IMG/VR virus record: IMGVR_UViG_3300043598_000012
Coordinates: 16,881-80,880 of that record
Length of the DNA stretch: 64,000 nt
Source: a virus
Strand: one strand, 5' to 3'
Below, in pieces: positions 1 to 64,000 of this stretch. Made by a program: the position numbers and the translations under genes. The notes beneath the pieces are model-generated. The model was not told where the DNA came from, made no database searches, and saw only the letters and a list, made by a program, of their open reading frames with translations. The stretch's first letter is position 1. The number at the start of each line of letters is the position of its first letter.

Positions 1-449
1 GCGGTCGACCTGTGGGCTCGTACCTCCCAGCTCATCTACGACGAGCAGGGGTTCGAACGTCTGAGGGAGTGCCAGCAGCTGGCCATGGCTTCTAGCCACC
101 CGCATGCCGAGCTCCGTCAGATGTACTTGGCGATGGTGTCGGGCTGATGCGTGAATCAGAGTTCGTGCGCAGGTTGGACGAAGTCATCAGACAGATTGCA
201 GTGGATATCGGCTGTAAGACTGGAGACATGCCTCCCGACCTCAATCCGTTCCCTCGTTTGAACTGGCGATACCGTGCACGCTGACAACCCACACCTGTCG
301 ATAGATGACCTGGAGCGGATGCGAGAGAAGTATGTAAAGGCTGGTAGGACAGCCTGGTTTGAGGGCCTCTACCCAGACGAGTTTGAAGAGGCGGAGCGTT
401 TGTTGAACGAGTTGCCCGCCAACCACCCTCTTAGCAAGATCACACGCAG

Positions 450-1460
450 ATGCTAGCCGAAGAACTCGGCATAACAAGCGTGGAAGATGTATTAGAACGA
501 CGGCTTGGGCTAGACGGTCTACGACAGGGTCGTGAGTACCAAATTTATTGCCCGAACCCCAATCACGAGGACCACAATCTGGGCAGCTGCTCCGTCAACC
601 TCACTACGGGGCTCTGGAAGTGTTGGGCATGCGGAGCGCACGGAGACCTCATTCGGCTTGTCTCGCTCTCCCAGGGCATCGCTACCCTGGAGGCCAAGCG
701 AGCTCTACAGCCGAACACGAGGGAGGCTCTAGCTGCCTCGACTAGCTACAAGTTGAGTCAGGCGCTGGCTTCTGCTAGGCCGAGCAAGCATGCGCGCGCG
801 TTGGGCGGACCCTACGAGAGCGGTCCTCTGACGGAGCTCCGCAACAGAGGGTTCTCCGCAGAGACGCTCAAGCGGTGGGGGGTGCGTTGGGTGGCGGAAG
901 AGCAGCTCGCCAAGAAGGATCCCAAGCCGGACGAGCTTCCGACCTACACTATCCGTCAGTGCTACGCCATCCCTGTAGAGGACGAGCACAGCCAGCTCCT
1001 CTCTTGGTGTTATCGGCGGACAGGTGATTCGCCCAACTGGCAGCCACGGTACCTCTACTCCACCCACGCTGACATCGGGGCTATGTGGTTCGGGCTCCGC
1101 CACCACGCCAACGAGCGAGCCGTCTACGTGGTCGAGGGGGCTCTCGACGCCATGTGGCTGGACCAGGCGGGGCTGCCAGCTCTGGCGATGCTCGGCGCCG
1201 GTCTCAGCGACCAGAAGGTGCGCAGGTTGCTCCGCTATCGAGAGGTCACGGTGTTCGCCGATCGGGACAACGGCGGGCTTCAAGCTCTTCTCACCCTAGG
1301 TCGAGTGCTGGGAGGCAACCTACGTCTAAGGGTAGCCCGGTACCCAAGCTGGTACTCCAAGGACGGCAAGGTTGACCCGCAGAACGTTCACCCAGTAGAT
1401 CTCGAGATCGCGGCGCACCGAGCTCTACCGTGGCAAGTCTTCCTACGAGCCTTCGCTTGA
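450..1460 (+). CDS. DnaG-type DNA primase (CHC2 zinc finger + TOPRIM)
   Basis: N-terminal CPNPNHED...WKCWACG zinc-binding motif; TOPRIM motifs VVEGALDAM and FADRDNGG. Confidence 0.9.
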   Translation: MLAEELGITSVEDVLERRLGLDGLRQGREYQIYCPNPNHEDHNLGSCSVNLTTGLWKCWACGAHGDLIRLVSLSQGIATLEAKRALQPNTREALAASTSYKLSQALASARPSKHARALGGPYESGPLTELRNRGFSAETLKRWGVRWVAEEQLAKKDPKPDELPTYTIRQCYAIPVEDEHSQLLSWCYRRTGDSPNWQPRYLYSTHADIGAMWFGLRHHANERAVYVVEGALDAMWLDQAGLPALAMLGAGLSDQKVRRLLRYREVTVFADRDNGGLQALLTLGRVLGGNLRLRVARYPSWYSKDGKVDPQNVHPVDLEIAAHRALPWQVFLRAFA

Positions 1461-1521
1461 GGTAGCAGATTTTTTCTACGAATCACGTGCCTTCTGTTGG
1501 CGTCTGTGCTAAGATGCTCGT
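1461..1521 (+). promoter_or_regulatory. Conserved leaderless promoter element, copy 1
   Basis: GGTAG(1461)-21 bp-GTGCCT-17 bp-TAAGAT-6 bp-ATG(1522). Confidence 0.85.
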
Positions 1522-1824
1522 ATGACCACCACTAACGAGTGCCTCCACGGAGGCTACCACCAGCCAGGGCAGTGCCCGGAGGCCAATGTCTTCGAGCGAG
1601 AGGCCTTCTACGACGAGCTCTACGAGCGGCAGGTGATGTCGGTCCTCGACCATGCCGAGACCATCGACGATTCCCGCACGCTCGCCGACCTGGACTTCGA
1701 GCCCCGCACCGTTGAGATCTGTCCAGACTGTGGCTCTGGTCACACCACTGAGTCTCGCATCTGGCGTGATGGCGAGCCGACCAACTTCTGCTGCACCGAA
1801 TGCGGAGCGAGGTGGACGCTGTGA
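1522..1824 (+). CDS. Hypothetical zinc-ribbon protein (leaderless)
   Basis: CPDCG...CCTECG motifs; starts at the predicted +1 of promoter copy 1. Confidence 0.7.
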   Translation: MTTTNECLHGGYHQPGQCPEANVFEREAFYDELYERQVMSVLDHAETIDDSRTLADLDFEPRTVEICPDCGSGHTTESRIWRDGEPTNFCCTECGARWTL

Positions 1825-2231
1825 ACATCATCGACAAGCTCGCAGAGCAGGGCATCGATCGAGAGCGGTTGGAGCGGGTGATGAAGCCCAAGGCAGAGAA
1901 CTGGGGTCACCTCGTCTATGCCTTCGAAGTGGTCACTGTGTTGGGAACGGTCCTCGACGCCATGCAAGAGGAGGTTCGCTGGCCTGACGTTGCTGACGAG
2001 CTCTATGACGCTCTTCAAGACGCTGCTGATGACAACAGCAATTGGTTGGAGCGTACCTACAGAGAGATCGAGGTCGCTTACTCCCGAGCATCTGTTGATG
2101 CTCTCAGCAAGATCTTCAAGCACTTGCGTGACCTTGATCAGCGTGGCCGCGATGAGGTGACTCGGGACGGTTGCCGTCGGGCCATGGCCATAGTCGAGCG
2201 ACTTCGATCTGCAACGGCAGCGGGCAGTTAG
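1821..2231 (+). CDS. Hypothetical helical protein
   Basis: GTG overlaps the upstream stop (GTGA); phage-typical codon usage. Confidence 0.6.
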   Translation: MNIIDKLAEQGIDRERLERVMKPKAENWGHLVYAFEVVTVLGTVLDAMQEEVRWPDVADELYDALQDAADDNSNWLERTYREIEVAYSRASVDALSKIFKHLRDLDQRGRDEVTRDGCRRAMAIVERLRSATAAGS

Positions 2232-2304
2232 CATCTGTGCGCAGCTCAACCAGCTCAGCCAAGATGAACCAGCACACCACCAACCATGTAGAAGCAGGAG
2301 ACCG

Positions 2305-2760
2305 ATGACCCCCACTGCAACCCCCATCTCTGTCGACGACCAATGGGCAGCCGCCCAGCGGGAGTTCGGTAAGAAGGTGAAGACCTTCGCCCGCAATAGT
2401 GCCTATGCCGTACCCGGCTACGACGAGGTGGACATGGAGCAAGAGCTCCTCGTCGTGCTGTGGGAATGCGTGGTGAACTACGACCCCGGCAAGGGAGCTC
2501 GGTTCAACACCTACTTCCAGACCTCCGCCAAGAACCGTATCGTGAGCCTGATCCGGCGGTTCCAGGCTCTGAGCCGCACGGCTGAAGTAGCATCTCTAGA
2601 CGTAGAGGCTGTGTCGCTAGCGGTGGACGAGGTGTTCGCCAAGGGCTACTCCGCTGAGGACACCGCGCTGTTGCGCATGGAAGTGCGTGAGGCAGTAGCC
2701 ACCCACGGAGAGGCATCCCTTGAGGGACGACGAGGACGGAAGCCGAAGCGGGTCGCCTAG
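2305..2760 (+). CDS. Sigma-70-family factor, region 2 only (truncated)
   Basis: DEVDMEQELLVVLWECVVNYDPGKGARFNTYFQTSAKNRI matches sigma region 2; no region-4 HTH visible; AGGAG RBS. Confidence 0.8.
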   Translation: MTPTATPISVDDQWAAAQREFGKKVKTFARNSAYAVPGYDEVDMEQELLVVLWECVVNYDPGKGARFNTYFQTSAKNRIVSLIRRFQALSRTAEVASLDVEAVSLAVDEVFAKGYSAEDTALLRMEVREAVATHGEASLEGRRGRKPKRVA

Positions 2761-2982
2761 CTCTAGGCAGGTAGACCACCTGGCCAACCCTCGTGCCGCT
2801 AGGTTCCTCGACTCGCTGGCTGCCCACCCGTTCCTCTGCATCGTCGTAGAGGGCGATAGGGTCAAGCTCTACGAGAAGGACATGGCGCCGGAGGCTCTAG
2901 AGGACCTCCTCACGGCTCTGGAGCGTACCATACCAGAGCGAGCTGCTGACCTAGGCAGCGAAATGCCCGGAGGAGGCAGTTA

Positions 2983-3756
2983 GTGGGTCTCACTGCTAAG
3001 ACGTTTAAGGGACTTGACAAGAAGCGCATGAAGAAGCGGTCAGGTGGTGGCGGGGACCGCGTCAAGGTGGAGGACGACAAGCCCAATACCGTGCAGTTCT
3101 ACGTCGCTCCTGACGAGTTCGAGGAGTTCGAGCAGCACGGGTGGCAGAGCGGCGGCAACTGGAATTTCGTCCCCTGCGCAGGCGAGGGTTGCCCGCTGTG
3201 CACCAATGAGGATGAGAAGATCCGTAAAACGAGCTACCGCTTCTGTGCGCCGGTCTTCGACCACAAGCAGAAGAAGAGTCTCATCCTCGAAGGTCCGCAG
3301 ACGATGGCGAGCATCATCTTCCGGCGCTACGAGGCTTGCGAGCGTCGGCGGGCGGGCTCGTTCCTCCGCAAGGTTTGGGATGTCACTCGGTTCAGCGGGA
3401 CTCCCACTACCTTCGATTGCGAGGAGAGCGAGAGCACGGCCAAGAACCCCAACGGGTTGCCGGAGCGGCTCGACCCCGCCAAGTACATCCAGGCTCAGAT
3501 GGACCGCTACTACGAGAACGCCTCGGCGGACGTGTCAGCCCTGGATGATAACTTCGATGGCGACAGCTTCGAGGAAGACGAGGATTGGCTGGACCTCGAC
3601 GAGGAAGGTGAAGAGGCCTGGGACAAGGAGTCCCTCCTGGCCCTGAAGCCGTCTGAGCTCAAGGACGCCGCCGCCGAGTTCAACATCAAGGTGCGCGAGG
3701 TCACTCGGGAGAACCGACCCAAGCTCATCGCAGCCATCCTGCGCAAGCAGGGCTAG
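2983..3756 (+). CDS. Single-stranded DNA-binding protein (gp32-like) with C-terminal Rho-N/HeH-like domain
   Basis: C..CPLC zinc motif, acidic linker, located in the replication cluster. Confidence 0.65.
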   Translation: MGLTAKTFKGLDKKRMKKRSGGGGDRVKVEDDKPNTVQFYVAPDEFEEFEQHGWQSGGNWNFVPCAGEGCPLCTNEDEKIRKTSYRFCAPVFDHKQKKSLILEGPQTMASIIFRRYEACERRRAGSFLRKVWDVTRFSGTPTTFDCEESESTAKNPNGLPERLDPAKYIQAQMDRYYENASADVSALDDNFDGDSFEEDEDWLDLDEEGEEAWDKESLLALKPSELKDAAAEFNIKVREVTRENRPKLIAAILRKQG

Positions 3757-3796
3757 TCCAACCCCAAGCAAAACCAACAACAAGGAGACCACACAC

Positions 3797-4324
3797 GTGG
3801 GAAGCAGCAAGATCAAGAAGGCACTCACGGCGCTGGAGGAGGCGCTCGGTGAAGCGGGGTTGGACTCTGTCCACGTCTCGCTCCAGATCCCGATCGGCTC
3901 CGGAGGCGTCTCGGAGGACGACCTCGACGACGGCGAAGAGGCCGTCGACGACGAGGACTGGGAGGAGGGTGGCGAAGAGGAAGAGGGCGAAGGCGAGCCC
4001 TACACTCGCGACGAGCTTGACGCCATGGAGACCAGCGACGTGCAGGCCATCTACAAGGAGCTCGTCGGTCCCCTGAAGCCTCGTACTCGCAAGAACACCC
4101 TCGTCACCGAGATCCTGGAGGCGCAGGAGGCTGGCGACGAGGAAGAGGGCGAGGAGGCTGGTGACGACGACTGGGACGACGAGGTCGTTGACGAGGAGGC
4201 TGAGCCCGAGGAGGAGGCCGAAGACGGCTGGGACGACGACTGGGATGACGAGCCGGAGCCCGCTCCCACCAAGCGTCCCGCCAAGAAGGCTGCTCCGGTC
4301 AAGAAGGCGGCGAAGCGCCGATGA
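3797..4324 (+). CDS. Very acidic protein with central HeH (Rho-N-like) domain and basic PAKK tail
   Basis: D/E/W-rich tracts; YTRDELDAM...KNTLVTEILEAQ; strong AAGGAG RBS. Confidence 0.7.
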   Translation: MGSSKIKKALTALEEALGEAGLDSVHVSLQIPIGSGGVSEDDLDDGEEAVDDEDWEEGGEEEEGEGEPYTRDELDAMETSDVQAIYKELVGPLKPRTRKNTLVTEILEAQEAGDEEEGEEAGDDDWDDEVVDEEAEPEEEAEDGWDDDWDDEPEPAPTKRPAKKAAPVKKAAKRR

Positions 4325-4605
4325 ACCGCACCGAGTTCATCAACGACCTCACCGAGTCCATGGATGGCCACGGTCTGAGCAAGACAGTCGTCAAGGCCAC
4401 GGTGGAGGCCTTCGAGGAGCTCGTCAAGGACGAGCTCGCCGAGGGAAGCGGCAGCGTCGTGCTCAGCGGGTTCGTCAAGTTCGAGCGGAAGGAGCGTGCC
4501 GCTCGCACGGGTCGCAACCCTCAGACGGGTGCGGAGATCCAGATCCCCGCCAAGACGGTGGTCAAGGTTACCCCGCTGAAGGCGTTCAAGGACGCCGTCC
4601 TCTAG
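4321..4605 (+). CDS. hup: HU family histone-like DNA-binding protein
   Basis: MNRTEFI...LSGFVKF...RAARTGRNPQTGAEIQIPAK HU/IHF signature. Confidence 0.95.
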   Translation: MNRTEFINDLTESMDGHGLSKTVVKATVEAFEELVKDELAEGSGSVVLSGFVKFERKERAARTGRNPQTGAEIQIPAKTVVKVTPLKAFKDAVL

Positions 4606-4625
4606 TCCGCCCACCATAGCAGCCA

Positions 4626-4663
4626 GAAGGGGAGTCGTCTCGGTGTTGGGGCGACTCCCCTTC
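4626..4663 (+). terminator. Stem-loop terminator after HU
   Basis: GAAGGGGAGTCG...CGACTCCCCTTC inverted repeat. Confidence 0.75.
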
Positions 4664-4682
4664 CTCGTCTAGGAGGTGCAGC

Positions 4683-5279
4683 ATGCGCATGAAGAAGGGG
4701 TCCCTCGTCGTTGTGGAGGGGCTCGACTCAACAGGAAAGACGACGCTCGTGGACGCTCTAGCAGAGCACGTCCACGGCATCACGGCGGTGCACTCGCCCA
4801 GCGGTGGCGGTGAATTGGGCCAGGAGATCTACGAGCTCACCGAGCGGCCCAGGCCAATGGAGGGGCTTACTCGTCAGTTCTTACATCTTGCGGCCCACGT
4901 TGAGATTTACCAGAACACAGTAATCCCTGCCCTCTCGCAGAGCGCGGTCGTGATGGACAGGAACTGGTGTTCTACTTACGCCTACGGGATCGCAGGAGGC
5001 GTGCTGAAGAGCACCCCCATCTTCTCAGCCGATTGGTATGACACCGTGCAGTACCCTGCTCAGGGACAGGTGCCAGATCTCGTCGTGCTCTGCTTGGAGC
5101 CTCATCGAGACGACCGCCACAACACGCCGGAGCTCGAAGCTGCGTACCTTGATCTCAAGCGGAGGCTCGACAAGGACCCCGCTCTCAAGCACGTCCGGAT
5201 CATGCCCAAGCTCAGCAAGCGGGCACAGCTCATCGCTTTGATGCAGATGTGCCAGGAAGCCAACCTCACAAGGAGCTAG
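4683..5279 (+). CDS. tmk: Thymidylate-kinase-family dNMP kinase (candidate 5hmdUMP kinase)
   Basis: VVEGLDSTGKTT P-loop, VVMDR motif, adjacent to the TS-family gene. Confidence 0.85.
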   Translation: MRMKKGSLVVVEGLDSTGKTTLVDALAEHVHGITAVHSPSGGGELGQEIYELTERPRPMEGLTRQFLHLAAHVEIYQNTVIPALSQSAVVMDRNWCSTYAYGIAGGVLKSTPIFSADWYDTVQYPAQGQVPDLVVLCLEPHRDDRHNTPELEAAYLDLKRRLDKDPALKHVRIMPKLSKRAQLIALMQMCQEANLTRS

Positions 5280-5281
5280 CG

Positions 5282-6388
5282 ATGCACGAGTTCGTAGGCG
5301 AGGTCAATGAGGTGTACCCCGCCATGCTGCAAGCGGTGTTCAAGTTCGGCGAGCGTGTGCCGTCGAGAGTCGCCCCCACCATCGAGCTGCACCCCCTCGT
5401 GGCCGAGTTCGAGAACCCTCGTCGGCGTCTCGTCACCTCGTACGGCAGGGCAGTCAACGTGCCGTTCATGCTGGCTGAGGTGGTGCACATCCTCAACGGG
5501 CGAGAAGACCTCGCCTTCCTCGACCAGTTCAACAGCCAGGTCAAGGAGTACAGCGACGACGGTGTGCGCTTCAATGCTGCCTACGGACACCGGCTCCGTC
5601 ACGCACACGGCTACGACCAGGTCAGGGATGTCATCAAGCTCCTCAAGCGGGACCGGGGTACCCGTCAGGCGACGCTCACGATCTGGCACCCAGACGACCG
5701 CCATCACGAGCTTGTGCACGTCGAGTCGCACAACGGCGGTGTCGGTGATGGATGGAGCAAGGAAGAACCTCGCCAGGTCAAGGACCGGGCCTGCAACCTG
5801 CTCGCCCACCTGATGATCCGGGATGGTGTGCTCAACTGGATGCAGGTCATGCGGAGCAATGACGCCATCTGGGGGCTCCCCTACAACCTCATGCAATGGA
5901 CCTACCTCATGGAGTACATCGCCAACGAGGTGGGCGTGGAGCTCGGCGTCTACCGGCATATCGCCGACAGTTTCCACATCTACGACTACCACGAGGACGA
6001 GGCAAGCAAGGTCGCGCCCTTCGACCTCTACGAGCATCAGGGCCTGCGCTCTCGTTCGCATGCTCCGATGATCGCTGACGAATCTGCGTTGGAAGCAGCG
6101 GTCGAGCTCGCCAACCATGGTTGGAGCAGCGTTCATCACCCCGGCAACGTTCCTCAGTGGGTGATCGACTTTGGCCAGATCTGGTCAAGCTGGCGCTCCT
6201 ATAAGGAGCTCGACGATGCCGGAGCCCAGCATCAACTGACACGCGCCAACGATCAGATCTTCGCAGCGGCGACTTATCGCTTCTACTGGTCCAACCGCTG
6301 GCACAAGCAGGACCCCGGTCATCCGCGCCCAGACACCGTCAGAGCCGCATGGGGTTCGACCATCGGTGACTGGATCATGGCGTCATGA
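5282..6388 (+). CDS. Thymidylate synthase superfamily enzyme, probably dUMP hydroxymethylase
   Basis: AYGHRL, catalytic KDRACN, RSNDAIWGLPYN (Asn implies uracil specificity), SFHIY; co-occurs with 5hmU-modifying enzymes. Confidence 0.8.
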   Translation: MHEFVGEVNEVYPAMLQAVFKFGERVPSRVAPTIELHPLVAEFENPRRRLVTSYGRAVNVPFMLAEVVHILNGREDLAFLDQFNSQVKEYSDDGVRFNAAYGHRLRHAHGYDQVRDVIKLLKRDRGTRQATLTIWHPDDRHHELVHVESHNGGVGDGWSKEEPRQVKDRACNLLAHLMIRDGVLNWMQVMRSNDAIWGLPYNLMQWTYLMEYIANEVGVELGVYRHIADSFHIYDYHEDEASKVAPFDLYEHQGLRSRSHAPMIADESALEAAVELANHGWSSVHHPGNVPQWVIDFGQIWSSWRSYKELDDAGAQHQLTRANDQIFAAATYRFYWSNRWHKQDPGHPRPDTVRAAWGSTIGDWIMAS

Positions 6389-6555
6389 CCACACTGCTTC
6401 AGATGCCTGTCGAGAAGTACATGGACGAGCGGGCGTTCGAGTTCGAGCAACTCGCCGCTCACGCCAAGACCAACCCGCTCGACCTACGGGTGGCGCTCTC
6501 CAACGTCTTCGTCTCTATGGCCCGCCAGGGTCACATGCGTACCCTCAAGAGGTGA
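6385..6555 (+). CDS. Small hypothetical protein (56 aa)
   Basis: ATGA overlap with the TS stop; typical codon usage. Confidence 0.55.
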   Translation: MTTLLQMPVEKYMDERAFEFEQLAAHAKTNPLDLRVALSNVFVSMARQGHMRTLKR

Positions 6556-6589
6556 CTCGCCTAGTACACTAGAGGCTACAATGGTCCGT

Positions 6590-7129
6590 ATGGACCACGT
6601 CTCGATCTACGCCCTTTGCGACCCTGGCGGAGAGATCCGTTATGTAGGAAAGACGATGCAGCCGGTGAGCAACCGACTATCCATGCACGTCGCTGAAGCC
6701 AAGAACCCTCGATACCAGTGTCACAGACTCAACTGGATTCGATCTCTGTTGGATCAGGGAGCTCGCCCGGAAGCTGTGCTGCTGATGAAGGTGCCTGTCG
6801 CAGAGTGGGAGCTCTGGGAGTGCACCTAGATTGCTGTGTTGCGGGAGGCAGGCTACCGCCTGGTTAACAACACAGACGGTGGGGACGGGCGTGTAGGCCC
6901 ATTGAGCGAAGAGACGCGCCGCAAGATCGGCGAGGCCCATCGGGGGAAGCCGGTCAACCAGCCTGGCGTACCTTTGAAGGTGACGCACCGAGCGGCCATC
7001 AGCCGGTCGCTGGCAGGGAACCAACGAGGCAAAGGGAACCGTGGCAAGAAGCTCAGTGAAGAGCACAAGCGGAAGATCGGCGAGGCGCGACGCCGAGCCT
7101 ACGAGCGCCAGAGGGCAGAAGCCAGGTGA
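6590..7129 (+). pseudogene. GIY-YIG/NUMOD3 homing endonuclease broken by an in-frame TAG at 6827-6829
   Basis: SIYAL...RYVGKT motif and NUMOD3 repeats (SEETRRKIGEAHRGK, SEEHKRKIGEA) in one frame, separated by a single TAG where W is expected. Confidence 0.8.
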
Positions 7130-10100
7130 TGCAGCGAAGGCGAAGGGCTCCAGGCTCGTTCACCTTCATTAGCTACGTGCACACCGATTATTCGTCACTA
7201 GACGGACTCGGTACCGTGCCTGAGTACGTCGAGAGGGCCAAGGCGGACGGCCAGGAGGCCCTGGCGATCACGGACCACGGCAACCTCTGTGGGCTCCCGG
7301 AGTTCTACAAGGAGTGCCGCAAGGCGGACATTGAACCAATCCTTGGTGAGGAGTTCTACTTCACCATCGACGCTGAACGCCACCGGCTAGAGACCAAGGG
7401 CAAGTCCACCAAGCACGAGGAAATGGCGGAGGCCGAGAGCGAGGGCCTGGGCCGCTACCACGTCGTGATCCTCGCCCGTGGGCAGCGAGGCTACGAGACG
7501 CTCTGCGAGCTCTCGACAGCCACGCACCACAACTTCTACGGCAAGCCGCTCCTCGACCGCAACATCGTCAACGAGCTCTCCGACAAGGACCGGGACAGCC
7601 TCGTGTGCCTCTCGGGCTGTGCGACCTCTGTGATCTCGAGAGCGGTGCTAGCAGGCGACATGCAAGGTGCTGCCCGACACCTCATCTGGTGGCGTGAGAT
7701 GTTCCCGCACTTCTACATCGAGCTTCAGCACCACGACACCGACTTCGATCGAGAGATCAACCGAGGGCTCTTGCGGCTCGCCAAGCGGTACGAGGTGCCC
7801 ATCGTCGTCACCAACGACCCGCACTACGCCGTGCCAGAGGACCATGAGCATCATGACGCGCTGCTTGCCATCCAGACGGCCAGCGACATCGACGACCCCG
7901 AACGTTTCGCCTTCTCCGGCTCCGGCTACCACCTCCGTACCGAGCGGGAGATGCGGGAGGCCTTCTCTCGCTATGGGTCTGAGGTCTGGAAGCCAGGCAT
8001 CCTCAACACGCAGGTGGTGGCTAAGCTTTGCCACACCAGGATCAAGGACTGGGAGAGCAAGACCTGGCACATCCCCAAGTTCCCTGACGTTGAAGACAGC
8101 CAAGCCTTCCTCCAGAAGTTGACCATCAAGGGGCTCAAGGAGCTGGGTCGGTTCAGCGACAGAGAGTACGTCAAGCGCGCCAAGTACGAGCTGGGCGTCT
8201 TCGAGGAGGTGGGCATAGCCGACTTCCTACTCATCACCTGGGACATCATCGAGGAGGCCAGGCGGCTTGGCATCGGTGTAGGTCCTGGGCGAGGCTCCGT
8301 GTGTGGAACCCTCGTTGGCCAGACCATCCGTCTCCACAAGATCGATCCGATCAAGTACGAGCTGCGGTTCGACCGCTTCTTGAACCCCGCTCGCCCAAAG
8401 ATGCCCGACATCGACACCGACTTCAGCCAGGAGCGGCGGGAGGAGCTCTTCCCCTACATCATCAGGAAGTACGGCGCCGAGAACGTGGTGACTGTCTGCG
8501 CCTACCAGACGCTGAGGCTCAAGAGCGCCTTCCAGTCCATGGCCCGAGCCTACGGCATCGAGTGGAACGAGCGGCAGAAGCTGACTAAGCTCCTCGCCAA
8601 CGACGACGAGAACAGCATCGACCTCCTGCCCGACGAGCTCCGTGAGGCACACCCCGAACTGGCTTCACGCATGCTTCGGCTCTCGGGCACCAAGAAGGGT
8701 GTCAGCCAGCACCCAGCCGGAGTGATCATTGCTGACCCCAAGGATCGTATTGCCAAGATGGTCCCAGAGATGTGGATCGCCTCCAGCAAGCGGATGGTTG
8801 GCCAGTACGATCTCTTGGCAGCAGAGGCAATGCACCTGCTCAAGCAGGACCTACTTGGGCTCCGCACGATCGACACCATCGAGCACAGCGTCGATCTCAT
8901 CGAGCAGAGCACAGGTGAGGTGCTAGATCCTGACTCGTGGGTGCCAGACGACGAGCCAGGTGACGACAAGGTCTGGGAGATGCTGGCGGAGGGTCGCACA
9001 GGTGGCGTGTTCCAGATGGAGGGACCGGCCAACCAGCAGGGTTGTCGAGAGGTGCAGCCCAATTGCTTTGAAGACGTGGTGAGCATCACCGCGCTCTACC
9101 GCACCGGCGCCATGTCGGCGGGCTTTCCCAAGGTGTTCAATGAGAACCGCCGTAAAGGCACCATCGACTTCATCCACCCTGACCTAGAGCCTATCCTGGG
9201 CCACACCTCTGGCGTGGTGCTCTACCAGGAGCAGGTCATGGACATGGGGGAGTTCCTCGCTGGGTTCGACATGGTACAGGTAGACGATATCAAGGACGCC
9301 ATCAAGAAGAAGGATCCCAAGGTCTTCGCCATCATCTCTCCCCTGTTCATCAGGGGTTGCATGGAGCACAGCGGGATGAGTGAGTCGGTAGCCAAGGAGA
9401 TCTGGCGTTACATCGAGGGCTATGCGGGGTATGGCTACAACCGGTCGCATGCCGTGGCCTACACCATGCTGACCTACCAGACAGCTCGACTCAAGGCTCT
9501 TTACCCCCTAGAGTTCCTCACAGCTCTGCTCCGCACGGTCAAGGGCTCCTCCAAGGAGGCCAAGGCCAAGCGAGAGGGCTACATGAGGGAGCTCATGGAG
9601 TACGGCTACACGATGCTGACTCCTTGCATCAACCGCTCTGACGAGCTCGCCACACCAGACGTCGAGCACGAGGGTGTCAGGTTTGGACTCTCAGACATCG
9701 CTGGCGTAGGTCACAAGGCCGCCAGCAAGATCGTTGATGGGCGCCCCGAGGGAGGCTACACGTCGGTCAAGACGCTGATGGCGGTGGCCAACAACACCGG
9801 CACCATGGACCACCTGCACGACGCCTGTGCCCTGGAGGTGCTCGGGGCTCCAGGAGACCTTAACGTAGCAGAAGAGAAGCTCAACTGGCAGTTCGTCGAC
9901 CGCATGGCAACTTACCGAGAGAAGTACGCGCTCAAGGTGCGGTTGCCCGTCGAGAACAAGAACGACAAGTGCCTGATCATCGGGGAGATCCGCAAGATCA
10001 CTCGGGGCACTACCAAGGGCAACAAGCCATACGTCACCTGGCACCTTCAGTGGGACATCACGCACACGTACGATATCCGTCTGTGGAGCGGGACCGACTC

Positions 10101-10215
10101 GCTCTGGAAGCTCAACGAGGGATCCGTGGTGGCTGTGCAGGGTGAGTGGGAACCGACATGGCATAACCTGAGCGTTGGTCGGTCCAAGCAGGTCAAGATC
10201 ATCAAGGCCATTTGA
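7126..10215 (+). CDS. dnaE: DNA polymerase III alpha subunit
   Basis: PHP motifs HTDYSSLDG and AITDHG, GPGRGS, MPDIDTDF catalytic motif, SQHPAG, LYQEQ, YNRSHAVAY. Confidence 0.97.
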   Translation: MMQRRRRAPGSFTFISYVHTDYSSLDGLGTVPEYVERAKADGQEALAITDHGNLCGLPEFYKECRKADIEPILGEEFYFTIDAERHRLETKGKSTKHEEMAEAESEGLGRYHVVILARGQRGYETLCELSTATHHNFYGKPLLDRNIVNELSDKDRDSLVCLSGCATSVISRAVLAGDMQGAARHLIWWREMFPHFYIELQHHDTDFDREINRGLLRLAKRYEVPIVVTNDPHYAVPEDHEHHDALLAIQTASDIDDPERFAFSGSGYHLRTEREMREAFSRYGSEVWKPGILNTQVVAKLCHTRIKDWESKTWHIPKFPDVEDSQAFLQKLTIKGLKELGRFSDREYVKRAKYELGVFEEVGIADFLLITWDIIEEARRLGIGVGPGRGSVCGTLVGQTIRLHKIDPIKYELRFDRFLNPARPKMPDIDTDFSQERREELFPYIIRKYGAENVVTVCAYQTLRLKSAFQSMARAYGIEWNERQKLTKLLANDDENSIDLLPDELREAHPELASRMLRLSGTKKGVSQHPAGVIIADPKDRIAKMVPEMWIASSKRMVGQYDLLAAEAMHLLKQDLLGLRTIDTIEHSVDLIEQSTGEVLDPDSWVPDDEPGDDKVWEMLAEGRTGGVFQMEGPANQQGCREVQPNCFEDVVSITALYRTGAMSAGFPKVFNENRRKGTIDFIHPDLEPILGHTSGVVLYQEQVMDMGEFLAGFDMVQVDDIKDAIKKKDPKVFAIISPLFIRGCMEHSGMSESVAKEIWRYIEGYAGYGYNRSHAVAYTMLTYQTARLKALYPLEFLTALLRTVKGSSKEAKAKREGYMRELMEYGYTMLTPCINRSDELATPDVEHEGVRFGLSDIAGVGHKAASKIVDGRPEGGYTSVKTLMAVANNTGTMDHLHDACALEVLGAPGDLNVAEEKLNWQFVDRMATYREKYALKVRLPVENKNDKCLIIGEIRKITRGTTKGNKPYVTWHLQWDITHTYDIRLWSGTDSLWKLNEGSVVAVQGEWEPTWHNLSVGRSKQVKIIKAI

Positions 10216-10583
10216 TGGCAAGGTGCCTTTACACTTACCCCTCTCAGGATCGATGCATGTTCACCGGCTGCGGGGAAGGTGAGGATTTCTGCCCTGCCCA
10301 CAGGATTATTATCAGAGAGCAGCGCAGCGAGCAGAAGCGGCTAGAGCGTAAGCGTCAGGAAACGGTTGAGAGGCGTCGCAACAAGAAGCCGGAGGTACCG
10401 ATGGCAGTCGAGCGGCGCCCACCTGTGATCGGTCCTCCTGGAGACCCCACTGCACCCTACTGCACCTGCAAGGGCAGAACAGCAGACCACGAGCCGTGCA
10501 CCAACTGCGGAAAGCCGCACTTCATGGACTGGCGAGAGAGCAAGCTCAAGAAGAAGGAGACCGCTAGTGGCAACCAAGGATAA
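10215..10583 (+). CDS. Hypothetical Cys-rich zinc-finger protein
   Basis: Several CxxC/CxC motifs; coupled to dnaE and recA. Confidence 0.55.
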   Translation: MARCLYTYPSQDRCMFTGCGEGEDFCPAHRIIIREQRSEQKRLERKRQETVERRRNKKPEVPMAVERRPPVIGPPGDPTAPYCTCKGRTADHEPCTNCGKPHFMDWRESKLKKKETASGNQG

Positions 10584-11601
10584 GGAAGTCACACTGCTGG
10601 AGCTGGAAGCGGCACTCCAGAAGAGGTTCGGCAGGGGTGTTATCCGTCGGGCTAGCGATCCATCTCTCGAGATCACGCGCATCCCTACGGGCGTCCTGAG
10701 CGTCGACTACCTGCTTGGTGGAGGCATCGCTCGCAACCGTCACACGGAGCTCTACGGGCAGTACAGCGTGGGCAAGAGCCTTCTGGCCCAGCGGACCATC
10801 GCTTCGGCTCAAGCGAACGGCCTGAGGTGCGCCTACGTAGACGTCGAGGGCTCCTTCGACCCTGTCTTCGCCGAGCACCTTGGGGTGGACCTCGAAGAGC
10901 TCTTCATCCCCGACGAGCTGGAGCATGGGAACGCCATCGTCGACTACATCGAGTTCCTCCTGCGCAGCGAGCTCTACGACACCATCACCATCGACTCCAT
11001 CGCTGCTCTCCTACCCAAGGAAGAGCGCGAGGCCAGCTCGGAGAAGAGTACCTACGGAGCGAGTCAGGCGAAGCTCATGAGCTCGGGGTTGCGCAAGCTG
11101 ACCACAGCCAACAAGAAGACGGCTCTGGTGTGGATCAACCAGATGCGGGACTCTATGAGCATGTTCGTCCCCAACACCACCTCCGGGGGTCGAGCGATGG
11201 GCTTCTACGCCGGTGCTCGCATCGAGATGAACCGTGTCGAGATCATCAAGCAGAGCCGCAAGCGTCGCAACGTCAAGACCGGCAAGGTGGACACGGTAGA
11301 TGTGCCGGTGGGGCATCGTGTGCTGCTCAAGGTTGATAAGGACAAGACCGGCGGGGCTCGGCAGTTCGCCCAGGGCACCTTCGTGTTCAACTACGAGGAC
11401 AGCTGCATCGACGAGATCGAGGAGCTCATCTACGTCGGCTCCGAGCTCGGCCTTGTGATGAACAAGGGCAACATGTACGCTGTCAAGAGGTTTGCTGACG
11501 AGCGTCAGAACGGTCGACCTCGTTTCAAGGCTTGGCTTCTCAAGCAGAAGGCTGTCCAGGAAGAGCTCCAGGAGCTGTGCGAGGAGCAGGTCTATGCGTA
11601 G
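10567..11601 (+). CDS. recA: RecA/UvsX-like recombinase
   Basis: IPTGVLSVDYLLGGG, GQYSVGKS P-loop, IDSIAAL, INQMR, TSGGRAMGFYA. Confidence 0.95.
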   Translation: MATKDKEVTLLELEAALQKRFGRGVIRRASDPSLEITRIPTGVLSVDYLLGGGIARNRHTELYGQYSVGKSLLAQRTIASAQANGLRCAYVDVEGSFDPVFAEHLGVDLEELFIPDELEHGNAIVDYIEFLLRSELYDTITIDSIAALLPKEEREASSEKSTYGASQAKLMSSGLRKLTTANKKTALVWINQMRDSMSMFVPNTTSGGRAMGFYAGARIEMNRVEIIKQSRKRRNVKTGKVDTVDVPVGHRVLLKVDKDKTGGARQFAQGTFVFNYEDSCIDEIEELIYVGSELGLVMNKGNMYAVKRFADERQNGRPRFKAWLLKQKAVQEELQELCEEQVYA

Positions 11602-11858
11602 GCTCCGCAAGTGGTGGAGGCTTAGAAACTCAAGGCCCGTCTACGTCTCGCTGTACGGCTCTGATGGCGAGGTGGCAGGGCAGTTGGTGCCCTTCTACAG
11701 GGGATCCAATGTGGATGAGATCATGTTCACAAACATGCCAACATGCACGATAGAGGCCGTGTATGTCAATGGTAAGGAGATCCCGATGTTCTTCCCACGC
11801 ACACTGAACCGTGGCCAGTCTATCTTCTGGCGAGGCGAGGAATTTCACATTGGGTGAG

Positions 11859-12170
11859 TTGCCTCCTTGGCTCACTGGCAAGGAGCGGCTCCGCGAGCAG
11901 AACAGATCGAGTAGGAAGCAAGAGACAGCTAGGGCAGCTGAGGTGGGCGGCAAGCGACAGCGAGGCTCCGGCTCCAAGCATCAAGCACCCAGAGACGTCA
12001 AGACAGCAACGCACCTCGAAGAACTGAAGGAGACCGATGGAAACAGGATCACCATTGACGCCAGGGACTTCGCCAAGCTCCAACGGCAAGGACGGCAGCA
12101 AGGTCGGTCCGTCCGCTTCGTCGTCGAGTTCAAGCAGCACGGACTCCGCCTCATCATCGAAGAGGGCTAG
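11859..12170 (+). CDS. Putative phage PD-(D/E)XK Holliday junction resolvase
   Basis: QE...A...GGKRQRGSGS...DV...EELKET pattern; start codon uncertain. Confidence 0.55.
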   Translation: MPPWLTGKERLREQNRSSRKQETARAAEVGGKRQRGSGSKHQAPRDVKTATHLEELKETDGNRITIDARDFAKLQRQGRQQGRSVRFVVEFKQHGLRLIIEEG

Positions 12171-12430
12171 GTGCCCCAGCTGCAAGAGTGAGTACCCGGA
12201 GAGGGGCAACAAGGTTCGCTACGACGCTGGCGATGCATTCCGCCACAAGGATTGTGACGATCCATTTCATTACGTACGAGACCAGCACTCTCCTGCGATC
12301 ATGTCTCAGCACCGGGAGAGCGACATGCGGGTGCACACCAACCTCTCCTTCAGCCTTTACGGCTCGCGCATCCATGTCGAGCAGGCCTTGAAGGATCTCA
12401 GGCGGCTGTTGGAGCTGAACGGCTATCGAG

Positions 12431-13366
12431 ATGCCAAGATCAGCGGGTTGGTCACCTCACTCAGTGGATCCTGATAAGAAGCTCCTCTCCAAGCTCGTAA
12501 GGGCTATGAAGAACACGGAGCAGGATCCTCTGCGCCCGCTCATCGACGAGTACCTCGTGAAGCGGGAGCGGCGGGACCTACGCTCCAAGCGCCTGAAGGA
12601 GTACAGGGTTCCTCTTCTACCGGACGTGCGGCCAGGTGGGCGTCTCTCTCCCAGCGCCATCTGCGGCTGTAAGCGGCTCGCTGCGTTCAAGTACGCCGGT
12701 GTGCAGGGCGACGAGAGGATCGACCCTGACACTGAGTTGATCTTCGACGACGGCAACTGGCGGCACCACCGTTGGCAGGCTACCTTCCTCGACATGGAGG
12801 CCTTGCTCGGGCGAGAGCGGATCCGTGTGCTCGGGATCGAGGATCGTGTCGGCGACGAGCGGCTTCACATTGCAGGTTCACTAGACGTCTTGCTGGCTAT
12901 CAAGGTGCGACGAGGCAACGGGATGGTGTGGGAGAAGTACCTCATTGACATTAAGGGGATCAACACCTACGGGTTCAGCCGCATCACCATGGACAACGCG
13001 GCCAAGTCGGAGCACGTGCGGCAGGTCATCACTTACTGCAAACTGCGGCAGATTCGCAGAGGGTTGCTGCTCTACGAGAACAAGAACAGCAACGAGATCC
13101 GGGTCTTTCAGGTGCCGTTCAACCAGAAGCTCTGGCAGGAGGTCGAGGACTGGTCTTTGGAGGTGCTCGACGCCTTGGAGCACAAGCGGCTACCCCCGAT
13201 GCACCCCGAGTGCGAGGGAGGCACCTACCTGTGGGAGAAATGCCCTTACCGTCGGCTCTGCTACGGCATGGAGCCAGCTGAGGCGAGGCGTGAGACCTAC
13301 GTACACTTCAAGGGTGTCGACGAGGCTTGGGCGGCTGGCCACGAGGATTGGGAGGAGCGGGGTTGA
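12431..13366 (+). CDS. Cas4/RecB-like PD-(D/E)XK exonuclease
   Basis: LSPSAICGCKR, GSLD, IDIKG, QVITY, C-terminal C...CPYRRLC Fe-S ligands. Confidence 0.85.
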   Translation: MPRSAGWSPHSVDPDKKLLSKLVRAMKNTEQDPLRPLIDEYLVKRERRDLRSKRLKEYRVPLLPDVRPGGRLSPSAICGCKRLAAFKYAGVQGDERIDPDTELIFDDGNWRHHRWQATFLDMEALLGRERIRVLGIEDRVGDERLHIAGSLDVLLAIKVRRGNGMVWEKYLIDIKGINTYGFSRITMDNAAKSEHVRQVITYCKLRQIRRGLLLYENKNSNEIRVFQVPFNQKLWQEVEDWSLEVLDALEHKRLPPMHPECEGGTYLWEKCPYRRLCYGMEPAEARRETYVHFKGVDEAWAAGHEDWEERG

Positions 13367-13761
13367 GCAAGCGAGCGTTCTATGGGGAGATTGACGAAGA
13401 GCTGGGTTGGTATTGGCTTTCACCGTCACCTGTTCCTGGCAACCCTCCTTATGCCGAGCTGATGAAGCTTGGCGAGCTGCCTTCCATCGAAACGCAGATC
13501 TGTCGTTGGATGGAACACCTGGCAACTAAGGGCGCCGTTTTCACCGCCGAAGGCACTCTCAAGAAGATCGAGGAGGAGATCGGCGAGCTGAAGGATGCCC
13601 CCGACGATCCAGAAGAGGTGGCAGACATCATCATCGCAGCCATCGTCTTCTTCCATCAGAGTGGACATCGAAATCTTGGCGCTGAGCTGTGCAAGAAGAT
13701 GCGCAAGAACGAGGCTCGCACTTGGGCCATCCAACCAGATGGGAGTTTCCACCATGTCTGA
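13363..13761 (+). CDS. MazG-like all-alpha dNTP pyrophosphohydrolase
   Basis: KKIEEEIGEL...EEVADII...KMRKNEARTW. Confidence 0.7.
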   Translation: MSKRAFYGEIDEELGWYWLSPSPVPGNPPYAELMKLGELPSIETQICRWMEHLATKGAVFTAEGTLKKIEEEIGELKDAPDDPEEVADIIIAAIVFFHQSGHRNLGAELCKKMRKNEARTWAIQPDGSFHHV

Positions 13762-14281
13762 GGTTTTGCACAGCGATCAGCCAGGCGACATCTCAGGGCC
13801 TTCACAAATGGGCGTCGGCATGCGAGTACCTGCCATCGTGTTTGACATCGATGGTGTGCTGTGCGACTCGGCCCAGAGCATCGCAGATGCCATCGAGGCA
13901 GCTCATGCCGTTGCTGAGCATGTCGACTGGATCGAGTGGAACAAGGGCGAATTCGCCTGCCACCCCGAGTACGTAGCCTTGGCTCAGCTACTCGCTCAGG
14001 CGGACGTGGCGATCATCCTGCTCACAGCCCGCCAGGAGCCTTCAAGGGAAGTCACGGAGTTGTGGCTCCAGAAGCACAGCATCCCCTTCGATGAGTTGCT
14101 CATGCGACCCATGGACCACGACTACTTCACCTGGAAGCAGGATGCTCTCTTGGCCTTGCGGAGCTCCGCATTTGACGTAAAGGTGGTGCTGGAGGATTCC
14201 TCCGCACACGTCGCTGCCATTCGCCGAGAGGTCGAGCTGCCGGTGATCCACGTGCAGAACGTGGGGAGTCACCTCCAGTAG
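13754..14281 (+). CDS. HAD-family phosphatase (PNKP 3'-phosphatase/nucleotidase-like)
   Basis: FDIDGVL, LTAR, LLMRP, LEDS motifs. Confidence 0.85.
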   Translation: MSEVLHSDQPGDISGPSQMGVGMRVPAIVFDIDGVLCDSAQSIADAIEAAHAVAEHVDWIEWNKGEFACHPEYVALAQLLAQADVAIILLTARQEPSREVTELWLQKHSIPFDELLMRPMDHDYFTWKQDALLALRSSAFDVKVVLEDSSAHVAAIRREVELPVIHVQNVGSHLQ

Positions 14282-14660
14282 CCGTGGCACTCGATGACAT
14301 CCCTTCCGCCGCCACCGCTGATCCCCATTGTCCGGCATGCAGGCTCGGACGAGGTGACGAGATCGACTATGCACTCGGCGGGGAGACGATCTATCAGTGT
14401 GACACGTGTCAGCACCGTTGGGCCGAGCGAGATCGAGGTCACCAGAGCTCTGCGCACAGGCCAGGGAACTAGGGACGCCAGGGGCGCCGCCGACTCCTTC
14501 GCCCTGGCCCGCATGCTCGAACTGTTCGCCGCGGTCGATGATGTATGCTCTGAGGACGACGCATTCGCCCCCGACAAGTTGCGCATGGGCCTAGGGAGGA
14601 TTTACAGAGCATGGAAAATCTGTCGGGCGGAGTTGGATCCCAACTTCAATGCTGAACGTG

Positions 14661-15092
14661 ATGGACTGGCTAAGGCGGAAGGCGGAGCAGTCAGTCATGG
14701 AGCAGGAGGAACCGATGCTACCATGCACACTTCTCATGCACCTGTTCTACGGCCCCGATATCGACGGAAGGTCAGAGCCCGCCCGTGATCAACGAGAGCA
14801 ATTGGCCAAGGCCTTATGTGCCACATGCGAGCAGCGGGTTCCCTGCCTTAGACGAGCGGTGCGGAACAGGGAGAATCTAGGTGTACAGGGCGGCATGGGC
14901 GAAGGAGAGCGAAGAGCTTACCTTCAGCACCTCAAGGATGAAGGTTACGAGAACTGTCCAGAGGATGATGTCGAGTTGTACGCATCACTTAGAGAGTTTT
15001 ACCAGAAACACGAAGGCCGCTACATACATACGCTGGAGTTGGATGTGATGGCTGAGTGGGAAGCTTATCATTGGATGCTAGAGTCCGAATGA
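14661..15092 (+). CDS. whiB: WhiB-family Fe-S transcription factor
   Basis: C...LF...AKALCATCEQRVPCL...GVQGG...ERR; start could be 14661, 14697 or 14715. Confidence 0.85.
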   Translation: MDWLRRKAEQSVMEQEEPMLPCTLLMHLFYGPDIDGRSEPARDQREQLAKALCATCEQRVPCLRRAVRNRENLGVQGGMGEGERRAYLQHLKDEGYENCPEDDVELYASLREFYQKHEGRYIHTLELDVMAEWEAYHWMLESE

Positions 15093-15571
15093 GCTTTTCA
15101 GTACTCGGTGTAGACCTTTCGTTGACAGCCACCGGCATCAATTTGAACGACGGCAAGCCTCGACAGCACCGTCTTATCCGCACCAAGCCGGATGAGCATC
15201 TGGAGGTGCGAAAAGATCGGATCGTCACTTCCATCCTCCGCTATGCGAAGAGGTCGAGGTGCAGCATCGTGCTCTTGGAGAAACTCAACAGCGGTCCCAA
15301 GAACCACGACAACCGACCAGCTCAGGCCATGAGCGTCGTGACTCGGGAACTCTGGTTGGCGGGCATCCCTTACGATGAGGTGGCCAGCAACACGGTCAAG
15401 CTCTACGCCACCGGCAACGGTCGAGCTGAGAAGCCGGAGATGGTCGAGGCAGCAGAGGCGCTCGGGGTGGACCTGAGCGCGTACGCCAAGTCGCTCCGCC
15501 ACAACGTGGCTGATGCCATCTGGGTTGCTGCTTGGGGATACTCCCACCGAGATACGCTGTCTGTGATATAG
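15089..15571 (+). CDS. RuvC-like Holliday junction resolvase
   Basis: LGVDLSLTATG, VKLYATGNGRAEK, NVADA. Confidence 0.85.
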   Translation: MSFSVLGVDLSLTATGINLNDGKPRQHRLIRTKPDEHLEVRKDRIVTSILRYAKRSRCSIVLLEKLNSGPKNHDNRPAQAMSVVTRELWLAGIPYDEVASNTVKLYATGNGRAEKPEMVEAAEALGVDLSAYAKSLRHNVADAIWVAAWGYSHRDTLSVI

Positions 15572-15578
15572 TGGTGGG

Positions 15579-16124
15579 GTGCGGACGTGTCCCAAGTGTG
15601 GTCAGACCAAGCCTGAGTCGTGCTTCTACCAGAGTAAGAAGACCAACGGTTGTAGAGCGTGCGAGCGTTTGGCTGCTGGCAAGTACAAGAGGAAACTGAC
15701 GCCTGAGCGTAGGGCAGAGATCAACGCTAGAGCTCGTCAGCGACACCAAGAGCGCCGGAAGGATCCTGAGTACGTAGAGGCCAGGAACGCAAGAGCGAGG
15801 GCGCAGAGCCGAGCAGCACGAGAGGACCCTGTGCGTCGAGCTGCCATAGCGGCAGCCACTAGAAGTCGCAACCTGTTGAAGGCCCACGGCATGCAGGAGG
15901 AGGACTTCGACGAGCTCTGCGAACTGCAAGGTGGCGTCTGTGCCTTGTGCGACGGGATCCCGAGTGGCCGCGGCCCGAACAAGTTCTTGCACGTAGACCA
16001 CGATCACACTTCTGGTGTGCTGAGGATGCTCCTGTGTAGCAACTGCAACACGGCTCTCGGGCTCATGAAAGACAACCCTGATCTGCTTCGAAAGGCAGCC
16101 GAGTACTTGGAGATCTTCGCATGA
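15579..16124 (+). CDS. Endonuclease VII-type HNH homing endonuclease (leaderless)
   Basis: QGGVCALC...LHVDHDH...LLCSNCN; TATAGT-6 bp-GTG. Confidence 0.88.
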   Translation: MRTCPKCGQTKPESCFYQSKKTNGCRACERLAAGKYKRKLTPERRAEINARARQRHQERRKDPEYVEARNARARAQSRAAREDPVRRAAIAAATRSRNLLKAHGMQEEDFDELCELQGGVCALCDGIPSGRGPNKFLHVDHDHTSGVLRMLLCSNCNTALGLMKDNPDLLRKAAEYLEIFA

Positions 16125-16927
16125 TCCATGTGGCCCGTTGGGGCAAGCACCACGAGCACGAGCTCGACGTAGGATAGGTGCTGTGAAGTCCCCCAGCCAC
16201 TTCCGATGCTTCCCCTGTCGAGCGCTCACCGAGATCGATCGGTCGCTGGAGCTCATGACGTGCGCCAACTGCGGAACGCACGAGGGAGACCTGGTCAACA
16301 TAGTGGCTTGCCCACGGCCAGAGACCTACACGCTTCCCGGCGAGAGCTGGCGGTGCAGCCTTCCCTTCCACGACTACCAGCGGGACGCCCACGTGGTCCC
16401 TTGGGAGCAGCGTGAGATGCTGCTGACGGACTGATGGCTACTGCAACCAAGACCCTCAACTTCAAGATCAACCTGGCCCCACTCCGCTGGGCGCTGCGCC
16501 AGATCGACCACACGCTCACGACTTGGTTCAACAAGCCATGGAACGTTGAGAACAAGTACGACCGACAGCGGCTGCGCGAGCTCGCCCAGAACGCAGTCGT
16601 GCTCGATGCTCTCGCTGATGACGATGCCTGAGCCCACCAAGCGGGAGATCAACCGGGGCATCGCCAGGGGGGCTCGTTGCCCCAACTGTCGAGCCTTCTG
16701 GTCTTGGTGTGTCTGCTCTGCTGTGGAGCGAGCATCTGCCATGCGAGCCCTGCTGGAGGAGCAGGTGCTGCTCTTCCGAGAGGTGGCTCACTGTGCCTGG
16801 CACCTCCTCGACGATGGTGGTGAAGTCGAGGGCGATGATGAGATGTGGCAAGGATCCAAGCGGGATGCCGACAGACTCTCGGATGCGCTCAACGACCTAG
16901 AGGCGAGTGGCTGGGACGCACACCCTG

Positions 16928-17884
16928 ATGCCTGACTTCCTGCCTGATGGTGAAGAGCGCTTCGAGGAGCTCGTGGAGTTCATGCTCCACATGCACAGCA
17001 GCCGGGACCTCGATCCGCTGTACCCAGTGCTGCGCAAGCTCCAGAACAACTTCAACCGAGAGCAGGGGCTCTGGTTCAGCTTCCTCTACGTGGCGTGGTA
17101 CAACCTGCCTTCGGCTTGGGCAGCGTTCAACATGTCTACCTACCCGACCGAGCTGCTACCTCTGTGGCTGGACCCCAAGTGGCCGACCGGCACAGAGCGT
17201 CGAGCCAACCGTGGTGGCAAGGTGGCCGAACACATCCAGGACTACATGCTCAAGATCGCGGGGAGCCGTAGTCAGTACCGCTGGTACACCAAGGACTTGG
17301 TGCTGGATGATCTTGATCAAGCAACCAAGGAGATCAACTGGTACACGCTCAACGAGCGCATCCAGTCACTCTTCATGAACGGTCGTTGGGCGGGATACAA
17401 GCACTGCGAGGTGCTGGCCAAGGTCAACGGCATCCCAGTGCTAGCTCCCCACATGGGTCACGCCAACAGTAGCGGACCTCGCCAAGGTCTTGCTATGATC
17501 TACGATTGCAGCGAGCTGACTGGCAACGACCCAGGCACCATCGCTGTGCTCGATGAGATGAGCGCGGACCTGACCTTCCAACTCGACCAAGCTCTCCCCG
17601 GCTTGAACCTGGAGATAGAGGACGTGGAGACGATCCTCTGCAACTGGAAGTCGCTGATGAAGGGCAAGTACTACGTCGGTCACGACATCGACGAGCTGCA
17701 AGAGCAGATCCTCCGAGCAGAGGAGCGTGGCATCCTTTCGAAGGAGTCCTCGCGCTACCTGTGGCGGGCTCGCAAGGCCGTCTTGCCGCACGAGTACCTC
17801 GGTGAACTGGGAGGATGGGAGGGCGTAGACCGACGGCGCATGGCTGCGTACAAAGACACTGGAAGGATTGAGGTGCGATCGTGA
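16928..17884 (+). CDS. aGPT-Pplase2 amino acid:DNA transferase (thymidine hypermodification)
   Basis: DLDPLY, PTGTERR, GRWAGYK, SGPRQGL, ETILC, YYVGHDIDE, LPHEYLGE motifs. Confidence 0.85.
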   Translation: MPDFLPDGEERFEELVEFMLHMHSSRDLDPLYPVLRKLQNNFNREQGLWFSFLYVAWYNLPSAWAAFNMSTYPTELLPLWLDPKWPTGTERRANRGGKVAEHIQDYMLKIAGSRSQYRWYTKDLVLDDLDQATKEINWYTLNERIQSLFMNGRWAGYKHCEVLAKVNGIPVLAPHMGHANSSGPRQGLAMIYDCSELTGNDPGTIAVLDEMSADLTFQLDQALPGLNLEIEDVETILCNWKSLMKGKYYVGHDIDELQEQILRAEERGILSKESSRYLWRARKAVLPHEYLGELGGWEGVDRRRMAAYKDTGRIEVRS

Positions 17885-18014
17885 AGAAGTTCGAACCGCC
17901 CCGTGAGGGCGACAGCTGGAGGGTGTACACCAAGCGAGAGGCCAAGCGTCTCCGCACCACCCGGCGTCGTGTCATCCGGGCCATGGCCAAGAACAACCGG
18001 AAGGTGGTCGAGAA

Positions 18015-18263
18015 GTGAGGCTCATCACAGCAGCCATAGGAGGTGCCATCGCCGGAGGAGTCATGGCGTGCTCTGCCAGTTCTGGCGCTGATGTCTCTGA
18101 CGTCAAGACGGACAGCTTCGAGCTGGACCTTCGAGAGCCAGGCATCCAGGTCGCGGACTTCGTGAACGAGCACGGCAAGCCGTGCACCGTCGTCGGCGAG
18201 CGTGCAGGTGATGGCGGAGACGGCGTGTCGCTCTCCCTTTCCTGCGACTGGAGTGCTCGATGA
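18015..18263 (+). CDS. Putative lipoprotein
   Basis: Hydrophobic N-terminus ending in VMAC (lipobox-like). Confidence 0.5.
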   Translation: MRLITAAIGGAIAGGVMACSASSGADVSDVKTDSFELDLREPGIQVADFVNEHGKPCTVVGERAGDGGDGVSLSLSCDWSAR

Positions 18264-18562
18264 GCTCTCGAGAGATCGTCGCAGTCATCCTCATGGTGGC
18301 AGCAGCAGCGGTGCTCGCCAACGGAGGACACGTGTGGGCCGCTGCTGCTGTGCTCATCTTCGGCGGCATCATCGCAGCAGCGAGTGGGAGCTCTGGGCAC
18401 GATGGCTGAGGGCTACGACGTAGAGCTCTCTGACGCCAACGGCGAGATCTTCACCGCCACGCTCTACTCCGAAGATCAGTTCGAGCGGGTCAAGCGAGCC
18501 AACGAGTCGGGACTACTCAAGGTGCGCACATTCATCATCGAGCACAACAAGAGAGAGGTCTG

Positions 18563-18949
18563 ATGAGCGCTGTTCGAGAGCGTCCGCCGGTCATGCGCCA
18601 TGGCCAGACCACCTCGTTTCACGTGGGCGAGGCCAAGGGCTACATGACCGTCAACCTGTCGGAGGATGGCAGGCCCATCGAGATCTTTCTGAAGCTCGCC
18701 AAGCAGGGTTCCACCCTCTCCGGCATCTTCGACTCGCTCGCCATCCTCATCAGCCACTCGCTACAGCGGGGCGTTGGCGTCGAAGAGATCTGCGACTCGC
18801 TCATCGGGCTCCGCTTCGAGCCTTGGGGGCAGACCAACGACCCTGACATCCCTGAGGCACGTTCGATCAGCGACTACATCGGTCGTCGGCTCGCGCTCGA
18901 CTACGTGGACTGGGAGGTCGCTTCCGAGCTCCTCCAGAAGCACCAGTGA
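18563..18949 (+). CDS. Stand-alone TSCPD domain (class II ribonucleotide reductase C-terminal part)
   Basis: GYMTV...DGRPIEIF...KQGSTL...LQRGV...RFEPWG...SISDYI. Confidence 0.85.
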   Translation: MSAVRERPPVMRHGQTTSFHVGEAKGYMTVNLSEDGRPIEIFLKLAKQGSTLSGIFDSLAILISHSLQRGVGVEEICDSLIGLRFEPWGQTNDPDIPEARSISDYIGRRLALDYVDWEVASELLQKHQ

Positions 18950-19506
18950 CCTGCATCGCAGCCGTCGCTGGTGAAGACGGCACCGTGTACATGGGCGGGG
19001 ACTCCGCAGGGATCGACTCGCGTCTCGACCTTGGCATCCACGCTGAGACCAAGGTGTGGCGCTCAGGTCCGGCGCTCTTCGGGGCGTGTGGCTCCTTCCG
19101 AGTCGCCCAGCTCATCCGCAACAAGATGCACGTGCCGACCTACGAGCCGGGTGACGATGTCTGGCCCTACCTGGTCGGCCCGTTCATCGACGCCATGCGT
19201 GAGTCGCTGGCCATGGGCGGAGCCCTGGCGCAGTGGCTGGAAGATGCTAACGAGTCGATGTTCGGCAGCTTCGTGGTGGCCGTCGGCGGCAGGGTCTTTG
19301 AGATGTACGAGGACTTCGGCGTCGGAGAGCTTGTGCACGGCTACGCCGCAGTGGGTTGCGGAGCTCCGATGGCTGTCGGTTCCTTGGCGACCACCGAGCA
19401 CCTTCGAGTAGGCCCCAAGCGTCGAGTCGAACTTGCTCTAGAGGCAGCGGAGCGACACAGCGGAGGGGTGCGAGGCCCCATGCATATTGAGAAGCTCCCT
19501 GCATGA
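18946..19506 (+). CDS. HslV/proteasome-like Ntn hydrolase
   Basis: N-terminal MTCIAA (Thr nucleophile), GGDS, AVGCG. Confidence 0.75.
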   Translation: MTCIAAVAGEDGTVYMGGDSAGIDSRLDLGIHAETKVWRSGPALFGACGSFRVAQLIRNKMHVPTYEPGDDVWPYLVGPFIDAMRESLAMGGALAQWLEDANESMFGSFVVAVGGRVFEMYEDFGVGELVHGYAAVGCGAPMAVGSLATTEHLRVGPKRRVELALEAAERHSGGVRGPMHIEKLPA

Positions 19507-20084
19507 CTCTTCCTGACCACGAGATCGAAGCGGCGGTGCGCAGCCACAACCTGGGCATCGAGCCATTCAACGAGGAACAGCTCCAGCCTGCGAGCTACGA
19601 CTTGCGGTTGGATCGCTACTTCCGCCGAGTGCGTGGTGCAGCTTCTGAGGCGCGGCTCGTGGACCCCGCTAAGGACCAGGACTGGACTGTCGAGGCGCAC
19701 CCTGTGCACCGTGGCGGCAGGCCTATGATCGGCTTGGAACCTAACAAGATGCTGCTGGCGAGCACTGTGGAGCGGATCCGGATGCCCGCCCACCTCGTCG
19801 CCCGTGTTGAGGGCAAGAGCTCGCTGGCTCGGCTAGGCCTGTTCGTGCACGTCACGGCAGGCTTCATCGACCCAGGCTTCGAAGGTCACATCACGCTGGA
19901 GCTCTACTGCGGCAACGGGCGGGGCATCATCCTCTACCCCGGCATGCCCATTGCTCAGATCGCTTTCGACCGGATGGACTCGCCACCCCGCCAGGTGTAC
20001 GCCGGGAAGTACCAGGGCTCCAACGAGCCTGGGCCAGTGCCTTCTAGGTACCACCAGAACTTCCCACTCAAGGAGATGACATGA
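19503..20084 (+). CDS. dcd: dCTP deaminase (possibly dUMP-forming)
   Basis: QPASYDLRL, EGKSSLARLGL, TAGFIDPGFEGHITLE. Confidence 0.93.
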   Translation: MTLPDHEIEAAVRSHNLGIEPFNEEQLQPASYDLRLDRYFRRVRGAASEARLVDPAKDQDWTVEAHPVHRGGRPMIGLEPNKMLLASTVERIRMPAHLVARVEGKSSLARLGLFVHVTAGFIDPGFEGHITLELYCGNGRGIILYPGMPIAQIAFDRMDSPPRQVYAGKYQGSNEPGPVPSRYHQNFPLKEMT

Positions 20085-20326
20085 ATAACGGCGACAAGGT
20101 CAAGGACAAGATCACGGGCTTTGAGGGCACCGTGACCGGGCGGGTCGAGTACATCACCGGCTGCAACCAGCTGTTGGTGCAGCCATCTTCCAAGGACGGC
20201 ACTGAGATGCCCAAGTCGTCTTGGATCGACGAGGACCGTTGCGAGCTCGTCGTGGCCATGTTCGTCGACCCCAACACGCTCCAGAAGCGCAACCCTGGCT
20301 TCGGCGAGCCTGCTCCGATCCGATGA
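20081..20326 (+). CDS. Small SH3-like phage protein
   Basis: GDKVKDKITGFEGTVTGRVEYITGC; AAGGAG RBS. Confidence 0.6.
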   Translation: MNNGDKVKDKITGFEGTVTGRVEYITGCNQLLVQPSSKDGTEMPKSSWIDEDRCELVVAMFVDPNTLQKRNPGFGEPAPIR

Positions 20327-20707
20327 AGTACTTCATGAGCGATGCCGAGATCGCCAACCGCAAGAAGGCTCGTTGCGACATCCTCGATGCCGTCAACAAG
20401 GGCCGGGACAAGCCTCTTCGCATGCGCCACATCCAGCGAGCAGCGCACGTCGCCCGCCATCAGAAGCTCGTCAAGAAGAACGTGCTGGTGGCAGTGGGGT
20501 TCAACCCAACCAGCCGGTGAGGGCGGAGCCAGGGGATCGAGTTCTGTTGCGAGGAGATCACCCCTACTGCGGGCATACAGGTTCCGTAACAGAACCTTTG
20601 CACTCTACGGCAGCAGGTCAGGCCATCAAAGTGCGTGTTGATGGTGGACCTGAGGTCTACGCCTTCGGCGATCAATGGACGGGCACACCCAAGGGAAGAA
20701 GTGTTCA

Positions 20708-21634
20708 GTGAGAGTTCACCTGGAAGGGTTCGGGCTTATGGGCAGCCTGCTGGCCCCTCACCTAGAGGACGTTGGTATCGAATTCACTTTCCACGACATC
20801 GGTGAAGAGCGAGTGCAGAGCTGGCGGGCAAGCACCGGCGCCATCATGCCTTTTGGGGACGAAGACTCCATGCAAGGGTTGGAGGACTGGCGGCAGATGG
20901 TTCGCTGCAAGGGTACGTTCCGGGAGCTCTACCTACCACACATCCAGCGAGCTCGGTTCTGCTATTACAGCCAGAACCCTCCGCACGGTGGGGCCAAGTT
21001 TGGTGTGGAGGAGATCGCCAAGGTTGGCGGTGTGCGCATCAGCAACAAGCACAGCTTCCACATTGACGCTCAGCAGGTGGTAGAAATTGCCCGCAGCCAC
21101 TACCGAAAGCAGCGTCTCGCCCATCGCCCATCCAAGAAGGCTGACGATGATCTGCTCATCGTGACGCATGGATGGCGTCCGAACACCATCGGCGCCTACT
21201 CGTGGGGTTGGAGTGCCATTGTTACTGCCAGGATGAGTGATGAATTGCAGATCGCCTTAGGCTTTGGGGAGGGTTGCTTCTACCTGCGCAACGGATATCA
21301 GGTTTGTTACCTTTACCCTGTGGGGCGGACGGGCGCCTTTTACGCAGGAACCACACTTGTGACTCAGAAGAACGGCCCCAAGGACCTCGACCCTGAGCCG
21401 CACTACAGGCGATGGGCAAACCAGCTAGAGAACTTCTCTGGAGGCCACCTCGCTGTCCGAGAACTGCTTCCGAACACTCTGCGGCAAGCCTGGCGCCCTA
21501 AGCCTCGCGACGACCAGAGCGAGCTTGTATGGAGGCGAGGCAGCACGGTCTACTTCCGGCCTGCGGCAGGTAACGGGATCAGGCTTTTCCCGCTCTACCT
21601 CGACGCCCTGTTGGCCGAGCTCGGGGTACGATAG
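20708..21634 (+). CDS. FAD-dependent oxidoreductase (DAO-like; candidate base-modification lyase)
   Basis: N-terminal GFGLMG Rossmann motif, WRP, GNG; sits among the hypermodification genes. Confidence 0.7.
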   Translation: MRVHLEGFGLMGSLLAPHLEDVGIEFTFHDIGEERVQSWRASTGAIMPFGDEDSMQGLEDWRQMVRCKGTFRELYLPHIQRARFCYYSQNPPHGGAKFGVEEIAKVGGVRISNKHSFHIDAQQVVEIARSHYRKQRLAHRPSKKADDDLLIVTHGWRPNTIGAYSWGWSAIVTARMSDELQIALGFGEGCFYLRNGYQVCYLYPVGRTGAFYAGTTLVTQKNGPKDLDPEPHYRRWANQLENFSGGHLAVRELLPNTLRQAWRPKPRDDQSELVWRRGSTVYFRPAAGNGIRLFPLYLDALLAELGVR

Positions 21635-21894
21635 TACAGAGCCGACTTAACCGGGAGTGCAAATGCCGAACGAAGAGAACTACGTGGACCGCACCTACAA
21701 GGTTAGGGAGAAGATCGCTCCTGGCCTGCATGAGGGCGTCACCTTCACGGTGCTACATCAAGACGACGCCGGATTGATCGTAGGGGTGCCCGAGGAGCGC
21801 CCAGTGGTGAAGGCTGAGGGGATCTCCAAGGAGGAGATGGACACCAACCACCGCATCCCCGTCTCCGCTCTCGGGAAGTGCGATGGGGTCACTG

Positions 21895-22413
21895 ATGGCG
21901 AGTGACATCCAGCCCATCAGTGGCGAGGAGTTTCGGCAGCTCGGCTACCTCCAGGAAGTCAACCGTCAGGTGCTGCATCCGCTCGGGCTCGCGCTCTACA
22001 ACGACCAGGGTTGGAGCAGGGAGCGAGTCGAGAAGCTGCTCCAGGAGCAAGGTGTCCAGTTCGGCGAGGACGCCATCGACAACATCATGACCTTCCTGGC
22101 TCGTGCTGGCCTCATGGAGGAGCACATCGCCGGAGCTCTCGACGATCGGAGCGACCCCGAGGGTTGGCAGTTCGCTGTGCGAGCCGACCACCTCGAAGAG
22201 GACATGGCGGAGTTCACCCGCAAGCGGATCAACATCGAGGGTGAGTGGACCAGCCGGTCGCTCACTCGCATCGCCAACCTTGGCTACATCGTTCAGGAGG
22301 ACATCCACGTCCCTGGCATGCAGCCGCTAGCCTTCGGCGAGGATGATGAGCCAGTTGACGATGAACCAGAAGTTGGTTCTGTCGATTCTGCCTCGCTTCC
22401 GGAGGGATCGTGA
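21895..22413 (+). CDS. Hypothetical phage protein
   Basis: Long ORF with typical codon usage (GYLQEVNRQVLHPLGLAL). Confidence 0.6.
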   Translation: MASDIQPISGEEFRQLGYLQEVNRQVLHPLGLALYNDQGWSRERVEKLLQEQGVQFGEDAIDNIMTFLARAGLMEEHIAGALDDRSDPEGWQFAVRADHLEEDMAEFTRKRINIEGEWTSRSLTRIANLGYIVQEDIHVPGMQPLAFGEDDEPVDDEPEVGSVDSASLPEGS

Positions 22414-23013
22414 GCGAGCCCACCTACTCTAGAGAGGTGCTCGTCGACCTGTGCGAGCGGGCAGCTGTCCCTGTAGACCACTGGCACGACCGCGACTCAG
22501 CGGGGGCTCAGAAGCAGGTGGGCGAGGCCTTGATGCTCCTCAAGGCTGGGTGCGATTTCTCTATGAGCGAGGATCCCGTCACGGACGAGAAGACCGTCTG
22601 GATCAGGGTTGTCTACCCAGGGTTCAACGCCTTCGAGTGTGGTCGGGATCGTGCCGACGGATACTGGGATGATGACACCTTCTACATCCCCACCAACGTG
22701 CGGCTCGCTCGCTCAGAAGGCAAGGACTGGTACTGATGGGTCTCGTTGGCGCCATGGCCTACCCGCACGCGCTACGAGCAGGGCAGAAGGTGATCTGGGA
22801 TCAGCGTGATGGTGTGGCGACCGTCCTCGTGGTAAAGGACGTGAAGCGCATCACCGTCGAGCACGCTCGTCCGTTCTATGAGGGTAGGCACGGAGTCCGA
22901 GATGCCGACTTCACACATGTTGTGGTGAACTTCAAGGGGCTGCCATGGCCGGTGATCTTCGGGCACATGCAATCGGTGTCCGTGTTCGAACAGCAGTTCC
23001 GAGGAGATGACTG

Positions 23014-23580
23014 ATGAAGCGTTACATGTGTTACATCGTGGGAGAACCTGGCAGCGGCAAGACAACGCTGTGCCGAGAGTTCACATCTGACCTTCGCAAG
23101 AAGGTCAAGACTGTCCCCTACGTGAGCTATACTCACTTCGGCAAGGAGACCATGGAGCTCGGCCACGATCGGGAGACATTCGGGGGTACTGATGCTCTCG
23201 GGATGGCTGCCCAGAACCATGTGCTGGAGTTCCTGCGTAACGGACCTGGCGCCGAGTACCGCTACATCCTGGCGGAGGGGGACCGGCTTGCCAACGCCAA
23301 GTTCTTCGAGGCGGTGCGGGGCATGGGCATCGACCTGAACGTCTACGCCTTGCTACCTCCGGCCAAGGTCATCGAGCGTCGTCGAGCTGCCCGCAACGCA
23401 TCCATTGGCAAGGAGCAGAACGAGCGGTGGCTGAAGACGAGGGCCACCAAGGTTGCCAACATTGTCCACGATTGGGTTCCACCAGAGCATCGGCTGACCC
23501 AAAGACCAGAAGAGGTCCTTCGGATCATACTGGCAGACGATCCGGTGGCGAAGCAGTTGGCTCGGATGCGCGACTCCTAG
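23014..23580 (+). CDS. P-loop 5-hydroxymethyluracil DNA kinase (5-HMUDK)
   Basis: GEPGSGKTT, FGGTDALGM, AEGDRL motifs typical of the kinases that accompany aGPT-Pplases. Confidence 0.8.
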   Translation: MKRYMCYIVGEPGSGKTTLCREFTSDLRKKVKTVPYVSYTHFGKETMELGHDRETFGGTDALGMAAQNHVLEFLRNGPGAEYRYILAEGDRLANAKFFEAVRGMGIDLNVYALLPPAKVIERRRAARNASIGKEQNERWLKTRATKVANIVHDWVPPEHRLTQRPEEVLRIILADDPVAKQLARMRDS

Positions 23581-23617
23581 TTGGAGTTGTCTGATTCGGT
23601 TGTCCTATGCTGTTGTC

Positions 23618-24076
23618 GTGGAGCTCAAGACGTGTAGCAAATGCAAAGAGAAGAAGCCAATCAGCGAGTTCCACCTCGTGCGCAAAAGCGGTACACAACG
23701 GTTCTCTCGATGCAAGCCGTGCAGGCTACAGGACCAACGCGATTGGTATTCTAGGTTGTCTTCAGAGGAGCGGCGAGCTCGGCAAAAGGCGCCCGAAAGA
23801 AACCGAGACCTGCACCTTCGTCGCACTTATGGAATCACGCTTGCAGAGTTCAATGCCATGTTGCGCCACCAACGAGGACGCTGTGCTATCTGCCGCACCA
23901 AGGAGCCAGGTGGCAGGTCTCGTCACAAGCACGGTTGGTTCGTTGACCATTGTCACAAGACCGGTAAAGTGCGAGGTCTCTTGTGCAGTGACTGCAATTT
24001 GCGCCTACTTCCTGGAGCTAAGGACAGCGTGAAGATCCTTCGAGCGGCCGTCGCGTATCTGGAGCGGACATCGTGA
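23618..24076 (+). CDS. Endonuclease VII-type HNH homing endonuclease (leaderless)
   Basis: YGITL...QRGRCAIC...VDHCHKTGKVRGLLCSDCN; TATGCT-6 bp-GTG. Confidence 0.88.
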   Translation: MELKTCSKCKEKKPISEFHLVRKSGTQRFSRCKPCRLQDQRDWYSRLSSEERRARQKAPERNRDLHLRRTYGITLAEFNAMLRHQRGRCAICRTKEPGGRSRHKHGWFVDHCHKTGKVRGLLCSDCNLRLLPGAKDSVKILRAAVAYLERTS

Positions 24077-25869
24077 GGATTTGGCTCGCAAAGAAGGATG
24101 AGGCACGGGAGCGGCACGTAGTTGTCGACCTGAACGCTACGGAGGAGAGCGAGTTCATCTTCGTAGTGCGGCGGTTCGTGCTGCCCGAGGGCGTACAGCC
24201 TTGGCGAGAGCGGAGTCCCGCAGGTACCAAGGTTCGCTATCGCTTTGGGATGAGGTGGCTGGACCGACTCATCATGACCTTCCCAGTAGCGGAGCGGTCA
24301 GCAGCCATCGATGCCAAGCTCGCAGCGGACAGCCAGGCACACCTACATCGTCTGAAGAACCCTCCCACGTTCTCGGCGCCCAGCTTCCGAGAGCATGCTC
24401 GCACAGGGCGCCACAAGGACGGCACACCCTTCACGCTCTACCCACATCAGCTCGTGAGCATCTCCAACGGCTTGCGGGATCCCCGACACATGGTCAACCT
24501 GGGTATGGGGTTGGGCAAGACAGCCATCGGCTGGGCCATGGCCTGCAAGCTTCGGCCCAAGCGCATGGCCATCATCACCACCTACGGCGGTAAGGCGGTG
24601 TGGGAAGACGAGATGGCAGAGTGGACTCACATCCGCCCAGACCGGCTCCAGGTGGTTGACGGCACAGCCGCTAAGCGCCGAGACCAGATCGGTCAGTTCA
24701 TGGAGGCTGACCCCAACGAGGCACGCATCCTGGCCTTCAACTGGGATCTCCTCCGTCTACACCCGGAGATGGCAGACGTCGTGTTCGACTTCATGGTGGT
24801 TGACGAGTTCCACCGAGCCAAGAACCACGAGGCAGCGGTGACGGAGGCTTTCCTCAAGCTGCGAGCGCACCGAGAATTGCTGCTTTCGGGGACTCCCATG
24901 ATCAACCGTACCGAGGAGCTCTGGACTCCCCTGCACCGTGTGTGTAGGCGCCGAGACAGCCTCCGGCCGACGGACACCAACAGCAAGTATCCCTCCTCGT
25001 GGCTGTTCAACAAAACGCTGCGCATCAAGTTCGGGGGCAGTGATAGCCTGCTGGGTCGCAACCCCGACTTCATGGAGATGATCAAGCAGGACCTCGACGA
25101 TCACTCCACTCGTTTCCGTCGCGATCAGGTGGATCAGGACCTGCCAGAAGTTATTCCGTTTACGGTGAAGGTGCGACTCACCTCCGAGCAGCGGAAACTC
25201 TATAACAAGATCCGTGATGAGTTCAAACTGGAATTGGAGGATGGCCGCACTCACACGGTAAGCGATGCACGCGCCCTGATCACTCGATTGAAGCAGGCCT
25301 GTTGGAGCCCCGAGCTCTACGGAGGATCGCAAAAGAGCGCCAAGGTCGATGAGCTCCGAGGGATCGTGCGAGACCTTGTAGACGCTGGGGAGAAGGCCAT
25401 CCTCTTCTCCCAGTGGAGCAAGGCCACTCGCATCCTTCAGCGTGAGTTCGGACACTACGGGATCGCCTACGTCGATGGCGGAATCAATGCAGCTAAACGG
25501 AAGTTGGAAGCGAAGCGGTTCAACACGGACCCCGATTGCAAGCTCTACATCGGCACTATCGGGGCTAACCGAGAGTCGATTACCCTGGGTGCAGCAACCA
25601 ATGTTGTCTTTACTGACAAGGAATGGAGTGACGAGTATAACGACCAGGCTCGGGATCGCTCTGCATCCGGCGGTCTGCGAGGACTCGGCGTCAGCCACGT
25701 TAACCTCATCGAGCTGCTAGCCGAGGACACCGTGGACTTCGACATCGAAGCTGTGCTTGGACGCAAGAGCAATGAGTTCGACGTGGTGGTCGAGAGCGAC
25801 GGAGGCAATCGGGCCAAGAAGAAGAGACGGCACCCGCTTACTTTTGACGAATTGATGGCGGCCATCTAG
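24073..25869 (+). CDS. SNF2-family helicase
   Basis: MGLGKT, VVDEFH, LSGTPMIN, ILFSQW, ESITL. Confidence 0.92.
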   Translation: MRIWLAKKDEARERHVVVDLNATEESEFIFVVRRFVLPEGVQPWRERSPAGTKVRYRFGMRWLDRLIMTFPVAERSAAIDAKLAADSQAHLHRLKNPPTFSAPSFREHARTGRHKDGTPFTLYPHQLVSISNGLRDPRHMVNLGMGLGKTAIGWAMACKLRPKRMAIITTYGGKAVWEDEMAEWTHIRPDRLQVVDGTAAKRRDQIGQFMEADPNEARILAFNWDLLRLHPEMADVVFDFMVVDEFHRAKNHEAAVTEAFLKLRAHRELLLSGTPMINRTEELWTPLHRVCRRRDSLRPTDTNSKYPSSWLFNKTLRIKFGGSDSLLGRNPDFMEMIKQDLDDHSTRFRRDQVDQDLPEVIPFTVKVRLTSEQRKLYNKIRDEFKLELEDGRTHTVSDARALITRLKQACWSPELYGGSQKSAKVDELRGIVRDLVDAGEKAILFSQWSKATRILQREFGHYGIAYVDGGINAAKRKLEAKRFNTDPDCKLYIGTIGANRESITLGAATNVVFTDKEWSDEYNDQARDRSASGGLRGLGVSHVNLIELLAEDTVDFDIEAVLGRKSNEFDVVVESDGGNRAKKKRRHPLTFDELMAAI

Positions 25870-25883
25870 CGTACCATGTCTCG

Positions 25884-25995
25884 GAGAGCCGCAGGTGTTT
25901 GCAACACTTCAACCCCATGGGGTAGATGAGCGACGGAGCCGTGATCCACTTGACCTCTGAGTGGTGCAGGCAGTAGAGGGGCGCCTGCGGCTCTC
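25884..25995 (+). ncRNA. Candidate structured small RNA A (112 nt)
   Basis: TACCAT -10 at 25872, 6 bp before a G start; 5' GAGAGCCGCAGGTGT pairs with 3' GCGCCTGCGGCTCTC (15 bp, 2 G-U); intergenic. Confidence 0.65.
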
Positions 25996-26032
25996 GCTCC
26001 CAACTTGGCGAGCATTGGTGTAAGATGTGGCT

Positions 26033-26329
26033 ATGACCACCGAAAAGGTTCAGCTGCTCGTTCTTCTCACCACCTCTGGGCCGTTGCCCATGGGCTACGC
26101 CGACAGTGACAGGGGCAAGGTGAGCCTGGGGCTCTCAGCGGCTCGCTACCAGCAAGCCAGGCTGGCGCACGGCCACCGCATCGTCGAGCTCTCTCAGCGC
26201 CGAGCTTCCTGGTGGATGTGCCACCAGATGTACGCAGAGCGGCAGATGATGATTGGGCATGCCTTGGCACGGCTCGAAGGCCGCACCTCCATGGGCTACG
26301 ACGAGTGGCGGTGGGGTCGCTTCTCTTGA
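26033..26329 (+). CDS. Hypothetical protein (leaderless)
   Basis: TAAGAT-6 bp-ATG. Confidence 0.55.
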   Translation: MTTEKVQLLVLLTTSGPLPMGYADSDRGKVSLGLSAARYQQARLAHGHRIVELSQRRASWWMCHQMYAERQMMIGHALARLEGRTSMGYDEWRWGRFS

Positions 26330-26390
26330 GGTAGAGGTGTTCTTTCCAACAAGACGTGCGAAGTTGCCAACCGTGAGGCAAGATGTTCCT
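26330..26390 (+). promoter_or_regulatory. Conserved leaderless promoter element, copy 2
   Basis: GGTAG-21-GTGCGA-17-CAAGAT-6-ATG(26391). Confidence 0.85.
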
Positions 26391-26801
26391 ATGACCACCA
26401 CACCTAAGACCGCTGCCGAGTGGATGCGCCACTACGAACATCTGCCGCTGAAGGATCTGAAGATCCACGCTGGACAGAGCATGGGGCTCAGCACCGCCGG
26501 AGGCAGGGAGGCGATCCTGGACCGCATCAGGGCTCTTCAGATCGAGGTGTATGGCCTTCCGACTCTTCCGATCAAAGACAAGATCTGGGACGACACGCTC
26601 TCCGAGTTCGAGAGCAGCTACGAGGCTGTAGGCCATGCGGCCTTCTGGATGTCCTTCACCGGCTCAACCTACGACCACAGCGGCTACTATGAGCTGCGCA
26701 CTCAACTGGAGGATCTTATCGACGAGGGCGAGCCTGAAGATGAGAATTGCCAGGATTTCGAGGCGTCACGTTGGAACGTCTACCAGGACTGTGCGTTCTG
26801 A
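26391..26801 (+). CDS. Hypothetical protein with N-terminal SAP/HeH-like motif
   Basis: YEHLPLKDLK...GLSTAGGREAILDRI. Confidence 0.6.
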   Translation: MTTTPKTAAEWMRHYEHLPLKDLKIHAGQSMGLSTAGGREAILDRIRALQIEVYGLPTLPIKDKIWDDTLSEFESSYEAVGHAAFWMSFTGSTYDHSGYYELRTQLEDLIDEGEPEDENCQDFEASRWNVYQDCAF

Positions 26802-27338
26802 TGGCCCGCTCCAAGAGGACCCTGTTCCTCGACAACCGCAACCGCTGGATCATGTCGGAGCCGACAGACAGCGGGTTCCTCCACACTCGACTCGGCACCA
26901 CCAACACCTTCCAGACGCGAGAGCTCGCCGAGAAGGAGATGGTCCGAGTGGTTCGTCGCAGGCAGCGTGCTGCCGTCAAGCAAAGGAAGTCGGCATGACC
27001 ACCTTCATCACAAAGTTCGAGAACGACTCGATCCACGCTGTGACGCGTCACACATGGCACGTCACAGGTGTTGAGTATCACCGCAACGGCAGCGGAGGGG
27101 AGGGGTTCTATCTCGTCGAGTTCCACCGTGCGGTCATGGCTTCAGAAGACCATCGGCCCAGAGCAGCAAAGCTCTCCAAGGACAGCATCGTCCGCTACTT
27201 GAGCCTTCGAGCGGTAGTCTTCCGGACGGATTGCCATTGTGCTGTGTTCAACCCAGCCAAGGCAGACGACTGTTACCGTGGTGACAATTTCGAGCGTGGC
27301 CTCCGTGAGGTTATCAAGGTCTACGAGAAGTCGCTCTG

Positions 27339-27617
27339 ATGGGCACCCACATCAACGTCGGCCCCCTTCGCTTCCCCAAGCAGGGAGAATGGCTTGGCAA
27401 GCGGGTCAACGTCTGCTTCCACTTCAAGACCGAGGATCTCTTCCCTGGCACCATCGTGCGGGAGGACAGCGAGGAGCCTGGGCGCCTGATCATTGCGCTC
27501 GACGACGGGCGCTACGTCATAAGCACGGAGTGCATGTATAGCTTCAACAACGTGCCAACCAACGAGGGTAACACGCCACCGTTCCCCGGCTTCGAGCATG
27601 TGATGGGAGGTGCGTGA
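27339..27617 (+). CDS. Small beta-rich phage protein
   Basis: TGATG coupling; GKRVNVCF...IALDDGRYV. Confidence 0.6.
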   Translation: MGTHINVGPLRFPKQGEWLGKRVNVCFHFKTEDLFPGTIVREDSEEPGRLIIALDDGRYVISTECMYSFNNVPTNEGNTPPFPGFEHVMGGA

Positions 27618-27869
27618 TGTTCAAGGGCTACCTCACGAGGATGGGAACAGTCACCCAGGACACCAAGTCAGCCGTAGATCCCGGGCTGGCTCGCAAGGGT
27701 GTGCGCTACTCTACCCGTACTGGTGAGGACATCATCGGCGACGTGCACTTGATCCGCTCCTCACCAGCCTTGTGGGATGTCTTTTCACGGAACCCCTATA
27801 GGTTTGCCAGGGTGCAGGCTCCTAACCGGCGCTTCGCCATTGAGGCTGCCTTGGAAGAGGTGAACAGCA

Positions 27870-28292
27870 ATGCCGAAGGGTGATTGCTTCTCACTTGCAC
27901 TATCGCTCGTGGCGGGGTACGTGCATGGTGACCCCGTCAACAATCCCGACGATCAGGCTCCGATGCCTGGCGGCAAGGTCGTCCACGGGCTCCCCATTGG
28001 TCGCGGCCCAGAGAACATGGGCAAGCGGTACTGGCATGCATGGGTAGAGGTTGTCATCAACGGGGTGGTCACCGTCATGGACTACTCCAACGACCAGCGG
28101 ATCACTATGCCCAGGGACGAGTACTACCGCTTCGGTAACATACAGCAGGTGTGGCGCTACAACGCTCACCAAGCCCGAGCTCAGTTCAAGAAGCAGCAGC
28201 GTTGTGGCCCTTGGGTCAAGGGCTGGGAGTCCATGAGCGAGGCCAGCGAGCACCGTCTGGCCGCTGAGCAAGCCGTCGCGGAGGGGTCGTGA
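27870..28292 (+). CDS. Transglutaminase/papain-like protein
   Basis: GDCF...VHG...HAWVE...VMD (Cys-His-Asp triad pattern). Confidence 0.55.
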   Translation: MPKGDCFSLALSLVAGYVHGDPVNNPDDQAPMPGGKVVHGLPIGRGPENMGKRYWHAWVEVVINGVVTVMDYSNDQRITMPRDEYYRFGNIQQVWRYNAHQARAQFKKQQRCGPWVKGWESMSEASEHRLAAEQAVAEGS

Positions 28293-28927
28293 AGAAGAAC
28301 ATCGAGCGCGAGGAGCATCCTGCCTTTGCTATGGCAGAGGTCAACAGGGTGCACGCCACACCGGGCGCCGCTCTGTTCGACAGTGAGCTCCAGCACAGTG
28401 AGTACGTGGTGCTCCGCATCAAGCGAGCCATGCGTAGGCGAGAACTGAAGCGTGATTGGATCACCGACGCCGAGCAGCTCGTTGAGGTTTCCATGAGCAT
28501 GGCCCAGTGGGGTGCCTTAGTGTCTTCGTTTGGCACCAACGGAGTGCCTGTGACCCTCAACTGGCTGTCGGGCGAAGGTGATGTAGAGCGGCTTTCCTAC
28601 GAACCACGCATGGCCGAGTCGCTCAAGGAGATCGAAGGTGCAGCCACAGAGCTGGTGCATGACATTAGGTGGGCAGCGGACGAGCTCCGGGAGGCCTTCG
28701 ACAACAAGGCCAGTCGTCGCGAGGTTGAGGATAAGCTGAGTCACCTGGAGGCCATGATCAACAACGCCCGTGCCGACGCTTGCTTCACGGCCACTCAGTT
28801 CTCCAAGCACGTTGAGAACACCGTCACCAAGGCTCGTGCGGACATCGAAGCCATGGCCGCATCTGCCCAGCAGCGAGGGATCGAGGCGGGTAGCCTGCCG
28901 CTGATGGAGCTTCCTAGTGCCGACTGA
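28289..28927 (+). CDS. Hypothetical phage protein with coiled-coil C-terminus
   Basis: Long coupled ORF (HPAFAM...LFDS...GVPVTL). Confidence 0.65.
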   Translation: MKKNIEREEHPAFAMAEVNRVHATPGAALFDSELQHSEYVVLRIKRAMRRRELKRDWITDAEQLVEVSMSMAQWGALVSSFGTNGVPVTLNWLSGEGDVERLSYEPRMAESLKEIEGAATELVHDIRWAADELREAFDNKASRREVEDKLSHLEAMINNARADACFTATQFSKHVENTVTKARADIEAMAASAQQRGIEAGSLPLMELPSAD

Positions 28928-29654
28928 GAAGCGATGTCGATGCGGGCATCTGATGCGCTGGCACAGGAAGCAGTGGCCAGACCAATGCACGATCTGTGAG
29001 CGTCGCTACGGTCCGACTAGCGCATGCCTACCACCTAAGGGGTGTTCGAACAAGACATCCGCACATAGCACAAAGGCAGGTGTATAATCATTGCGTGGCA
29101 ACGAGAAAGTCAGGAGCAGCCAACCCAGGAGGAACAGAACGAACAAGGAGGCCAGCAGCCAACCTCGTCCAGCTAGCACTCGGGCGAAGCGTCCGGGTGT
29201 GGGGCGAAGCATCGATCACCGTCGCAGTGACGGACGATCCACCGCAGTTCGTCAAGGTGACGTTCGGGCACGAGCGGCTCGCAAGCAACGACAGCGAGCA
29301 GGAGATCCTCAAGACCGAACGTCAGATTCACGCAACCAACAGCAAGGTCGTCGAGCGGAGAGCAAGGGAGCTCCGGCAGCTCGTGCATCGGACGATGGAC
29401 GAGGGCGACTACGGCTGAAGCTCGCACACAAGGATGTTCGCTCCGGTCAGTTCGTCGACCGGCTCGGACAGAAGCTGAGGCAGGGAGCCAAGGTTTGGCA
29501 CTATCCCTACCGAGGTGAGACACGGCATCGAGCCGTAGTGGCGAACGACGGCATCCTGGGACGGATGCTTGCAATCCAACTGGAGGGGGACCCCTTTCCG
29601 GTCAACGTAGACCACCGCAGGGTGGAACTCATGAAGGAGAGAGGACAACAGCAA

Positions 29655-30242
29655 ATGGCAACGACAGCAGCAGCCAACAAGCCTGCGAACGCCCGAGAGG
29701 CGCGAGCCATGGCGAAGGAGCTGGGCATCGAGGGTTGGGAGGACTTGGGCCGAGAGGACCTGCTGTCCGCCATCGCCACTGCTCAGAAGGGAAGTTCAGC
29801 AGCAGCTCCGACCAAGGCTCCAGCAGCCAAGAAGGCTTCAGGGGCCAAGAAGGCTCCGGCGAAGAAGGCAGCCACCAAGCGAGCTCCGGCCAAGGCCAAG
29901 GCTCCAACCAAGAAGGCCAGTGGTGGTCGGGCCAACCCCGATCCCGACGATCCGATCCCGTTCCGTCCGGGCACCAACCTGTACGAGATCGCCAAGGCGC
30001 TCCTCAAGGGCGGCAAGCGGTCGGTCCTCGTCAAGCACCTGAAGCCCAGGCTCAGCTTCAACCCCCGCAAGCAGAGCGCCAAGGACTTCGACACGGATGC
30101 CGAGATCGACCGTCGGCTGAAGGTCATCGGCTACATCCTCAAGAACCAGCACGGCTGGACCTACGCCTCCAACGGCCGCGGTCCCGACGCCCTGATCCAG
30201 GCGACGCCTCCGGGCACTGAGAACAAGGTCGCTGCCAAGTAG
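29655..30242 (+). CDS. Putative nucleoid-associated DNA-binding protein (Rho-N-like domain + PAKK repeats)
   Basis: AREARAMAKELGIEGWEDLGREDLLSAI, histone-H1-like PAKK linker, AAGGAG RBS, downstream terminator. Confidence 0.7.
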   Translation: MATTAAANKPANAREARAMAKELGIEGWEDLGREDLLSAIATAQKGSSAAAPTKAPAAKKASGAKKAPAKKAATKRAPAKAKAPTKKASGGRANPDPDDPIPFRPGTNLYEIAKALLKGGKRSVLVKHLKPRLSFNPRKQSAKDFDTDAEIDRRLKVIGYILKNQHGWTYASNGRGPDALIQATPPGTENKVAAK

Positions 30243-30272
30243 CTCATCCCCAACGGCTACTAGCGGCTGAGC

Positions 30273-30298
30273 CAGTGGGACCCTTCGGGGTCCCACTG
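30273..30298 (+). terminator. Stem-loop with UUCG tetraloop
   Basis: CAGTGGGACCC-TTCG-GGGTCCCACTG, perfect 11-bp stem. Confidence 0.8.
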
Positions 30299-30312
30299 TC
30301 GCGTATGGATGA

Positions 30313-30393
30313 GAATTGCTGCTTTCTTGAGCCGTCAGTGAATTGCTGTTATTTTGGGGCGTCAGTAAATTGCTGCTTTTCGGGGCGTACTAT
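30313..30393 (+). repeat. Three tandem 27-bp imperfect direct repeats overlapping a promoter
   Basis: AATTGCTG at 30314, 30341, 30368; the third unit ends in the TACTAT -10 of the gene at 30400. Confidence 0.85.
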
Positions 30394-30399
30394 GTCGGT

Positions 30400-30804
30400 G
30401 TGGAACCTCGCAACCCTGCTCTCCGAGAGCACGTCACACGAGTCGGCTTCAACCTCTCGCTCACCACCACGCAGATCGCCATCCTCGTCGAGATCAACGA
30501 GTGCTGGGCCAAGGACCGGCACGTCGTAGGTTGGGGTTCTCCTTGGTCACACTTCGCCAGCACGTCGAGAGCTCTCCGAGTTCGAGGTCTGGTGTGGCAC
30601 GAGTTCCCGGAGTGCAGTGCGGAGGATCGCTACAAGCACCCTCCCAGCGAGTACTTCGGGCTCACTGCGGCTGGTCAGTTCGTTGTGGGGTTGCTGTCTG
30701 AGGCAGGCCTCTACGAGGACGTGCTGGAGATGATGCGCCGTCACGAGGCGGAGGGGCGCCTGAAGACGTGGTCTCACGAGCAGCATCTAGCGAACAGACC
30801 TTGA
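30400..30804 (+). CDS. Hypothetical protein, possibly winged-helix (leaderless)
   Basis: TACTAT-6 bp-GTG; ...ALRVRGLV...FGLTAAG wHTH-like pattern. Confidence 0.55.
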   Translation: MEPRNPALREHVTRVGFNLSLTTTQIAILVEINECWAKDRHVVGWGSPWSHFASTSRALRVRGLVWHEFPECSAEDRYKHPPSEYFGLTAAGQFVVGLLSEAGLYEDVLEMMRRHEAEGRLKTWSHEQHLANRP

Positions 30805-30875
30805 GGTAGAAGGGTCTTTCCAGAAACTTTCAGAAATCACGTGCGTTCTGGTTACGGCTGGGGTATAGTCACTTC
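30805..30875 (+). promoter_or_regulatory. Conserved promoter element, copy 3 (+10 bp variant, leadered)
   Basis: GGTAG-31 bp (TTTCCAGAAA/TTTCAGAAA duplicated)-GTGCGT-17-TATAGT. Confidence 0.85.
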
Positions 30876-30920
30876 AGACCGCTTCACCGAGGAGCGGACC
30901 CAGCACCAAGGAGTACCACC

Positions 30921-31202
30921 ATGTTCATGTCCGCCAAGGCCATCAAGCGGTTCGAGGATCTCTACGAGGTGTCCCCCAAGGACGTCAAGGGCCTCAAGTT
31001 CCTCTCCATCTCCCGCTCCACCGGCACCCTCGTCGCCACGTACGACGGCACCAAGATCGACGTCGGCCAGACCGCTGACGACTTCCGTTGGGTGACCGTC
31101 GACGAGGACAAGGGCATCCTCACCACCCACGAGTCCCTCTCGGACGCTCGCTACGCAGCCAGCTTCCCCGAGCTCTGGGCCGACGAGTCCGTCGCTGCCT
31201 GA
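30921..31202 (+). CDS. Hypothetical protein, probably highly expressed
   Basis: AAGGAG RBS, strong C/G third-position bias, flanking hairpins. Confidence 0.8.
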   Translation: MFMSAKAIKRFEDLYEVSPKDVKGLKFLSISRSTGTLVATYDGTKIDVGQTADDFRWVTVDEDKGILTTHESLSDARYAASFPELWADESVAA

Positions 31203-31225
31203 CCCCCTCAACGTACACTAGATCT

Positions 31226-31397
31226 GGTAGGGGCTCCGGCCCCTGTTCTAGGAGAGGGGGTGAGGCCGATGCGGGCAAGCGTCGCCAAAGCGACATCGGA
31301 TGCGCACCGATTGCCCTAGCAATTCAACCACACAATGATGCGCAACGACACTTGTCTGGTTACGGTAGGTAGGCCTCTTTCCGGAGGCCTACCGCCG
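31226..31397 (+). ncRNA. Candidate structured small RNA E
   Basis: TACACT -10 at 31214 +6; 5' hairpin, several internal helices, terminal GGTAGGCCTC/GAGGCCTACC hairpin. Confidence 0.4.
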
Positions 31398-31551
31398 CGT
31401 TTGGGCTTTGTTCGTGCTTCTTGGGGCGAGCTCGGCGTATACTCTTGGTGAAGCGGTTGGTGGTACTTCTGCTTCCGCTCCCCGCGAGCGTTGCTGGTCA
31501 TCGAGTTGGAGCCCTTGCTACGGCGAGGGCTTCGCTCGTGTTGCGTACAAG

Positions 31552-32010
31552 TCAAGCGGCTCTCAGGTATGCAGCAGCTCGCTCTAGCACGGCAGGGTCG
31601 TCGTTCGCAGCGGGCAGCAGGCTGCTGTTGCAGCGATGACAGAGGAGACCCCGCACTCTACCGGTCTTGTGGCAGTGATCGACATGCAAGGTACCCCATC
31701 TGCCCGAAGGCTTCTTCCGGCAGATGGCACAGCGTCCTCTTTGTTTCTTGAGCATGGCCTCGTACTCAATGAGAGTGATGCCGTACTTGCTCATCAGGAA
31801 GGTTTCTTTGTTGCGACGCTTCACAGCTGCAAGTCGCTTGGGGTCCTCCTTGATGGCATGCCAGCGAGCCTTTGCTGCTTCTGGAGAGTCAACCACGGAG
31901 CATCGGTAGCCGCCAGACCTATGTCTGACCTTCACAGGCCCACACTGAGCACATCTTGCTGTCATCGCTTCTGGATCTATATCGCTCAGCCTGTGTAGGT
32001 GTTTGCCCAT
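31552..32010 (-). CDS. Endonuclease VII-type HNH homing endonuclease
   Basis: YGITL...QRGRCAIC...VDHCHKTGRVRGLLCHRCN. Confidence 0.88.
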   Translation of the reverse strand: MGKHLHRLSDIDPEAMTARCAQCGPVKVRHRSGGYRCSVVDSPEAAKARWHAIKEDPKRLAAVKRRNKETFLMSKYGITLIEYEAMLKKQRGRCAICRKKPSGRWGTLHVDHCHKTGRVRGLLCHRCNSSLLPAANDDPAVLERAAAYLRAA

Positions 32011-32481
32011 AGAGGACGATCATACCGCAAATGGCTTGTGCGTAAGATACTAGCCTATGACCAAGCGAACCAAGCAGGACGAGTGGCCTCCTCTCTGGGC
32101 CATCTGGGGGCTCAGGAAGGGCTGGCACCCTCTGGAAGCTGGAGCATGGCATCCCCTGTTCCACTACAAGTCAGAGGCTGGAGCCAGGCGAGGAGAGCGG
32201 CTCGTGATCGAAGCTCAGGCTCATGAGAAGCACCTGCTGAGCCTCACACGAGGAGTCCGCGGTAGGCACGGTGCAGGCATCCAGGGCTACGTCCGCTTCA
32301 AGGCGGTGAGGCCAGGGTCCACGCCAGTCAACCCGGCCAAGGTGCGCCCCACGAGGCGCCGTAAGAGCTGCCTCCGCTGCCACCACTCGATGCCGGTGAA
32401 GCGTTGGCGCATGCTCCGGCAGTGCTCCGAGTGTGGGTGGGTGCCCAAGCCCTACCGTCGAGCGCGAGCTGCATAGTCCCA

Positions 32482-32542
32482 GGTAGCAATGTTCTTTCCA
32501 CAAGCACGTGCGGAGCTTGAAGGGATGTGTAAAGATAGCGTC
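32482..32542 (+). promoter_or_regulatory. Conserved leaderless promoter element, copy 4
   Basis: GGTAG-21-GTGCGG-17-AAAGAT-6-ATG(32543). Confidence 0.8.
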
Positions 32543-32781
32543 ATGGACACCAACGATCGTCGCCAAGGACCCCGTCGGGCATCCGAGCAGAGGGCACACC
32601 TCGCTCGGGAGCTCATCCTGGAGCAGGCACGAGCTCTCGTCAGCATAAACCGCCGACCGGCCACCACGTTGGTCGAGCAGAGCGAGCAGGCAGTCGACAT
32701 GCGTCGCAAGGTGGCCGACCTGGGCACCCTGATCGACACGCTCGACGAGGCAGAAGAGCTTGTCAAGCAGGAGCGAGTCAA

Positions 32782-34143
32782 GTGAGCGAGTTCGTCGGCA
32801 ACGACCCCATGATGAAGCACCTCGTGGAAGGCACCTTGCCTGCCGTCCTCTCCGAGGACGACCAGCTCATCGCAGGACGAGGCAAGACCTCCGGCGACAA
32901 GCTGGAAGCGATGCTCCGCAAGGTGAGGGCTCTCCTCACTCAAGCGGAGGACCCCGGAGCCACCCCGCAGGAGGCTCAGATCTTCCGCAACAAGGCGGAG
33001 GCTCTCATGCTCCGCTACCGGATCGACGAGGCCATGCTGGCCGACGCTCCGGACACCGGTCTCATGCCTCAGTGGAACACGATCATCGTGTGTGAGAAGA
33101 GCCAGTACCGCTCCTTCTACGAGGGCATTGCCAAGAAGGTCGTCGAGCACGTTGGTGCTCGGGGCGAGATCAAGCGCACCTGGGATGACCGTGGACACTA
33201 CATCGTCGAGCTGCACTACGTTGGGTTCCCCAGCGACATCCGGCTTGTCGACATGCTGTACACCACAGCACAGGTGGCCTTCAACACCAAGCTGGAGCCC
33301 AAGTACAACCCGGAGCTCTCCGACCAGGAGAACGCCTACAACATGCGCCATGCGGGCATGGAGGGTTGGCGCATCGCCATGGCCATCTGGGGGACACGAG
33401 GCAACAGTGTGTGCTGCGACAAGCGGAGCCACTGGAGGCAGTGCGAGCCGTGCGGCCAGGGCCACCATGACCAGTGCGCCATCCCGGAGGTCAACGACGC
33501 CAACCTGTACAAGGCACGTCGGCTCTTCAAGAAGGAGGCCTTGGAGCGCGGGGAGGATCCGTCCTCATTGCTCGGCCAAGGCAACTCGATGCAGGTGTAC
33601 CGGGACAGCTACGCCAATGGCTTCTACTGGGAGCTGTTGCGGCGCCTCCGGGAGATGCAGGACAGCCGTGGCTCCGAGTCCGTCGGCATTGAGCTCGGCG
33701 GACGTAGGGAGAAGATCGACCAAGCCTTCTACCGTGAGTACCCGCAGTACGCTCCAGCCAAGGCAGCCATTGGTTACGTGGCTCCGGAGGGTGAAGCAGA
33801 CATCGACGAGGAGGAGGCTGACAAGGAGCTCCGTTGCCCGTGGGATGGCTGTGGCGAGGTCGTCGAGGCAGGAGACGACCCGTGTCCGCACTGCGGGCTC
33901 CCCATTGATTGGGCAGCCAAGCTGGACCGCAACCACGGTCGAGGCACCTATCAGGACCCCCGAGAGGGCTGTGAGAAGTGCCAGCGGGCCAAGAGCGGCT
34001 ACTGCCGAGACCACTCGTACCTCCGGCCCAGCACGGCTCAGTACCGAGAGCGTGCCCACAGCCCAGCGGGGGAGCGTGCCGGTCGTGCAGCGGCTCGCAG
34101 CGTGGACCTTGGGCGAGGACCACGAGGCAGGTTGGGCTCGTAG
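32782..34143 (+). CDS. DUF2786-like domain protein with zinc-finger insertions
   Basis: KVRALLTQAE...TPQEA...KAEALMLRYRID; several CxxC motifs. Confidence 0.75.
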   Translation: MSEFVGNDPMMKHLVEGTLPAVLSEDDQLIAGRGKTSGDKLEAMLRKVRALLTQAEDPGATPQEAQIFRNKAEALMLRYRIDEAMLADAPDTGLMPQWNTIIVCEKSQYRSFYEGIAKKVVEHVGARGEIKRTWDDRGHYIVELHYVGFPSDIRLVDMLYTTAQVAFNTKLEPKYNPELSDQENAYNMRHAGMEGWRIAMAIWGTRGNSVCCDKRSHWRQCEPCGQGHHDQCAIPEVNDANLYKARRLFKKEALERGEDPSSLLGQGNSMQVYRDSYANGFYWELLRRLREMQDSRGSESVGIELGGRREKIDQAFYREYPQYAPAKAAIGYVAPEGEADIDEEEADKELRCPWDGCGEVVEAGDDPCPHCGLPIDWAAKLDRNHGRGTYQDPREGCEKCQRAKSGYCRDHSYLRPSTAQYRERAHSPAGERAGRAAARSVDLGRGPRGRLGS

Positions 34144-34148
34144 TCCCA

Positions 34149-34209
34149 GGTAGAGAGGTTATTTCCAGAATCACGTGCGAAGTTGGAAAGCCTGAGGTAA
34201 GATGCTCTC
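34149..34209 (+). promoter_or_regulatory. Conserved leaderless promoter element, copy 5
   Basis: GGTAG-21-GTGCGA-17-TAAGAT-6-ATG(34210). Confidence 0.88.
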
Positions 34210-34914
34210 ATGACCACCACCGCCTTCCCAACCACGGTCCTCCGCTCCGAGTGGGGCACCTCGTACCACACGAGCTCTGCCTTCGAGGGCTGCAACCTCA
34301 GCGTCAAGCGGCTCGTCGATGAGCCCAACGAGCACGGAGGCGTTGGCAACACCCATCGCCATCCCATCTACGACGGCATCCACTTCCCCACGAGCGATGC
34401 GGCTCGCTTCTTCGCTCTCCTCGTCGGCCTCGTCCGGCCCTACACCTACTGGGGTGCCAAGTGACCAGCACGACCACCTACGACGCAGACCTCGCTGCTG
34501 CGGGCATCAAGCTCCTCTCCAAGAAGGATCGGGAGCACCTCCACCCCCGAGCCCAGGTCCAGAAGCTCCGCAGGATCGCTGTCCGGGCCACCAACAAGGC
34601 CGACTGGAACGGGGAGCTCGCCGCACAGTACCCCGGTGACGAGATGTACGCCACCGATCCGGAGGAGCAGACCAAGCTGCGGCTCAAGGCACGCCAGGCC
34701 ACGGAGGCCATGTGCCTCCTCAACGCCGAGCACGGGCTGGGCTACTGATGGCCAGCAAGGACAAGCGAGGCACTCAGGGTGGACCTTGGGCTGTGCTCGG
34801 ATACGACGGACAGGTCCTTGAAGGCCGCTGGCCTACCGAGCTGATGGCCGTGGAAGAGGGCTTGTGTGGGCGCTACCTGCTCACCGGCCTGGAGGTCAAG
34901 GAGGTGGGCGGGGC

Positions 34915-35943
34915 ATGAGCAAGCTCGTCTACAAGAGCTGGAAGCCCCAAGCGGAGGCCATCCGCACGGTGGAACTCGCCAACCGCATCTGCGCCGAGTA
35001 CGCGGCCGACGGGTACGACCTCACGTTGCGTCAGCTCTACTACCAGTTCGTGGCGAGGGGCTACATCCCCAACAACCAGAAGTCCTACGACCGCTTGGGG
35101 AGCACCATCAACCGTGCTCGGCGAGCAGGGATGATGGACTGGAACTACATCGTCGACCGCACGAGGAGCCTCTCCGGCGCCGAGCACTTCGCCAAGCCTG
35201 GGGACAGCATCCTCAAGTCGGCTCGCAAGTACAGCGAGGACCTCTGGGCCAAACAGCCCCTCCGCATTGAGGTGTGGGTGGAGAAGGAGGCACTGGCTGG
35301 AGTCATTGAGCGAGTGTCCGGCACCAACGATGTGGACAGTTTCGCATGCAGAGGCTACGTCTCCCAGAGCGAGCTCTGGAGTGCTGGACAGCGGATCCTC
35401 AACTACATCCAGCACGGCCAGAGGGTTCTCATCCTGCACTTGGGAGACCACGACCCCTCCGGCATCGACATGACTCGGGACATGAGGGAGCGCCTTGAGC
35501 TCTTCACCGAGAGGGACTGGCACCGAGCCAACCTCGACGAGCTCGGAGCGTCCACCACGCTTGGCTCCATCCGAGACCACATGCGGGCAGCAGTCGGCTA
35601 CGAGCAGCCTCTCGAGATCCGGCGGATCGCACTCAACATGGATCAGGTCGAGCAGTACGCTCCTCCGCCCAACCCGGCCAAGTTGACCGACAGCCGAGCG
35701 GAGGGCTACGTGGAGCTCTACGGCGACGAGAGCTGGGAGCTAGACGCTCTGGAGCCGCAGGTGATCAGCGACCTCGTGCAGCGGCACATCGTGGCCGAGA
35801 GGGACGACATTGCCTGGGACCGCGCCGTCAAGCACGAGGAGGAGAACCGTCGCAACATGGTGGCGGCTGCTGAGCGGTGGGACGACCTCGTGAACCTGCT
35901 CCCCACGCTTCCGCCGAAGGAGTCTTCCCAGGTAGAAGGGTAA
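34915..35943 (+). CDS. Topoisomerase VI-A/Spo11-like (JetD/DUF2399-related) TOPRIM protein
   Basis: TLRQLYY, EVWVEKEAL, RGY.S, HLGDHDPSG, WELDAL. Confidence 0.75.
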   Translation: MSKLVYKSWKPQAEAIRTVELANRICAEYAADGYDLTLRQLYYQFVARGYIPNNQKSYDRLGSTINRARRAGMMDWNYIVDRTRSLSGAEHFAKPGDSILKSARKYSEDLWAKQPLRIEVWVEKEALAGVIERVSGTNDVDSFACRGYVSQSELWSAGQRILNYIQHGQRVLILHLGDHDPSGIDMTRDMRERLELFTERDWHRANLDELGASTTLGSIRDHMRAAVGYEQPLEIRRIALNMDQVEQYAPPPNPAKLTDSRAEGYVELYGDESWELDALEPQVISDLVQRHIVAERDDIAWDRAVKHEEENRRNMVAAAERWDDLVNLLPTLPPKESSQVEG

Positions 35944-35991
35944 TTTCCAAGAACACGTGCGAATCTTCGCAGGGTGAGGCATAGTGTTGGT
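35931..35991 (+). promoter_or_regulatory. Conserved leaderless promoter element, copy 6
   Basis: GGTAG-21-GTGCGA-17-CATAGT-6-ATG(35992). Confidence 0.88.
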
Positions 35992-36960
35992 ATGACCGCA
36001 ACCACCTTCACCAACTCAGCCTTCGTTCGCAGCCACGTCAAGCAGCCACGTGGGTTCGGGCACTGGGGCTTCCAGGCCACCACCAAGGACACCGCTTTCT
36101 CTGAGGAGCTCTTCGGGCCGGTCGTTTGGGCCACTGGCACTCTCACAGAGGCCAAGACCTCTGCTGTCCAGCAACTCCGCAACCAAGGTGTCGACACCTC
36201 GCTCGTGGCGGTCCTGCCGTGAGCCACCTTTCCGACCTCAGCTGGGAGGACTCCGCCAGCCTCGTCTCCTACGACGACAACCACGCCGACCTCCGAGCCG
36301 ACTCACACCGCATCACGATGCAGCCAGGACCCACCTCCATCAAGCAGGACGTCGTCATCGACCTGCGGGACAGCAGCAAGGTGGACGCCTGATGGCTCGC
36401 CACAAGCACACGTGGGAGGCCACCTTGTCGAAGCCAAGGCCTGCCGATGGATGGGTGCCCTACGAGCACGTGGTCGTCACCACGGCCTGCACCTCATGCC
36501 CAGCGAACTCCAGCTCTACGAGGGCGACGTGAAGGTCGCTCCGCTGGCTCACCAGCAATCGTGGCCGCTCCGAGCCCTGTTGTGGGCTCTGTGGCTCGCT
36601 CGCGTGGCCTTCGGGGTCACCCTGCACATGCTCCGCTCGTTGGCCACCTACGAGGCACCTCCGACTCCGAGGCAGGCTTCAGATCGCCGAGCAGCACGCC
36701 TAGTGACCCAAGAGCGAGTCGAGAGGCACAGCGCCACAGTGCGAGCCGAGCAGGACACCCTGCACCCAGGAGAGGAGCCCTTCTGATGAGAAGCAACTTC
36801 GATCCAGCTGAGGATACCGCTCCCGATGCGGGTGAGTATTGGGAGAACTATGTCGACGTCTCAGCCGAGCTCGCTGCTGCCCGAGCAGCGGTAGAGGCAG
36901 ACAAGGCCAAGGAGGCAGCGCGGGTGGCTGCCTGGGAGGCAGATCGCACACGTCTTCCCT

Positions 36961-37021
36961 GGTAGGAGCGTTCTTTCCAGAAAGGCGTGCGAAGTGGAGA
37001 GCGGTGAGGCATAGTGTCCCT
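36961..37021 (+). promoter_or_regulatory. Conserved leaderless promoter element, copy 7
   Basis: GGTAG-21-GTGCGA-17-CATAGT-6-ATG(37022). Confidence 0.88.
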
Positions 37022-37348
37022 ATGACCACAACCACTGACACCACCACCGCATTCTACGCTTGGGGCTCCGAGCAGGAGAGCATCGACAACAAGCAGATGG
37101 CCCGCATCGTCTCCGGAGTCGACGAGGTCGTCCGCTCCGCCAAGCAGGCCATCAAGGAGCTGGAGGAGCTCGTCGCCAAGGTCACGGCCGTGGATCCGGA
37201 GGAGATGGTTCTCTCGGGCGATCGTGCCCTGTCCGCTGTCCAGCACTTCGCACGGCATGCTGGCTACAGCAACTCACCGGCCACCTACGTCGCCGAGACC
37301 TACGCAGCCGCTGGCAAGGTGGCTGGGCAGCTGGAGATGGTCTTCTAG
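37022..37348 (+). CDS. Hypothetical helical protein (leaderless)
   Basis: Starts at +1 of promoter copy 7; terminator downstream. Confidence 0.7.
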   Translation: MTTTTDTTTAFYAWGSEQESIDNKQMARIVSGVDEVVRSAKQAIKELEELVAKVTAVDPEEMVLSGDRALSAVQHFARHAGYSNSPATYVAETYAAAGKVAGQLEMVF

Positions 37349-37388
37349 CCTCCGCAGACCAACAGCAGAACTCAGGCACAACGGAGTC

Positions 37389-37414
37389 AGGCCACTCGCA
37401 AGAGTGGCCTTCTT
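37389..37414 (+). terminator. Intrinsic terminator
   Basis: AGGCCACTC-GCAA-GAGTGGCCT followed by TCTT. Confidence 0.8.
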
Positions 37415-37551
37415 CGTGTGCATAGGACCTTCTTAGCATCCGCAGAGGCCGCTTGCTACAGATCGAGGCACCTACACCTCCAGCAGGACGCTCGGGAGCC
37501 CTTAGCGGACGTTTCACCGAGCCACTCGGCACTTGAGGTAACATGGCTGGC

Positions 37552-38244
37552 ATGGGAACAACCACACGCCGAGCTCGACCTCCTGTCCCGCCGACGCGCC
37601 CTGGCAAGGGTGGCCACGGGCGCCTCAAGCAGGGAGGATCCAAGTCCGCCTCTCCGTTCAACCGTGCCGAGCGTAGGGAGAAGGGCTTCAAGCTCATCGC
37701 CAAGGGCTACACCAACGTCGAGATCGCTGCTGAGCTCAAGGTGCATCCAGACACGGTGACGAGGCTCCGCAAGGCCTACGCCGACCAGGTGCAAGCGGAG
37801 GCAGCCGCCAACCCGCACTTGCTCAACGAGGTCATTGCCAACACCATCCGGACGCTCAATGAGCTCGATCTCATCCGCAAGGAAGCATGGGCAGCACACG
37901 ACACCATGCATGCAGAAGGTCGGGAGTGCTCCGAGTGCGGACATGAGGATGTCGTCTACCGAGGTCCCAAGGGCGAGACCAAGGCACAGATGCTCCGCAT
38001 CCTGCTTCAAGCCAATGACCAGAAGGCGAAGCTGTTCCAGCTGTTCGGTGTCAAGGCCGAGTTCATGGCGCACGTCAACCAGGTGGCCCAGCTCCAGACA
38101 CGGCTCATGGCCTTCATGCGGGACAACCTCTGCGAGGCAGACCGCAACAGGCTGGAGGACTTCCTGGGCACCCTCACCGGTGCCGTGGCCTCCAACGAGG
38201 CTCTCGCTGAGCTGGACGTGGTGGAGGCAGAGCTCGTAGGCTGA
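37552..38244 (+). CDS. HTH protein, probable terminase small subunit
   Basis: RREKGFKLIAKGYTNVEIAAELKVHPDTV HTH, then helical ELDLIRKEAW...KAKLF pattern. Confidence 0.6.
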   Translation: MGTTTRRARPPVPPTRPGKGGHGRLKQGGSKSASPFNRAERREKGFKLIAKGYTNVEIAAELKVHPDTVTRLRKAYADQVQAEAAANPHLLNEVIANTIRTLNELDLIRKEAWAAHDTMHAEGRECSECGHEDVVYRGPKGETKAQMLRILLQANDQKAKLFQLFGVKAEFMAHVNQVAQLQTRLMAFMRDNLCEADRNRLEDFLGTLTGAVASNEALAELDVVEAELVG

Positions 38245-38254
38245 CTAGTTACCA

Positions 38255-38315
38255 GGTAGAAGCGTTCTTTCACAGAACGCGTGCGTTCTTGTCACTGATC
38301 AGGCATAGTGTTGGT
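38255..38315 (+). promoter_or_regulatory. Conserved leaderless promoter element, copy 8
   Basis: GGTAG-21-GTGCGT-17-CATAGT-6-ATG(38316). Confidence 0.88.
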
Positions 38316-38518
38316 ATGACCGCTTCCGAAACCACCGCAGTGCTCCACGAGCTCATCAACACAGGGTCGGCTCGCCGCCAGGGTGGAGTCAAGATCTCCA
38401 CCATCGCCTCTCGGCTCGGCTGCTCCGTCAGCGAGGTCGAGTTCGACGCTGCTGTCCACCAGATCAACCACGCCACCTGCGTGGTGTCCTTCCGACCCAA
38501 CTCGGCGGAGGCCTGCAA

Positions 38519-38965
38519 GTGAGCATCACCTTCACCTTCGGCACCGTCGCTGACAACGGCGCCACCAGCATCGGTCTCCTCCACGAGCACCTGTGCCCGA
38601 CGCCCGACGCCTGCGAGGACGCCCAGATGTACTCGCCTGCCTGCTGCGACCATGCCGAGGCACTCGTGGCTATGTGTGGCTGCCAGCACTTCGACGTCAA
38701 CGCCTCCTCGGCCAACGCATCTGTCATCCTCTCCCGGATGGGCATCGCAGGCCAGATGGTGGGCACCATGGACGCTGAGGACTACCTGGGCAGAGTGCTG
38801 CTGGCCCAGCTGGAGGATCCAGCGCCAGTCATGGTTGGTGGAGCTGTCGAGGCAGCCTTCGGGGTGGGCGCAGTCGAGGCCAACGCTGAGGCACACCACT
38901 GGCACCGGCTGGAGCGTCTGGCCCACGAGGCTCGGCTCTCGGGCTGGCTTGTGGCCTGGGCCTAG
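38519..38965 (+). CDS. Hypothetical Cys-rich protein
   Basis: GTGA coupling; typical codon usage. Confidence 0.6.
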   Translation: MSITFTFGTVADNGATSIGLLHEHLCPTPDACEDAQMYSPACCDHAEALVAMCGCQHFDVNASSANASVILSRMGIAGQMVGTMDAEDYLGRVLLAQLEDPAPVMVGGAVEAAFGVGAVEANAEAHHWHRLERLAHEARLSGWLVAWA

Positions 38966-39535
38966 GGGCTCGCCAGGAAACCGCGTGTCGAGGAGCTCGA
39001 CATGGGGTAGAGTGGGGCCATGGACATGGCACTCGCACTTCGTCGGCAGCTGGCCACCACGGCACAGCGACGGCTCGCCGAGCTCCGCATCGCTGCTCCC
39101 CACCGGGAGATCGGCTCCGCCATCGTCGACGAGCTCGACGAGGACGAGGTGCTGCGAGCCTCCTAGAGCTCCCAGCCAGGAGGTGGGCTGTCCGTCTCCT
39201 CGATGGTGAGGCCAGGCAGATCGAGCCGGATGGCGTAGCCCCAGTCCATGTGCGCCCAGAGGAAGCCGTGCTGGTCTCTGGAGACGTGCTCTAGGACGCC
39301 AGCAGCGCCTCCTGCTTGGCCTGCCTTGCCTCGCCACTGGATGTGCACGTAGCGGCCCACCAGGCTACGAGCTCCGCCTCGACATGGATCGGGACAGCGA
39401 GACCTACATGCAGGACGTGCCGGTCTACTTCGACGAGGCTCGCCTCTACGCCACCATCGACCACCTCTCCGACGTGCGCTACGGGCTCGTCTGAGGCATA
39501 GTTCCTACGTACCACCAACCACAAGGAGACACACC

Positions 39536-39919
39536 ATGCGTACCCTGAAGACCCTCGCTCTGGCCGGAGGCCTCGTGCTCGGAGCAGCTGCCTGCTCTCC
39601 GCTCTCGATCCACGGCACCTGGGTCAAGACACCTCCGGCGCAGACCTCCCAGGTCGAGGACGACCCCAACTGGGACTGCCTCAACTCGGGCAACGGGCTG
39701 TGCGGACCTCTCAAGGCACAGGTCAACTGCTCGACGGGCTGGGTCAAGGTCTACGACCGCTTCGGCACTCAGGTCATGAACCTCGCTCCGGCTCAGGTCG
39801 AGGTCCTGCCCACGGGCTACATGGTCCTGGAGGACACGGACGGAGACGCCCCCTACGGAGGCACGCAGCTCGACGGGTTCCTGGGCACGGTGTTCCCAGG
39901 CAACTACAACGCCTGCTAG
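39536..39919 (+). CDS. Lipoprotein
   Basis: Signal peptide with LGAAAC lipobox; AAGGAG RBS; partial GTGCGC-17-CATAGT promoter at 39474-39502. Confidence 0.75.
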   Translation: MRTLKTLALAGGLVLGAAACSPLSIHGTWVKTPPAQTSQVEDDPNWDCLNSGNGLCGPLKAQVNCSTGWVKVYDRFGTQVMNLAPAQVEVLPTGYMVLEDTDGDAPYGGTQLDGFLGTVFPGNYNAC

Positions 39920-39995
39920 ACCTCCTCTACTCCGCTCTACGGCTGCGTGGCGCCCCTTGTGGGCGCCACTGCCGCGCTTGAGGTAGGATGTCAGC

Positions 39996-40331
39996 ATGGA
40001 CGCTCTAGATCTCGCTTGGTTGGCTGGGCTGTTGGAGGGTGAGGGCTCCTTCGGACTCAAGAAGTACAAGAGGAAGCGTGGAGGAGAGCGTGGCTATCCC
40101 ATTGTCAAGGTCAAGATGACGGACAGGGATGTCGTCGAGCGTGCGGCTGTTCTCTTCGGAGACAGTGCGGTGCTCGTGTGTCCTCCTCCAGCCAACTATC
40201 CACACCACAAGGTCCAGTACAGGACAGAGGTGACTGGCTCTCGGGCTCGCCAGATGATGTGCGAGCTTCGACCTATGCTTGGGCTACGACGCCAAGCGCA
40301 AGTGGATACAGCTCTCAGCTGGCAGCACTAG
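39996..40331 (+). CDS. Single-motif LAGLIDADG homing endonuclease (leaderless)
   Basis: LAWLAGLLEGEGSF; TAGGAT-6 bp-ATG. Confidence 0.85.
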   Translation: MDALDLAWLAGLLEGEGSFGLKKYKRKRGGERGYPIVKVKMTDRDVVERAAVLFGDSAVLVCPPPANYPHHKVQYRTEVTGSRARQMMCELRPMLGLRRQAQVDTALSWQH

Positions 40332-40653
40332 AGCCACCGTCGCGTCCGGGCTCCGATGCTGCTAGGAGGAGCGAGGCCAGAACGTCCGGGACCTCGACTC
40401 GTAGGTCACGAGTGCCTCCTGCTCCAGTCAACCACACGGTGTTCTCGTGGACTGTCAGGCCTGCCTCCACGAGTAGCTGGAGCAGGGTGCGGTGTAGGTC
40501 GAGCTCCTCCCATGCCTCGCCCAACTCCTCCCAAGCCTCGTTGAGCATGCGGTCCTGCTCCAACCGAGGGGCCAGAGCCTCCTTGTCGAGACCCTGTAGT
40601 AGGTCTACGGGCGGGTGCTCGGAGGGTACATGGATGTGTAGGTGGAGGTCCAT
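40315..40653 (-). CDS. Hypothetical protein (leaderless)
   Basis: TACTAT-6 bp-ATG on the minus strand. Confidence 0.55.
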   Translation of the reverse strand: MDLHLHIHVPSEHPPVDLLQGLDKEALAPRLEQDRMLNEAWEELGEAWEELDLHRTLLQLLVEAGLTVHENTVWLTGAGGTRDLRVEVPDVLASLLLAASEPGRDGGSSAAS

Positions 40654-40689
40654 GCCACCATAGTACGGCACTCCAACTGAAGTGCGGGC

Positions 40690-41430
40690 GGTTCTAGAGG
40701 CAGACCCTCTACTACTCCAGCATGCTCTCACCTACAGGTCTATCTATAGGTGACAAGAGAGACCTACCATCTACCACATAGTCCCAGTACAACTGTCTCA
40801 CTTCGACCTTCGGTCCCACGATCCCAGGGTCCAATGACGATGAGAGTAGGTCTATCACTCTCCATGGATCTGTGGACATCTCCTTGTCACTAATAGGTCT
40901 ATCATTGTCATGCTACTCCACTCTATGCTGGGGTAGTAGAGCTCCCGCAAACAACCTATTGGTGACAAGCCTGCCCTTCTTTAACCTTAAACTAAAGGAC
41001 TCAGACTCCTTCACTCCAAGCAATAGACCTCTAGGCTTCTACTTCTACCCTTGAGTCTAAGAGGGCATCGTGACAACCCTCTACTTGGCGGTGATCCTCT
41101 AACCCAGTGAGGTGAGGTCTATCCATACACCTCTATGACTCTACCCTCTACTCTATATAGACTGATGATCATCATGACTCTATGTCTATCTACTGCTATG
41201 CTCCTACTCCTCGTCACTTCATGTAGGTCTATAGGCCTATCCTCTTGTCATCATGTAGGCCTATTGGACCCCGCCCCTCTTTATCCTTGCGATTTTTTGT
41301 CTACCTCTGATCCACCTCCCCAATCCCAATGTCACAGATAGAAGCATTCCACTCTTTCCACATAGCACGGCGCCATCTACGTCTACTAGACCAACTTCGG
41401 CTACACGCCGCCTGATTTCCATGACAGGTA
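40690..41430. other. Long A/T-richer non-coding region with iterated motifs (candidate origin or packaging/terminus region)
   Basis: AGGTCTAT x6 and TGACAA/TTGTCA x6, 16-bp inverted repeat, pyrimidine skew, flanked by divergent genes. Confidence 0.6.
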
Positions 41431-42812
41431 GCGTAAGATAGAGGGGGTACCAGCCAACCCACTTGGGAGACCCAATGGCATCACCCATGACCACACATCT
41501 AGTAGAGGAACTCGACCGTCTCACACGGGAGAACGGCACGGAGCATCCAAGCTGCCCCATCTGCAAGGGCAAGGTGGAGTTGACGCCCACGCATGCCATC
41601 GTCTGCGTAGATTACGGTTCTGATCACTACCGCTGGGAGCTACCTGCGGTTGAGGTGCGGGAGCCCAAGCCTTCAGGTGTCCATGGCAGGTAAGCACACA
41701 CCCCGAGACACGGGCAACCGAGGGCACATGACCCACACCCCCTTCCGGGCGTCGGTGCTACCTACGGTGCACCTAGAACAGCCGGGTACGTCCGCCAACG
41801 CAGACGCCTATGGGCGGCAGGCCATCCCGCTCCAGCGGACCCTGACGGTGTTCTGCTGGTGCTACTACCGGGAAGTGCCCGTGGCCCAGCGAGACGTCAA
41901 GGCGGGCCTCACGGGACCCTGCGAGCTGCTCTGGTGCTTGGAGACCGACCGCATCAAGCGTAACCAGTACGGGCCACCGGGACCCACGTCATGACTGCTT
42001 ACAACGGGATGTACCGCTGCCCTGGAGGCCAGAAGCCGCCTGCTAGGCGTCGAGGGTGGGCGGCGCAGTGCTCGGAGTGCGGACGCTGGGGAAAGACCTA
42101 TCCAAATGGCACGGTGGTCATGCACAAGCGGCGCCGAGCAACCAAACCGCCTTCGCCTGCGGCGTAGGATATGGTTATGGGAACCATCGAAGCGTTGGAA
42201 GAAGCGATCACCTACCTGGCGGACACGCACAACCTGTACCTGTGGCGTGTGAACGAGAGACTGGGTGGAGAACATGTGAAGGGTTGGGCCTTCGCTCGTC
42301 GGGGGCTCCGTAATGACTTCCAGGCCGACACCATCAGCGGCGCCGTGACCTTCAACCTGGAGAAGATTCGGGAGGACAACAGGCTGGCACAGAAGAAGAC
42401 TCAGGAGAGCTTGGAGACCACCATGTACACCTCCACCAGAGTCGGCGAGCTTCTCAGCAAGATTCGCACAGCGGAGTGACGGTTACCGTCAACATCCCTG
42501 GGCGAGCCTACCTGGCTTGCCTCGATCCCCTCGCTACTGGCGTACCCGAAGAAGAGGGGTGGCCGGAGCCCCGCATCATCAAGCGAGGTAGGCTGGAGTT
42601 CAGTGCTCGCTACGAACTCACCCGGTACCAGGCCTACCAGATGATGACGCACATGCGGGACTTCGGGGAGACGCTGGGCGGCGCAGGCGTCGACGATGAG
42701 CTGCGAGAGGGTCCTGCCTGCCTCAGGGGCGCCTATGCCCTGGCCAAGGCTCTCGGCCACGAGGACGAGCTCTACCCCGCCACTCGGCCACCTCGTGACG
42801 TAGGATAGGTCT

Positions 42813-42899
42813 GAAAGAGGGGCGAGTACTCTTGGTGAACCTCCGAGCCAGATGGGGACGATCTGGCCGCAAGGTCGACCGGCTCTGCTCGCCCCTCTT
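42813..42899 (+). ncRNA. Candidate structured small RNA B (about 87 nt)
   Basis: TAGGAT -10 at 42801 +6; AAGAGGGGCGAGTA pairs with TGCTCGCCCCTCTT (14 bp, 1 G-U); GCAA-loop hairpin inside. Confidence 0.65.
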
Positions 42900-42913
42900 C
42901 GTACCATGGGGGT

Positions 42914-43303
42914 ATGACACCCACACTTGGACGCATCGTGCTCTATCGGACGGACGGTCGCAACGGGCTGGTCTATGACCTCCCGGCGATCATCACCTGC
43001 ACGGCGGAGACCCACCCTGGCAACTACCCGGACGGCAGCACCAACCCGTTGCCGGTGCCCGGACGAGACGAGGTGCACCTGACGGTGTTCACTCCCGGAG
43101 GGTTCGGCACCAAGGTGGGACCGTGGCCTGACTCGGGACCTCGTCAGCCTGACACGGACGCCGACTTCAAAGATGCCACGCAGCTGGTTCCTGGGAGCGG
43201 CACCTACGTCGAGCTCTTGGTGCCCTACGCCTTCGGCGGTGAGGCAGCACAGAGAGGTGCCGACCTCCCGCATCGCACCTGGCGTTGGCCGGAGCGCGTC
43301 TGA
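42914..43303 (+). CDS. Hypothetical phage protein (leaderless)
   Basis: PTLGRIVLY...PAIIT...HLTVF...TWRWPERV; TACCAT-6 bp-ATG. Confidence 0.7.
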   Translation: MTPTLGRIVLYRTDGRNGLVYDLPAIITCTAETHPGNYPDGSTNPLPVPGRDEVHLTVFTPGGFGTKVGPWPDSGPRQPDTDADFKDATQLVPGSGTYVELLVPYAFGGEAAQRGADLPHRTWRWPERV

Positions 43304-44634
43304 TGGAAGACATCAGGGGCGTCGAGTTCACCACCTACATCCCGGCTGGCATCAAGAGCACCGAGGAAGCCGTAGCGCACCTTGCTCCACTGTTCTCGCC
43401 CGATGCGAGCGTCGTCATCGCTGCCATGGAGTACGACTACATCGGCGAGTACGGGCAGACAGCTCAGCATCCTGTCAAGCTGGAGGTGCGAGACCGAGCC
43501 TGGGTCACCCTCACCACGGAGCCTCCGCAGCCACGAGACCCTGGTCGGAAGACCTCAACGGGGACCTGATGGACCTCAACGAAGCTACTGAGCAAGAGCT
43601 GGTCAAGGCGCTCGCTCGCCTCAACCTTAATCGGGACACTTCAACCCGGTACGTCTACGACGGGCTTGGCCAGCGGTTCGAGATCGCTTACCTTTCCACA
43701 TACAGGACCGGCAAGCGGCAGTACACTTGCCTTGACGCTCCGTTCGATGGCTAACACACCCAGGAGCTCAGAGAGCGCCATCTACCTTGTGGTGCCCACT
43801 TGGTGGAGTTCTGTGATGGTTTGGCAGACACGCTGGAGCATCTGGCGCATCGACCAGAACCGCAAGGCCATCGCCAGGCATAGGAAGAGCCTCCAGGTCT
43901 ACGCCGAGCGTGCGAAGAGGTGGTTGTGATGGAGCGACCCACCAACGAGTACTTGGTCTTCGAGGAGCACGAGCCTGCTCAAGGAAAGAAGACCAAGACG
44001 GTTCATGTCAAGTCGGTTCGAGGCGCCTACTTGGGGATGATCATCTGGTACGGGGCCTGGCGGTGTTACACCTTCCAGCCAGCTCCCGTCACGGTGTTCA
44101 ACCACGGGTGTCTCAAGACGATCAACGAGTACATCGCTCAGCTGATGGATGAACGCCGGTGACATCTTGGTGGCATTGGGCGCTCTGGGGTCACGACCTC
44201 TTCTGGCCCTGGGAGTAGGATTCACTTCATGGGAGCGCCCTTCACACAAATGGACATGGCAGCCGCGAACGAGAGCTGTGGAGCCCCAGAGCCTGTGTTC
44301 GACGACTGCCCCGCTTGCAGGGGTCGAGTGGGGCTGCATTGCGCCGAGTGCAAGATTCAGGTCACCGGCTGCACTTGCACGGAGGCAGCCCGCTTCGACC
44401 CCCTCACAGCTTGGGAGGCCACCTGCCAGAGGTTGGGGGAGGACGAGGCGAGGAAGGCATACAAGTCGGCGGGCATCCCGATCCCCGGAGAGGGGCTGAT
44501 CCTTCCATGAGCCAGTATAAGAATCCACACAAGAGCGCGGTGCCGTGGGGACTTTGGGCGCTGGTGATCGTCATGTTGGCGGTCGTGTTCTGGAACGTCT
44601 ACCAGATGGCGGAGCACTGACGTACGATCCTCTC

Positions 44635-44756
44635 GGAAGGTCCTGGCTCGGCAGCATGGACCTTTCGGCAGTGCGGGGTACTGAGAGCGGGGCGGCTTGG
44701 GCTTGGTGTCAGAAACGGCTCCTCGGAGGCCTGAGTCGCCTCGCTCTTCGCTTTTC
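44635..44756 (+). ncRNA. Candidate structured small RNA C (about 120 nt)
   Basis: TACGAT -10 at 44623 +6; three consecutive hairpins, the last a 21-bp stem with 5 G-U pairs, then a T-rich tail. Confidence 0.6.
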
Positions 44757-44769
44757 GTAGCATAGGTGT

Positions 44770-45237
44770 ATGGCACACCCCCGCAACATGACGCAGACGG
44801 CGCCGTACCCCACAGAGCTCGCTGAGCTCGTGGAGGGCTTCCACTACCGTCCTGGCTGGCAATGTCGACTGCTCGACGACTTCGTGCGAGAGCGGGAGGA
44901 TCCTGCTGATGACAGCTCTCCGCCGCTGGTCTGGGGACTGACCCTCGACATCATCACTCGGGGCTACAACTCCTACCACCCTGAGCAGGGCCAGAACTAC
45001 GGGGTTCATCACTACATGATCGTGCCAGCGGCCACGTACAACCGTGAGTCATGGCAGAGGTGGCTCCTCAACCAGCACTTCCTCGTCGAGCAGCACGAGA
45101 CGTGCGAGTTCTTCGTGGTGAACGGTGAGCATCCGTTCGCGCCTAACCACGGTCCTGGCAACGACCCCTACAGGGTGGTCGAGTACGCTCCTGATGAGGA
45201 CCGGCGGACCTCGTTTCGAGGCGTCGTCAAGGACTAG
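44770..45237 (+). CDS. Hypothetical phage protein (leaderless)
   Basis: TAGCAT-6 bp-ATG; typical codon usage. Confidence 0.7.
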   Translation: MAHPRNMTQTAPYPTELAELVEGFHYRPGWQCRLLDDFVREREDPADDSSPPLVWGLTLDIITRGYNSYHPEQGQNYGVHHYMIVPAATYNRESWQRWLLNQHFLVEQHETCEFFVVNGEHPFAPNHGPGNDPYRVVEYAPDEDRRTSFRGVVKD

Positions 45238-46014
45238 ACGTGCCCAAGAGCTGCGAGGACTGCAACGGCAAGGGAGCTCGCTCGGCTGTCGCTGGGCACT
45301 GCTTCGACATCGACGGCGGGCTCTGGCATGGCCCAGGCGAGTGCCACAGCTGTGCCCCAAGTTGCTGCCCGCCTTGTCCCACCTGCGGCGGCAGAGGGAC
45401 CCTCTCGACGCCAGAAGAGCTCGCTCTGAGACTGGTAGAGGCCTTCTGGGGGGATGAGACCAACTGGATCGACTTGAATGGCACGTATTTGACACTAGAT
45501 GGCCAAATTGGGGGCGTTTCTGACGAAATTCGGGGTTTTATCAACGAAATGGACCAAAAGTGGCGAAATTCGCCACTAGGAGGCGGATAATGTGGAAAAT
45601 CTGCCATTTTGGCCATTTTTCGTCATTTTGGGGTGAAAAGTGACAGAAATCACATGCGGTGCCTGTGGGGGCACCGGAGAGATAGAAATGGCAAATCCTC
45701 CGTTGGATCCTGTCACTTGGGAGTGCAGGGAGTGTGATGGGATGGGGATTGACCCTAAATACACCCGTCGCATGGAAAAGCGCCAGGATCAGCTGTGAAT
45801 CTCCGCTGGGAGGGCTGGGTGCGCACCAGAAACGGCGCTATCACCTGCTATGTGCGGATCAAGGCTGAAGATGCCGTGGACGCCGTCCATCGAGCACAGG
45901 CATCTGCTCACCGCAAGCATGGCAACAAGCAGTACGGGCTCGACGACTTCGTCTGCATCGGGGTCTCGCTCCACGAGGGCGACCAGAACCTGATCGGCGA
46001 CGTACCATAACGTC

Positions 46015-46163
46015 GAGAGAGTGGCCGGTCATGTACCGTCTGCGTTGTGCTCACAAGACAGCGGACCAGCAAAGGCAAGCTCTGTCAGTACGTGGATGTC
46101 GTGCGGAAGCCCGACGTGATGCGGCCTTCAACTTGCGGGCTCTGAGCGTCCGGTCACTCTCTC
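46015..46163 (+). ncRNA. Candidate structured small RNA D (149 nt)
   Basis: TACCAT -10 at 46003 +6; GAGAGAGTGGCCGG pairs with CCGGTCACTCTCTC (14 bp, 1 G-U); multibranch interior. Confidence 0.65.
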
Positions 46164-46234
46164 GCCTAAGATGTTCTTGGAGCCGAGCTGGCCCGCCTCC
46201 GCGGCGACACCGAACGGCCCCTGCGGAGGGCGTC

Positions 46235-46561
46235 ATGAGCGACCAGACACCGGAACACGTTTGCGAAACAGTTCCGCCTACGGAGCGTGAGGAGCCGTTC
46301 CTCGTCGACCCCGGCTGGGTCGATATGCGGCTCGTCACAAACCTCCACGGCGACGATCACCGCATCCTGTTCTACGAGGACGGCACGGCCCGGTTCGAGC
46401 ACCGCTGCTGGCGGTGGGAAGACGAGTCGGTCATCTGTGCCCCGGTCCTGTTCGACCACCAGATCACCCGTGACCCGCTGGTCATCACCCCGTCGATCGA
46501 CTGCCCGGATTGCCGCCTGCACGGCCTCATCATCAACGGGAGGTGGCTCGATGCAGCCTGA
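46235..46561 (+). CDS. Small metal-binding protein (DUF6527-like)
   Basis: PLVITPSIDCPDCRLHGLIINGRW. Confidence 0.6.
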   Translation: MSDQTPEHVCETVPPTEREEPFLVDPGWVDMRLVTNLHGDDHRILFYEDGTARFEHRCWRWEDESVICAPVLFDHQITRDPLVITPSIDCPDCRLHGLIINGRWLDAA

Positions 46562-47768
46562 CGAGCGAACCGAACAAGTACCAGCGACGGAACGTAGGGA
46601 CGAGCCTGTCCGCATCCCGAAGGACAAGGCAGCGCGTGACCGCCTCGCCAACATGGCGGGGCTCACCGACGAGGAGCGAGCCGCTCTCGACGAGTGGTGC
46701 CGACAGCAGGCCATCGAGGACGACGCCCGCCGCCGCCGAGGGTTGGAAGCCCACGGGAACGACGTGATGGGCGGTGCCGACCGTGGCTGAACCCATGCCC
46801 ACCATCACCCCGCAGGACTGGGCCATCACCGAGGGCGTGACGTGCGTGTCCTGCCCGTCCTGCGCCTTCACCTTCGACGCCAGCCACACCGAGGTCGACA
46901 GCGGCCAAGGAGGGCCGTACGACTGCCCGCCTGCTTCGTCCAGCGGTCGCTCTACCTGCGCTGCTCCTTGTGCGGTCAGACCAAGTGGGCGAGCACTCCT
47001 GAGCGAGCCACCTACCTGCTGGCGTTCCACTTGAACCGCCGCCACAAGGGCTGGACGAAGGCTACGGAGGGTGACTCTTGACCGCGCGAAACCACCCTCG
47101 CGAGCAGTCGGCACCGCGGCTCTCCGGCGGGCCAGATTCGTCGGGGGGTGCGGACAGCAGCGGGTCCGCCCAGGGTCGAAGCGTGGGCCGCCCCCCGGCA
47201 CTCTCCGGCGGCAGGCCATGAGCGGCGACGGCTACACGATCCCACCCGATACCGTGATCGAGTACCTGCCGCACCAGGAGCAATGCGCCTGGTGCGGCGA
47301 GCGCGCAAACTGTGAGGACGACCCGAGCATCGGCATGGCCGTGCTCAATGGCCTCTGGCGACCCGCCCATGAGGGTGAGTGCACCGATGGGGTGAACAAC
47401 TGGCTCATGTACGGGGAGCACAAGCCGCCGTTCTACGTGGCGCTCTCCGGCGGGCCCGTTGGGGAGGCCGACCGTGGCTGACCTGACGCCAGCGATTCGG
47501 GAAGCGCTCGACGCTCTTGCCGATGGACGGCCCGCCGTCAGCGGCAGAGGTTCGACGCACCTCATGGATTCGCCGTACCGGGAGTCTCAGTGGTTCCTCA
47601 ACGCCAACGTGGCGGGTCGACTCGTGGACATGGGGCTCGCTGAGTACGACCGTTGTCCGACGTGCGGTCAGTGCAAGACCCACGGGAGTCCGATCGTGAT
47701 CACCACCGCTGATGGCCCGCCGATCCGCCGTCTGCCCCCAGCTCGGCTCCTCCGCGTACCATGAGCCT

Positions 47769-48065
47769 ATGCGCAAGCGTGTGACTCGGTTCGCCCGGAC
47801 CATCTGGCACATTGCCAAGCTCACCTTCAACTGGTGGAAGACGGAGGGTGGCATGGTTGGCAAGTTCATGGTTGCCTACCTGGCCTTCCAGGTGCTCACA
47901 TACGACTTGTGGGGCACTTGGTTCGCTCTGCTCTTCTCCGCTGTGCTGGCGCTAATGGATGACACGATTCGAGAGAACGAGCAGCTTCGTAAGGACAACA
48001 AGCGGCTGGCTCGGGCCGTGGCCCAGCGCACCGCCATCCCTCGTCTCCCCGGTCACATCGAATGA
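47769..48065 (+). CDS. Membrane protein with C-terminal coiled coil (leaderless)
   Basis: Two hydrophobic stretches; TACCAT-6 bp-ATG. Confidence 0.6.
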   Translation: MRKRVTRFARTIWHIAKLTFNWWKTEGGMVGKFMVAYLAFQVLTYDLWGTWFALLFSAVLALMDDTIRENEQLRKDNKRLARAVAQRTAIPRLPGHIE

Positions 48066-48332
48066 CCAAGGCAGACCAGATGACAGAGGCTCTCCGTCCC
48101 ATTGCTGAAGAGGGCAACCCCTACGCTGAGCTTGCTCTGGTTCGCATCTTGATGTCTGAAGACCCCGACGCTACGGTGGAGCAGATTCTCAAGGAGTGGG
48201 GAGTTCTCTTCCGCTACGTTGCTTCGGTATTTCGGGGGCTGAAGGAGTTCGTTGATGAGTGGCAGAAGGCAGACGGGGTCTTCGAGTGGGATAACGTAGA
48301 CGAGTGGGCCAATCAAGCCAAGGAGGCTTTGA

Positions 48333-48884
<552 letters not shown>

Positions 48885-48893
48885 GAGGCTGCT

Positions 48894-49124
48894 GTGCAAG
48901 TTTCTGTCAAAGAACAGAGCGACGGTGAGTTCACCGTCGTGTTCGATGGTGAAAACGGTGAGCCCTGGTTCAGGAGCACGGAGGGCTACACCCGTAGGTT
49001 CGATGCTCAGCGGTCTCTCAACGACTTCTTGACGCAGCTCGCCTACCCAGCCCAGATTACGGTTCGGCACTTGGATTCTGGTGGCGAGGAGATCGACTAC
49101 CTACACTCTGATGATGGAGTGTGA
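48894..49124 (+). CDS. YegP/DUF1508-like protein
   Basis: F.VVF...NGE...STEGYTRR.DA. Confidence 0.6.
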   Translation: MQVSVKEQSDGEFTVVFDGENGEPWFRSTEGYTRRFDAQRSLNDFLTQLAYPAQITVRHLDSGGEEIDYLHSDDGV

Positions 49125-49585
49125 GTTTTGTGGTGAGAAATACAATCCTGTAGCGACTCGATGGCGCTGCCCACACTGTGGCTGGAAATCTAACTGTTGC
49201 GAGGGGGCAGCTCAGCAGGGGGCTCTGATGGATCGGCCATACAACCGCCCTAAATATGACCTTTGCGTGTGCTCTTGTCGTCTGGAGTACCACGTGGGAT
49301 ACTGTGTGGTGTGCGGTGAGCAGGTTTGTCCAGTGTTCAGGAGAGCCAGCACCGAGAATTATCCACTGATTAAGGAGACCGGATGACCATCGAGGCTGTC
49401 AAGGATGAGGAACTGGAAACGTGGAGCGCCACCTGCGACAAGCGGGGTTGTGGTGGGTTCACCACCCGCAATCACGAGACCAAGAAGGCTGCCATCGAGA
49501 GGATCGAAGAGCACCAGCGGGAGCCCCATTTCGGTGAAGGCGAACAGAGCTCCGAGGAAGCCGAGTCTCAGGAGGTTGAAGACTG

Positions 49586-50122
49586 ATGGCCATCACCGCC
49601 GCTGACATCAAGTTCAAGTTTTCCGTTGTTGCCGCCGCAGGCAACACCACGGTAGGCACGGCTGCCGGAGCTCTTGGAGACCAGATCTCAACTACTGAGA
49701 TCCCTGATGCAACCCTGCACAACCTCTTCGACGTTGTCACGGGAGACGAGAACGCTGCGTCTGACGTCGAGTACCGATGCTTCTTTGTTCACAACGACCA
49801 TGCAACATTGACCTGGGTTGCTCCGGTTGTGTGGTTGTCTGCTGAGACGGCAGGCGGAGCTGTGGCGGCCATTGGTCTCGATCCTGCTGGAGTTACGGCC
49901 AAGGGGCTAGGCTCAGCGCAAGCAGCAACCATCGCCAATGAGGGGGCAGCTCCTGCTGGCGTTTCTTTCTCAGCGCCGACAACCAAGGCTGGTGGCCTAC
50001 AGATTGCTGACATTCCAGCAGGCTCGGTGGCGGCTATATGGGTGCGGCGATCAGCAGCCAACACGGGAGCTCTCGATCTGGACGGTGTGACCATCCGGGT
50101 TGAGGGCGACACAGCGGCATAA
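49586..50122 (+). CDS. Putative virion structural protein
   Basis: Ala/Gly/Thr-rich beta protein (NLFDVVTGDE...EYRC...AIWVRR); first gene of the fibre module. Confidence 0.6.
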   Translation: MAITAADIKFKFSVVAAAGNTTVGTAAGALGDQISTTEIPDATLHNLFDVVTGDENAASDVEYRCFFVHNDHATLTWVAPVVWLSAETAGGAVAAIGLDPAGVTAKGLGSAQAATIANEGAAPAGVSFSAPTTKAGGLQIADIPAGSVAAIWVRRSAANTGALDLDGVTIRVEGDTAA

Positions 50123-50128
50123 CCTCCC

Positions 50129-50530
50129 GTGTCTACCAACCCCAACTATGCGTCGGTCAACCCGAGAACTAACACCGGGACGATCTTAACCGCCAACACT
50201 GCACGAGATGGCACTGGTACAGGACCAGCAACACCTATCTTCACAGGAGCTGCATCTGGTTCCAAAGTGGAAGAGATCAGGGTCAAGGCTACCGCAGCGA
50301 TCGCAGTTGCTGGTATGGTCCGTATCTATATCTACGACGGATCTGGTACAGATGCCGCCTTGCTCACCGAGTTCCCGGTTCCTGTTACAGCTGCCGACGC
50401 TGACACAGCCACGTTCGAAGACTCCAAGAAGTTTGACAACTTGCTCCTTCAGTCTGGGTTCTCGATAACAGCTTCTACGGAGAAGGGCGACGCCTTCAAG
50501 GTGCACGTTTCTGGCGCGGACTTCGCCTAG
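50129..50530 (+). CDS. Putative virion structural protein
   Basis: Beta-rich, Thr/Ala-rich; module context. Confidence 0.55.
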   Translation: MSTNPNYASVNPRTNTGTILTANTARDGTGTGPATPIFTGAASGSKVEEIRVKATAAIAVAGMVRIYIYDGSGTDAALLTEFPVPVTAADADTATFEDSKKFDNLLLQSGFSITASTEKGDAFKVHVSGADFA

Positions 50531-50533
50531 CCG

Positions 50534-52006
50534 ATGTCTAAGCGCGGCATTTATCGGGGGTTTGAACGGAGCCCTGATGGTCTTGAGCCAGATCTGACGT
50601 TCCGTCTTGAGACGGATTTCTATACGACAGAACCGCAACAAGTGCCAGTTAGTGTCGTGGGTCCTGTTGAACTGGGCCGTGCGGGACCCATCGAGTTCCG
50701 CGCCACCACAGATCGACCTCGCATTGAAGTCGAGGTGGCTTGCGAAACCACTGGGATTATGCATGCCCTATGGCAGGTGATCATTGGCCCAGGTTTGCCG
50801 TTCTCGCTGCATGGCGGCACCGTCTCAGGTGGGGTTGTGGGTACCACAACCCACGACATAGGCAAGGTGGCTGGCGAGTATGGTCAGGGCCAGATTGCAG
50901 CAACTATTTGGCCGGACGACGTGCATGAAGGCCAGATCGTCCGTTGCCAGGTCTTTACTGGCGTTGTTGGTTACGCTGCGCTGGTCTCAGGTCTAACGGT
51001 TGGCAATGTTGCTGTGCGGGTTATGCCCAACAACAAGAAGCTGTACGTGCTGCACGGAGCTGCCATTACGCCGATCATCCTGGGCCGTACGCTAGAGAAC
51101 CACGCGAACGCCACCATCGCTGGCGAGTACATACCGGCTGTGCCGTATGTAACCGGCGGAGCTGCGGATGTGGTCTTCAAATCTGATAGTAGTCGAGCCT
51201 ACGTTTCAGACTGGTTTGGGGCTGTTCCGCAAGTTGTGGTGGTTGACACATTGACCGATAGAGTGCTGACTGTGATCCCAGGATTCTCACCGATCGGGAT
51301 GGCGATAACGGATGATGACTCCAAGGTCTTTGTGTGCACGGGGGCTGGGGCTAATGCCATCAAGATCATCAACACAACTACCCACGCCGTCACTACCCAG
51401 TCACTTGCAAGCACTTCAGTGGTTAGTGCCCAGTGCGAGATAAGTCCCGACGGAACCAAGCTCGCTGTGGCGACTGGTGGTGGAAGTGGCGTTACCAACC
51501 GTGTTTATGTCTACACGGTTGGGACAGGCGGCACTACTTGGACATTGCTGGCTACGTGTGTGGTTGGGGGAGCTGACTCGTTCCCTGGACCGATCGCATG
51601 GGAAGGTAACAACGTTGTTTGGGCTCCTTACGAGACCTTGAATGCTGTTTATCGCTGCCAGGTCGATACACAAGGCGTCTCTTCGTTCGCCTTCACCGGA
51701 GCTAATTGCGTGGCAGTGACTGGCAGCGGGTTGGGGAAGAGCTTGTTCGTCACTAGTGCCACCAACACTGACCGCATGGCCTACTACGTCCTCCCGAGCT
51801 CCAGTGCCGTTGCACCAACCAAGTACGACAATGCCAACCTGTTTGACATGTACAGCGTCCAGCTCTCCAGTGACGATTTCATCTACCAGGGCACAGACGA
51901 TGGACAGGTCTACATTAACCAGGGTGGTCAGATATGGTGTAGACCAAATTCTGGGTTCTGGGGCGAAGGTGTAACAGTCCGTGTGTTTGGGGGTGAGCCG
52001 GTATGA
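50534..52006 (+). CDS. Beta-propeller (YVTN/YncE-like) protein, candidate receptor-binding protein
   Basis: Repeats such as VVVVDTLT...PIGMAITDDDSKVFV and ISPDGTKLAVA. Confidence 0.65.
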   Translation: MSKRGIYRGFERSPDGLEPDLTFRLETDFYTTEPQQVPVSVVGPVELGRAGPIEFRATTDRPRIEVEVACETTGIMHALWQVIIGPGLPFSLHGGTVSGGVVGTTTHDIGKVAGEYGQGQIAATIWPDDVHEGQIVRCQVFTGVVGYAALVSGLTVGNVAVRVMPNNKKLYVLHGAAITPIILGRTLENHANATIAGEYIPAVPYVTGGAADVVFKSDSSRAYVSDWFGAVPQVVVVDTLTDRVLTVIPGFSPIGMAITDDDSKVFVCTGAGANAIKIINTTTHAVTTQSLASTSVVSAQCEISPDGTKLAVATGGGSGVTNRVYVYTVGTGGTTWTLLATCVVGGADSFPGPIAWEGNNVVWAPYETLNAVYRCQVDTQGVSSFAFTGANCVAVTGSGLGKSLFVTSATNTDRMAYYVLPSSSAVAPTKYDNANLFDMYSVQLSSDDFIYQGTDDGQVYINQGGQIWCRPNSGFWGEGVTVRVFGGEPV

Positions 52007-52728
52007 GCATGCTCAGCGAGCACGAGTCTTTGACAACTGCCCATGGCATCATTAACCCTAACGACCTATGGAACCAGTACGACTCAATGGCGCGCTGGCA
52101 GGCCATTGCTGGGGCAACCACCTTGTCTACGGTAGGTCAGTCCACGATCGGGATGCCCGCTCCAACTGTCCGGGGCACTCCGGCCAACGCCGACAATGGC
52201 TCAGGGGCACTTATCGCCTACCCCACCACTGGTGTCAATAACAATGTCGCTGGCATCAACTCGGCAGCTGCTGCGTACCGAGCGACATGGCTCCCTTCAG
52301 TGGCTTTCGTTGGCAGGTTTGGGGCGCTGATCACCAACTACCGTCTTTGGGTTGGGTTGTTCTCGGCGGACCCATCTGGCTCTGCTACTGCACCAGCTCA
52401 CACAGCCGGGTTCCGGTTCGATACGGGTGCCGGGGACACAACGTTCAAGGCTGTAACCAAAGATGCGACCACAGCCACTGTCCTTGAGACGGGGTACGTG
52501 CCTCAGGCTGATGGCCAGTTCAATCTTGGCATTGAACTCGCTGGCGTCGTTGGAGTTGCTCCTCAACGAGCCAACTTCTACATCAACAGGGTTAAGGTGC
52601 AAACCACGACCCTGACCCTTCCGGTGTCGGCAACCACGAATCTTCTGTTCTATTGCTCGCTGACGAACCTGTCGGCTGCCACGCACACGATTCGGGTTGG
52701 CCGAGTCTCCATCGCAACACAAGGCTAG
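52003..52728 (+). CDS. Putative lectin-like/beta-sandwich virion protein
   Basis: Beta-rich, ...NFYINRV pattern; module context. Confidence 0.5.
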   Translation: MSMLSEHESLTTAHGIINPNDLWNQYDSMARWQAIAGATTLSTVGQSTIGMPAPTVRGTPANADNGSGALIAYPTTGVNNNVAGINSAAAAYRATWLPSVAFVGRFGALITNYRLWVGLFSADPSGSATAPAHTAGFRFDTGAGDTTFKAVTKDATTATVLETGYVPQADGQFNLGIELAGVVGVAPQRANFYINRVKVQTTTLTLPVSATTNLLFYCSLTNLSAATHTIRVGRVSIATQG

Positions 52729-52733
52729 TCTCC

Positions 52734-53414
52734 ATGGCTCGTTACTTGCACAATGATGGCAATTGGGAATTGCTCAACGCACCTGACGTGCCCGACGTCT
52801 TTACCCCCTCGTTGGTGCAGAGTAAGTCTAGTGCCATGTGGGCCACAACACCTTCTGCAACGGTGAGCTTTGATGTTCTTCCTTCTGCTGGGAATCTCAT
52901 TGTGGCTGCTGCGGTAAGTCGACATGTTCATGCAACGGTTACCCCACCAGTAGAGCTGACAGAGCTCGTTGTTGGCCTAAACAGCACAGAGAATGACTTT
53001 GCAGCCATCTATGCAGGCTTGTCTGATGGTAGCAACGGGTTTCAGTGGGACTACACCGTCAATGACGTGTTGGCAGTGTGGCTTGCTGAGTTTTCGGGAG
53101 ATTGGACTTCCGTGGTTGCAGAGTCAACAACTTCACGCAGTCGGCAAAGTGACACTGGCGGGGCCATTGGCGCGCTCACCATTGCTCAGCCTTCGCTGGT
53201 AATCGCCTGCATGGGAGCGAGGTTGGATGTGGACGGAACTTGGGACTCTCCCCTGTCTCCGGTAGCAGACCTTTTCCATACAGGCACTGGCAGTGAGCCT
53301 ACAACCAATTTAACTTCGGTCGTTCTTGAGCGTTCATCTAACGTCACACCCACTGTGACCCTATCTGGTTCAGCGGTCAACTTCGCTTCTGCTGTTGCCA
53401 TCAAAATCCAATGA
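52734..53414 (+). CDS. Putative minor tail/fibre protein
   Basis: PSLVQS...AGNLIVA...EFSG pattern seen in phage fibre domains. Confidence 0.55.
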   Translation: MARYLHNDGNWELLNAPDVPDVFTPSLVQSKSSAMWATTPSATVSFDVLPSAGNLIVAAAVSRHVHATVTPPVELTELVVGLNSTENDFAAIYAGLSDGSNGFQWDYTVNDVLAVWLAEFSGDWTSVVAESTTSRSRQSDTGGAIGALTIAQPSLVIACMGARLDVDGTWDSPLSPVADLFHTGTGSEPTTNLTSVVLERSSNVTPTVTLSGSAVNFASAVAIKIQ

Positions 53415-54919
53415 GTAGAACCCAAGAGCTCGCTCTAGTTGATGGTTCCCAGCTTCTTCACCGAGACGGGTCGTGGGACCATGCTCATGTCTCACCCAGT
53501 TCTAGTGGTACTCCAGTTGGCGACACGCTGGCTTTTCAATGGTCGGTCAGAGCTGCTCTTGGAGATACGGTTAACCATAGATGGTCGGTAAGGTCTTTAC
53601 TGGGCGACACTACAGATGAGCGTTGGTCGGTTCGCCTTCCACTGGGAGATGCTTTTGACAACAGGTGGTCTTTGAGATCTGTTGTTGGGGATGGCAGTGA
53701 TGTCAGGTGGGCAGTGCGAACTGTTCGGGGGGATCCGCTTGATGCACGTTGGTCGGTTAGAGCCCAACAGGGTGACGCTGTTGGTGTGCGCTGGAGTTTG
53801 CGAAGCTTCACTGGAAATTTAAATGCTCTGTTGTGGGCTGAGAGGTCTTTGCAGGGCGATGTTTCTGATTTTCGTTGGTCAGATCGATCAAATGTTGGTG
53901 ACGCAGCGGACATCCGCTGGAGTGATCGTCAGATTTCCAGTGACACTGTCGGGTTGCTTTGGTCGCTTCTTCAGCCGACAGGAGATGCCTTGGGTGCTCT
54001 GTGGTCGTTGTTGGGTGCGGCGGGTGAACAACTGGACAATCAGTGGAGTGATCGAGCTGCGTTGGGACGCGACTTTATTGGTCCCTGGTCAGTTTTCAGT
54101 TTGCTTGGAGATCAAACTGAATTTCAGTGGGTAGAGAGGGGGTTGGCTGTTGGTCCTGTTGGGCTTATTTGGGGTGTCAGGACAAATGTTGGCGGTCTTC
54201 TAGATCTAGATTGGGCTGTGCGCCTTTTGACTGGCGAAGCAGCTGATTACCACTGGATGTTGGCGGGTGTTGCCGGTGTGGAGTTGGATGCGCCCTGGTC
54301 ACTCACAGGGACGGTGGGTGAAGTTTTGATCGCTCCTTGGTCGTTGCTTTTGGTAACAAACACAAAAATGGATCTTTTCTGGGGACTGTTGGTATCTGTC
54401 CATGACACGCTAGAGAACGCTTGGTCTTTGGCGGGGTTGGCTTCAGCATTAACTTCACCATATTGGTCTGTTCGTCAGCTGGCTGTTGATTCGCTGAGGA
54501 CTCAGTGGGACGTGCTTTCGGGGTTCTCTGTTTCAAACACGTTGACATCGCACTGGTCGGTTAAGTCCCTGGCCGATAACGAACTTGTCTTTAACTGGTC
54601 ACTCAGAGACGCATTGGCTGACATCTTGCAGGTTCGCTGGGACACCCACTCTGTTGTGGCAGATTTGCTTACAGCACATTGGTCGCTGTACGGCCGAGCC
54701 AGTCAGCAGGCGGAATTGCTGTGGGGCATTCGGGCTCGCTTGGGCGACGCACTCTTCGTGCAGTGGATGTTGCAGAGCACCACACCTTATGTGTCTTGGG
54801 CGATCGTCAGTGAGTTGATCTCGAACAGGTTCGTTGCTACTAGGGTCTACAACCGCATGACCGTCGATAGTGTTGAACAGAGAGTTGCAGTTCGAGATTT
54901 GAGGAGTGTGAACAGTTGA
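53411..54919 (+). CDS. Fibrous protein with about 30 tandem 14-aa Trp repeats
   Basis: W every 14 residues (WSVRAALGDTVNHR-WSVRSLLGDTTDER-...). Confidence 0.75.
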   Translation: MSRTQELALVDGSQLLHRDGSWDHAHVSPSSSGTPVGDTLAFQWSVRAALGDTVNHRWSVRSLLGDTTDERWSVRLPLGDAFDNRWSLRSVVGDGSDVRWAVRTVRGDPLDARWSVRAQQGDAVGVRWSLRSFTGNLNALLWAERSLQGDVSDFRWSDRSNVGDAADIRWSDRQISSDTVGLLWSLLQPTGDALGALWSLLGAAGEQLDNQWSDRAALGRDFIGPWSVFSLLGDQTEFQWVERGLAVGPVGLIWGVRTNVGGLLDLDWAVRLLTGEAADYHWMLAGVAGVELDAPWSLTGTVGEVLIAPWSLLLVTNTKMDLFWGLLVSVHDTLENAWSLAGLASALTSPYWSVRQLAVDSLRTQWDVLSGFSVSNTLTSHWSVKSLADNELVFNWSLRDALADILQVRWDTHSVVADLLTAHWSLYGRASQQAELLWGIRARLGDALFVQWMLQSTTPYVSWAIVSELISNRFVATRVYNRMTVDSVEQRVAVRDLRSVNS

Positions 54920-55233
54920 CGCAGGCCACGATCCAGCGGGAATCGCAAGAGAGCCTTCTGGTCACGGTTGTGGCAGATGTCGACCCCACTTCCTATGACG
55001 TCGAGTTTTGTGCTGTGGCGTTAGGAGAGCGTCCGGATACCTGGGTTGAGGCAGCTTGGTACCCACCGGTGGTCCAGCGCAGGGACGGCAAGTTCGAGGT
55101 GCGAGTGAAGACGCCTCGCTTGGGAGAAGATGGTGAGGTGGCACTCGAAACGGGGGCTTACGAAACCTACGTGCGCATCACTAGTGGCCCCGAGATCTTC
55201 GTCCTAGAGTCAGGCTCACTCTCCGTAGAGTGA
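54916..55233 (+). CDS. Small Ig-like (BppU-N-like) adaptor protein
   Basis: Beta-rich 105 aa ending GAYETYVRIT...SGSLSVE; follows the fibre gene. Confidence 0.5.
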   Translation: MTQATIQRESQESLLVTVVADVDPTSYDVEFCAVALGERPDTWVEAAWYPPVVQRRDGKFEVRVKTPRLGEDGEVALETGAYETYVRITSGPEIFVLESGSLSVE

Positions 55234-55258
55234 GGAAGCAGCCAACCAAGGAGAAGCC

Positions 55259-55489
55259 ATGAGCTGGTCAGACTACAACCCCTTGAACATCCTCAAGCAG
55301 GCGCCCACCGCCATCAAGACCTTCGTCTTGCTGATCTTGACTGCCCTGGTCGTTCGTGGAACCATCCATGCCAGCGATGAAGAGATCGCCATTTGGGGGT
55401 TGATCATCGAGCGCGGTCTGGAGCTCATGTACGTTGCTCCGGCCAAGGAAGCCAAGCTCAAGGCAGATCTGACTGAGCTCAGCGGCTAG
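55259..55489 (+). CDS. Small membrane protein, possible holin
   Basis: Two hydrophobic segments, charged C-terminus, AAGGAG RBS. Confidence 0.5.
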   Translation: MSWSDYNPLNILKQAPTAIKTFVLLILTALVVRGTIHASDEEIAIWGLIIERGLELMYVAPAKEAKLKADLTELSG

Positions 55490-55736
55490 CGACAGTGCCT
55501 TACGCCAAGGAGGAGAACCTTGCCGTTGAGGTGGGCGAGGAGTGCGTTAGCCTGTCCCAGCGGACGAGGTTCACGGCAGCCGAGCTTCAGGAGACGGCTC
55601 GCTACATCTTTGGGTGCGGCGAGACCTTAGACACCTTCCGTAAGGTGGTCATGTTCTCCCAGCAAGCTGGCGGTTCGCCAGTGGCTGTGGCCATCTTGCT
55701 GAACGAGCTTGCTTTCGAGAACGGGAGAGCCACTTA

Positions 55737-57452
55737 GTGCCAGGACCCCAGCGCATGCCGCATCTTGCAGATGCCAAGGGCATGCTCAGTCAGCTTCAGG
55801 ATAACACGCGGGTCCTCCGCGACCGTTACAAGGACGACCCCGTGGGGTTGGCCGAGCGACTTGGGTTGATGTTGCCAGAGAAGCCGCTGGTCAAGATGAA
55901 GCGACTCGGCCTCTACGACGCAGAGGTTCATGGGCCGATCTTTCCTGGCCTTCGAGATCTCATCATCGAAGTCTGTACTGGCGAGGTAGAGGATGCCGTG
56001 GTGGTTGGCCCTCGTGGCGGTGGCAAGAGCCAGGGAGTCTCCTTCATCGAGTTCTTCCTGTGGTGGGTTCGCTTCTTCGACTGTCTGAACCTGGGTGGCT
56101 CCGAGCTCCAGGCTGCGCAGGTCTATGCCTACTTGGAGGAGTACCTCAACAAGGATCCCGAGTTCAAGGAGTTCGTCAAGGGCGAGGCGCTTCAGTCCAA
56201 GACCGAGAGTAAGAAGAACAACTGGATCCGGGTGCTTACTGCCTCCCAGAAGAGCACTCGATCCCCGCATGCTGGCTCCACCAACCCAGACCGTGGTGGT
56301 CTGCTCGTAATTGACGAGGAAGCTGAGGCCGACCCCGACATCGTGGCTTCTGCCCTGCCGACGATCAACACGGCCAACCCGTCAGTGAGCGTGCGTAGTT
56401 CTACCTTCCACAACGCTACCGGTTCGTTTGCTGAAGTTGTTGATAACCATAAGGAGATGGGCTACAAGCTCTACCGATGGGATGTCTTCGACATCTGCCA
56501 GAGGTGTGAGTGCGCGGACACATGCAAGAACTCTGAGCCGTGCTTCCGAGAAGATCACTACGAAGAGGCAGAGAACCCTGAGACTGGCGAGATGGAGAAC
56601 AAGCTCAAGCACCGTGCGTACTGCGGTGGGCGAGCCATGTACGCCGACGGATGGATGCCAGTCGTTGAGATCGAGAAACTCTGGCGCCGCTCCCGCCGTA
56701 ACCACGCCTTCTTCGAAGTGGAGGCTATGGGGTCTCGCCCCACCACGGCGGGCTACGTCATCAAGGACCAGCAGCGGTACAACAGCCTCATCGCGTCAAT
56801 GCCTGCGGCCTCGTTCTACCGGCCCGGTGATCCAGTGTGGATCTGTGTCGACTGGGGATCTGTCAACTGCGGACTCTCTGTTTGGCAGTACCATCCGCTG
56901 ACCGACAAGCACGTGCGGTTGGAGGCTGAGCAGATCCAAGAGCAGAGTGAGACGTTCATCCTCAACCAGGTGCTGATGTATGCGCACCGCTACGCCAACG
57001 AGCTCCAAGGCATCCGAGGAGACATCGGTGGCGGTGGAGATTACTTCAACCCCAAGCTCCGCAACGAGTACGGGTTGCCGGTCGAGGACATCAACTTCAA
57101 GCAAGACAAAGAAGCTGCTGCGGTAGTCTGGAACATCTTCAACGACGCCGGTCTTTGCATTTACCCGGAAGAGCATGAGATCGCCAACGAGCAGATCCGC
57201 AAGTGGAAGCGTGGCGTTGACGGCAAGATCAAGAAGGGCAACGACCACATCTGTGACACGGGGATCTGCTACTTCTCCCGGCTGATCGATGACATGGGGG
57301 TGCAGCGACAGAGGTTCGCACCACAGACCTTTGATGCCGGGATGCCTGATCCTCTGGAGCGGACCATCATGGAGGGTGCACGCAGGGTGATGAATCATGG
57401 TAGTCGAGTTCCAGTTGTTGTTGCCCTTGGTGGACCGCGACGCAGACTGTAG
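55737..57452 (+). CDS. terL: Terminase large subunit
   Basis: Walker A GPRGGGKS, Walker B LLVIDE, nuclease motifs CVDWG and NDHICD; upstream of portal. Confidence 0.9.
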   Translation: MPGPQRMPHLADAKGMLSQLQDNTRVLRDRYKDDPVGLAERLGLMLPEKPLVKMKRLGLYDAEVHGPIFPGLRDLIIEVCTGEVEDAVVVGPRGGGKSQGVSFIEFFLWWVRFFDCLNLGGSELQAAQVYAYLEEYLNKDPEFKEFVKGEALQSKTESKKNNWIRVLTASQKSTRSPHAGSTNPDRGGLLVIDEEAEADPDIVASALPTINTANPSVSVRSSTFHNATGSFAEVVDNHKEMGYKLYRWDVFDICQRCECADTCKNSEPCFREDHYEEAENPETGEMENKLKHRAYCGGRAMYADGWMPVVEIEKLWRRSRRNHAFFEVEAMGSRPTTAGYVIKDQQRYNSLIASMPAASFYRPGDPVWICVDWGSVNCGLSVWQYHPLTDKHVRLEAEQIQEQSETFILNQVLMYAHRYANELQGIRGDIGGGGDYFNPKLRNEYGLPVEDINFKQDKEAAAVVWNIFNDAGLCIYPEEHEIANEQIRKWKRGVDGKIKKGNDHICDTGICYFSRLIDDMGVQRQRFAPQTFDAGMPDPLERTIMEGARRVMNHGSRVPVVVALGGPRRRL

Positions 57453-57465
57453 ACACGGAGGCCTG

Positions 57466-58887
57466 ATGTCTAGGGAGAACTACGGAGCGATCGGTGCAGC
57501 GAAGGCGGCTCGTTCTTCTGCGCAGCCTGACTTCAACAACACTGCCAATCTGGTCACTGACCTCGTTGCAAGCTACAAGCCGCTCGGAAACCACTTGCCT
57601 TGGGTGGCGCTGGACTACGTCGAGCTCTTGGCGGTGTGGAACCCTGACTATGCTCAGGCGGTCGACAACATCAGGACGCTGGCGAACAGCGGTCACATCC
57701 TCTACACGCAGGATGGTGCCGACGATACGGCCTTGCGTTACCTTCTCCAGCTGAAGGCTCGTACGGTGCAGGCCAGGCATGGCGGTATCGACGGGCTCAT
57801 CGACAAACTGCTTTGGCAGGGAGCTACCTTCGGTGCCATGTGCGGCGAGTGGGTGACGGACGAGGATCTCAGTGATGTCGTCGACTTCCTCGACGTGTCG
57901 CCCAAGAGCATCCGCTTCATCTGGGAAGATGAGCATTGGGCTCCCTACCAGATGGTAGACTGGTCTGCTGCTCAGCGGGCAAGGCGTCAAGGGCAGACCG
58001 TGCGAGGCAACCTCGTCAAGCTCAACGAGGCCACCTTCCACTACTACGCCTTCAACGCAGAACCGAGCTCGCCCTACGGCACTCCCCCGTTCCTTGCCGC
58101 TCTGCCTGGCATCGCCATCCAGCGAGATCTGATCAAGAACATGGCGAAGATCGTGAAGAAGGTTGGTCTGCTGGGGATCCTCGACCTCACCATCGAACAG
58201 GTCCAGAAGAAGCCTGGTGAGACGGAGGACGACTTCCGTACTCGGGCCACCTCGTTCCTCCAGTCGTACGCGACGGCTGTCGAGGACATGGTCGAGACCG
58301 GTGGACTCGCTCACTTCGATGACGTGAAGCTGGAGACGCAGAGCATCGTTGGCAACGCTGCGGGCGCCACCAACATCTTTCGGCAGAATGAGGAGCTGAT
58401 CTTCTCGGGGTTGCGCTCCATGCCTTCGGTGCAGGGGCGCTCGTACTCAACTACCGAGACCTACGCTGGTGTGAGCTATGACATCATCATCCGCAACACG
58501 CTCAAGTACCAGCGGGCAGTCAAGCGTATGGTGGAGAGCGGCTACTGGCTGGCCGCGACGCTTCAGGGGTTCAACCCCGAGCGGATCTCCATCGAGTTCA
58601 ACCCAAACAAGACGCTCAACCGCCTGCACGACGCCAACAGCCAGCTGTTGGAGATTCGTTCTGCTCTGCTCCTTTGGGCCACGGGGATCGTCGATCAAGC
58701 GGGTGCTGCACAGCTGCTCGGTTACAACGATTCAGCCAAGAAGATGGAGGAGCCTCCGGACTCTCCGCTCATTCGAGCTGCTGGAGAGGGCAACGTCAAC
58801 GAGATGTTCAAGCAGATTGTGGATCGTCTTCAGGAGATCGATCACCAGATCCCCAAGGGCTCTACGCTGCTCGCAGAACCCGTCTAG
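57466..58887 (+). CDS. Portal protein
   Basis: Follows terL; about 470 aa; PYGTPPF motif; GGAGG RBS. Confidence 0.8.
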   Translation: MSRENYGAIGAAKAARSSAQPDFNNTANLVTDLVASYKPLGNHLPWVALDYVELLAVWNPDYAQAVDNIRTLANSGHILYTQDGADDTALRYLLQLKARTVQARHGGIDGLIDKLLWQGATFGAMCGEWVTDEDLSDVVDFLDVSPKSIRFIWEDEHWAPYQMVDWSAAQRARRQGQTVRGNLVKLNEATFHYYAFNAEPSSPYGTPPFLAALPGIAIQRDLIKNMAKIVKKVGLLGILDLTIEQVQKKPGETEDDFRTRATSFLQSYATAVEDMVETGGLAHFDDVKLETQSIVGNAAGATNIFRQNEELIFSGLRSMPSVQGRSYSTTETYAGVSYDIIIRNTLKYQRAVKRMVESGYWLAATLQGFNPERISIEFNPNKTLNRLHDANSQLLEIRSALLLWATGIVDQAGAAQLLGYNDSAKKMEEPPDSPLIRAAGEGNVNEMFKQIVDRLQEIDHQIPKGSTLLAEPV

Positions 58888-59060
58888 CGGGTTTTAGTTC
58901 CAAGAGCCCTAGGAGGTTCGCAAACAATGGGTGACGACAACAAAGATCAGAAGCTGAAGACGAAATCCGAGCGCCGCAAGGAAGCTGCCAAGGAAGGCAA
59001 GCAGAGCGCCAAGTCCGGCCATCAGCACCGTGAGACCAGCCGAGGGGAAGAGGTGTACAA

Positions 59061-60746
59061 GTGAGCAACATCCTGCTGAAGGACCGGCATCGCCCGGAGC
59101 GCAAGCTCGAAGAGGTCCTGGCTCAGCGAGCACCTCTTACCGAGCTCAAGATCAACAAGACCACGATCCACATCGGCAAGGAGGCGGGCATCTCCAAGGC
59201 CGAAGAGGAGCTGGAGCCGATCGAGGGTGGCGGCAGTACCGAACTGTTCCGGCCGTCCGACGAGCAGGTGGAGCTGATCAACCAGTACACCTACTCGCCG
59301 AAGACGGCCGAGGAGCTCGCGGTGTTCCCGGCGCATGCCTGCAACACGCTGTGGGATCGTGATGATGATCGATTCGTCCCCCAGACGTTGGCGGACTTCG
59401 ACACCAAGGACGCTCCGTTCAGCCCGCTGGGCAAGAGCTTCCTCATCGGCCACAACCACACCTCGTTGCCGGTCGGCAGGATCTTCGACAAGAGCGTCAA
59501 GCCTCTGTCGGGGGATGACGCCTACCTGGAGACCTGGCAGTACATCCCCAACACCGATCAGTACAAGGCCTACCTGGAGAACCTCGATTTCGGGATCTTC
59601 TGGGCCGTCTCGGTTGGTGTCATGTTCGACGGCGCCTCCTGCTCGGCCTGCCAGAAGGACTGGAGCTGGAACCCCTGGTTCTGCGTGGAGGGTCATGAGA
59701 AGGGCTTCCACTACGACCTCAAGAACGACGAGACGGATGACTACGGTTATCCGATCCCGTTGGAGGCCTACGACCCCAACCCTGAGAAGGGCGTCTTCTG
59801 CGGGCGGGAGTTCGTCGGTGGCAAGGACTTCTACGAGCTCTCGCAGGTCTACCTGGGGGCGCAGTACTTCGCTGAGGTCACCGACAAGGTCACTGCGCTC
59901 AAGAGCGTCGAGCCTGGCGGACAGCTCACGCTGAGCCGCGAGGAGACCAAGGCGCTGGAGCCCAAGACCGGCGACCGCATCGCTGAGGCCATCAAGAGCG
60001 GTCTCGAGATCGGCCTGTCTCCTGATGGCAACGCCGTTTGGCGGGATGCGGACGACCTGGTCTGGTACTACGACGTGACCAAGGAGTCCTACGCATCGCT
60101 TGGTCGAGCGGACAGCGAGTGGGCCAACACGGTTGTGTTGCTCGACTCCAGCAAGACCCCCAAGCCTCCCCTTTCCGAAGAGGATGGCGACCGCAAGTCC
60201 AAGATGAAGCAGGACGACAAGGAGACCAAGGTGCCGAAGACCGCTCTCATCACCGCTGCTTCCGAAGCTGAGCTGCCTGCCAGCCTGCTGGAGAAGATCG
60301 CTGAGGCTGAAGACGACGACGGTGCGCTCAAGGCGTTCTGCTCTTCTGTCAGCGAGTCGCTCAAGGAAGCGGAGGCCAAGCTGGCCGATGCCGACGTCAA
60401 GGTGGCCCAGGCCAAGGAGCTCGGCGAGCTCGGCGAGCAGTACGTGAAGAACCTTCGCCAGGACGTCATCGACATGTACGTCAAGGCTCACCAGGATCCG
60501 CAGGATCCTCAGAAGGTCAGCACTGACACCGTCATGAAGCTGGTCGACGCTTGCGGCAACAACGTCGACCTTCTCAAGTCCCTGCACGCCGACTACCTGA
60601 ACACGGCGCAAGCCAAGTTCCCGGAGACGGTGGGCGTGCGGCGGAGCGTCCAGCCGGACGACCCCCATCGAGGTGCCGATCCTGCTGACGACAAGTCAGC
60701 TCCGAGCGCCACCCCGACCACCGGAGCCAGCCGTCTCCACGGCTGA
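59061..60746 (+). CDS. Prohead protease/scaffold fusion
   Basis: GH...GRIF, VSVG, CSAC, YELSQVYLGAQ protease motifs plus coiled-coil C-terminus. Confidence 0.8.
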   Translation: MSNILLKDRHRPERKLEEVLAQRAPLTELKINKTTIHIGKEAGISKAEEELEPIEGGGSTELFRPSDEQVELINQYTYSPKTAEELAVFPAHACNTLWDRDDDRFVPQTLADFDTKDAPFSPLGKSFLIGHNHTSLPVGRIFDKSVKPLSGDDAYLETWQYIPNTDQYKAYLENLDFGIFWAVSVGVMFDGASCSACQKDWSWNPWFCVEGHEKGFHYDLKNDETDDYGYPIPLEAYDPNPEKGVFCGREFVGGKDFYELSQVYLGAQYFAEVTDKVTALKSVEPGGQLTLSREETKALEPKTGDRIAEAIKSGLEIGLSPDGNAVWRDADDLVWYYDVTKESYASLGRADSEWANTVVLLDSSKTPKPPLSEEDGDRKSKMKQDDKETKVPKTALITAASEAELPASLLEKIAEAEDDDGALKAFCSSVSESLKEAEAKLADADVKVAQAKELGELGEQYVKNLRQDVIDMYVKAHQDPQDPQKVSTDTVMKLVDACGNNVDLLKSLHADYLNTAQAKFPETVGVRRSVQPDDPHRGADPADDKSAPSATPTTGASRLHG

Positions 60747-60772
60747 CCCAAGAGAGCCAGAGGAGTAGACCT

Positions 60773-61186
60773 ATGACGACCAAGACCGCCGGTGGTCGGA
60801 TCAGCTCCCGGATCGCCCTGACGCTCGAAGCGCAGTCCGCGCTCGACGTGGGTGCCCCGGTCAGCATCACCGGCCCCTACGAGTGTGACACGGCAGACAG
60901 CGGCGACACGTTCGTCGGCATCGTCTCCGTCGCCAACGTGAAGCGAGGTGCGAACGGCGCCTACCCGACGGATGATGTCCCCGGTGAGGTCACCGTCGAG
61001 AGCATCTTCTCGTTCGTTGGCACCGTCGTCGCCGGGACGGGTGGGGTCACCGCTGGTGACCGCATCTTCCTGAGCGCAGCAGGAGCCTTCGGCAACGCCG
61101 CAGGCATCACCGAGGTGGGGGTTGCCGTCGGCATCGCCCTCACCACCGCCGCAGCCGCTGCCAAGTTCGATCTTGGCTTCTTCTAG
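60773..61186 (+). CDS. Capsid decoration (cement) protein
   Basis: Small Gly/Ala-rich protein (VTAGDRI...VGIALT) immediately before the MCP. Confidence 0.7.
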   Translation: MTTKTAGGRISSRIALTLEAQSALDVGAPVSITGPYECDTADSGDTFVGIVSVANVKRGANGAYPTDDVPGEVTVESIFSFVGTVVAGTGGVTAGDRIFLSAAGAFGNAAGITEVGVAVGIALTTAAAAAKFDLGFF

Positions 61187-61202
61187 AGAGGGAGGTAACG
61201 AC

Positions 61203-62330
61203 ATGGACATCCTCGACAAGCCCAAGAGCAAGTTCGTTGGTGTGAAGGTGGGCAGGGAGTTCACCATGCAGGCCTTCCACGCAGAGATGCAGGAGCGCCG
61301 CGAGAACGGTGAGGACCTGACCTTCAAGGCCTACCTGAAGGAGGTCTACGGCGACGAGTACACGCCGGAGTCCTTCTATCGGGACGCTGGCCTGGGGGAC
61401 CTGGGCGGCATCCAGGTCCAGAAGGTGCTCAACACCTCCGAGCTCAGCCGCTGGATGTTCCCGGAGATCCTCCGGGACGCCATCCGGCGAGGCCTGGAGT
61501 ACTCTCCCATCTACCCTCGTCTGATCACCGGTGACGAGCGGATCGACGGCACTGGCGTGACCATGCCGTCGATGGACTTCCGCCCGTTCCACGAGGAGGG
61601 CGAGTTCACTCTCCGAGACACCAACGAGGCTGCCTCGATCACCGAGAGCTACGTGGTGGTCTGGGCGGAGAAGCAGGTGTCGGTGAACAAGAAGGCTCGG
61701 GGGCTGCTTCAGTCCTACGAGTCGATCGCCTTCACCCCGCTGAACCTCGCCACGGTGTACTTCGAGGAGGTCGGGACCCGTCTTGGCGCAGACCTCGACA
61801 CCGACTTCATCGACGTGCTGATCAACGGTGATCAGGCGGGTGGTTCGGAGGCAGCTCCGGTCATCGGCGCCACGGTGGCCAACACGTTGGCCTACAAGGA
61901 CCTGGCTCGTGCCTGGCTGCGGTTCCGTCGCATCAACCGCACGAGCTCGGCCATGGTGGTCAACGAGACCGACGCCCTCGACATCATGCTCATGGAGGAG
62001 TTCCAGCGTACGCGCTACCCCAATGGGTCGCCCGACAACGCTGGCGGCACCGCCCTGACCTTCCAGACGCCGCTCCCCACGTCGCAGGATATCTTCGTGC
62101 ACCACTCGGTGCCCACCAAGAAGATCGTCTTCGTCGATCGGGCCAGGGCCGTCGTGAAGCTCACGGCCATGCCGCTCCTCATCGAGAGCGAGCGGATCGT
62201 CCGTCGCCAGCTGGAAGGGCAGTTCGCTTCCATCATGACGGGCTTTGCCAACGTCTTCAAGGACGGACGCATGGTGCTCGACTGGAGCACCACGATCGTG
62301 ACCAACCCTGGTCCGACCGTCTACACCTGA
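61203..62330 (+). CDS. Major capsid protein (HK97 fold)
   Basis: Position, about 375 aa, GGAGG RBS, strong codon bias. Confidence 0.85.
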   Translation: MDILDKPKSKFVGVKVGREFTMQAFHAEMQERRENGEDLTFKAYLKEVYGDEYTPESFYRDAGLGDLGGIQVQKVLNTSELSRWMFPEILRDAIRRGLEYSPIYPRLITGDERIDGTGVTMPSMDFRPFHEEGEFTLRDTNEAASITESYVVVWAEKQVSVNKKARGLLQSYESIAFTPLNLATVYFEEVGTRLGADLDTDFIDVLINGDQAGGSEAAPVIGATVANTLAYKDLARAWLRFRRINRTSSAMVVNETDALDIMLMEEFQRTRYPNGSPDNAGGTALTFQTPLPTSQDIFVHHSVPTKKIVFVDRARAVVKLTAMPLLIESERIVRRQLEGQFASIMTGFANVFKDGRMVLDWSTTIVTNPGPTVYT

Positions 62331-62347
62331 TCGGAGGCGTGTAGCTC

Positions 62348-62872
62348 ATGGCCAACAAGAAGGACCCGAGCTATGTCCGGCTCGCAGCTCACCGTGCACA
62401 GACGGTGCTGGCTGACGTGCGGGGCGGGACGGGCTGGAGCATCAGTGGAATCGATGTCAAGCCCTTCCCCACCAATCCCAACGAGGCGGACTTCGTCCGC
62501 AGTTACGTTCGTTCGGGTTCACTGGAGCCTTGTTCTCGTGCCGAGTACGAGGAGATCCAGGACCTCAACGACGAGGAGTTCGATTCGGAGCATGACCGTT
62601 CGGTCGCCGCTGCCGAGTTCGGTGAGGCTGTTGCAGCTAGTCGAGCAGCACCTGAGCCAGTCGAGCCTGCTCCCGTGAAGGAGTTGCCGAACTCCGGTTC
62701 ATCAGCAAGCGGGCTGCCTCCAGCGCCCCCTGCTGAGGAAGCTTCGGATGAGGGTGGTGACGAGATCGACTCCTTGGGCGTGAAGGAGCTCCGGACTCGT
62801 CTCAAGGCAGCCGACCAGCCGACGAGCGGCAACAAGAAGGAGCTCCAGGAGCGCCTTCGCTCTCTCGGCTAG
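62348..62872 (+). CDS. SAP-domain protein
   Basis: C-terminal LGVKELRTRLKAADQPTSGNKKELQERL. Confidence 0.75.
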   Translation: MANKKDPSYVRLAAHRAQTVLADVRGGTGWSISGIDVKPFPTNPNEADFVRSYVRSGSLEPCSRAEYEEIQDLNDEEFDSEHDRSVAAAEFGEAVAASRAAPEPVEPAPVKELPNSGSSASGLPPAPPAEEASDEGGDEIDSLGVKELRTRLKAADQPTSGNKKELQERLRSLG

Positions 62873-62895
62873 CAGAACCGTCGGACGGTGCGACA

Positions 62896-62931
62896 TGGTG
62901 GAGTCTCTGGTGCAAACTGGAGGCTCCACCA
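62896..62931 (+). terminator. Stem-loop after the capsid operon
   Basis: TGGTGGAGTCTCTGG/CTGGAGGCTCCACCA, 15-bp stem with 3 G-U pairs. Confidence 0.65.
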
Positions 62932-62955
62932 CTCGCGTGAGAGGGAGGTTGCCTG

Positions 62956-63357
62956 ATGGACAGCACTGAGGCCTTGGTGTCAGAGCTCCGCTTGCGCATC
63001 GGCGAGCGCATCCCTAGTCCTGGCGGAGAGGGTGACACTTTGTTCAGCAACTCAGAGCTGGAGAGCGTCATCGTGGCAAGCGAGACCATGCTTCAGGCCA
63101 CTGTGCTTGCTTGGCAGTTCAAGGCGGCAGAGCTCTCTCGGCTCGTGGATGTTGCTGAAGCGGACAGCTCTCGCAAGCTGTCCCAGCGGTTCAAGCATGC
63201 GCAGCAGATGGCCAGCGTGTGGGGTGCCAAGCTGCTGGTGGATGAAGGTGCTGCCCTTCGTGTCAGCGTGGTGGGACAGCCGATCTCCTACCTCCGGGAC
63301 AACACGATCACGGAGCCCGAATTGCTGATTGTCGAGGTGCCTCGTGGCGATTGGTGA
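62956..63357 (+). CDS. Head-to-tail adaptor
   Basis: LRLRIGE...FSNSEL...AW.FKA; position after the MCP. Confidence 0.7.
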   Translation: MDSTEALVSELRLRIGERIPSPGGEGDTLFSNSELESVIVASETMLQATVLAWQFKAAELSRLVDVAEADSSRKLSQRFKHAQQMASVWGAKLLVDEGAALRVSVVGQPISYLRDNTITEPELLIVEVPRGDW

Positions 63358-63727
63358 TCTGCGAGAGCAGCGTCAAGCCACCCGAGACCTGATCGACTCC
63401 CAGCCAGTCGACATCACGTTGTTGCGAGAGAACGAGATCCACATCTACGGAGGTGTGGGTAGGGGCGAGCCCATCCCCCAGATCCCTCGCAAGCGATACC
63501 TGACACCTCTGCGGCGCCTCACCGACATCCCGGACACCAACAAGTTCGGAGACCTGGGGTCCAAGTGGATGATCACGCACGTTCTCGTCGGTGACTATGA
63601 TGATGACATCGTGAGAGACGACGAGTTCGAGCTCGACGAAGTTCTGTACCGCATCGTAGACGTAGAGCGCAGAGGCGGCTACGAGACAAGAGCACTCTGC
63701 GCAACCCAACAGATCACTCACGACTGA
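63344..63727 (+). CDS. Head-to-tail stopper/closure protein
   Basis: DIVRDDEF...YRIVDV pattern; position. Confidence 0.6.
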   Translation: MAIGDLREQRQATRDLIDSQPVDITLLRENEIHIYGGVGRGEPIPQIPRKRYLTPLRRLTDIPDTNKFGDLGSKWMITHVLVGDYDDDIVRDDEFELDEVLYRIVDVERRGGYETRALCATQQITHD

Positions 63728-64000
63728 GGAGAGGCACATGCCTGACGAACAGACGCCCAAGCCGCCGAGGAAGACGGCAGATGAGCGCCCCTACGAGGAG
63801 GCCTTCGCAGGCACCAAGAAGGAGCTCAAGCAGATCCAGGAGGTTGCTGCTCCCGCCGAGTCCTCCGCCGAAGCCAAGGCTGCTGCCAAGCGGGCTTCTG
63901 AAACTCAGCAGTAGGGTTTAAGTTATGCCGACCGTCAGTCCGCCAAAGGTCTCCATGAGCCTGACGGTCACCTCCAACCATATCCAGCCGATGATGCGGA

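Follow-up and report, generated by a model that had tools for sequence, protein, structure and literature searches.

The repeat units described here lie in the 80,880-bp genome (60.5% GC) of an uncultured soil phage of actinobacteria, a sequence present only in two DNA runs, both from the source soil sample. The window, a 64,000-nucleotide stretch of this genome, contains eight full copies, designated E1–E8, and two core-only copies (Table 1). All ten are on the plus strand at gene boundaries. Seven of the eight full copies fall within 26.3–38.3 kb, among orphan genes, and E1 is located between the primase gene and a replication/nucleotide-metabolism module. E2 precedes a gene for a 136-residue orphan protein, E4 an 80-residue orphan followed by a DUF2786 protein (Pfam), and E8 a 68-residue protein with a sub-threshold helix-turn-helix (HTH) match. 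The units abut or overlap the upstream stop codon, as a first-pass annotation of this DNA had noted; for E7, the open reading frame concerned lies outside the called genes. The 5′ end of E6 codes for the final residues of a 342-residue topoisomerase-like protein.

Table 1. Repeat units and candidate DNA-binding or regulatory proteins (positions counted from the first nucleotide of the window).
Feature	Position	Strand	Landmarks or domain match	Score (bits)
E1	1453..1536	+	GGTAG 1461, CGTGCC 1486, TAAGAT 1510-1515, ATG 1522	29.7
E2	26322..26405	+	GGTAG 26330, CGTGCG 26355, CAAGAT, ATG 26391	72.1
E3	30797..30920	+	GGTAG 30805, CGTGCG 30840, TATAGT 30864-30869, predicted +1 about 30876	
E4	32474..32557	+	GGTAG 32482, CGTGCG 32507, AAAGAT, ATG 32543	42.9
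E5	34141..34224	+	GGTAG 34149, CGTGCG 34174, TAAGAT, ATG 34210	69.5
E6	35923..36006	+	GGTAG 35931, CGTGCG 35956, CATAGT, ATG 35992	64.0
E7	36953..37036	+	GGTAG 36961, CGTGCG 36986, CATAGT, ATG 37022	63.7
E8	38247..38330	+	GGTAG 38255, CGTGCG 38280, CATAGT, ATG 38316	60.3
Core-only copy	38984..39022	+	CGTGTC-N13-TGGGG-TAGAGT-N6-ATG 39020; upstream module degenerate	
Core-only copy	39473..39538	+	CGTGCG-N13-TGAGG-CATAGT; upstream module absent	
Sigma-like protein, 151 aa	2305..2760	+	Pfam Sigma70_r2 only, residues 25-85; candidate only	
HU-family DNA-binding protein, 94 aa	4321..4605	+	Pfam Bac_DNA_binding 2.5e-27; candidate only	
WhiB-like protein, 147 aa	14649..15092	+	Pfam Whib 2.9e-11; candidate reader/co-factor only	

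Each unit extends from about −69 to +15 and measures ~80–85 bp (blastn HSPs of 71–98 nt), longer than first described. The 5′ part is sequentially composed of (CCCA/TTGA)GGTAG, the T-then-A-rich box GTTCTTTCCAGAA at −52 to −40, CGTGCG at −36 to −31, and a 13-nt spacer. The 3′ part contains TGAGG (−17 to −13), a −10 hexamer of the form yAnnnT (−12 to −7), 6 nt, and ATGACCACC. The (C)CAGGTAG box is centred near −60, with GGTAG itself at −61 to −57 in seven copies. In these seven ungapped copies, the distance from the first G of GGTAG to the ATG is exactly 61 nt. The −35-like hexamer GTGCGA (GTGCCT in E1) is followed by 17 bp, yAnnnT, 6 nt, and the ATG. The first four to five codons also belong to the unit and read ATGACC[A/G]C[A/C]ACC, encoding MT(T/A)T. 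The AT-rich tract at −52 to −40 is conspicuous against the GC content of the genome. All eight GGTAG sites, the claimed layout of each, and the 61-nt distance had been listed in the first-pass annotation and are confirmed.

As a whole, the unit lies far outside what chance would produce. In a leave-one-out analysis with a position weight matrix (PWM), the seven ungapped copies score 29.7–72.1 bits, and E1 is the most divergent of the full copies. Over both strands of the genome (80,880 bp), the best non-element site scores below 0 bits. An independent repeat finder recovers the copies as families D2, D3, D9, and D14. GGTAG alone is uninformative: the window contains it 147 times, and in most cases the coding strand reads CTACC. 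A related phage, represented by the 3.8-kb metagenome contig L097, has four further copies, which score 47–62 bits with a matrix built from the present genome alone.

Alignment of 12 copies from the two phages reveals invariant columns at GGTAG, TT, CGTG (−36 to −33), T−17, G−14, A−11, T−7, and A+1, and a spacer between the −35 and −10 positions that is free to vary in sequence. The −10 hexamer ends 6 nt before the ATG in 10 of the 12 copies and 7 nt before it in copies Ra and Rd of L097. Weak dyad elements (TTTC-N2-GAAA and CACGTG) are present in some copies and are not conserved across the aligned set. As judged from the aligned sequences, the conservation pattern is that of a two-block promoter with an upstream site. 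A core of CGTGCG-N13-TGAGG-yAnnnT is common to ten sites; two of these lack the upstream module, and the core is thus separable from it.

E3 departs from the common layout. A 10-bp tandem duplication of its TTTC(C)AGAAA box, as previously claimed, increases the distance between GGTAG and GTGCG from 21 to 31 bp. In E3 the start is still recognizable as a vestige (A-GACCGCTTC); behind it come a ~45-nt leader carrying an AAGGAG Shine-Dalgarno (SD) sequence and then an ATG at 30921. The earlier description of the units as helically phased is based on this copy. E3 is the only displaced copy, with GGTAG at −71 to −67; it has also lost the leaderless ATG and acquired a leader, and so represents one event and not a pattern. 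The two partial copies exist as described, with unchanged spacing between the −35 and −10 positions; the one at 39473 possesses a leader with an AAGGAG SD sequence that runs to an ATG at 39536.

The units very probably function as promoters for leaderless mRNAs, as predicted from their geometry. RNA polymerase with a housekeeping-type sigma factor (host sigma-A) would read the −10 hexamer and the adjacent TGAGG, and transcription would start on the A of the start codon. A−11 and T−7 are invariant in all 12 copies, and the −10 hexamer is of the TAnnnT type, ends 6–7 nt before the start, and is separated from it by no SD sequence; the exception is E3 with its leader. The leaderless geometry claimed earlier is thereby supported in silico. 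The ATG at +1 is the sole start common to all copies, Ra and Rd being frame-shifted upstream, and a longer open reading frame through the unit is precluded by E1 and E5, which have an in-frame TAA at −12. Intergenic regions throughout the genome contain no canonical TTGACA-17-TATAAT promoter, and a consensus scan of 25.5–45 kb likewise gave none. TAnnnT-N6-ATG is also found before other genes of the phage, suggesting that leaderless starts are a habit of this phage.

The start of the coding sequence is unusual in composition. Bases +4 to +18 are 79% A+C, compared with 56% in other genes (p = 8e-5). Leaderless translation is enhanced by CA repeats after the start (PMC9031893), and the CA-rich first codons within the unit (ATGACCACCACC) probably favour it. 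The earlier statement that the units lack an SD sequence holds for the 6-nt gap, but GAGG, conserved at −16 to −13, might act as a weak ribosome site in read-through transcripts and not as a promoter element. RNAalifold detected no base pairs and no consensus RNA structure in the 12 copies. A terminator scan returned 11 sites against 8.4 expected, a chance level, with no consistent association with the units; a single terminator-like site, at 26318–26339, overlaps a unit and spans the GGTAG of E2. Because no terminators separate the units, transcripts would read through, and the eight promoters would give nested, co-directional operons. These would span the orphan-gene region (26–40 kb), with E1 serving the replication module.

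The upstream part of the unit is harder to assign. CGTG is invariant in 12 of 12 copies, and GTGCGA agrees with TTGACA at 3 of 6 positions. The −35 box is thus conserved but non-consensus, and the upstream module is conserved as well, for which reasons the two may well dock a factor. The −70 to −31 module would dock a sequence-specific factor, either phage-encoded or from the host, and this factor would replace the normal contact between sigma region 4 and the −35 box; the promoters would then be activated as in class I/II control or by sigma appropriation. Activator dependence of the units, proposed in the first-pass annotation, is suggested by this arrangement; we consider factor-dependent activation a tentative reading with slightly less than an even chance. 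The units might work without any activator, given a good −10 hexamer and G−14.

The WhiB-like protein, the sigma-region-2-only protein, and a host factor were put forward as activators and are candidates only. The WhiB-like protein aligns to WhiB3 and WhiB1 chains, and no AT-hook is visible in it. Phage WhiB-like (Wbl) proteins bind sigma-A region 4 (PMC13013590), and a route to altered −35 reading therefore exists. The sigma-like protein, encoded in the operon behind E1, shows weak matches to region 2 of WhiG/FliA and carries a basic C-terminal tail, RRGRKPKR. A distant relative, G001, contains both a WhiB and a sigma-like protein and lacks the element; neither protein is thus specifically tied to it.

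The units could alternatively be strong early promoters for which host RNA polymerase suffices without modification, with the −52 to −40 tract serving as an UP-like site for the alpha C-terminal domains (alpha-CTD). The T-then-A tract resembles the layout of the E. coli consensus UP element, and it stands at the UP position in a GC-rich genome. The long conservation would then reflect selection for strength together with copying from unit to unit, a situation like that of the early promoters of T4. The −10 hexamer is of the housekeeping type with G−14, and the units head small orphan genes, as in early host-takeover regions; an incoming phage needs promoters that are independent of phage proteins, and no canonical ones occur elsewhere. 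However, CGTG is invariant in a box matching TTGACA at only half of its positions, and the G-rich, invariant GGTAG at −61 to −57 is unexpected for alpha-CTD contacts. Other leaderless promoters of the genome also manage without the module. We regard this explanation as unlikely, although it is the strongest of the alternatives.

Somewhat less probable still, the upstream module or the CGTGCG box may be an operator, through which an early phage protein silences all of the units once later genes take over. Example binders are the HU-like protein, the 68-residue HTH-like product behind E8, and a 233-residue HTH protein; parallels include stoperators, the CIR sites of phiC31, and TF1 of SPO1. One site common to all units of a region suits coordinate control, and the box overlaps the −35 position. 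The phage genome also carries both an HU-family protein and a thymidine-hypermodification set, a combination seen with TF1 of SPO1. The weak dyads of some copies would fit an operator, but they are not conserved across copies, and the module lacks symmetry and points in the direction of transcription. The protein family scan, which covered ~45 phage proteins, revealed neither a repressor nor an integrase. In addition, the core-only copies keep CGTGCG and lose the upstream part, and the two parts may differ in role.

A phage-directed holoenzyme, in which the 151-residue protein replaces the host sigma and its basic tail touches the AT-rich box, is very unlikely. The protein matches sigma-70 region 2 only, and the position of its gene behind E1 would allow positive feedback. 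The tail is absent from the homologue in G001, which lacks the element, but this co-occurrence is based on two genomes. A region-2-only sigma cannot account for the conserved box at the −35 position, and the units have a housekeeping-type −10. The protein would be a better match for another, −10-only promoter class (CG-TAssAT-N6-ATG), which this phage shares with G001. Least credible is a non-transcriptional role, whether as a processing site or terminator in the RNA at the 3′ ends of the preceding transcripts, as an N-terminal peptide conserved among paralogues, or as a small mobile element. In its favour, there is overlap of the units with upstream stop codons, and the frame is open through several copies with FFPxRRAK...VRHSVP peptides. 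Against it, the alignment folds into no RNA structure and terminator-like sites are at chance. The frame is closed by the TAA of E1 and E5 and by a TAA at −51 in E6; Rc offers no other start, and the frames of Ra and Rd are shifted. The conserved blocks are contiguous without a third-position pattern, the downstream proteins are unrelated to one another, a protein search with the translated unit gave no matches, and the aligned copies show no evident terminal inverted repeats. By sequence, what is conserved is the DNA and not an RNA or a peptide.

The proposed comparison of cassette boundaries was carried out with one relative, the 3.8-kb L097 fragment. Beyond a shared topoisomerase-like gene, the two phages are homologous in nucleotide sequence only within the units, and this homology stops 15–22 nt past the ATG; at E6, it stops at 36013. 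The positional counterpart of E7 in L097 is Rd, with 86% identity over 79 nt, and the gene behind it is non-homologous. Corresponding units of the two phages head unrelated genes, and the gene driven by E3 has a homologue in L097 behind a different unit. The units are thus 80–85-bp homology islands between unrelated genes, at which cassettes differ between relatives. This supports the earlier claim of cassette exchange and makes it reasonably likely, on sequence comparison, that the units double as crossover points. As such islands, they would be the points where a phage acquires, drops, or relocates a cassette. This phage has its own RecA and a RuvC-like gene.

Several known systems resemble the units in part. 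T4 middle promoters, activated by MotA/AsiA, combine a housekeeping-type −10 with a phage-specific box in place of the −35. The units likewise join a host-sigma −10 to a conserved box replacing the −35, a likeness by analogy only. Since a phage-specific box stands where the −35 should be, sigma region 4 may be bypassed or remodelled. The present box, however, lies at −36 to −31 and is accompanied by a further module to about −70, and no MotA/AsiA-like family was found among the ~45 proteins scanned. Class I activator-dependent promoters possess CAP-type sites centred near −61.5 and −71.5. The geometry of the units, with a box centred near −60 (near −70 in E3), is compatible with this class, but a CAP-type site is a dyad, whereas the present site is asymmetric and its phasing is known from a single copy. 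The start-associated sequences (SAS) of Cluster K mycobacteriophages are reportedly about 13 bp long and adjoin the ribosome-binding sites of genes with leaders, whereas the present unit measures about 85 bp, has −10 geometry, and lacks a leader. SAS and ESAS (Pope et al. 2011, PMC3203893) are, like the present units, asymmetric repeats just 5′ of the start codons of a gene subset of an actinophage.

The promoter-early stem-loops (PeSLs) of T4-type phages (Arbiol et al. 2010, PMC2839356; Comeau et al. 2014, PMC4122927) had been cited as an analogy, which holds for shuffling and not for membership. Like PeSLs, the units are short conserved regulatory repeats in a region of small non-essential or orphan genes; both bound insertions, deletions, and replacements between relatives and act as recombination homology. 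Unit-bounded differences in the variable small-gene region are observed here with one relative fragment, L097. A PeSL contains a sigma-70-like promoter and a stem-loop terminator. The present unit has neither stem-loop nor terminator, and its promoter is sigma-70-like at the −10 but agrees with TTGACA at 3 of 6 positions at the −35. It is also leaderless, abutting the start codon, and includes the first four to five codons; host phylum and phage type are unrelated. In Cluster O mycobacteriophages, leaderless SigA-like promoters have been predicted and short repeats flank indels (Cresawn et al. 2015, PMC4351075). Those promoters have SigA-like −35/−10 boxes and are not copies of a single long unit, and the Cluster O repeat is a separate 17-bp palindrome, whereas promoter and repeat form one 85-bp asymmetric unit in the present phage.

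The units represent a known phage strategy in a form specific to the lineage. The combined explanation that we prefer, in which they are leaderless promoters, docking sites for a factor, and crossover points at once, has in our estimate an even chance of being right. A more specific form is improbable at present: the −70 to −31 module may be the DNA site used in an actinobacterial version of sigma appropriation, in which the WhiB-like protein blocks sigma-A region 4 and a lineage-specific partner reads CGTGCG and CCAGGTAG. If this were true, each phage lineage would steer the host polymerase by a private promoter code, and the same code would also mark the borders of exchangeable gene cassettes.

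The repeat seen in the first-pass annotation was recovered in full: eight complete copies (E1–E8, all on the plus strand) and two core-only copies (38984 and 39473), with positions and spacings as claimed. In a leave-one-out scan of the whole genome, weight matrices built from six copies scored the seventh at 29.7–72.1 bits, and the best non-unit position on either strand scored below 0 bits with the same matrix. An independent repeat finder returned the unit copies as the main non-coding repeat families. The bare word GGTAG is common in the window as a by-product of codon usage on the other strand, so only the whole unit is meaningful. The altered spacer of the third copy, E3, was likewise confirmed as a 10-bp tandem duplication of the TTTC(C)AGAAA box.

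Element-only blastn HSPs of 71–98 nt between this phage and a related one, represented by the metagenome contig L097, indicate that the unit extends roughly from −69 to +15, the A of the ATG being +1. The core, made of the −35-position box and the −10, is found at ten sites. Since the upstream module is missing at two of these, the two parts can be separated. Behind the ATG of the units, the first 15 bases are 79% A+C, compared with 56% in other genes (p = 8e-5), and leaderless translation is reported to be enhanced by CA repeats after the start (PMC9031893). In E3, the T of the leaderless ATG is lost (A-GACCGCTTC, where E8 has ATGACCGCTTC), and the gene now has a leader of ~45 nt with an AAGGAG site ahead of the ATG at 30921 (region 30870–30921).

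Boxes of the unit (12 aligned copies, eight from this phage and four from L097; numbering from the ATG) and other features (window positions)
Feature	Position	Sequence	Remark
Upstream edge	about −69 to −62	(T)CTTCCCA or CTTGA	contains or adjoins the stop codon of the ORF ending just upstream (in E7, this ORF is not a called gene)
GGTAG box	−61 to −57	GGTAG	invariant
T-tract and A-rich part	−52 to −40	GTTCTTTCCAGAA	T-tract first
−35-position box	−36 to −31	CGTGCG	CGTG invariant in 12/12 copies
Spacer	−30 to −18	13 bases	not conserved
Block before the −10	−17 to −13	TGAGG	T−17 and G−14 invariant
−10 hexamer	−12 to −7	yAnnnT (TAAGAT, CATAGT, CAAGAT, AAAGAT, TATAGT)	A−11 and T−7 invariant
Gap	−6 to −1	6 free bases	
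Start region	+1 to +15	ATGACC(A/G)C(A/C)ACC	
Second leaderless class	42177, 42914, 44770, 47769 (also 39996, 25870)		
Thymidine-hypermodification set and HU-family protein	4321–4605, 4683–6388, 16907–17884, 19503–20084, 23014–23580		

The units are very probably promoters that give leaderless mRNAs. This reading best explains the conservation seen: two blocks at −35 and −10, a free spacer of 13 nt between them, the invariant A−11, T−7 and G−14, and an ATG at a fixed 6-nt distance that has no alternative.

Several other readings were rejected. RNAalifold gives no base pair in the 12-copy alignment. Terminator-like sites between 25.5 and 45 kb occur at shuffle level; there are 11, of which a single one coincides with a unit (E2), and the two features are not consistently associated. 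A conserved N-terminal peptide is excluded by an in-frame TAA at −12 in E1 and E5 and at −51 in E6; among the L097 copies, Rc lacks any alternative start, and upstream of the ATG the frame is off by one base in Ra and Rd. The ATG at +1 is the sole start that every copy shares. The proteins behind the units are mutually unrelated and mostly orphans, and a protein search with the translated unit (residues 28–70 of ORF 36839–37348) returned no candidate. The aligned copies show no evident terminal inverted repeats. By eye, AATCACGTGCG does not fit the IHF consensus, and the −35 box does not fit SigB/SigF-type or ECF-type promoters.

The virus record is 80,880 bp long, has terminal repeats and is rated complete in IMG/VR. 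Its G+C content is 60.5%, and the plausible genes all lie on the plus strand. Among the runs listed, only two carry the sequence; they are soil-metagenome DNA and probably the source sample. The phage encodes portal and capsid proteins, a DnaG-like primase, a DnaE-type polymerase, an SNF2 helicase, RecA, and a RuvC-like protein assigned by its match to G001, a distant relative (IMGVR_UViG_3300015195_000005). No tRNA genes or Rfam families were found in the window. A 1,131-bp stretch (40332–41462) contains no gene in a rough gene call. It is preceded by a leaderless 111-aa gene (39996–40331) with a sub-threshold LAGLIDADG match, a possible homing-endonuclease remnant. Two adjacent small ORFs just before DnaE (6581–7129, sequence ..IYALCDPGGEIRYVGKT..) are GIY-YIG-like by eye and are also possible remnants of homing endonucleases.

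The genome encodes an HU-family protein, a WhiB-like protein, and a sigma-like protein with region 2 only. The hypermodification set comprises thymidylate-synthase-like, thymidylate-kinase-like and dCTP-deaminase-like proteins, an amino-acid:DNA transferase, and P-loop nucleotide kinase 3. Modified thymidines are probably present in the DNA of the phage, its T-rich promoter boxes included. The pairing of this set with an HU protein recalls the hmU DNA and TF1 of SPO1. Since WhiB-like proteins are restricted to Actinobacteria and their phages (PMC13013590), we infer that the host is an actinobacterium.

The unit has a −10 of the housekeeping-sigma type. The box at the −35 position is conserved like the −10, yet is unlike TTGACA. 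This box and the invariant, G-rich GGTAG near −60 speak for a sequence-specific reader that is neither unmodified sigma region 4 nor the alpha subunits. We tentatively propose that a factor would dock on the −70 to −31 module and take over the −35 contact. The first-pass annotation had proposed helical phasing of this module. Face-of-helix dependence would accommodate the one-turn shift in E3, but this shift is one event, in a copy that is altered in other respects.

Host polymerase could act by itself on such a −10, aided by a UP-like tract; given the non-TTGACA box and GGTAG, this is somewhat unlikely. The conserved boxes could also form an operator for coordinate shut-off, which we consider unlikely. 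It is very improbable that the phage sigma-like protein reads the units. This protein and WhiB had been put forward as candidate activators. Both are indeed encoded, but neither is tied to the unit and both also occur in G001, which lacks it. The earlier interpretation is partly supported. A sigma-remodelling route via the phage WhiB is possible by analogy, because phage Wbl proteins bind region 4 of sigma-A (PMC13013590). The phage WhiB retains an aromatic pair aligned with the FF of WhiB3.

No TTGACA-17-TATAAT-like promoter was found in any intergenic region of the whole genome. Many further genes lack the upstream module but have a TAnnnT hexamer 6 nt before their start, suggesting that leaderless initiation is a general habit of the phage and that the eight units are one distinct class. 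In a second leaderless class, also without the upstream module, CG directly precedes TA(C/G)(C/G)AT, followed by 6 nt and the ATG. G001 has the same cgTAYnnT-N6-ATG pattern and a sigma-region-2-only protein (41% identity). The second class would fit a gp55-like, −10-only sigma.

A scan of JGI metagenome contigs with a 21-base pattern identified a single contig, Ga0190271_10043104 (L097, 3,772 bp). On its minus strand, the 3′ portion of a gene homologous to the 342-aa topoisomerase-like one (79.5% DNA identity) precedes four units (Ra–Rd) of unchanged layout with leaderless ATGACC starts. These score 47–62 bits with a matrix from this genome alone. The 342-aa protein (34915–35943) adjoins E6. 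Its family is very large (8,000 hits scored; PHROG 6247 'DNA topoisomerase', DUF2399-like names) and occurs in phages of Actinobacteria and of Proteobacteria. The closest relatives of the 342-aa protein are 76% (P0002, 19 kb contig) and 73% (P0004, 68 kb contig) identical.

In IMG/VR, a 16-base pattern gave single chance matches only, and a 19-base pattern that matches 10/12 copies gave nothing. In GTDB species genomes, the 19-base pattern had one chance match, which lies within a coding gene in a low-GC Firmicute MAG. Within that collection, the unit is therefore not a motif repeated in host chromosomes or prophages. GenBank phages (megablast, blastn) matched only in the topoisomerase-like gene, with no unit copy. 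The unit is also absent from 80 IMG/VR loci with 342-aa homologues plus G001 (1.56 Mb in total). A terminase search of IMG/VR found no close relative, and by capsid the only relative there is G001 (54% identity, 51% GC), which shares the primase, sigma-like protein, DnaE, RecA, WhiB and structural genes. Neither the unit nor its core was found in G001. This distribution indicates that the unit is specific to a narrow, poorly sampled lineage. In G001, the word TTTCCGAAA, similar to the unit's TTTCC(A)GAA box, is present 24 times, 12 on each strand, where base composition predicts 0.54. By visual inspection of the flanks, these copies do not lie at promoter-like positions, and (A/C)(G/C)T frequently comes after them.

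When cassette boundaries were compared with L097, the units were the only stretches of nucleotide similarity beyond the shared gene. The long HSP stops 21 nt past the ATG at 35992. Gene content between units differs, and in L097 the 342-aa gene is followed by two additional cassettes. E7 and Rd are 86% identical and both follow the same conserved 124-aa gene, with unrelated genes behind them. The homologue of the E3 gene is leaderless behind Rb in L097 (minus strand 1531–1640), whereas the gene is leadered in this phage, and the L097 protein is ~195 residues longer (288 vs 93 aa). E3 thus looks like a start caught while changing between the leaderless and the leadered state. The pattern of shared units and differing genes, drawn from one short fragment, is what recombination within units would produce. 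The earlier suggestion that the repeats may also be cassette-exchange sites is supported by L097.

The units resemble T4-type PeSLs (PMC2839356, PMC4122927) as recombination joints in a variable gene region, but lack their defining stem-loop/terminator and a consensus −35. Cluster O mycobacteriophages (PMC4351075) are reported to have predicted leaderless SigA-like promoters and, as a separate feature, indels bounded by repeats. The logic of a host −10 combined with a phage-specific box is analogous to that of T4 middle promoters.

If these readings are true, the unit would be a compact, portable promoter-plus-start module for high-GC actinobacteria and would offer a defined stretch of DNA with which to identify the factor directing RNA polymerase in phages of this lineage. 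It bears on how actinophages program polymerase without canonical −35 boxes and on the role of phage WhiB-like proteins, and an 85-bp element with three separable boxes makes both questions open to experiment. The L097 comparison suggests that, beyond the T4 group, promoter repeats can be joints for orphan-gene swapping. These joints take in the first few codons, so that unrelated proteins share an MTTT N-terminus.

Follow-up and report, generated by a model that had tools for sequence, protein, structure and literature searches.

Described transcripts and signals at gene boundaries

Type I 3'-UTR-derived sRNAs, such as DapZ and MicL in enterobacteria, start from a promoter that lies right where the upstream coding sequence ends. 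Two short transcripts of phage lambda, oop RNA and the PR'-tR' 6S transcript, run from a promoter of their own as far as a hairpin, a few tens to 200 nt further on. The positions of the RNase III sites of phage T7 were reportedly given by Dunn and Studier in 1983. Very little is known of non-coding RNAs in actinobacterial phages.

We analyzed a window of 64,000 nt from an uncultured soil phage of Actinobacteria with a genome of 80.9 kb. Four gene-free gaps (A-D) share one order of features by sequence: first a promoter-like box, next a long RNA helix, last a second promoter. A-D lie at cassette boundaries, within an early-looking block of small genes that have no Pfam family match. We tentatively read A-D as short non-coding transcription units between gene cassettes, with clamped and nuclease-resistant ends, and assign this reading a probability of roughly 0.4. 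For now they are well-defined but orphan candidates. Their features, and those of a weak fifth element (E), are as follows.

25870-25877 (+): CGTACCAT, first -10 box of A (TACCAT after CG, 25872-25877, score 8.6); 6 nt, then predicted start G 25884
25884-25995 (+): element A; 17-bp closing helix, 25884-25900 with 25979-25995, 4 G-U
26021-26035 (+): second -10 box of A (TAAGAT), 6 nt and leaderless ATG 26033 of a 98-aa gene; score 14.3
31212-31219 (+): CGTACACT, -10 box of E; 6 nt, then G 31226
31214-31394 (+): element E (weak), counted from its -10 box TACACT; score 7.3
42799-42806 (+): CGTAGGAT, first -10 box of B (TAGGAT, 42801-42806, score 13.4); 6 nt, then predicted start G 42813
42813-42899 (+): element B, an 87-nt irregular rod; 14-bp closing helix, 42815-42828 with 42886-42899, 1 G-U
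42902-42916 (+): second -10 box of B (TACCAT), 6 nt and leaderless ATG 42914 of a 129-aa gene; score 14.5
44621-44628 (+): CGTACGAT, first -10 box of C (TACGAT, 44623-44628, score 11.1); 6 nt, then predicted start G 44635
44633-44748 (+): element C; 5' hairpin from the start site (44633-44668), small hairpin and 22-bp helix, 44683-44704 with 44727-44748, 6 G-U
44758-44772 (+): second -10 box of C (TAGCAT), 6 nt and leaderless ATG 44770 of a 155-aa gene, phrog_1540; score 15.9
46001-46008 (+): CGTACCAT, first -10 box of D (TACCAT, 46003-46008, score 10.6); 6 nt, then predicted start G 46015
46014-46164 (+): element D; 15-bp closing helix, 46014-46028 with 46150-46164, 1 G-U
46167-46237 (+): second -10 box of D (TAAGAT, 46167-46172), leader and ATG 46235; score 9.5

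Predicted promoters on both sides of each helix

The initial annotation placed a G exactly 6 nt after each -10 box, and this is the case at all five. The boxes belong to a gTANNAT class that also occurs 6-8 nt before the ATG or GTG of about 16 leaderless, codon-biased ORFs, and a weight-matrix scan for this promoter class returned 28 matches on the + strand versus 5 on the - strand. The first boxes of B and D overlap the stop codons of the preceding genes (42806-42808 of gene 42476-42808 and 46008-46010 of gene 45819-46010), while those of A and C begin 3 nt past a stop codon (that of the helicase gene at 25867-25869, and 44618-44620). The class and orientation of these promoters favor short transcription units; the first promoter of A, which falls under the 9-bit list threshold of the scan, weakens that reading.

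All four helices are followed by a second -10 box, as had been claimed for the next genes, and in A-C the gene behind it starts leaderless and lacks a Shine-Dalgarno sequence. RNA initiated at the first promoter would thus serve these genes poorly as mRNA, which supports short units and agrees with the earlier view that the elements are unlikely to be 5' UTRs. At D, a 57-nt leader follows the second box, and its Shine-Dalgarno sequence, GGAGGG, can pair with CCTCCGC as read from the sequence. CCUCC-like runs within A-D are mostly paired.

The four main elements had also been described as intergenic and lacking an SD-led ORF. Codon bias gives no coding signal in B-D, including the open frame in which D lies in phase with the next gene, and A-D are supported by these sequence features as promoter-anchored, apparently non-coding elements. 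The interior of A has a coding-like 3-nt GC periodicity.

For E, the box and its spacing were borne out, but the element, placed as a weaker fifth member of the set, has no significant structure (folding z -0.6). About 140 nt of such sequence precede a hairpin (about 31368-31393) whose tail is rich in U. E is flanked on one side by a + strand gene and on the other by the 3' end of an endonuclease VII gene encoded on the - strand.

One end-clamping helix in each element

The long stems previously reported in A-D proved to be uninterrupted helices of 17, 14, 22 and 15 bp, respectively, with predicted pairing probabilities of 0.97-1.0. The helix begins within 2 nt of the predicted start in A, B and D, and lies 3' of a 5' hairpin in C. 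Of 67 predicted starts, 5 fall at the 5' end (-2 to +3 nt) of a helix of at least 11 bp, versus 0.73 expected (p = 9e-4 to 4e-3). Whole-element folding z-scores are -3.2 for A, -5.8 for B (-51.1 kcal/mol), -5.6 for C (-68.3 kcal/mol) and -3.3 for D. The excess of helix onsets at predicted transcript starts, the pairing probabilities and these z-scores all argue for short transcription units.

Length is a poorer guide. Shuffled genomes each contain 2-7 helices of at least 14 bp, the longest being 15-18 bp, so 14-17 bp alone is not unique; the 22-bp helix of C is longer than in every shuffle. The multibranch interiors ascribed to A and D did not hold up: the 78-nt interior of A and the roughly 120-nt interior of D fold no better than shuffled sequence (z 0.0 and +1.2), and that of B has a z of -1.6. 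What is left of the proposed common multibranch architecture is one long helix that clamps the ends, and the random structure of the A and D interiors weakens the case for short transcription units.

These same interiors, the helices of 14-18 bp that arise in shuffled genomes, the coding-like periodicity in A and the lack of the elements in relatives at about 60% identity would all suit decayed leaderless cassettes that kept a promoter, lost the ORF and carry functionless inverted repeats. We regard such relics, or plain coincidence, as highly unlikely: the match of helix starts to transcript starts is improbable by chance, the helix of C beats all shuffles and has its six G-U pairs on one strand only, and four relics of 90-150 nt beside strong promoters would be unusual in a compact phage genome.

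Strand bias and sequence of the helix arms

It had been argued that G-U pairs in the stems indicate pairing in RNA. This is borne out for C, whose + strand folds 28.5 kcal/mol better than its - strand (top 0.1% of the genome), but not for A, B or D, whose strand differences lie inside 1-2 sd of the genome; RNA-specific pairing above genome noise is seen in C only. The strand-specific fold of C, together with its sRNA layout, favors short transcription units, and the single G-U pair in each of B and D, with strand bias inside genome noise, weakens that reading.

The helix arms begin with GAGAG or AAGAG, as first described. Beyond that, arm sequences are unlike in all four elements yet remain complementary, which points to pairing, rather than a DNA-binding site, as the common feature. 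A UUCAAC motif noted in A, D and E lost its force, as TTCAAC occurs 40 times on the + strand of the genome. The near-perfect repeats of B and D, with one G-T each and no significant strand bias, could be explained at the DNA level by protein-binding sites, cruciforms or recombination sites at cassette borders. We consider this explanation the least probable, and very much so: differing arms offer no common binding site, the four and six G-U pairs of A and C would be A-C mismatches in the opposite strand, 57-121 bp separate the arms, and the genome holds neither further copies nor a transposase. Compared with the genome, each element finds no match except itself, and it has none at the other loci. 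On these single copies a MITE or other multi-copy mobile element was rejected.

Searches for relatives, known families and targets

No homologue of any element was found in eight related phage or metagenome contexts outside the closest relatives (71-76% helicase identity), and the neighbor gene of B lacks the element beside it in two relatives (59-62% identity). Both results weaken the reading of A-D as short transcription units. No RNA-seq run containing the phage was found. The initial annotation had recognized no known RNA family, and a search of the window with Rfam 15, which includes 6S, Y RNA, pRNA, 6C, ribozymes and riboswitches, bore this out with 0 matches at gathering thresholds; E-value scans of the elements gave chance-level matches only (E >= 0.35). 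ARAGORN finds 0 genes in the window, in line with the view that the elements are neither tRNA nor tmRNA. A bacterial Y RNA (YrlA) acting with Ro/Rsr was rejected, there being no TROVE domain in the phage and no tRNA-like or Rfam match, as was a retron msr-msd RNA, with no RVT_1 match anywhere in the phage record. Antisense matches of the elements to phage transcripts are none above chance, which also counts against short trans-acting units.

Transcript ends and competing roles for the helices

No canonical intrinsic terminator was found at A-D in a scan for a GC-rich hairpin with a 3-8-nt loop followed directly by a U-tract (at least 5 U in 8). The U-tract is missing from A, B and D. The tail of C, CGCTTTTCG, is an imperfect U-tract that includes CGCUUUUCG, and on these sequence features a defined 3' end is plausible only for C, which has a textbook sRNA layout and appears to be the strongest sRNA-like case of the four. 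Mycobacterial RNA polymerase tolerates an imperfect U-tract but not its absence (PMC3993855), so read-through at A, B and D is likely. In read-through transcripts the helices still form (probability 0.68-0.96), a result that weakens the case for separate short units.

Expected read-through (PMC3993855) also suits 5' leaders of tandem promoters, in which transcripts continue into the downstream operon, the structure stabilizes the mRNA or modifies polymerase as in HK022 put antitermination, and the second promoter yields a separate leaderless isoform. Structure starts at +1 in all four elements, as in 5' stabilizers, and the cassette-boundary position in the early-looking block is as such leaders would have it. 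We nevertheless judge leaders unlikely, given that the first downstream gene of A-C would have no ribosome-binding site on such a transcript, that a local hairpin would suffice for stabilization where A, B and D instead pair with a distant segment, and that no common motif for polymerase or a shared factor is present.

Cis-acting punctuation of mRNA is quite possible on these sequence features, if short of an even chance. Here the helices would be host RNase III sites and/or 3'-end hairpins on + strand transcripts, the upstream message would be stopped or protected, and transcripts from the first promoter would merely start inside the signal, in a setting like that of the RNase III sites beside T7 promoters. 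RNase III substrates have about two helical turns of dsRNA, or coaxially stacked helices (PMC1540722). By this rule the 22-bp helix of C and the quasi-continuous rod of B would qualify, which speaks for punctuation; A, at 17 bp, and D, at 15 bp, fall short of it, and the closing helices of A, B and D (14-17 bp) all fall under two turns, which speaks against it. The phage has no RNase III gene, but Actinobacteria do, as seen in control genomes. Punctuation gains further from the closing helix being the sole part of A and D with statistical support, from four unrelated sequences that suggest a sequence-independent dsRNA role, from helix formation in read-through context and from the trailing of other genes of the phage by simple hairpins without U-tracts. 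Such hairpins were seen 3' of genes at 4626-4663 and 62896-62931. It leaves unexplained the high-scoring -10 box exactly 6 nt before the helix each time, and the interiors of 57-121 nt in a genome that elsewhere makes do with compact hairpins. Nor do most leaderless promoters of this genome have a hairpin or such element upstream, which counts against punctuation and indicates that A-D are not a general insulator requirement. Punctuation is close to the reading as short units, and cis roles (processing site, 3'-end hairpin, 5' stabilizer) fit almost as well.

For the preferred reading, short non-coding units, the following course may be envisaged. A -10-only promoter, of the class that drives leaderless genes and set on or just past the upstream stop codon, would fire at the G. 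The opening 14-17 nt of the RNA from A, B and D would pair with a segment 85-150 nt downstream into a panhandle; the RNA of C would open with a local hairpin and close with the 22-bp hairpin and imperfect U-tract. Such a clamp could conceal the 5' triphosphate end. It could also set or shield the 3' end, through termination in C and, in the other three, through processing or trim-back by an exonuclease. RNAs of about 90-150 nt that resist nucleases and stop just short of the next promoter would result, and the same helix might also end or protect upstream messages.

On this reading, which goes beyond the sequence features, separate RNA species would build up and would act in trans by way of interiors that are largely open. 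That they form four unrelated 'panhandle' small RNAs acting on host RNAs or RNA-binding proteins during takeover by a lytic-type actinophage, each from a -10-only promoter overlapping the preceding stop codon, is rather doubtful; if true, phage small RNAs would gain a new design whose members stand outside every described family. Roles as decoys or antitoxin mimics are pure speculation.

Comparison with known systems

If A-D are real transcripts, they offer a compact test-bed of promoter, clamp and next promoter for how leaderless-gene phages punctuate transcription or make stable regulatory RNAs. If they are processing or 3'-end signals, they bear on the question of transcript ends in Actinobacteria, a group with few canonical U-tract terminators (PMC3993855).

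Similar to lambda oop and 6S RNA, A-D are short phage transcripts, predicted here, with their own promoter and an end at a hairpin. The lambda RNAs end at canonical terminators and serve established functions (antisense to cII, and substrate of Q antitermination), whereas neither an antisense target nor an antiterminator was found for A-D in this phage. Like sRNAs of the DapZ and MicL type, A-D would be sRNAs in a 3' untranslated gap, with a terminal hairpin shared with the upstream mRNA. Unlike that type, they come with neither an Hfq context nor a recognized seed or target. Three of the four have their 5' end clamped to the 3' end, another promoter comes directly after, and expression is predicted.

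The T7 RNase III signals (R1.1 and others) are 60-nt hairpins with a conserved internal loop, whereas the helices of A-D enclose 22-121 nt, are followed by a further promoter and belong to a phage with an actinobacterial host, cleavage being putative here. Both sets are intergenic, irregular dsRNA hairpins directly 3' of promoters in a phage transcribed in one direction, and protective 3' hairpins, which can remain on the upstream messages in T7, might do so here.

Promoters and helices at the four elements

Four candidate non-coding elements (A to D) and a weak fifth (E) follow -10 boxes in intergenic positions:

25884..25995 (+), element A, directly downstream of a helicase gene
42813..42899 (+), element B
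44633..44748 (+), element C
46014..46164 (+), element D
31214..31394 (+), element E

Leaderless genes in this phage are marked by about 16 intergenic (C/G)G-TANNAT boxes, which lie 6-8 nt upstream of the ATG or GTG of codon-biased ORFs; scanning with a weight matrix derived from these boxes gives 28 + strand and five - strand sites. The five boxes named in the initial annotation belong to this promoter class (scores: B, 13.4; C, 11.1; D, 10.6; A, 8.6; E, 7.3), and each is followed by a G after exactly 6 nt, as had been reported. These first boxes lie on the stop codon of the upstream gene or no more than 3 nt past it, and a consensus scan found no -35-bearing promoter at the elements. The proposal that the next gene has its own promoter was borne out, with a second box of the same class found 2-25 nt past each helix and running directly into a leaderless ATG for A-C.

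A 151-aa protein (2305-2760) with sigma-70 region 2 only (PF04542, E = 2e-7), lacking region 4, could be a reader of such -10-only promoters. Separately, an eight-copy intergenic element with the order GGTAG..TTCTTTCCA..CACGTGCG..-10 box..ATGACCACC (1461-1521, 26330-26390, 30805-30920, 32477-32524, 34144-34209, 35944-35991, 36966-37021 and 38245-38315) constitutes another promoter class, one that includes an upstream element; the leaderless genes behind it share the N-terminus MTT, and its motif gave single chance matches only in the viral collection.

We scanned for uninterrupted helices, allowing G-U pairs and a span of up to 220 nt. The helices of the elements (C, 22 bp; A, 17 bp; D, 15 bp; B, 14 bp) rank near the top in length among the genome's intergenic helices, and their outer 12 pairs form with a probability of 0.97-1.0. 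Against dinucleotide shuffles, the whole elements have z-scores of -3.2 (A), -5.8 (B), -5.6 (C) and -3.3 (D); the fold of E is not significant (z -0.6). Five shuffled genomes each yielded two to seven helices of at least 14 bp, with maxima of 15-18 bp, so a helix of 14-17 bp is unremarkable by itself. It is the coincidence of helices with promoters that chance would rarely produce: the 5' end of a helix of at least 11 bp falls within -2 to +3 nt of 5 of 67 predicted starts (0.73 expected, p = 9e-4), and the same coincidence is seen at 3 of the 28 best starts (0.30 expected, p = 4e-3). The promoter-helix feature is real and statistically supported.

The multibranch interiors described in the initial annotation did not survive this comparison, with those of A (z 0.0) and D (z +1.2) folding no better than shuffles and that of B only weakly so (z -1.6); the 5' hairpin of C is modest (z -2.2). 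The shared architecture is therefore promoter, closing helix (clamp), promoter, and not a multibranch fold. Nor does the feature amount to evidence of a structured-RNA 'repertoire' built on one common fold. It had also been argued, from G-U pairs on the + strand, that the pairing is in RNA and not in DNA inverted repeats. Measured against 100-nt windows genome-wide (+ minus - strand folding energy, sd 6.6 kcal/mol), this argument stands for C only, where the strand difference for the element of -28.5 kcal/mol is in the top 0.1% of windows. The differences for A (-7.5 kcal/mol), B (-3.8 kcal/mol) and D (-11.9 kcal/mol) are within noise, and the helices of B and D contain one G-U pair each. DNA-level repeats seem to us a very improbable explanation.

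Coding potential and identity

The elements contain no credible small ORF, either Shine-Dalgarno-led, as had been claimed, or leaderless, the longest being 16-17 codons, in A. Element D sits in an open frame in phase with the next gene (46031-46561), but the 68 open codons through it lack codon bias, and third-position G+C stays low across D until about 46235, where a Shine-Dalgarno-led ATG opens the real gene. In the leader of this gene (46235-46561; leader 46173-46237), CCTCCGC can pair with the ribosome-binding site GCGGAGG, a possible translational control hairpin. The interior of A (25884-25976) has a strong 3-nt G+C periodicity, with 87-90% G+C at positions 2 mod 3, a level reached by the top 4.4% of windows genome-wide. 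On the - strand, one frame there stays open for 59 codons, but 25% of these are Cys, His or Trp, so it is probably not protein.

The elements matched no Rfam family at gathering thresholds (chance matches only at E up to 10), and neither tRNA nor tmRNA was found, in line with the earlier impression that they fall outside known classes. Each of A-D is single-copy, with mutual similarity limited to short helix-arm words such as AGAGGGGCG and GGCTCT. UUCAAC, formerly noted as a shared motif, is a common hexamer that occurs 40 times on the + strand of the genome. Anti-Shine-Dalgarno loops were rejected, since the CCUCC runs of B and C lie in paired stretches and are not displayed. The phage has no gene for a Ro/TROVE protein, a reverse transcriptase or RNase III, so the obvious partner proteins for Y RNAs and retron RNAs are missing.

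Phage, host and neighboring loci

The 80,880-bp IMG/VR record, of which bases 16881-80880 are studied here, comes from a soil metagenome and has direct terminal repeats, a G+C content of 60% and nearly all genes on the + strand, among them DNA polymerase III alpha, RecA and a SNF2 helicase. An amino acid:DNA transferase domain gene (16928-17884; PF18724, E = 3e-23) suggests DNA base hypermodification by the phage. The host is very probably an actinobacterium, given the actinobacterial promoter grammar, an Rpf-type gene and a Mycobacterium-phage DNA match. The second of these (48333-48884), itself good evidence for such a host, encodes a secreted protein with a signal peptide and a predicted Rpf-like transglycosylase domain (PF06737, E = 1e-29); a simple gene caller prefers an overlapping ORF at 48062-48643. 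The match, the only one by megablast/blastn among 50,697 phage records, is a 90-nt stretch within gene 44770-45237.

Elements B-D are surrounded by small genes (none of 12 scanned matched a Pfam family) and lie to the right of a repeat-rich region with divergent promoters. This region (40654-41498) consists of 845 bp of non-coding, A+T-richer sequence packed with AGGTCTAT and GTGACAA repeats, flanked by divergent leaderless promoters (- strand gene 40315-40653; + strand start near 41446), and looks like a control region or replication origin.

At 37349-37542, a strong hairpin that has a U-tract (37389-37420, z -5.6) lies between copies of a 17-nt direct repeat, CTTCT(T)AGC(C/A)TCCGCAGA. Gene 37022-37348 ends in a stop codon that overlaps the first copy. 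The locus may be a further short non-coding unit, though its -10 box scores low. Within a block of + strand genes, only an endonuclease VII/HNH gene (31552-31896) lies on the - strand; it converges on E, and transcription from a + strand promoter at 31438 would run antisense to it.

Distribution among relatives

No element was matched by megablast/blastn among the 50,697 phage records, and the other genomes scanned contain no similar stretch. The helicase beside A has three close relatives in the protein collection (71-76% identity), which are absent from the viral, metagenome and genome collections scanned. Broader helicase profiles retrieved five phage records (73-90 kb, 36-45% identity) and 20 metagenome loci, in none of these does an element follow the helicase gene, and none contains a unit of promoter, structure and promoter. 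When six genomes (the phage and five relatives) were searched for two boxes 60-210 nt apart, the second of them leaderless, the pattern was recovered at A, B and C of this phage and otherwise only as two weak, unstructured matches in relatives; a candidate at 35133-35246 of one relative lies within a coding region. Homologues of the gene downstream of B occur in two phages (59% and 62% identity), with a coding gene or Shine-Dalgarno site directly upstream instead of an element. At this depth, the elements are therefore lineage-specific; that they are relics is quite improbable. Two sequencing runs contain the phage, both of them DNA, from the probable source sample and without variants; no RNA run containing it is listed.

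Small RNAs or punctuation

We tentatively favor the reading that A-D are discrete, end-clamped small RNAs, with a probability of roughly 0.4. Independent small units are favored because the first promoter is as good as gene promoters, the predicted RNA start is inside the helix in all four elements, and the elements share complementarity and not sequence. In addition, such an element is missing from most other leaderless promoters, which argues against a general insulator. Each gene downstream of A-C is served by a leaderless promoter of its own and would lack a ribosome-binding site on a longer transcript, which likewise favors small units; structured leaders are an unlikely explanation. Element C, the best candidate of the set for a new small-RNA gene, has the full bacterial small-RNA layout, with hairpins at the 5' end and in the middle and then a long terminal one that carries an imperfect U-tract; this also supports independent units. 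Antisense matches within the phage did not exceed shuffled controls, so any trans role of such small RNAs would be on the host.

Nearly as probable is the alternative that the helices are cis-acting punctuation signals. The detectable constraint in A and D is limited to the clamp, the four sequences are unrelated, and A, B and D lack U-tracts, without which mycobacterial RNA polymerase does not terminate (PMC3993855). By the length rule known for RNase III substrates (PMC1540722), C and B have enough helix to be cut. The clamps also form in read-through transcripts, with a probability of 0.68-0.96. In phage T7, RNase III sites are placed beside promoters; a punctuation role of the clamps described here would resemble that arrangement.
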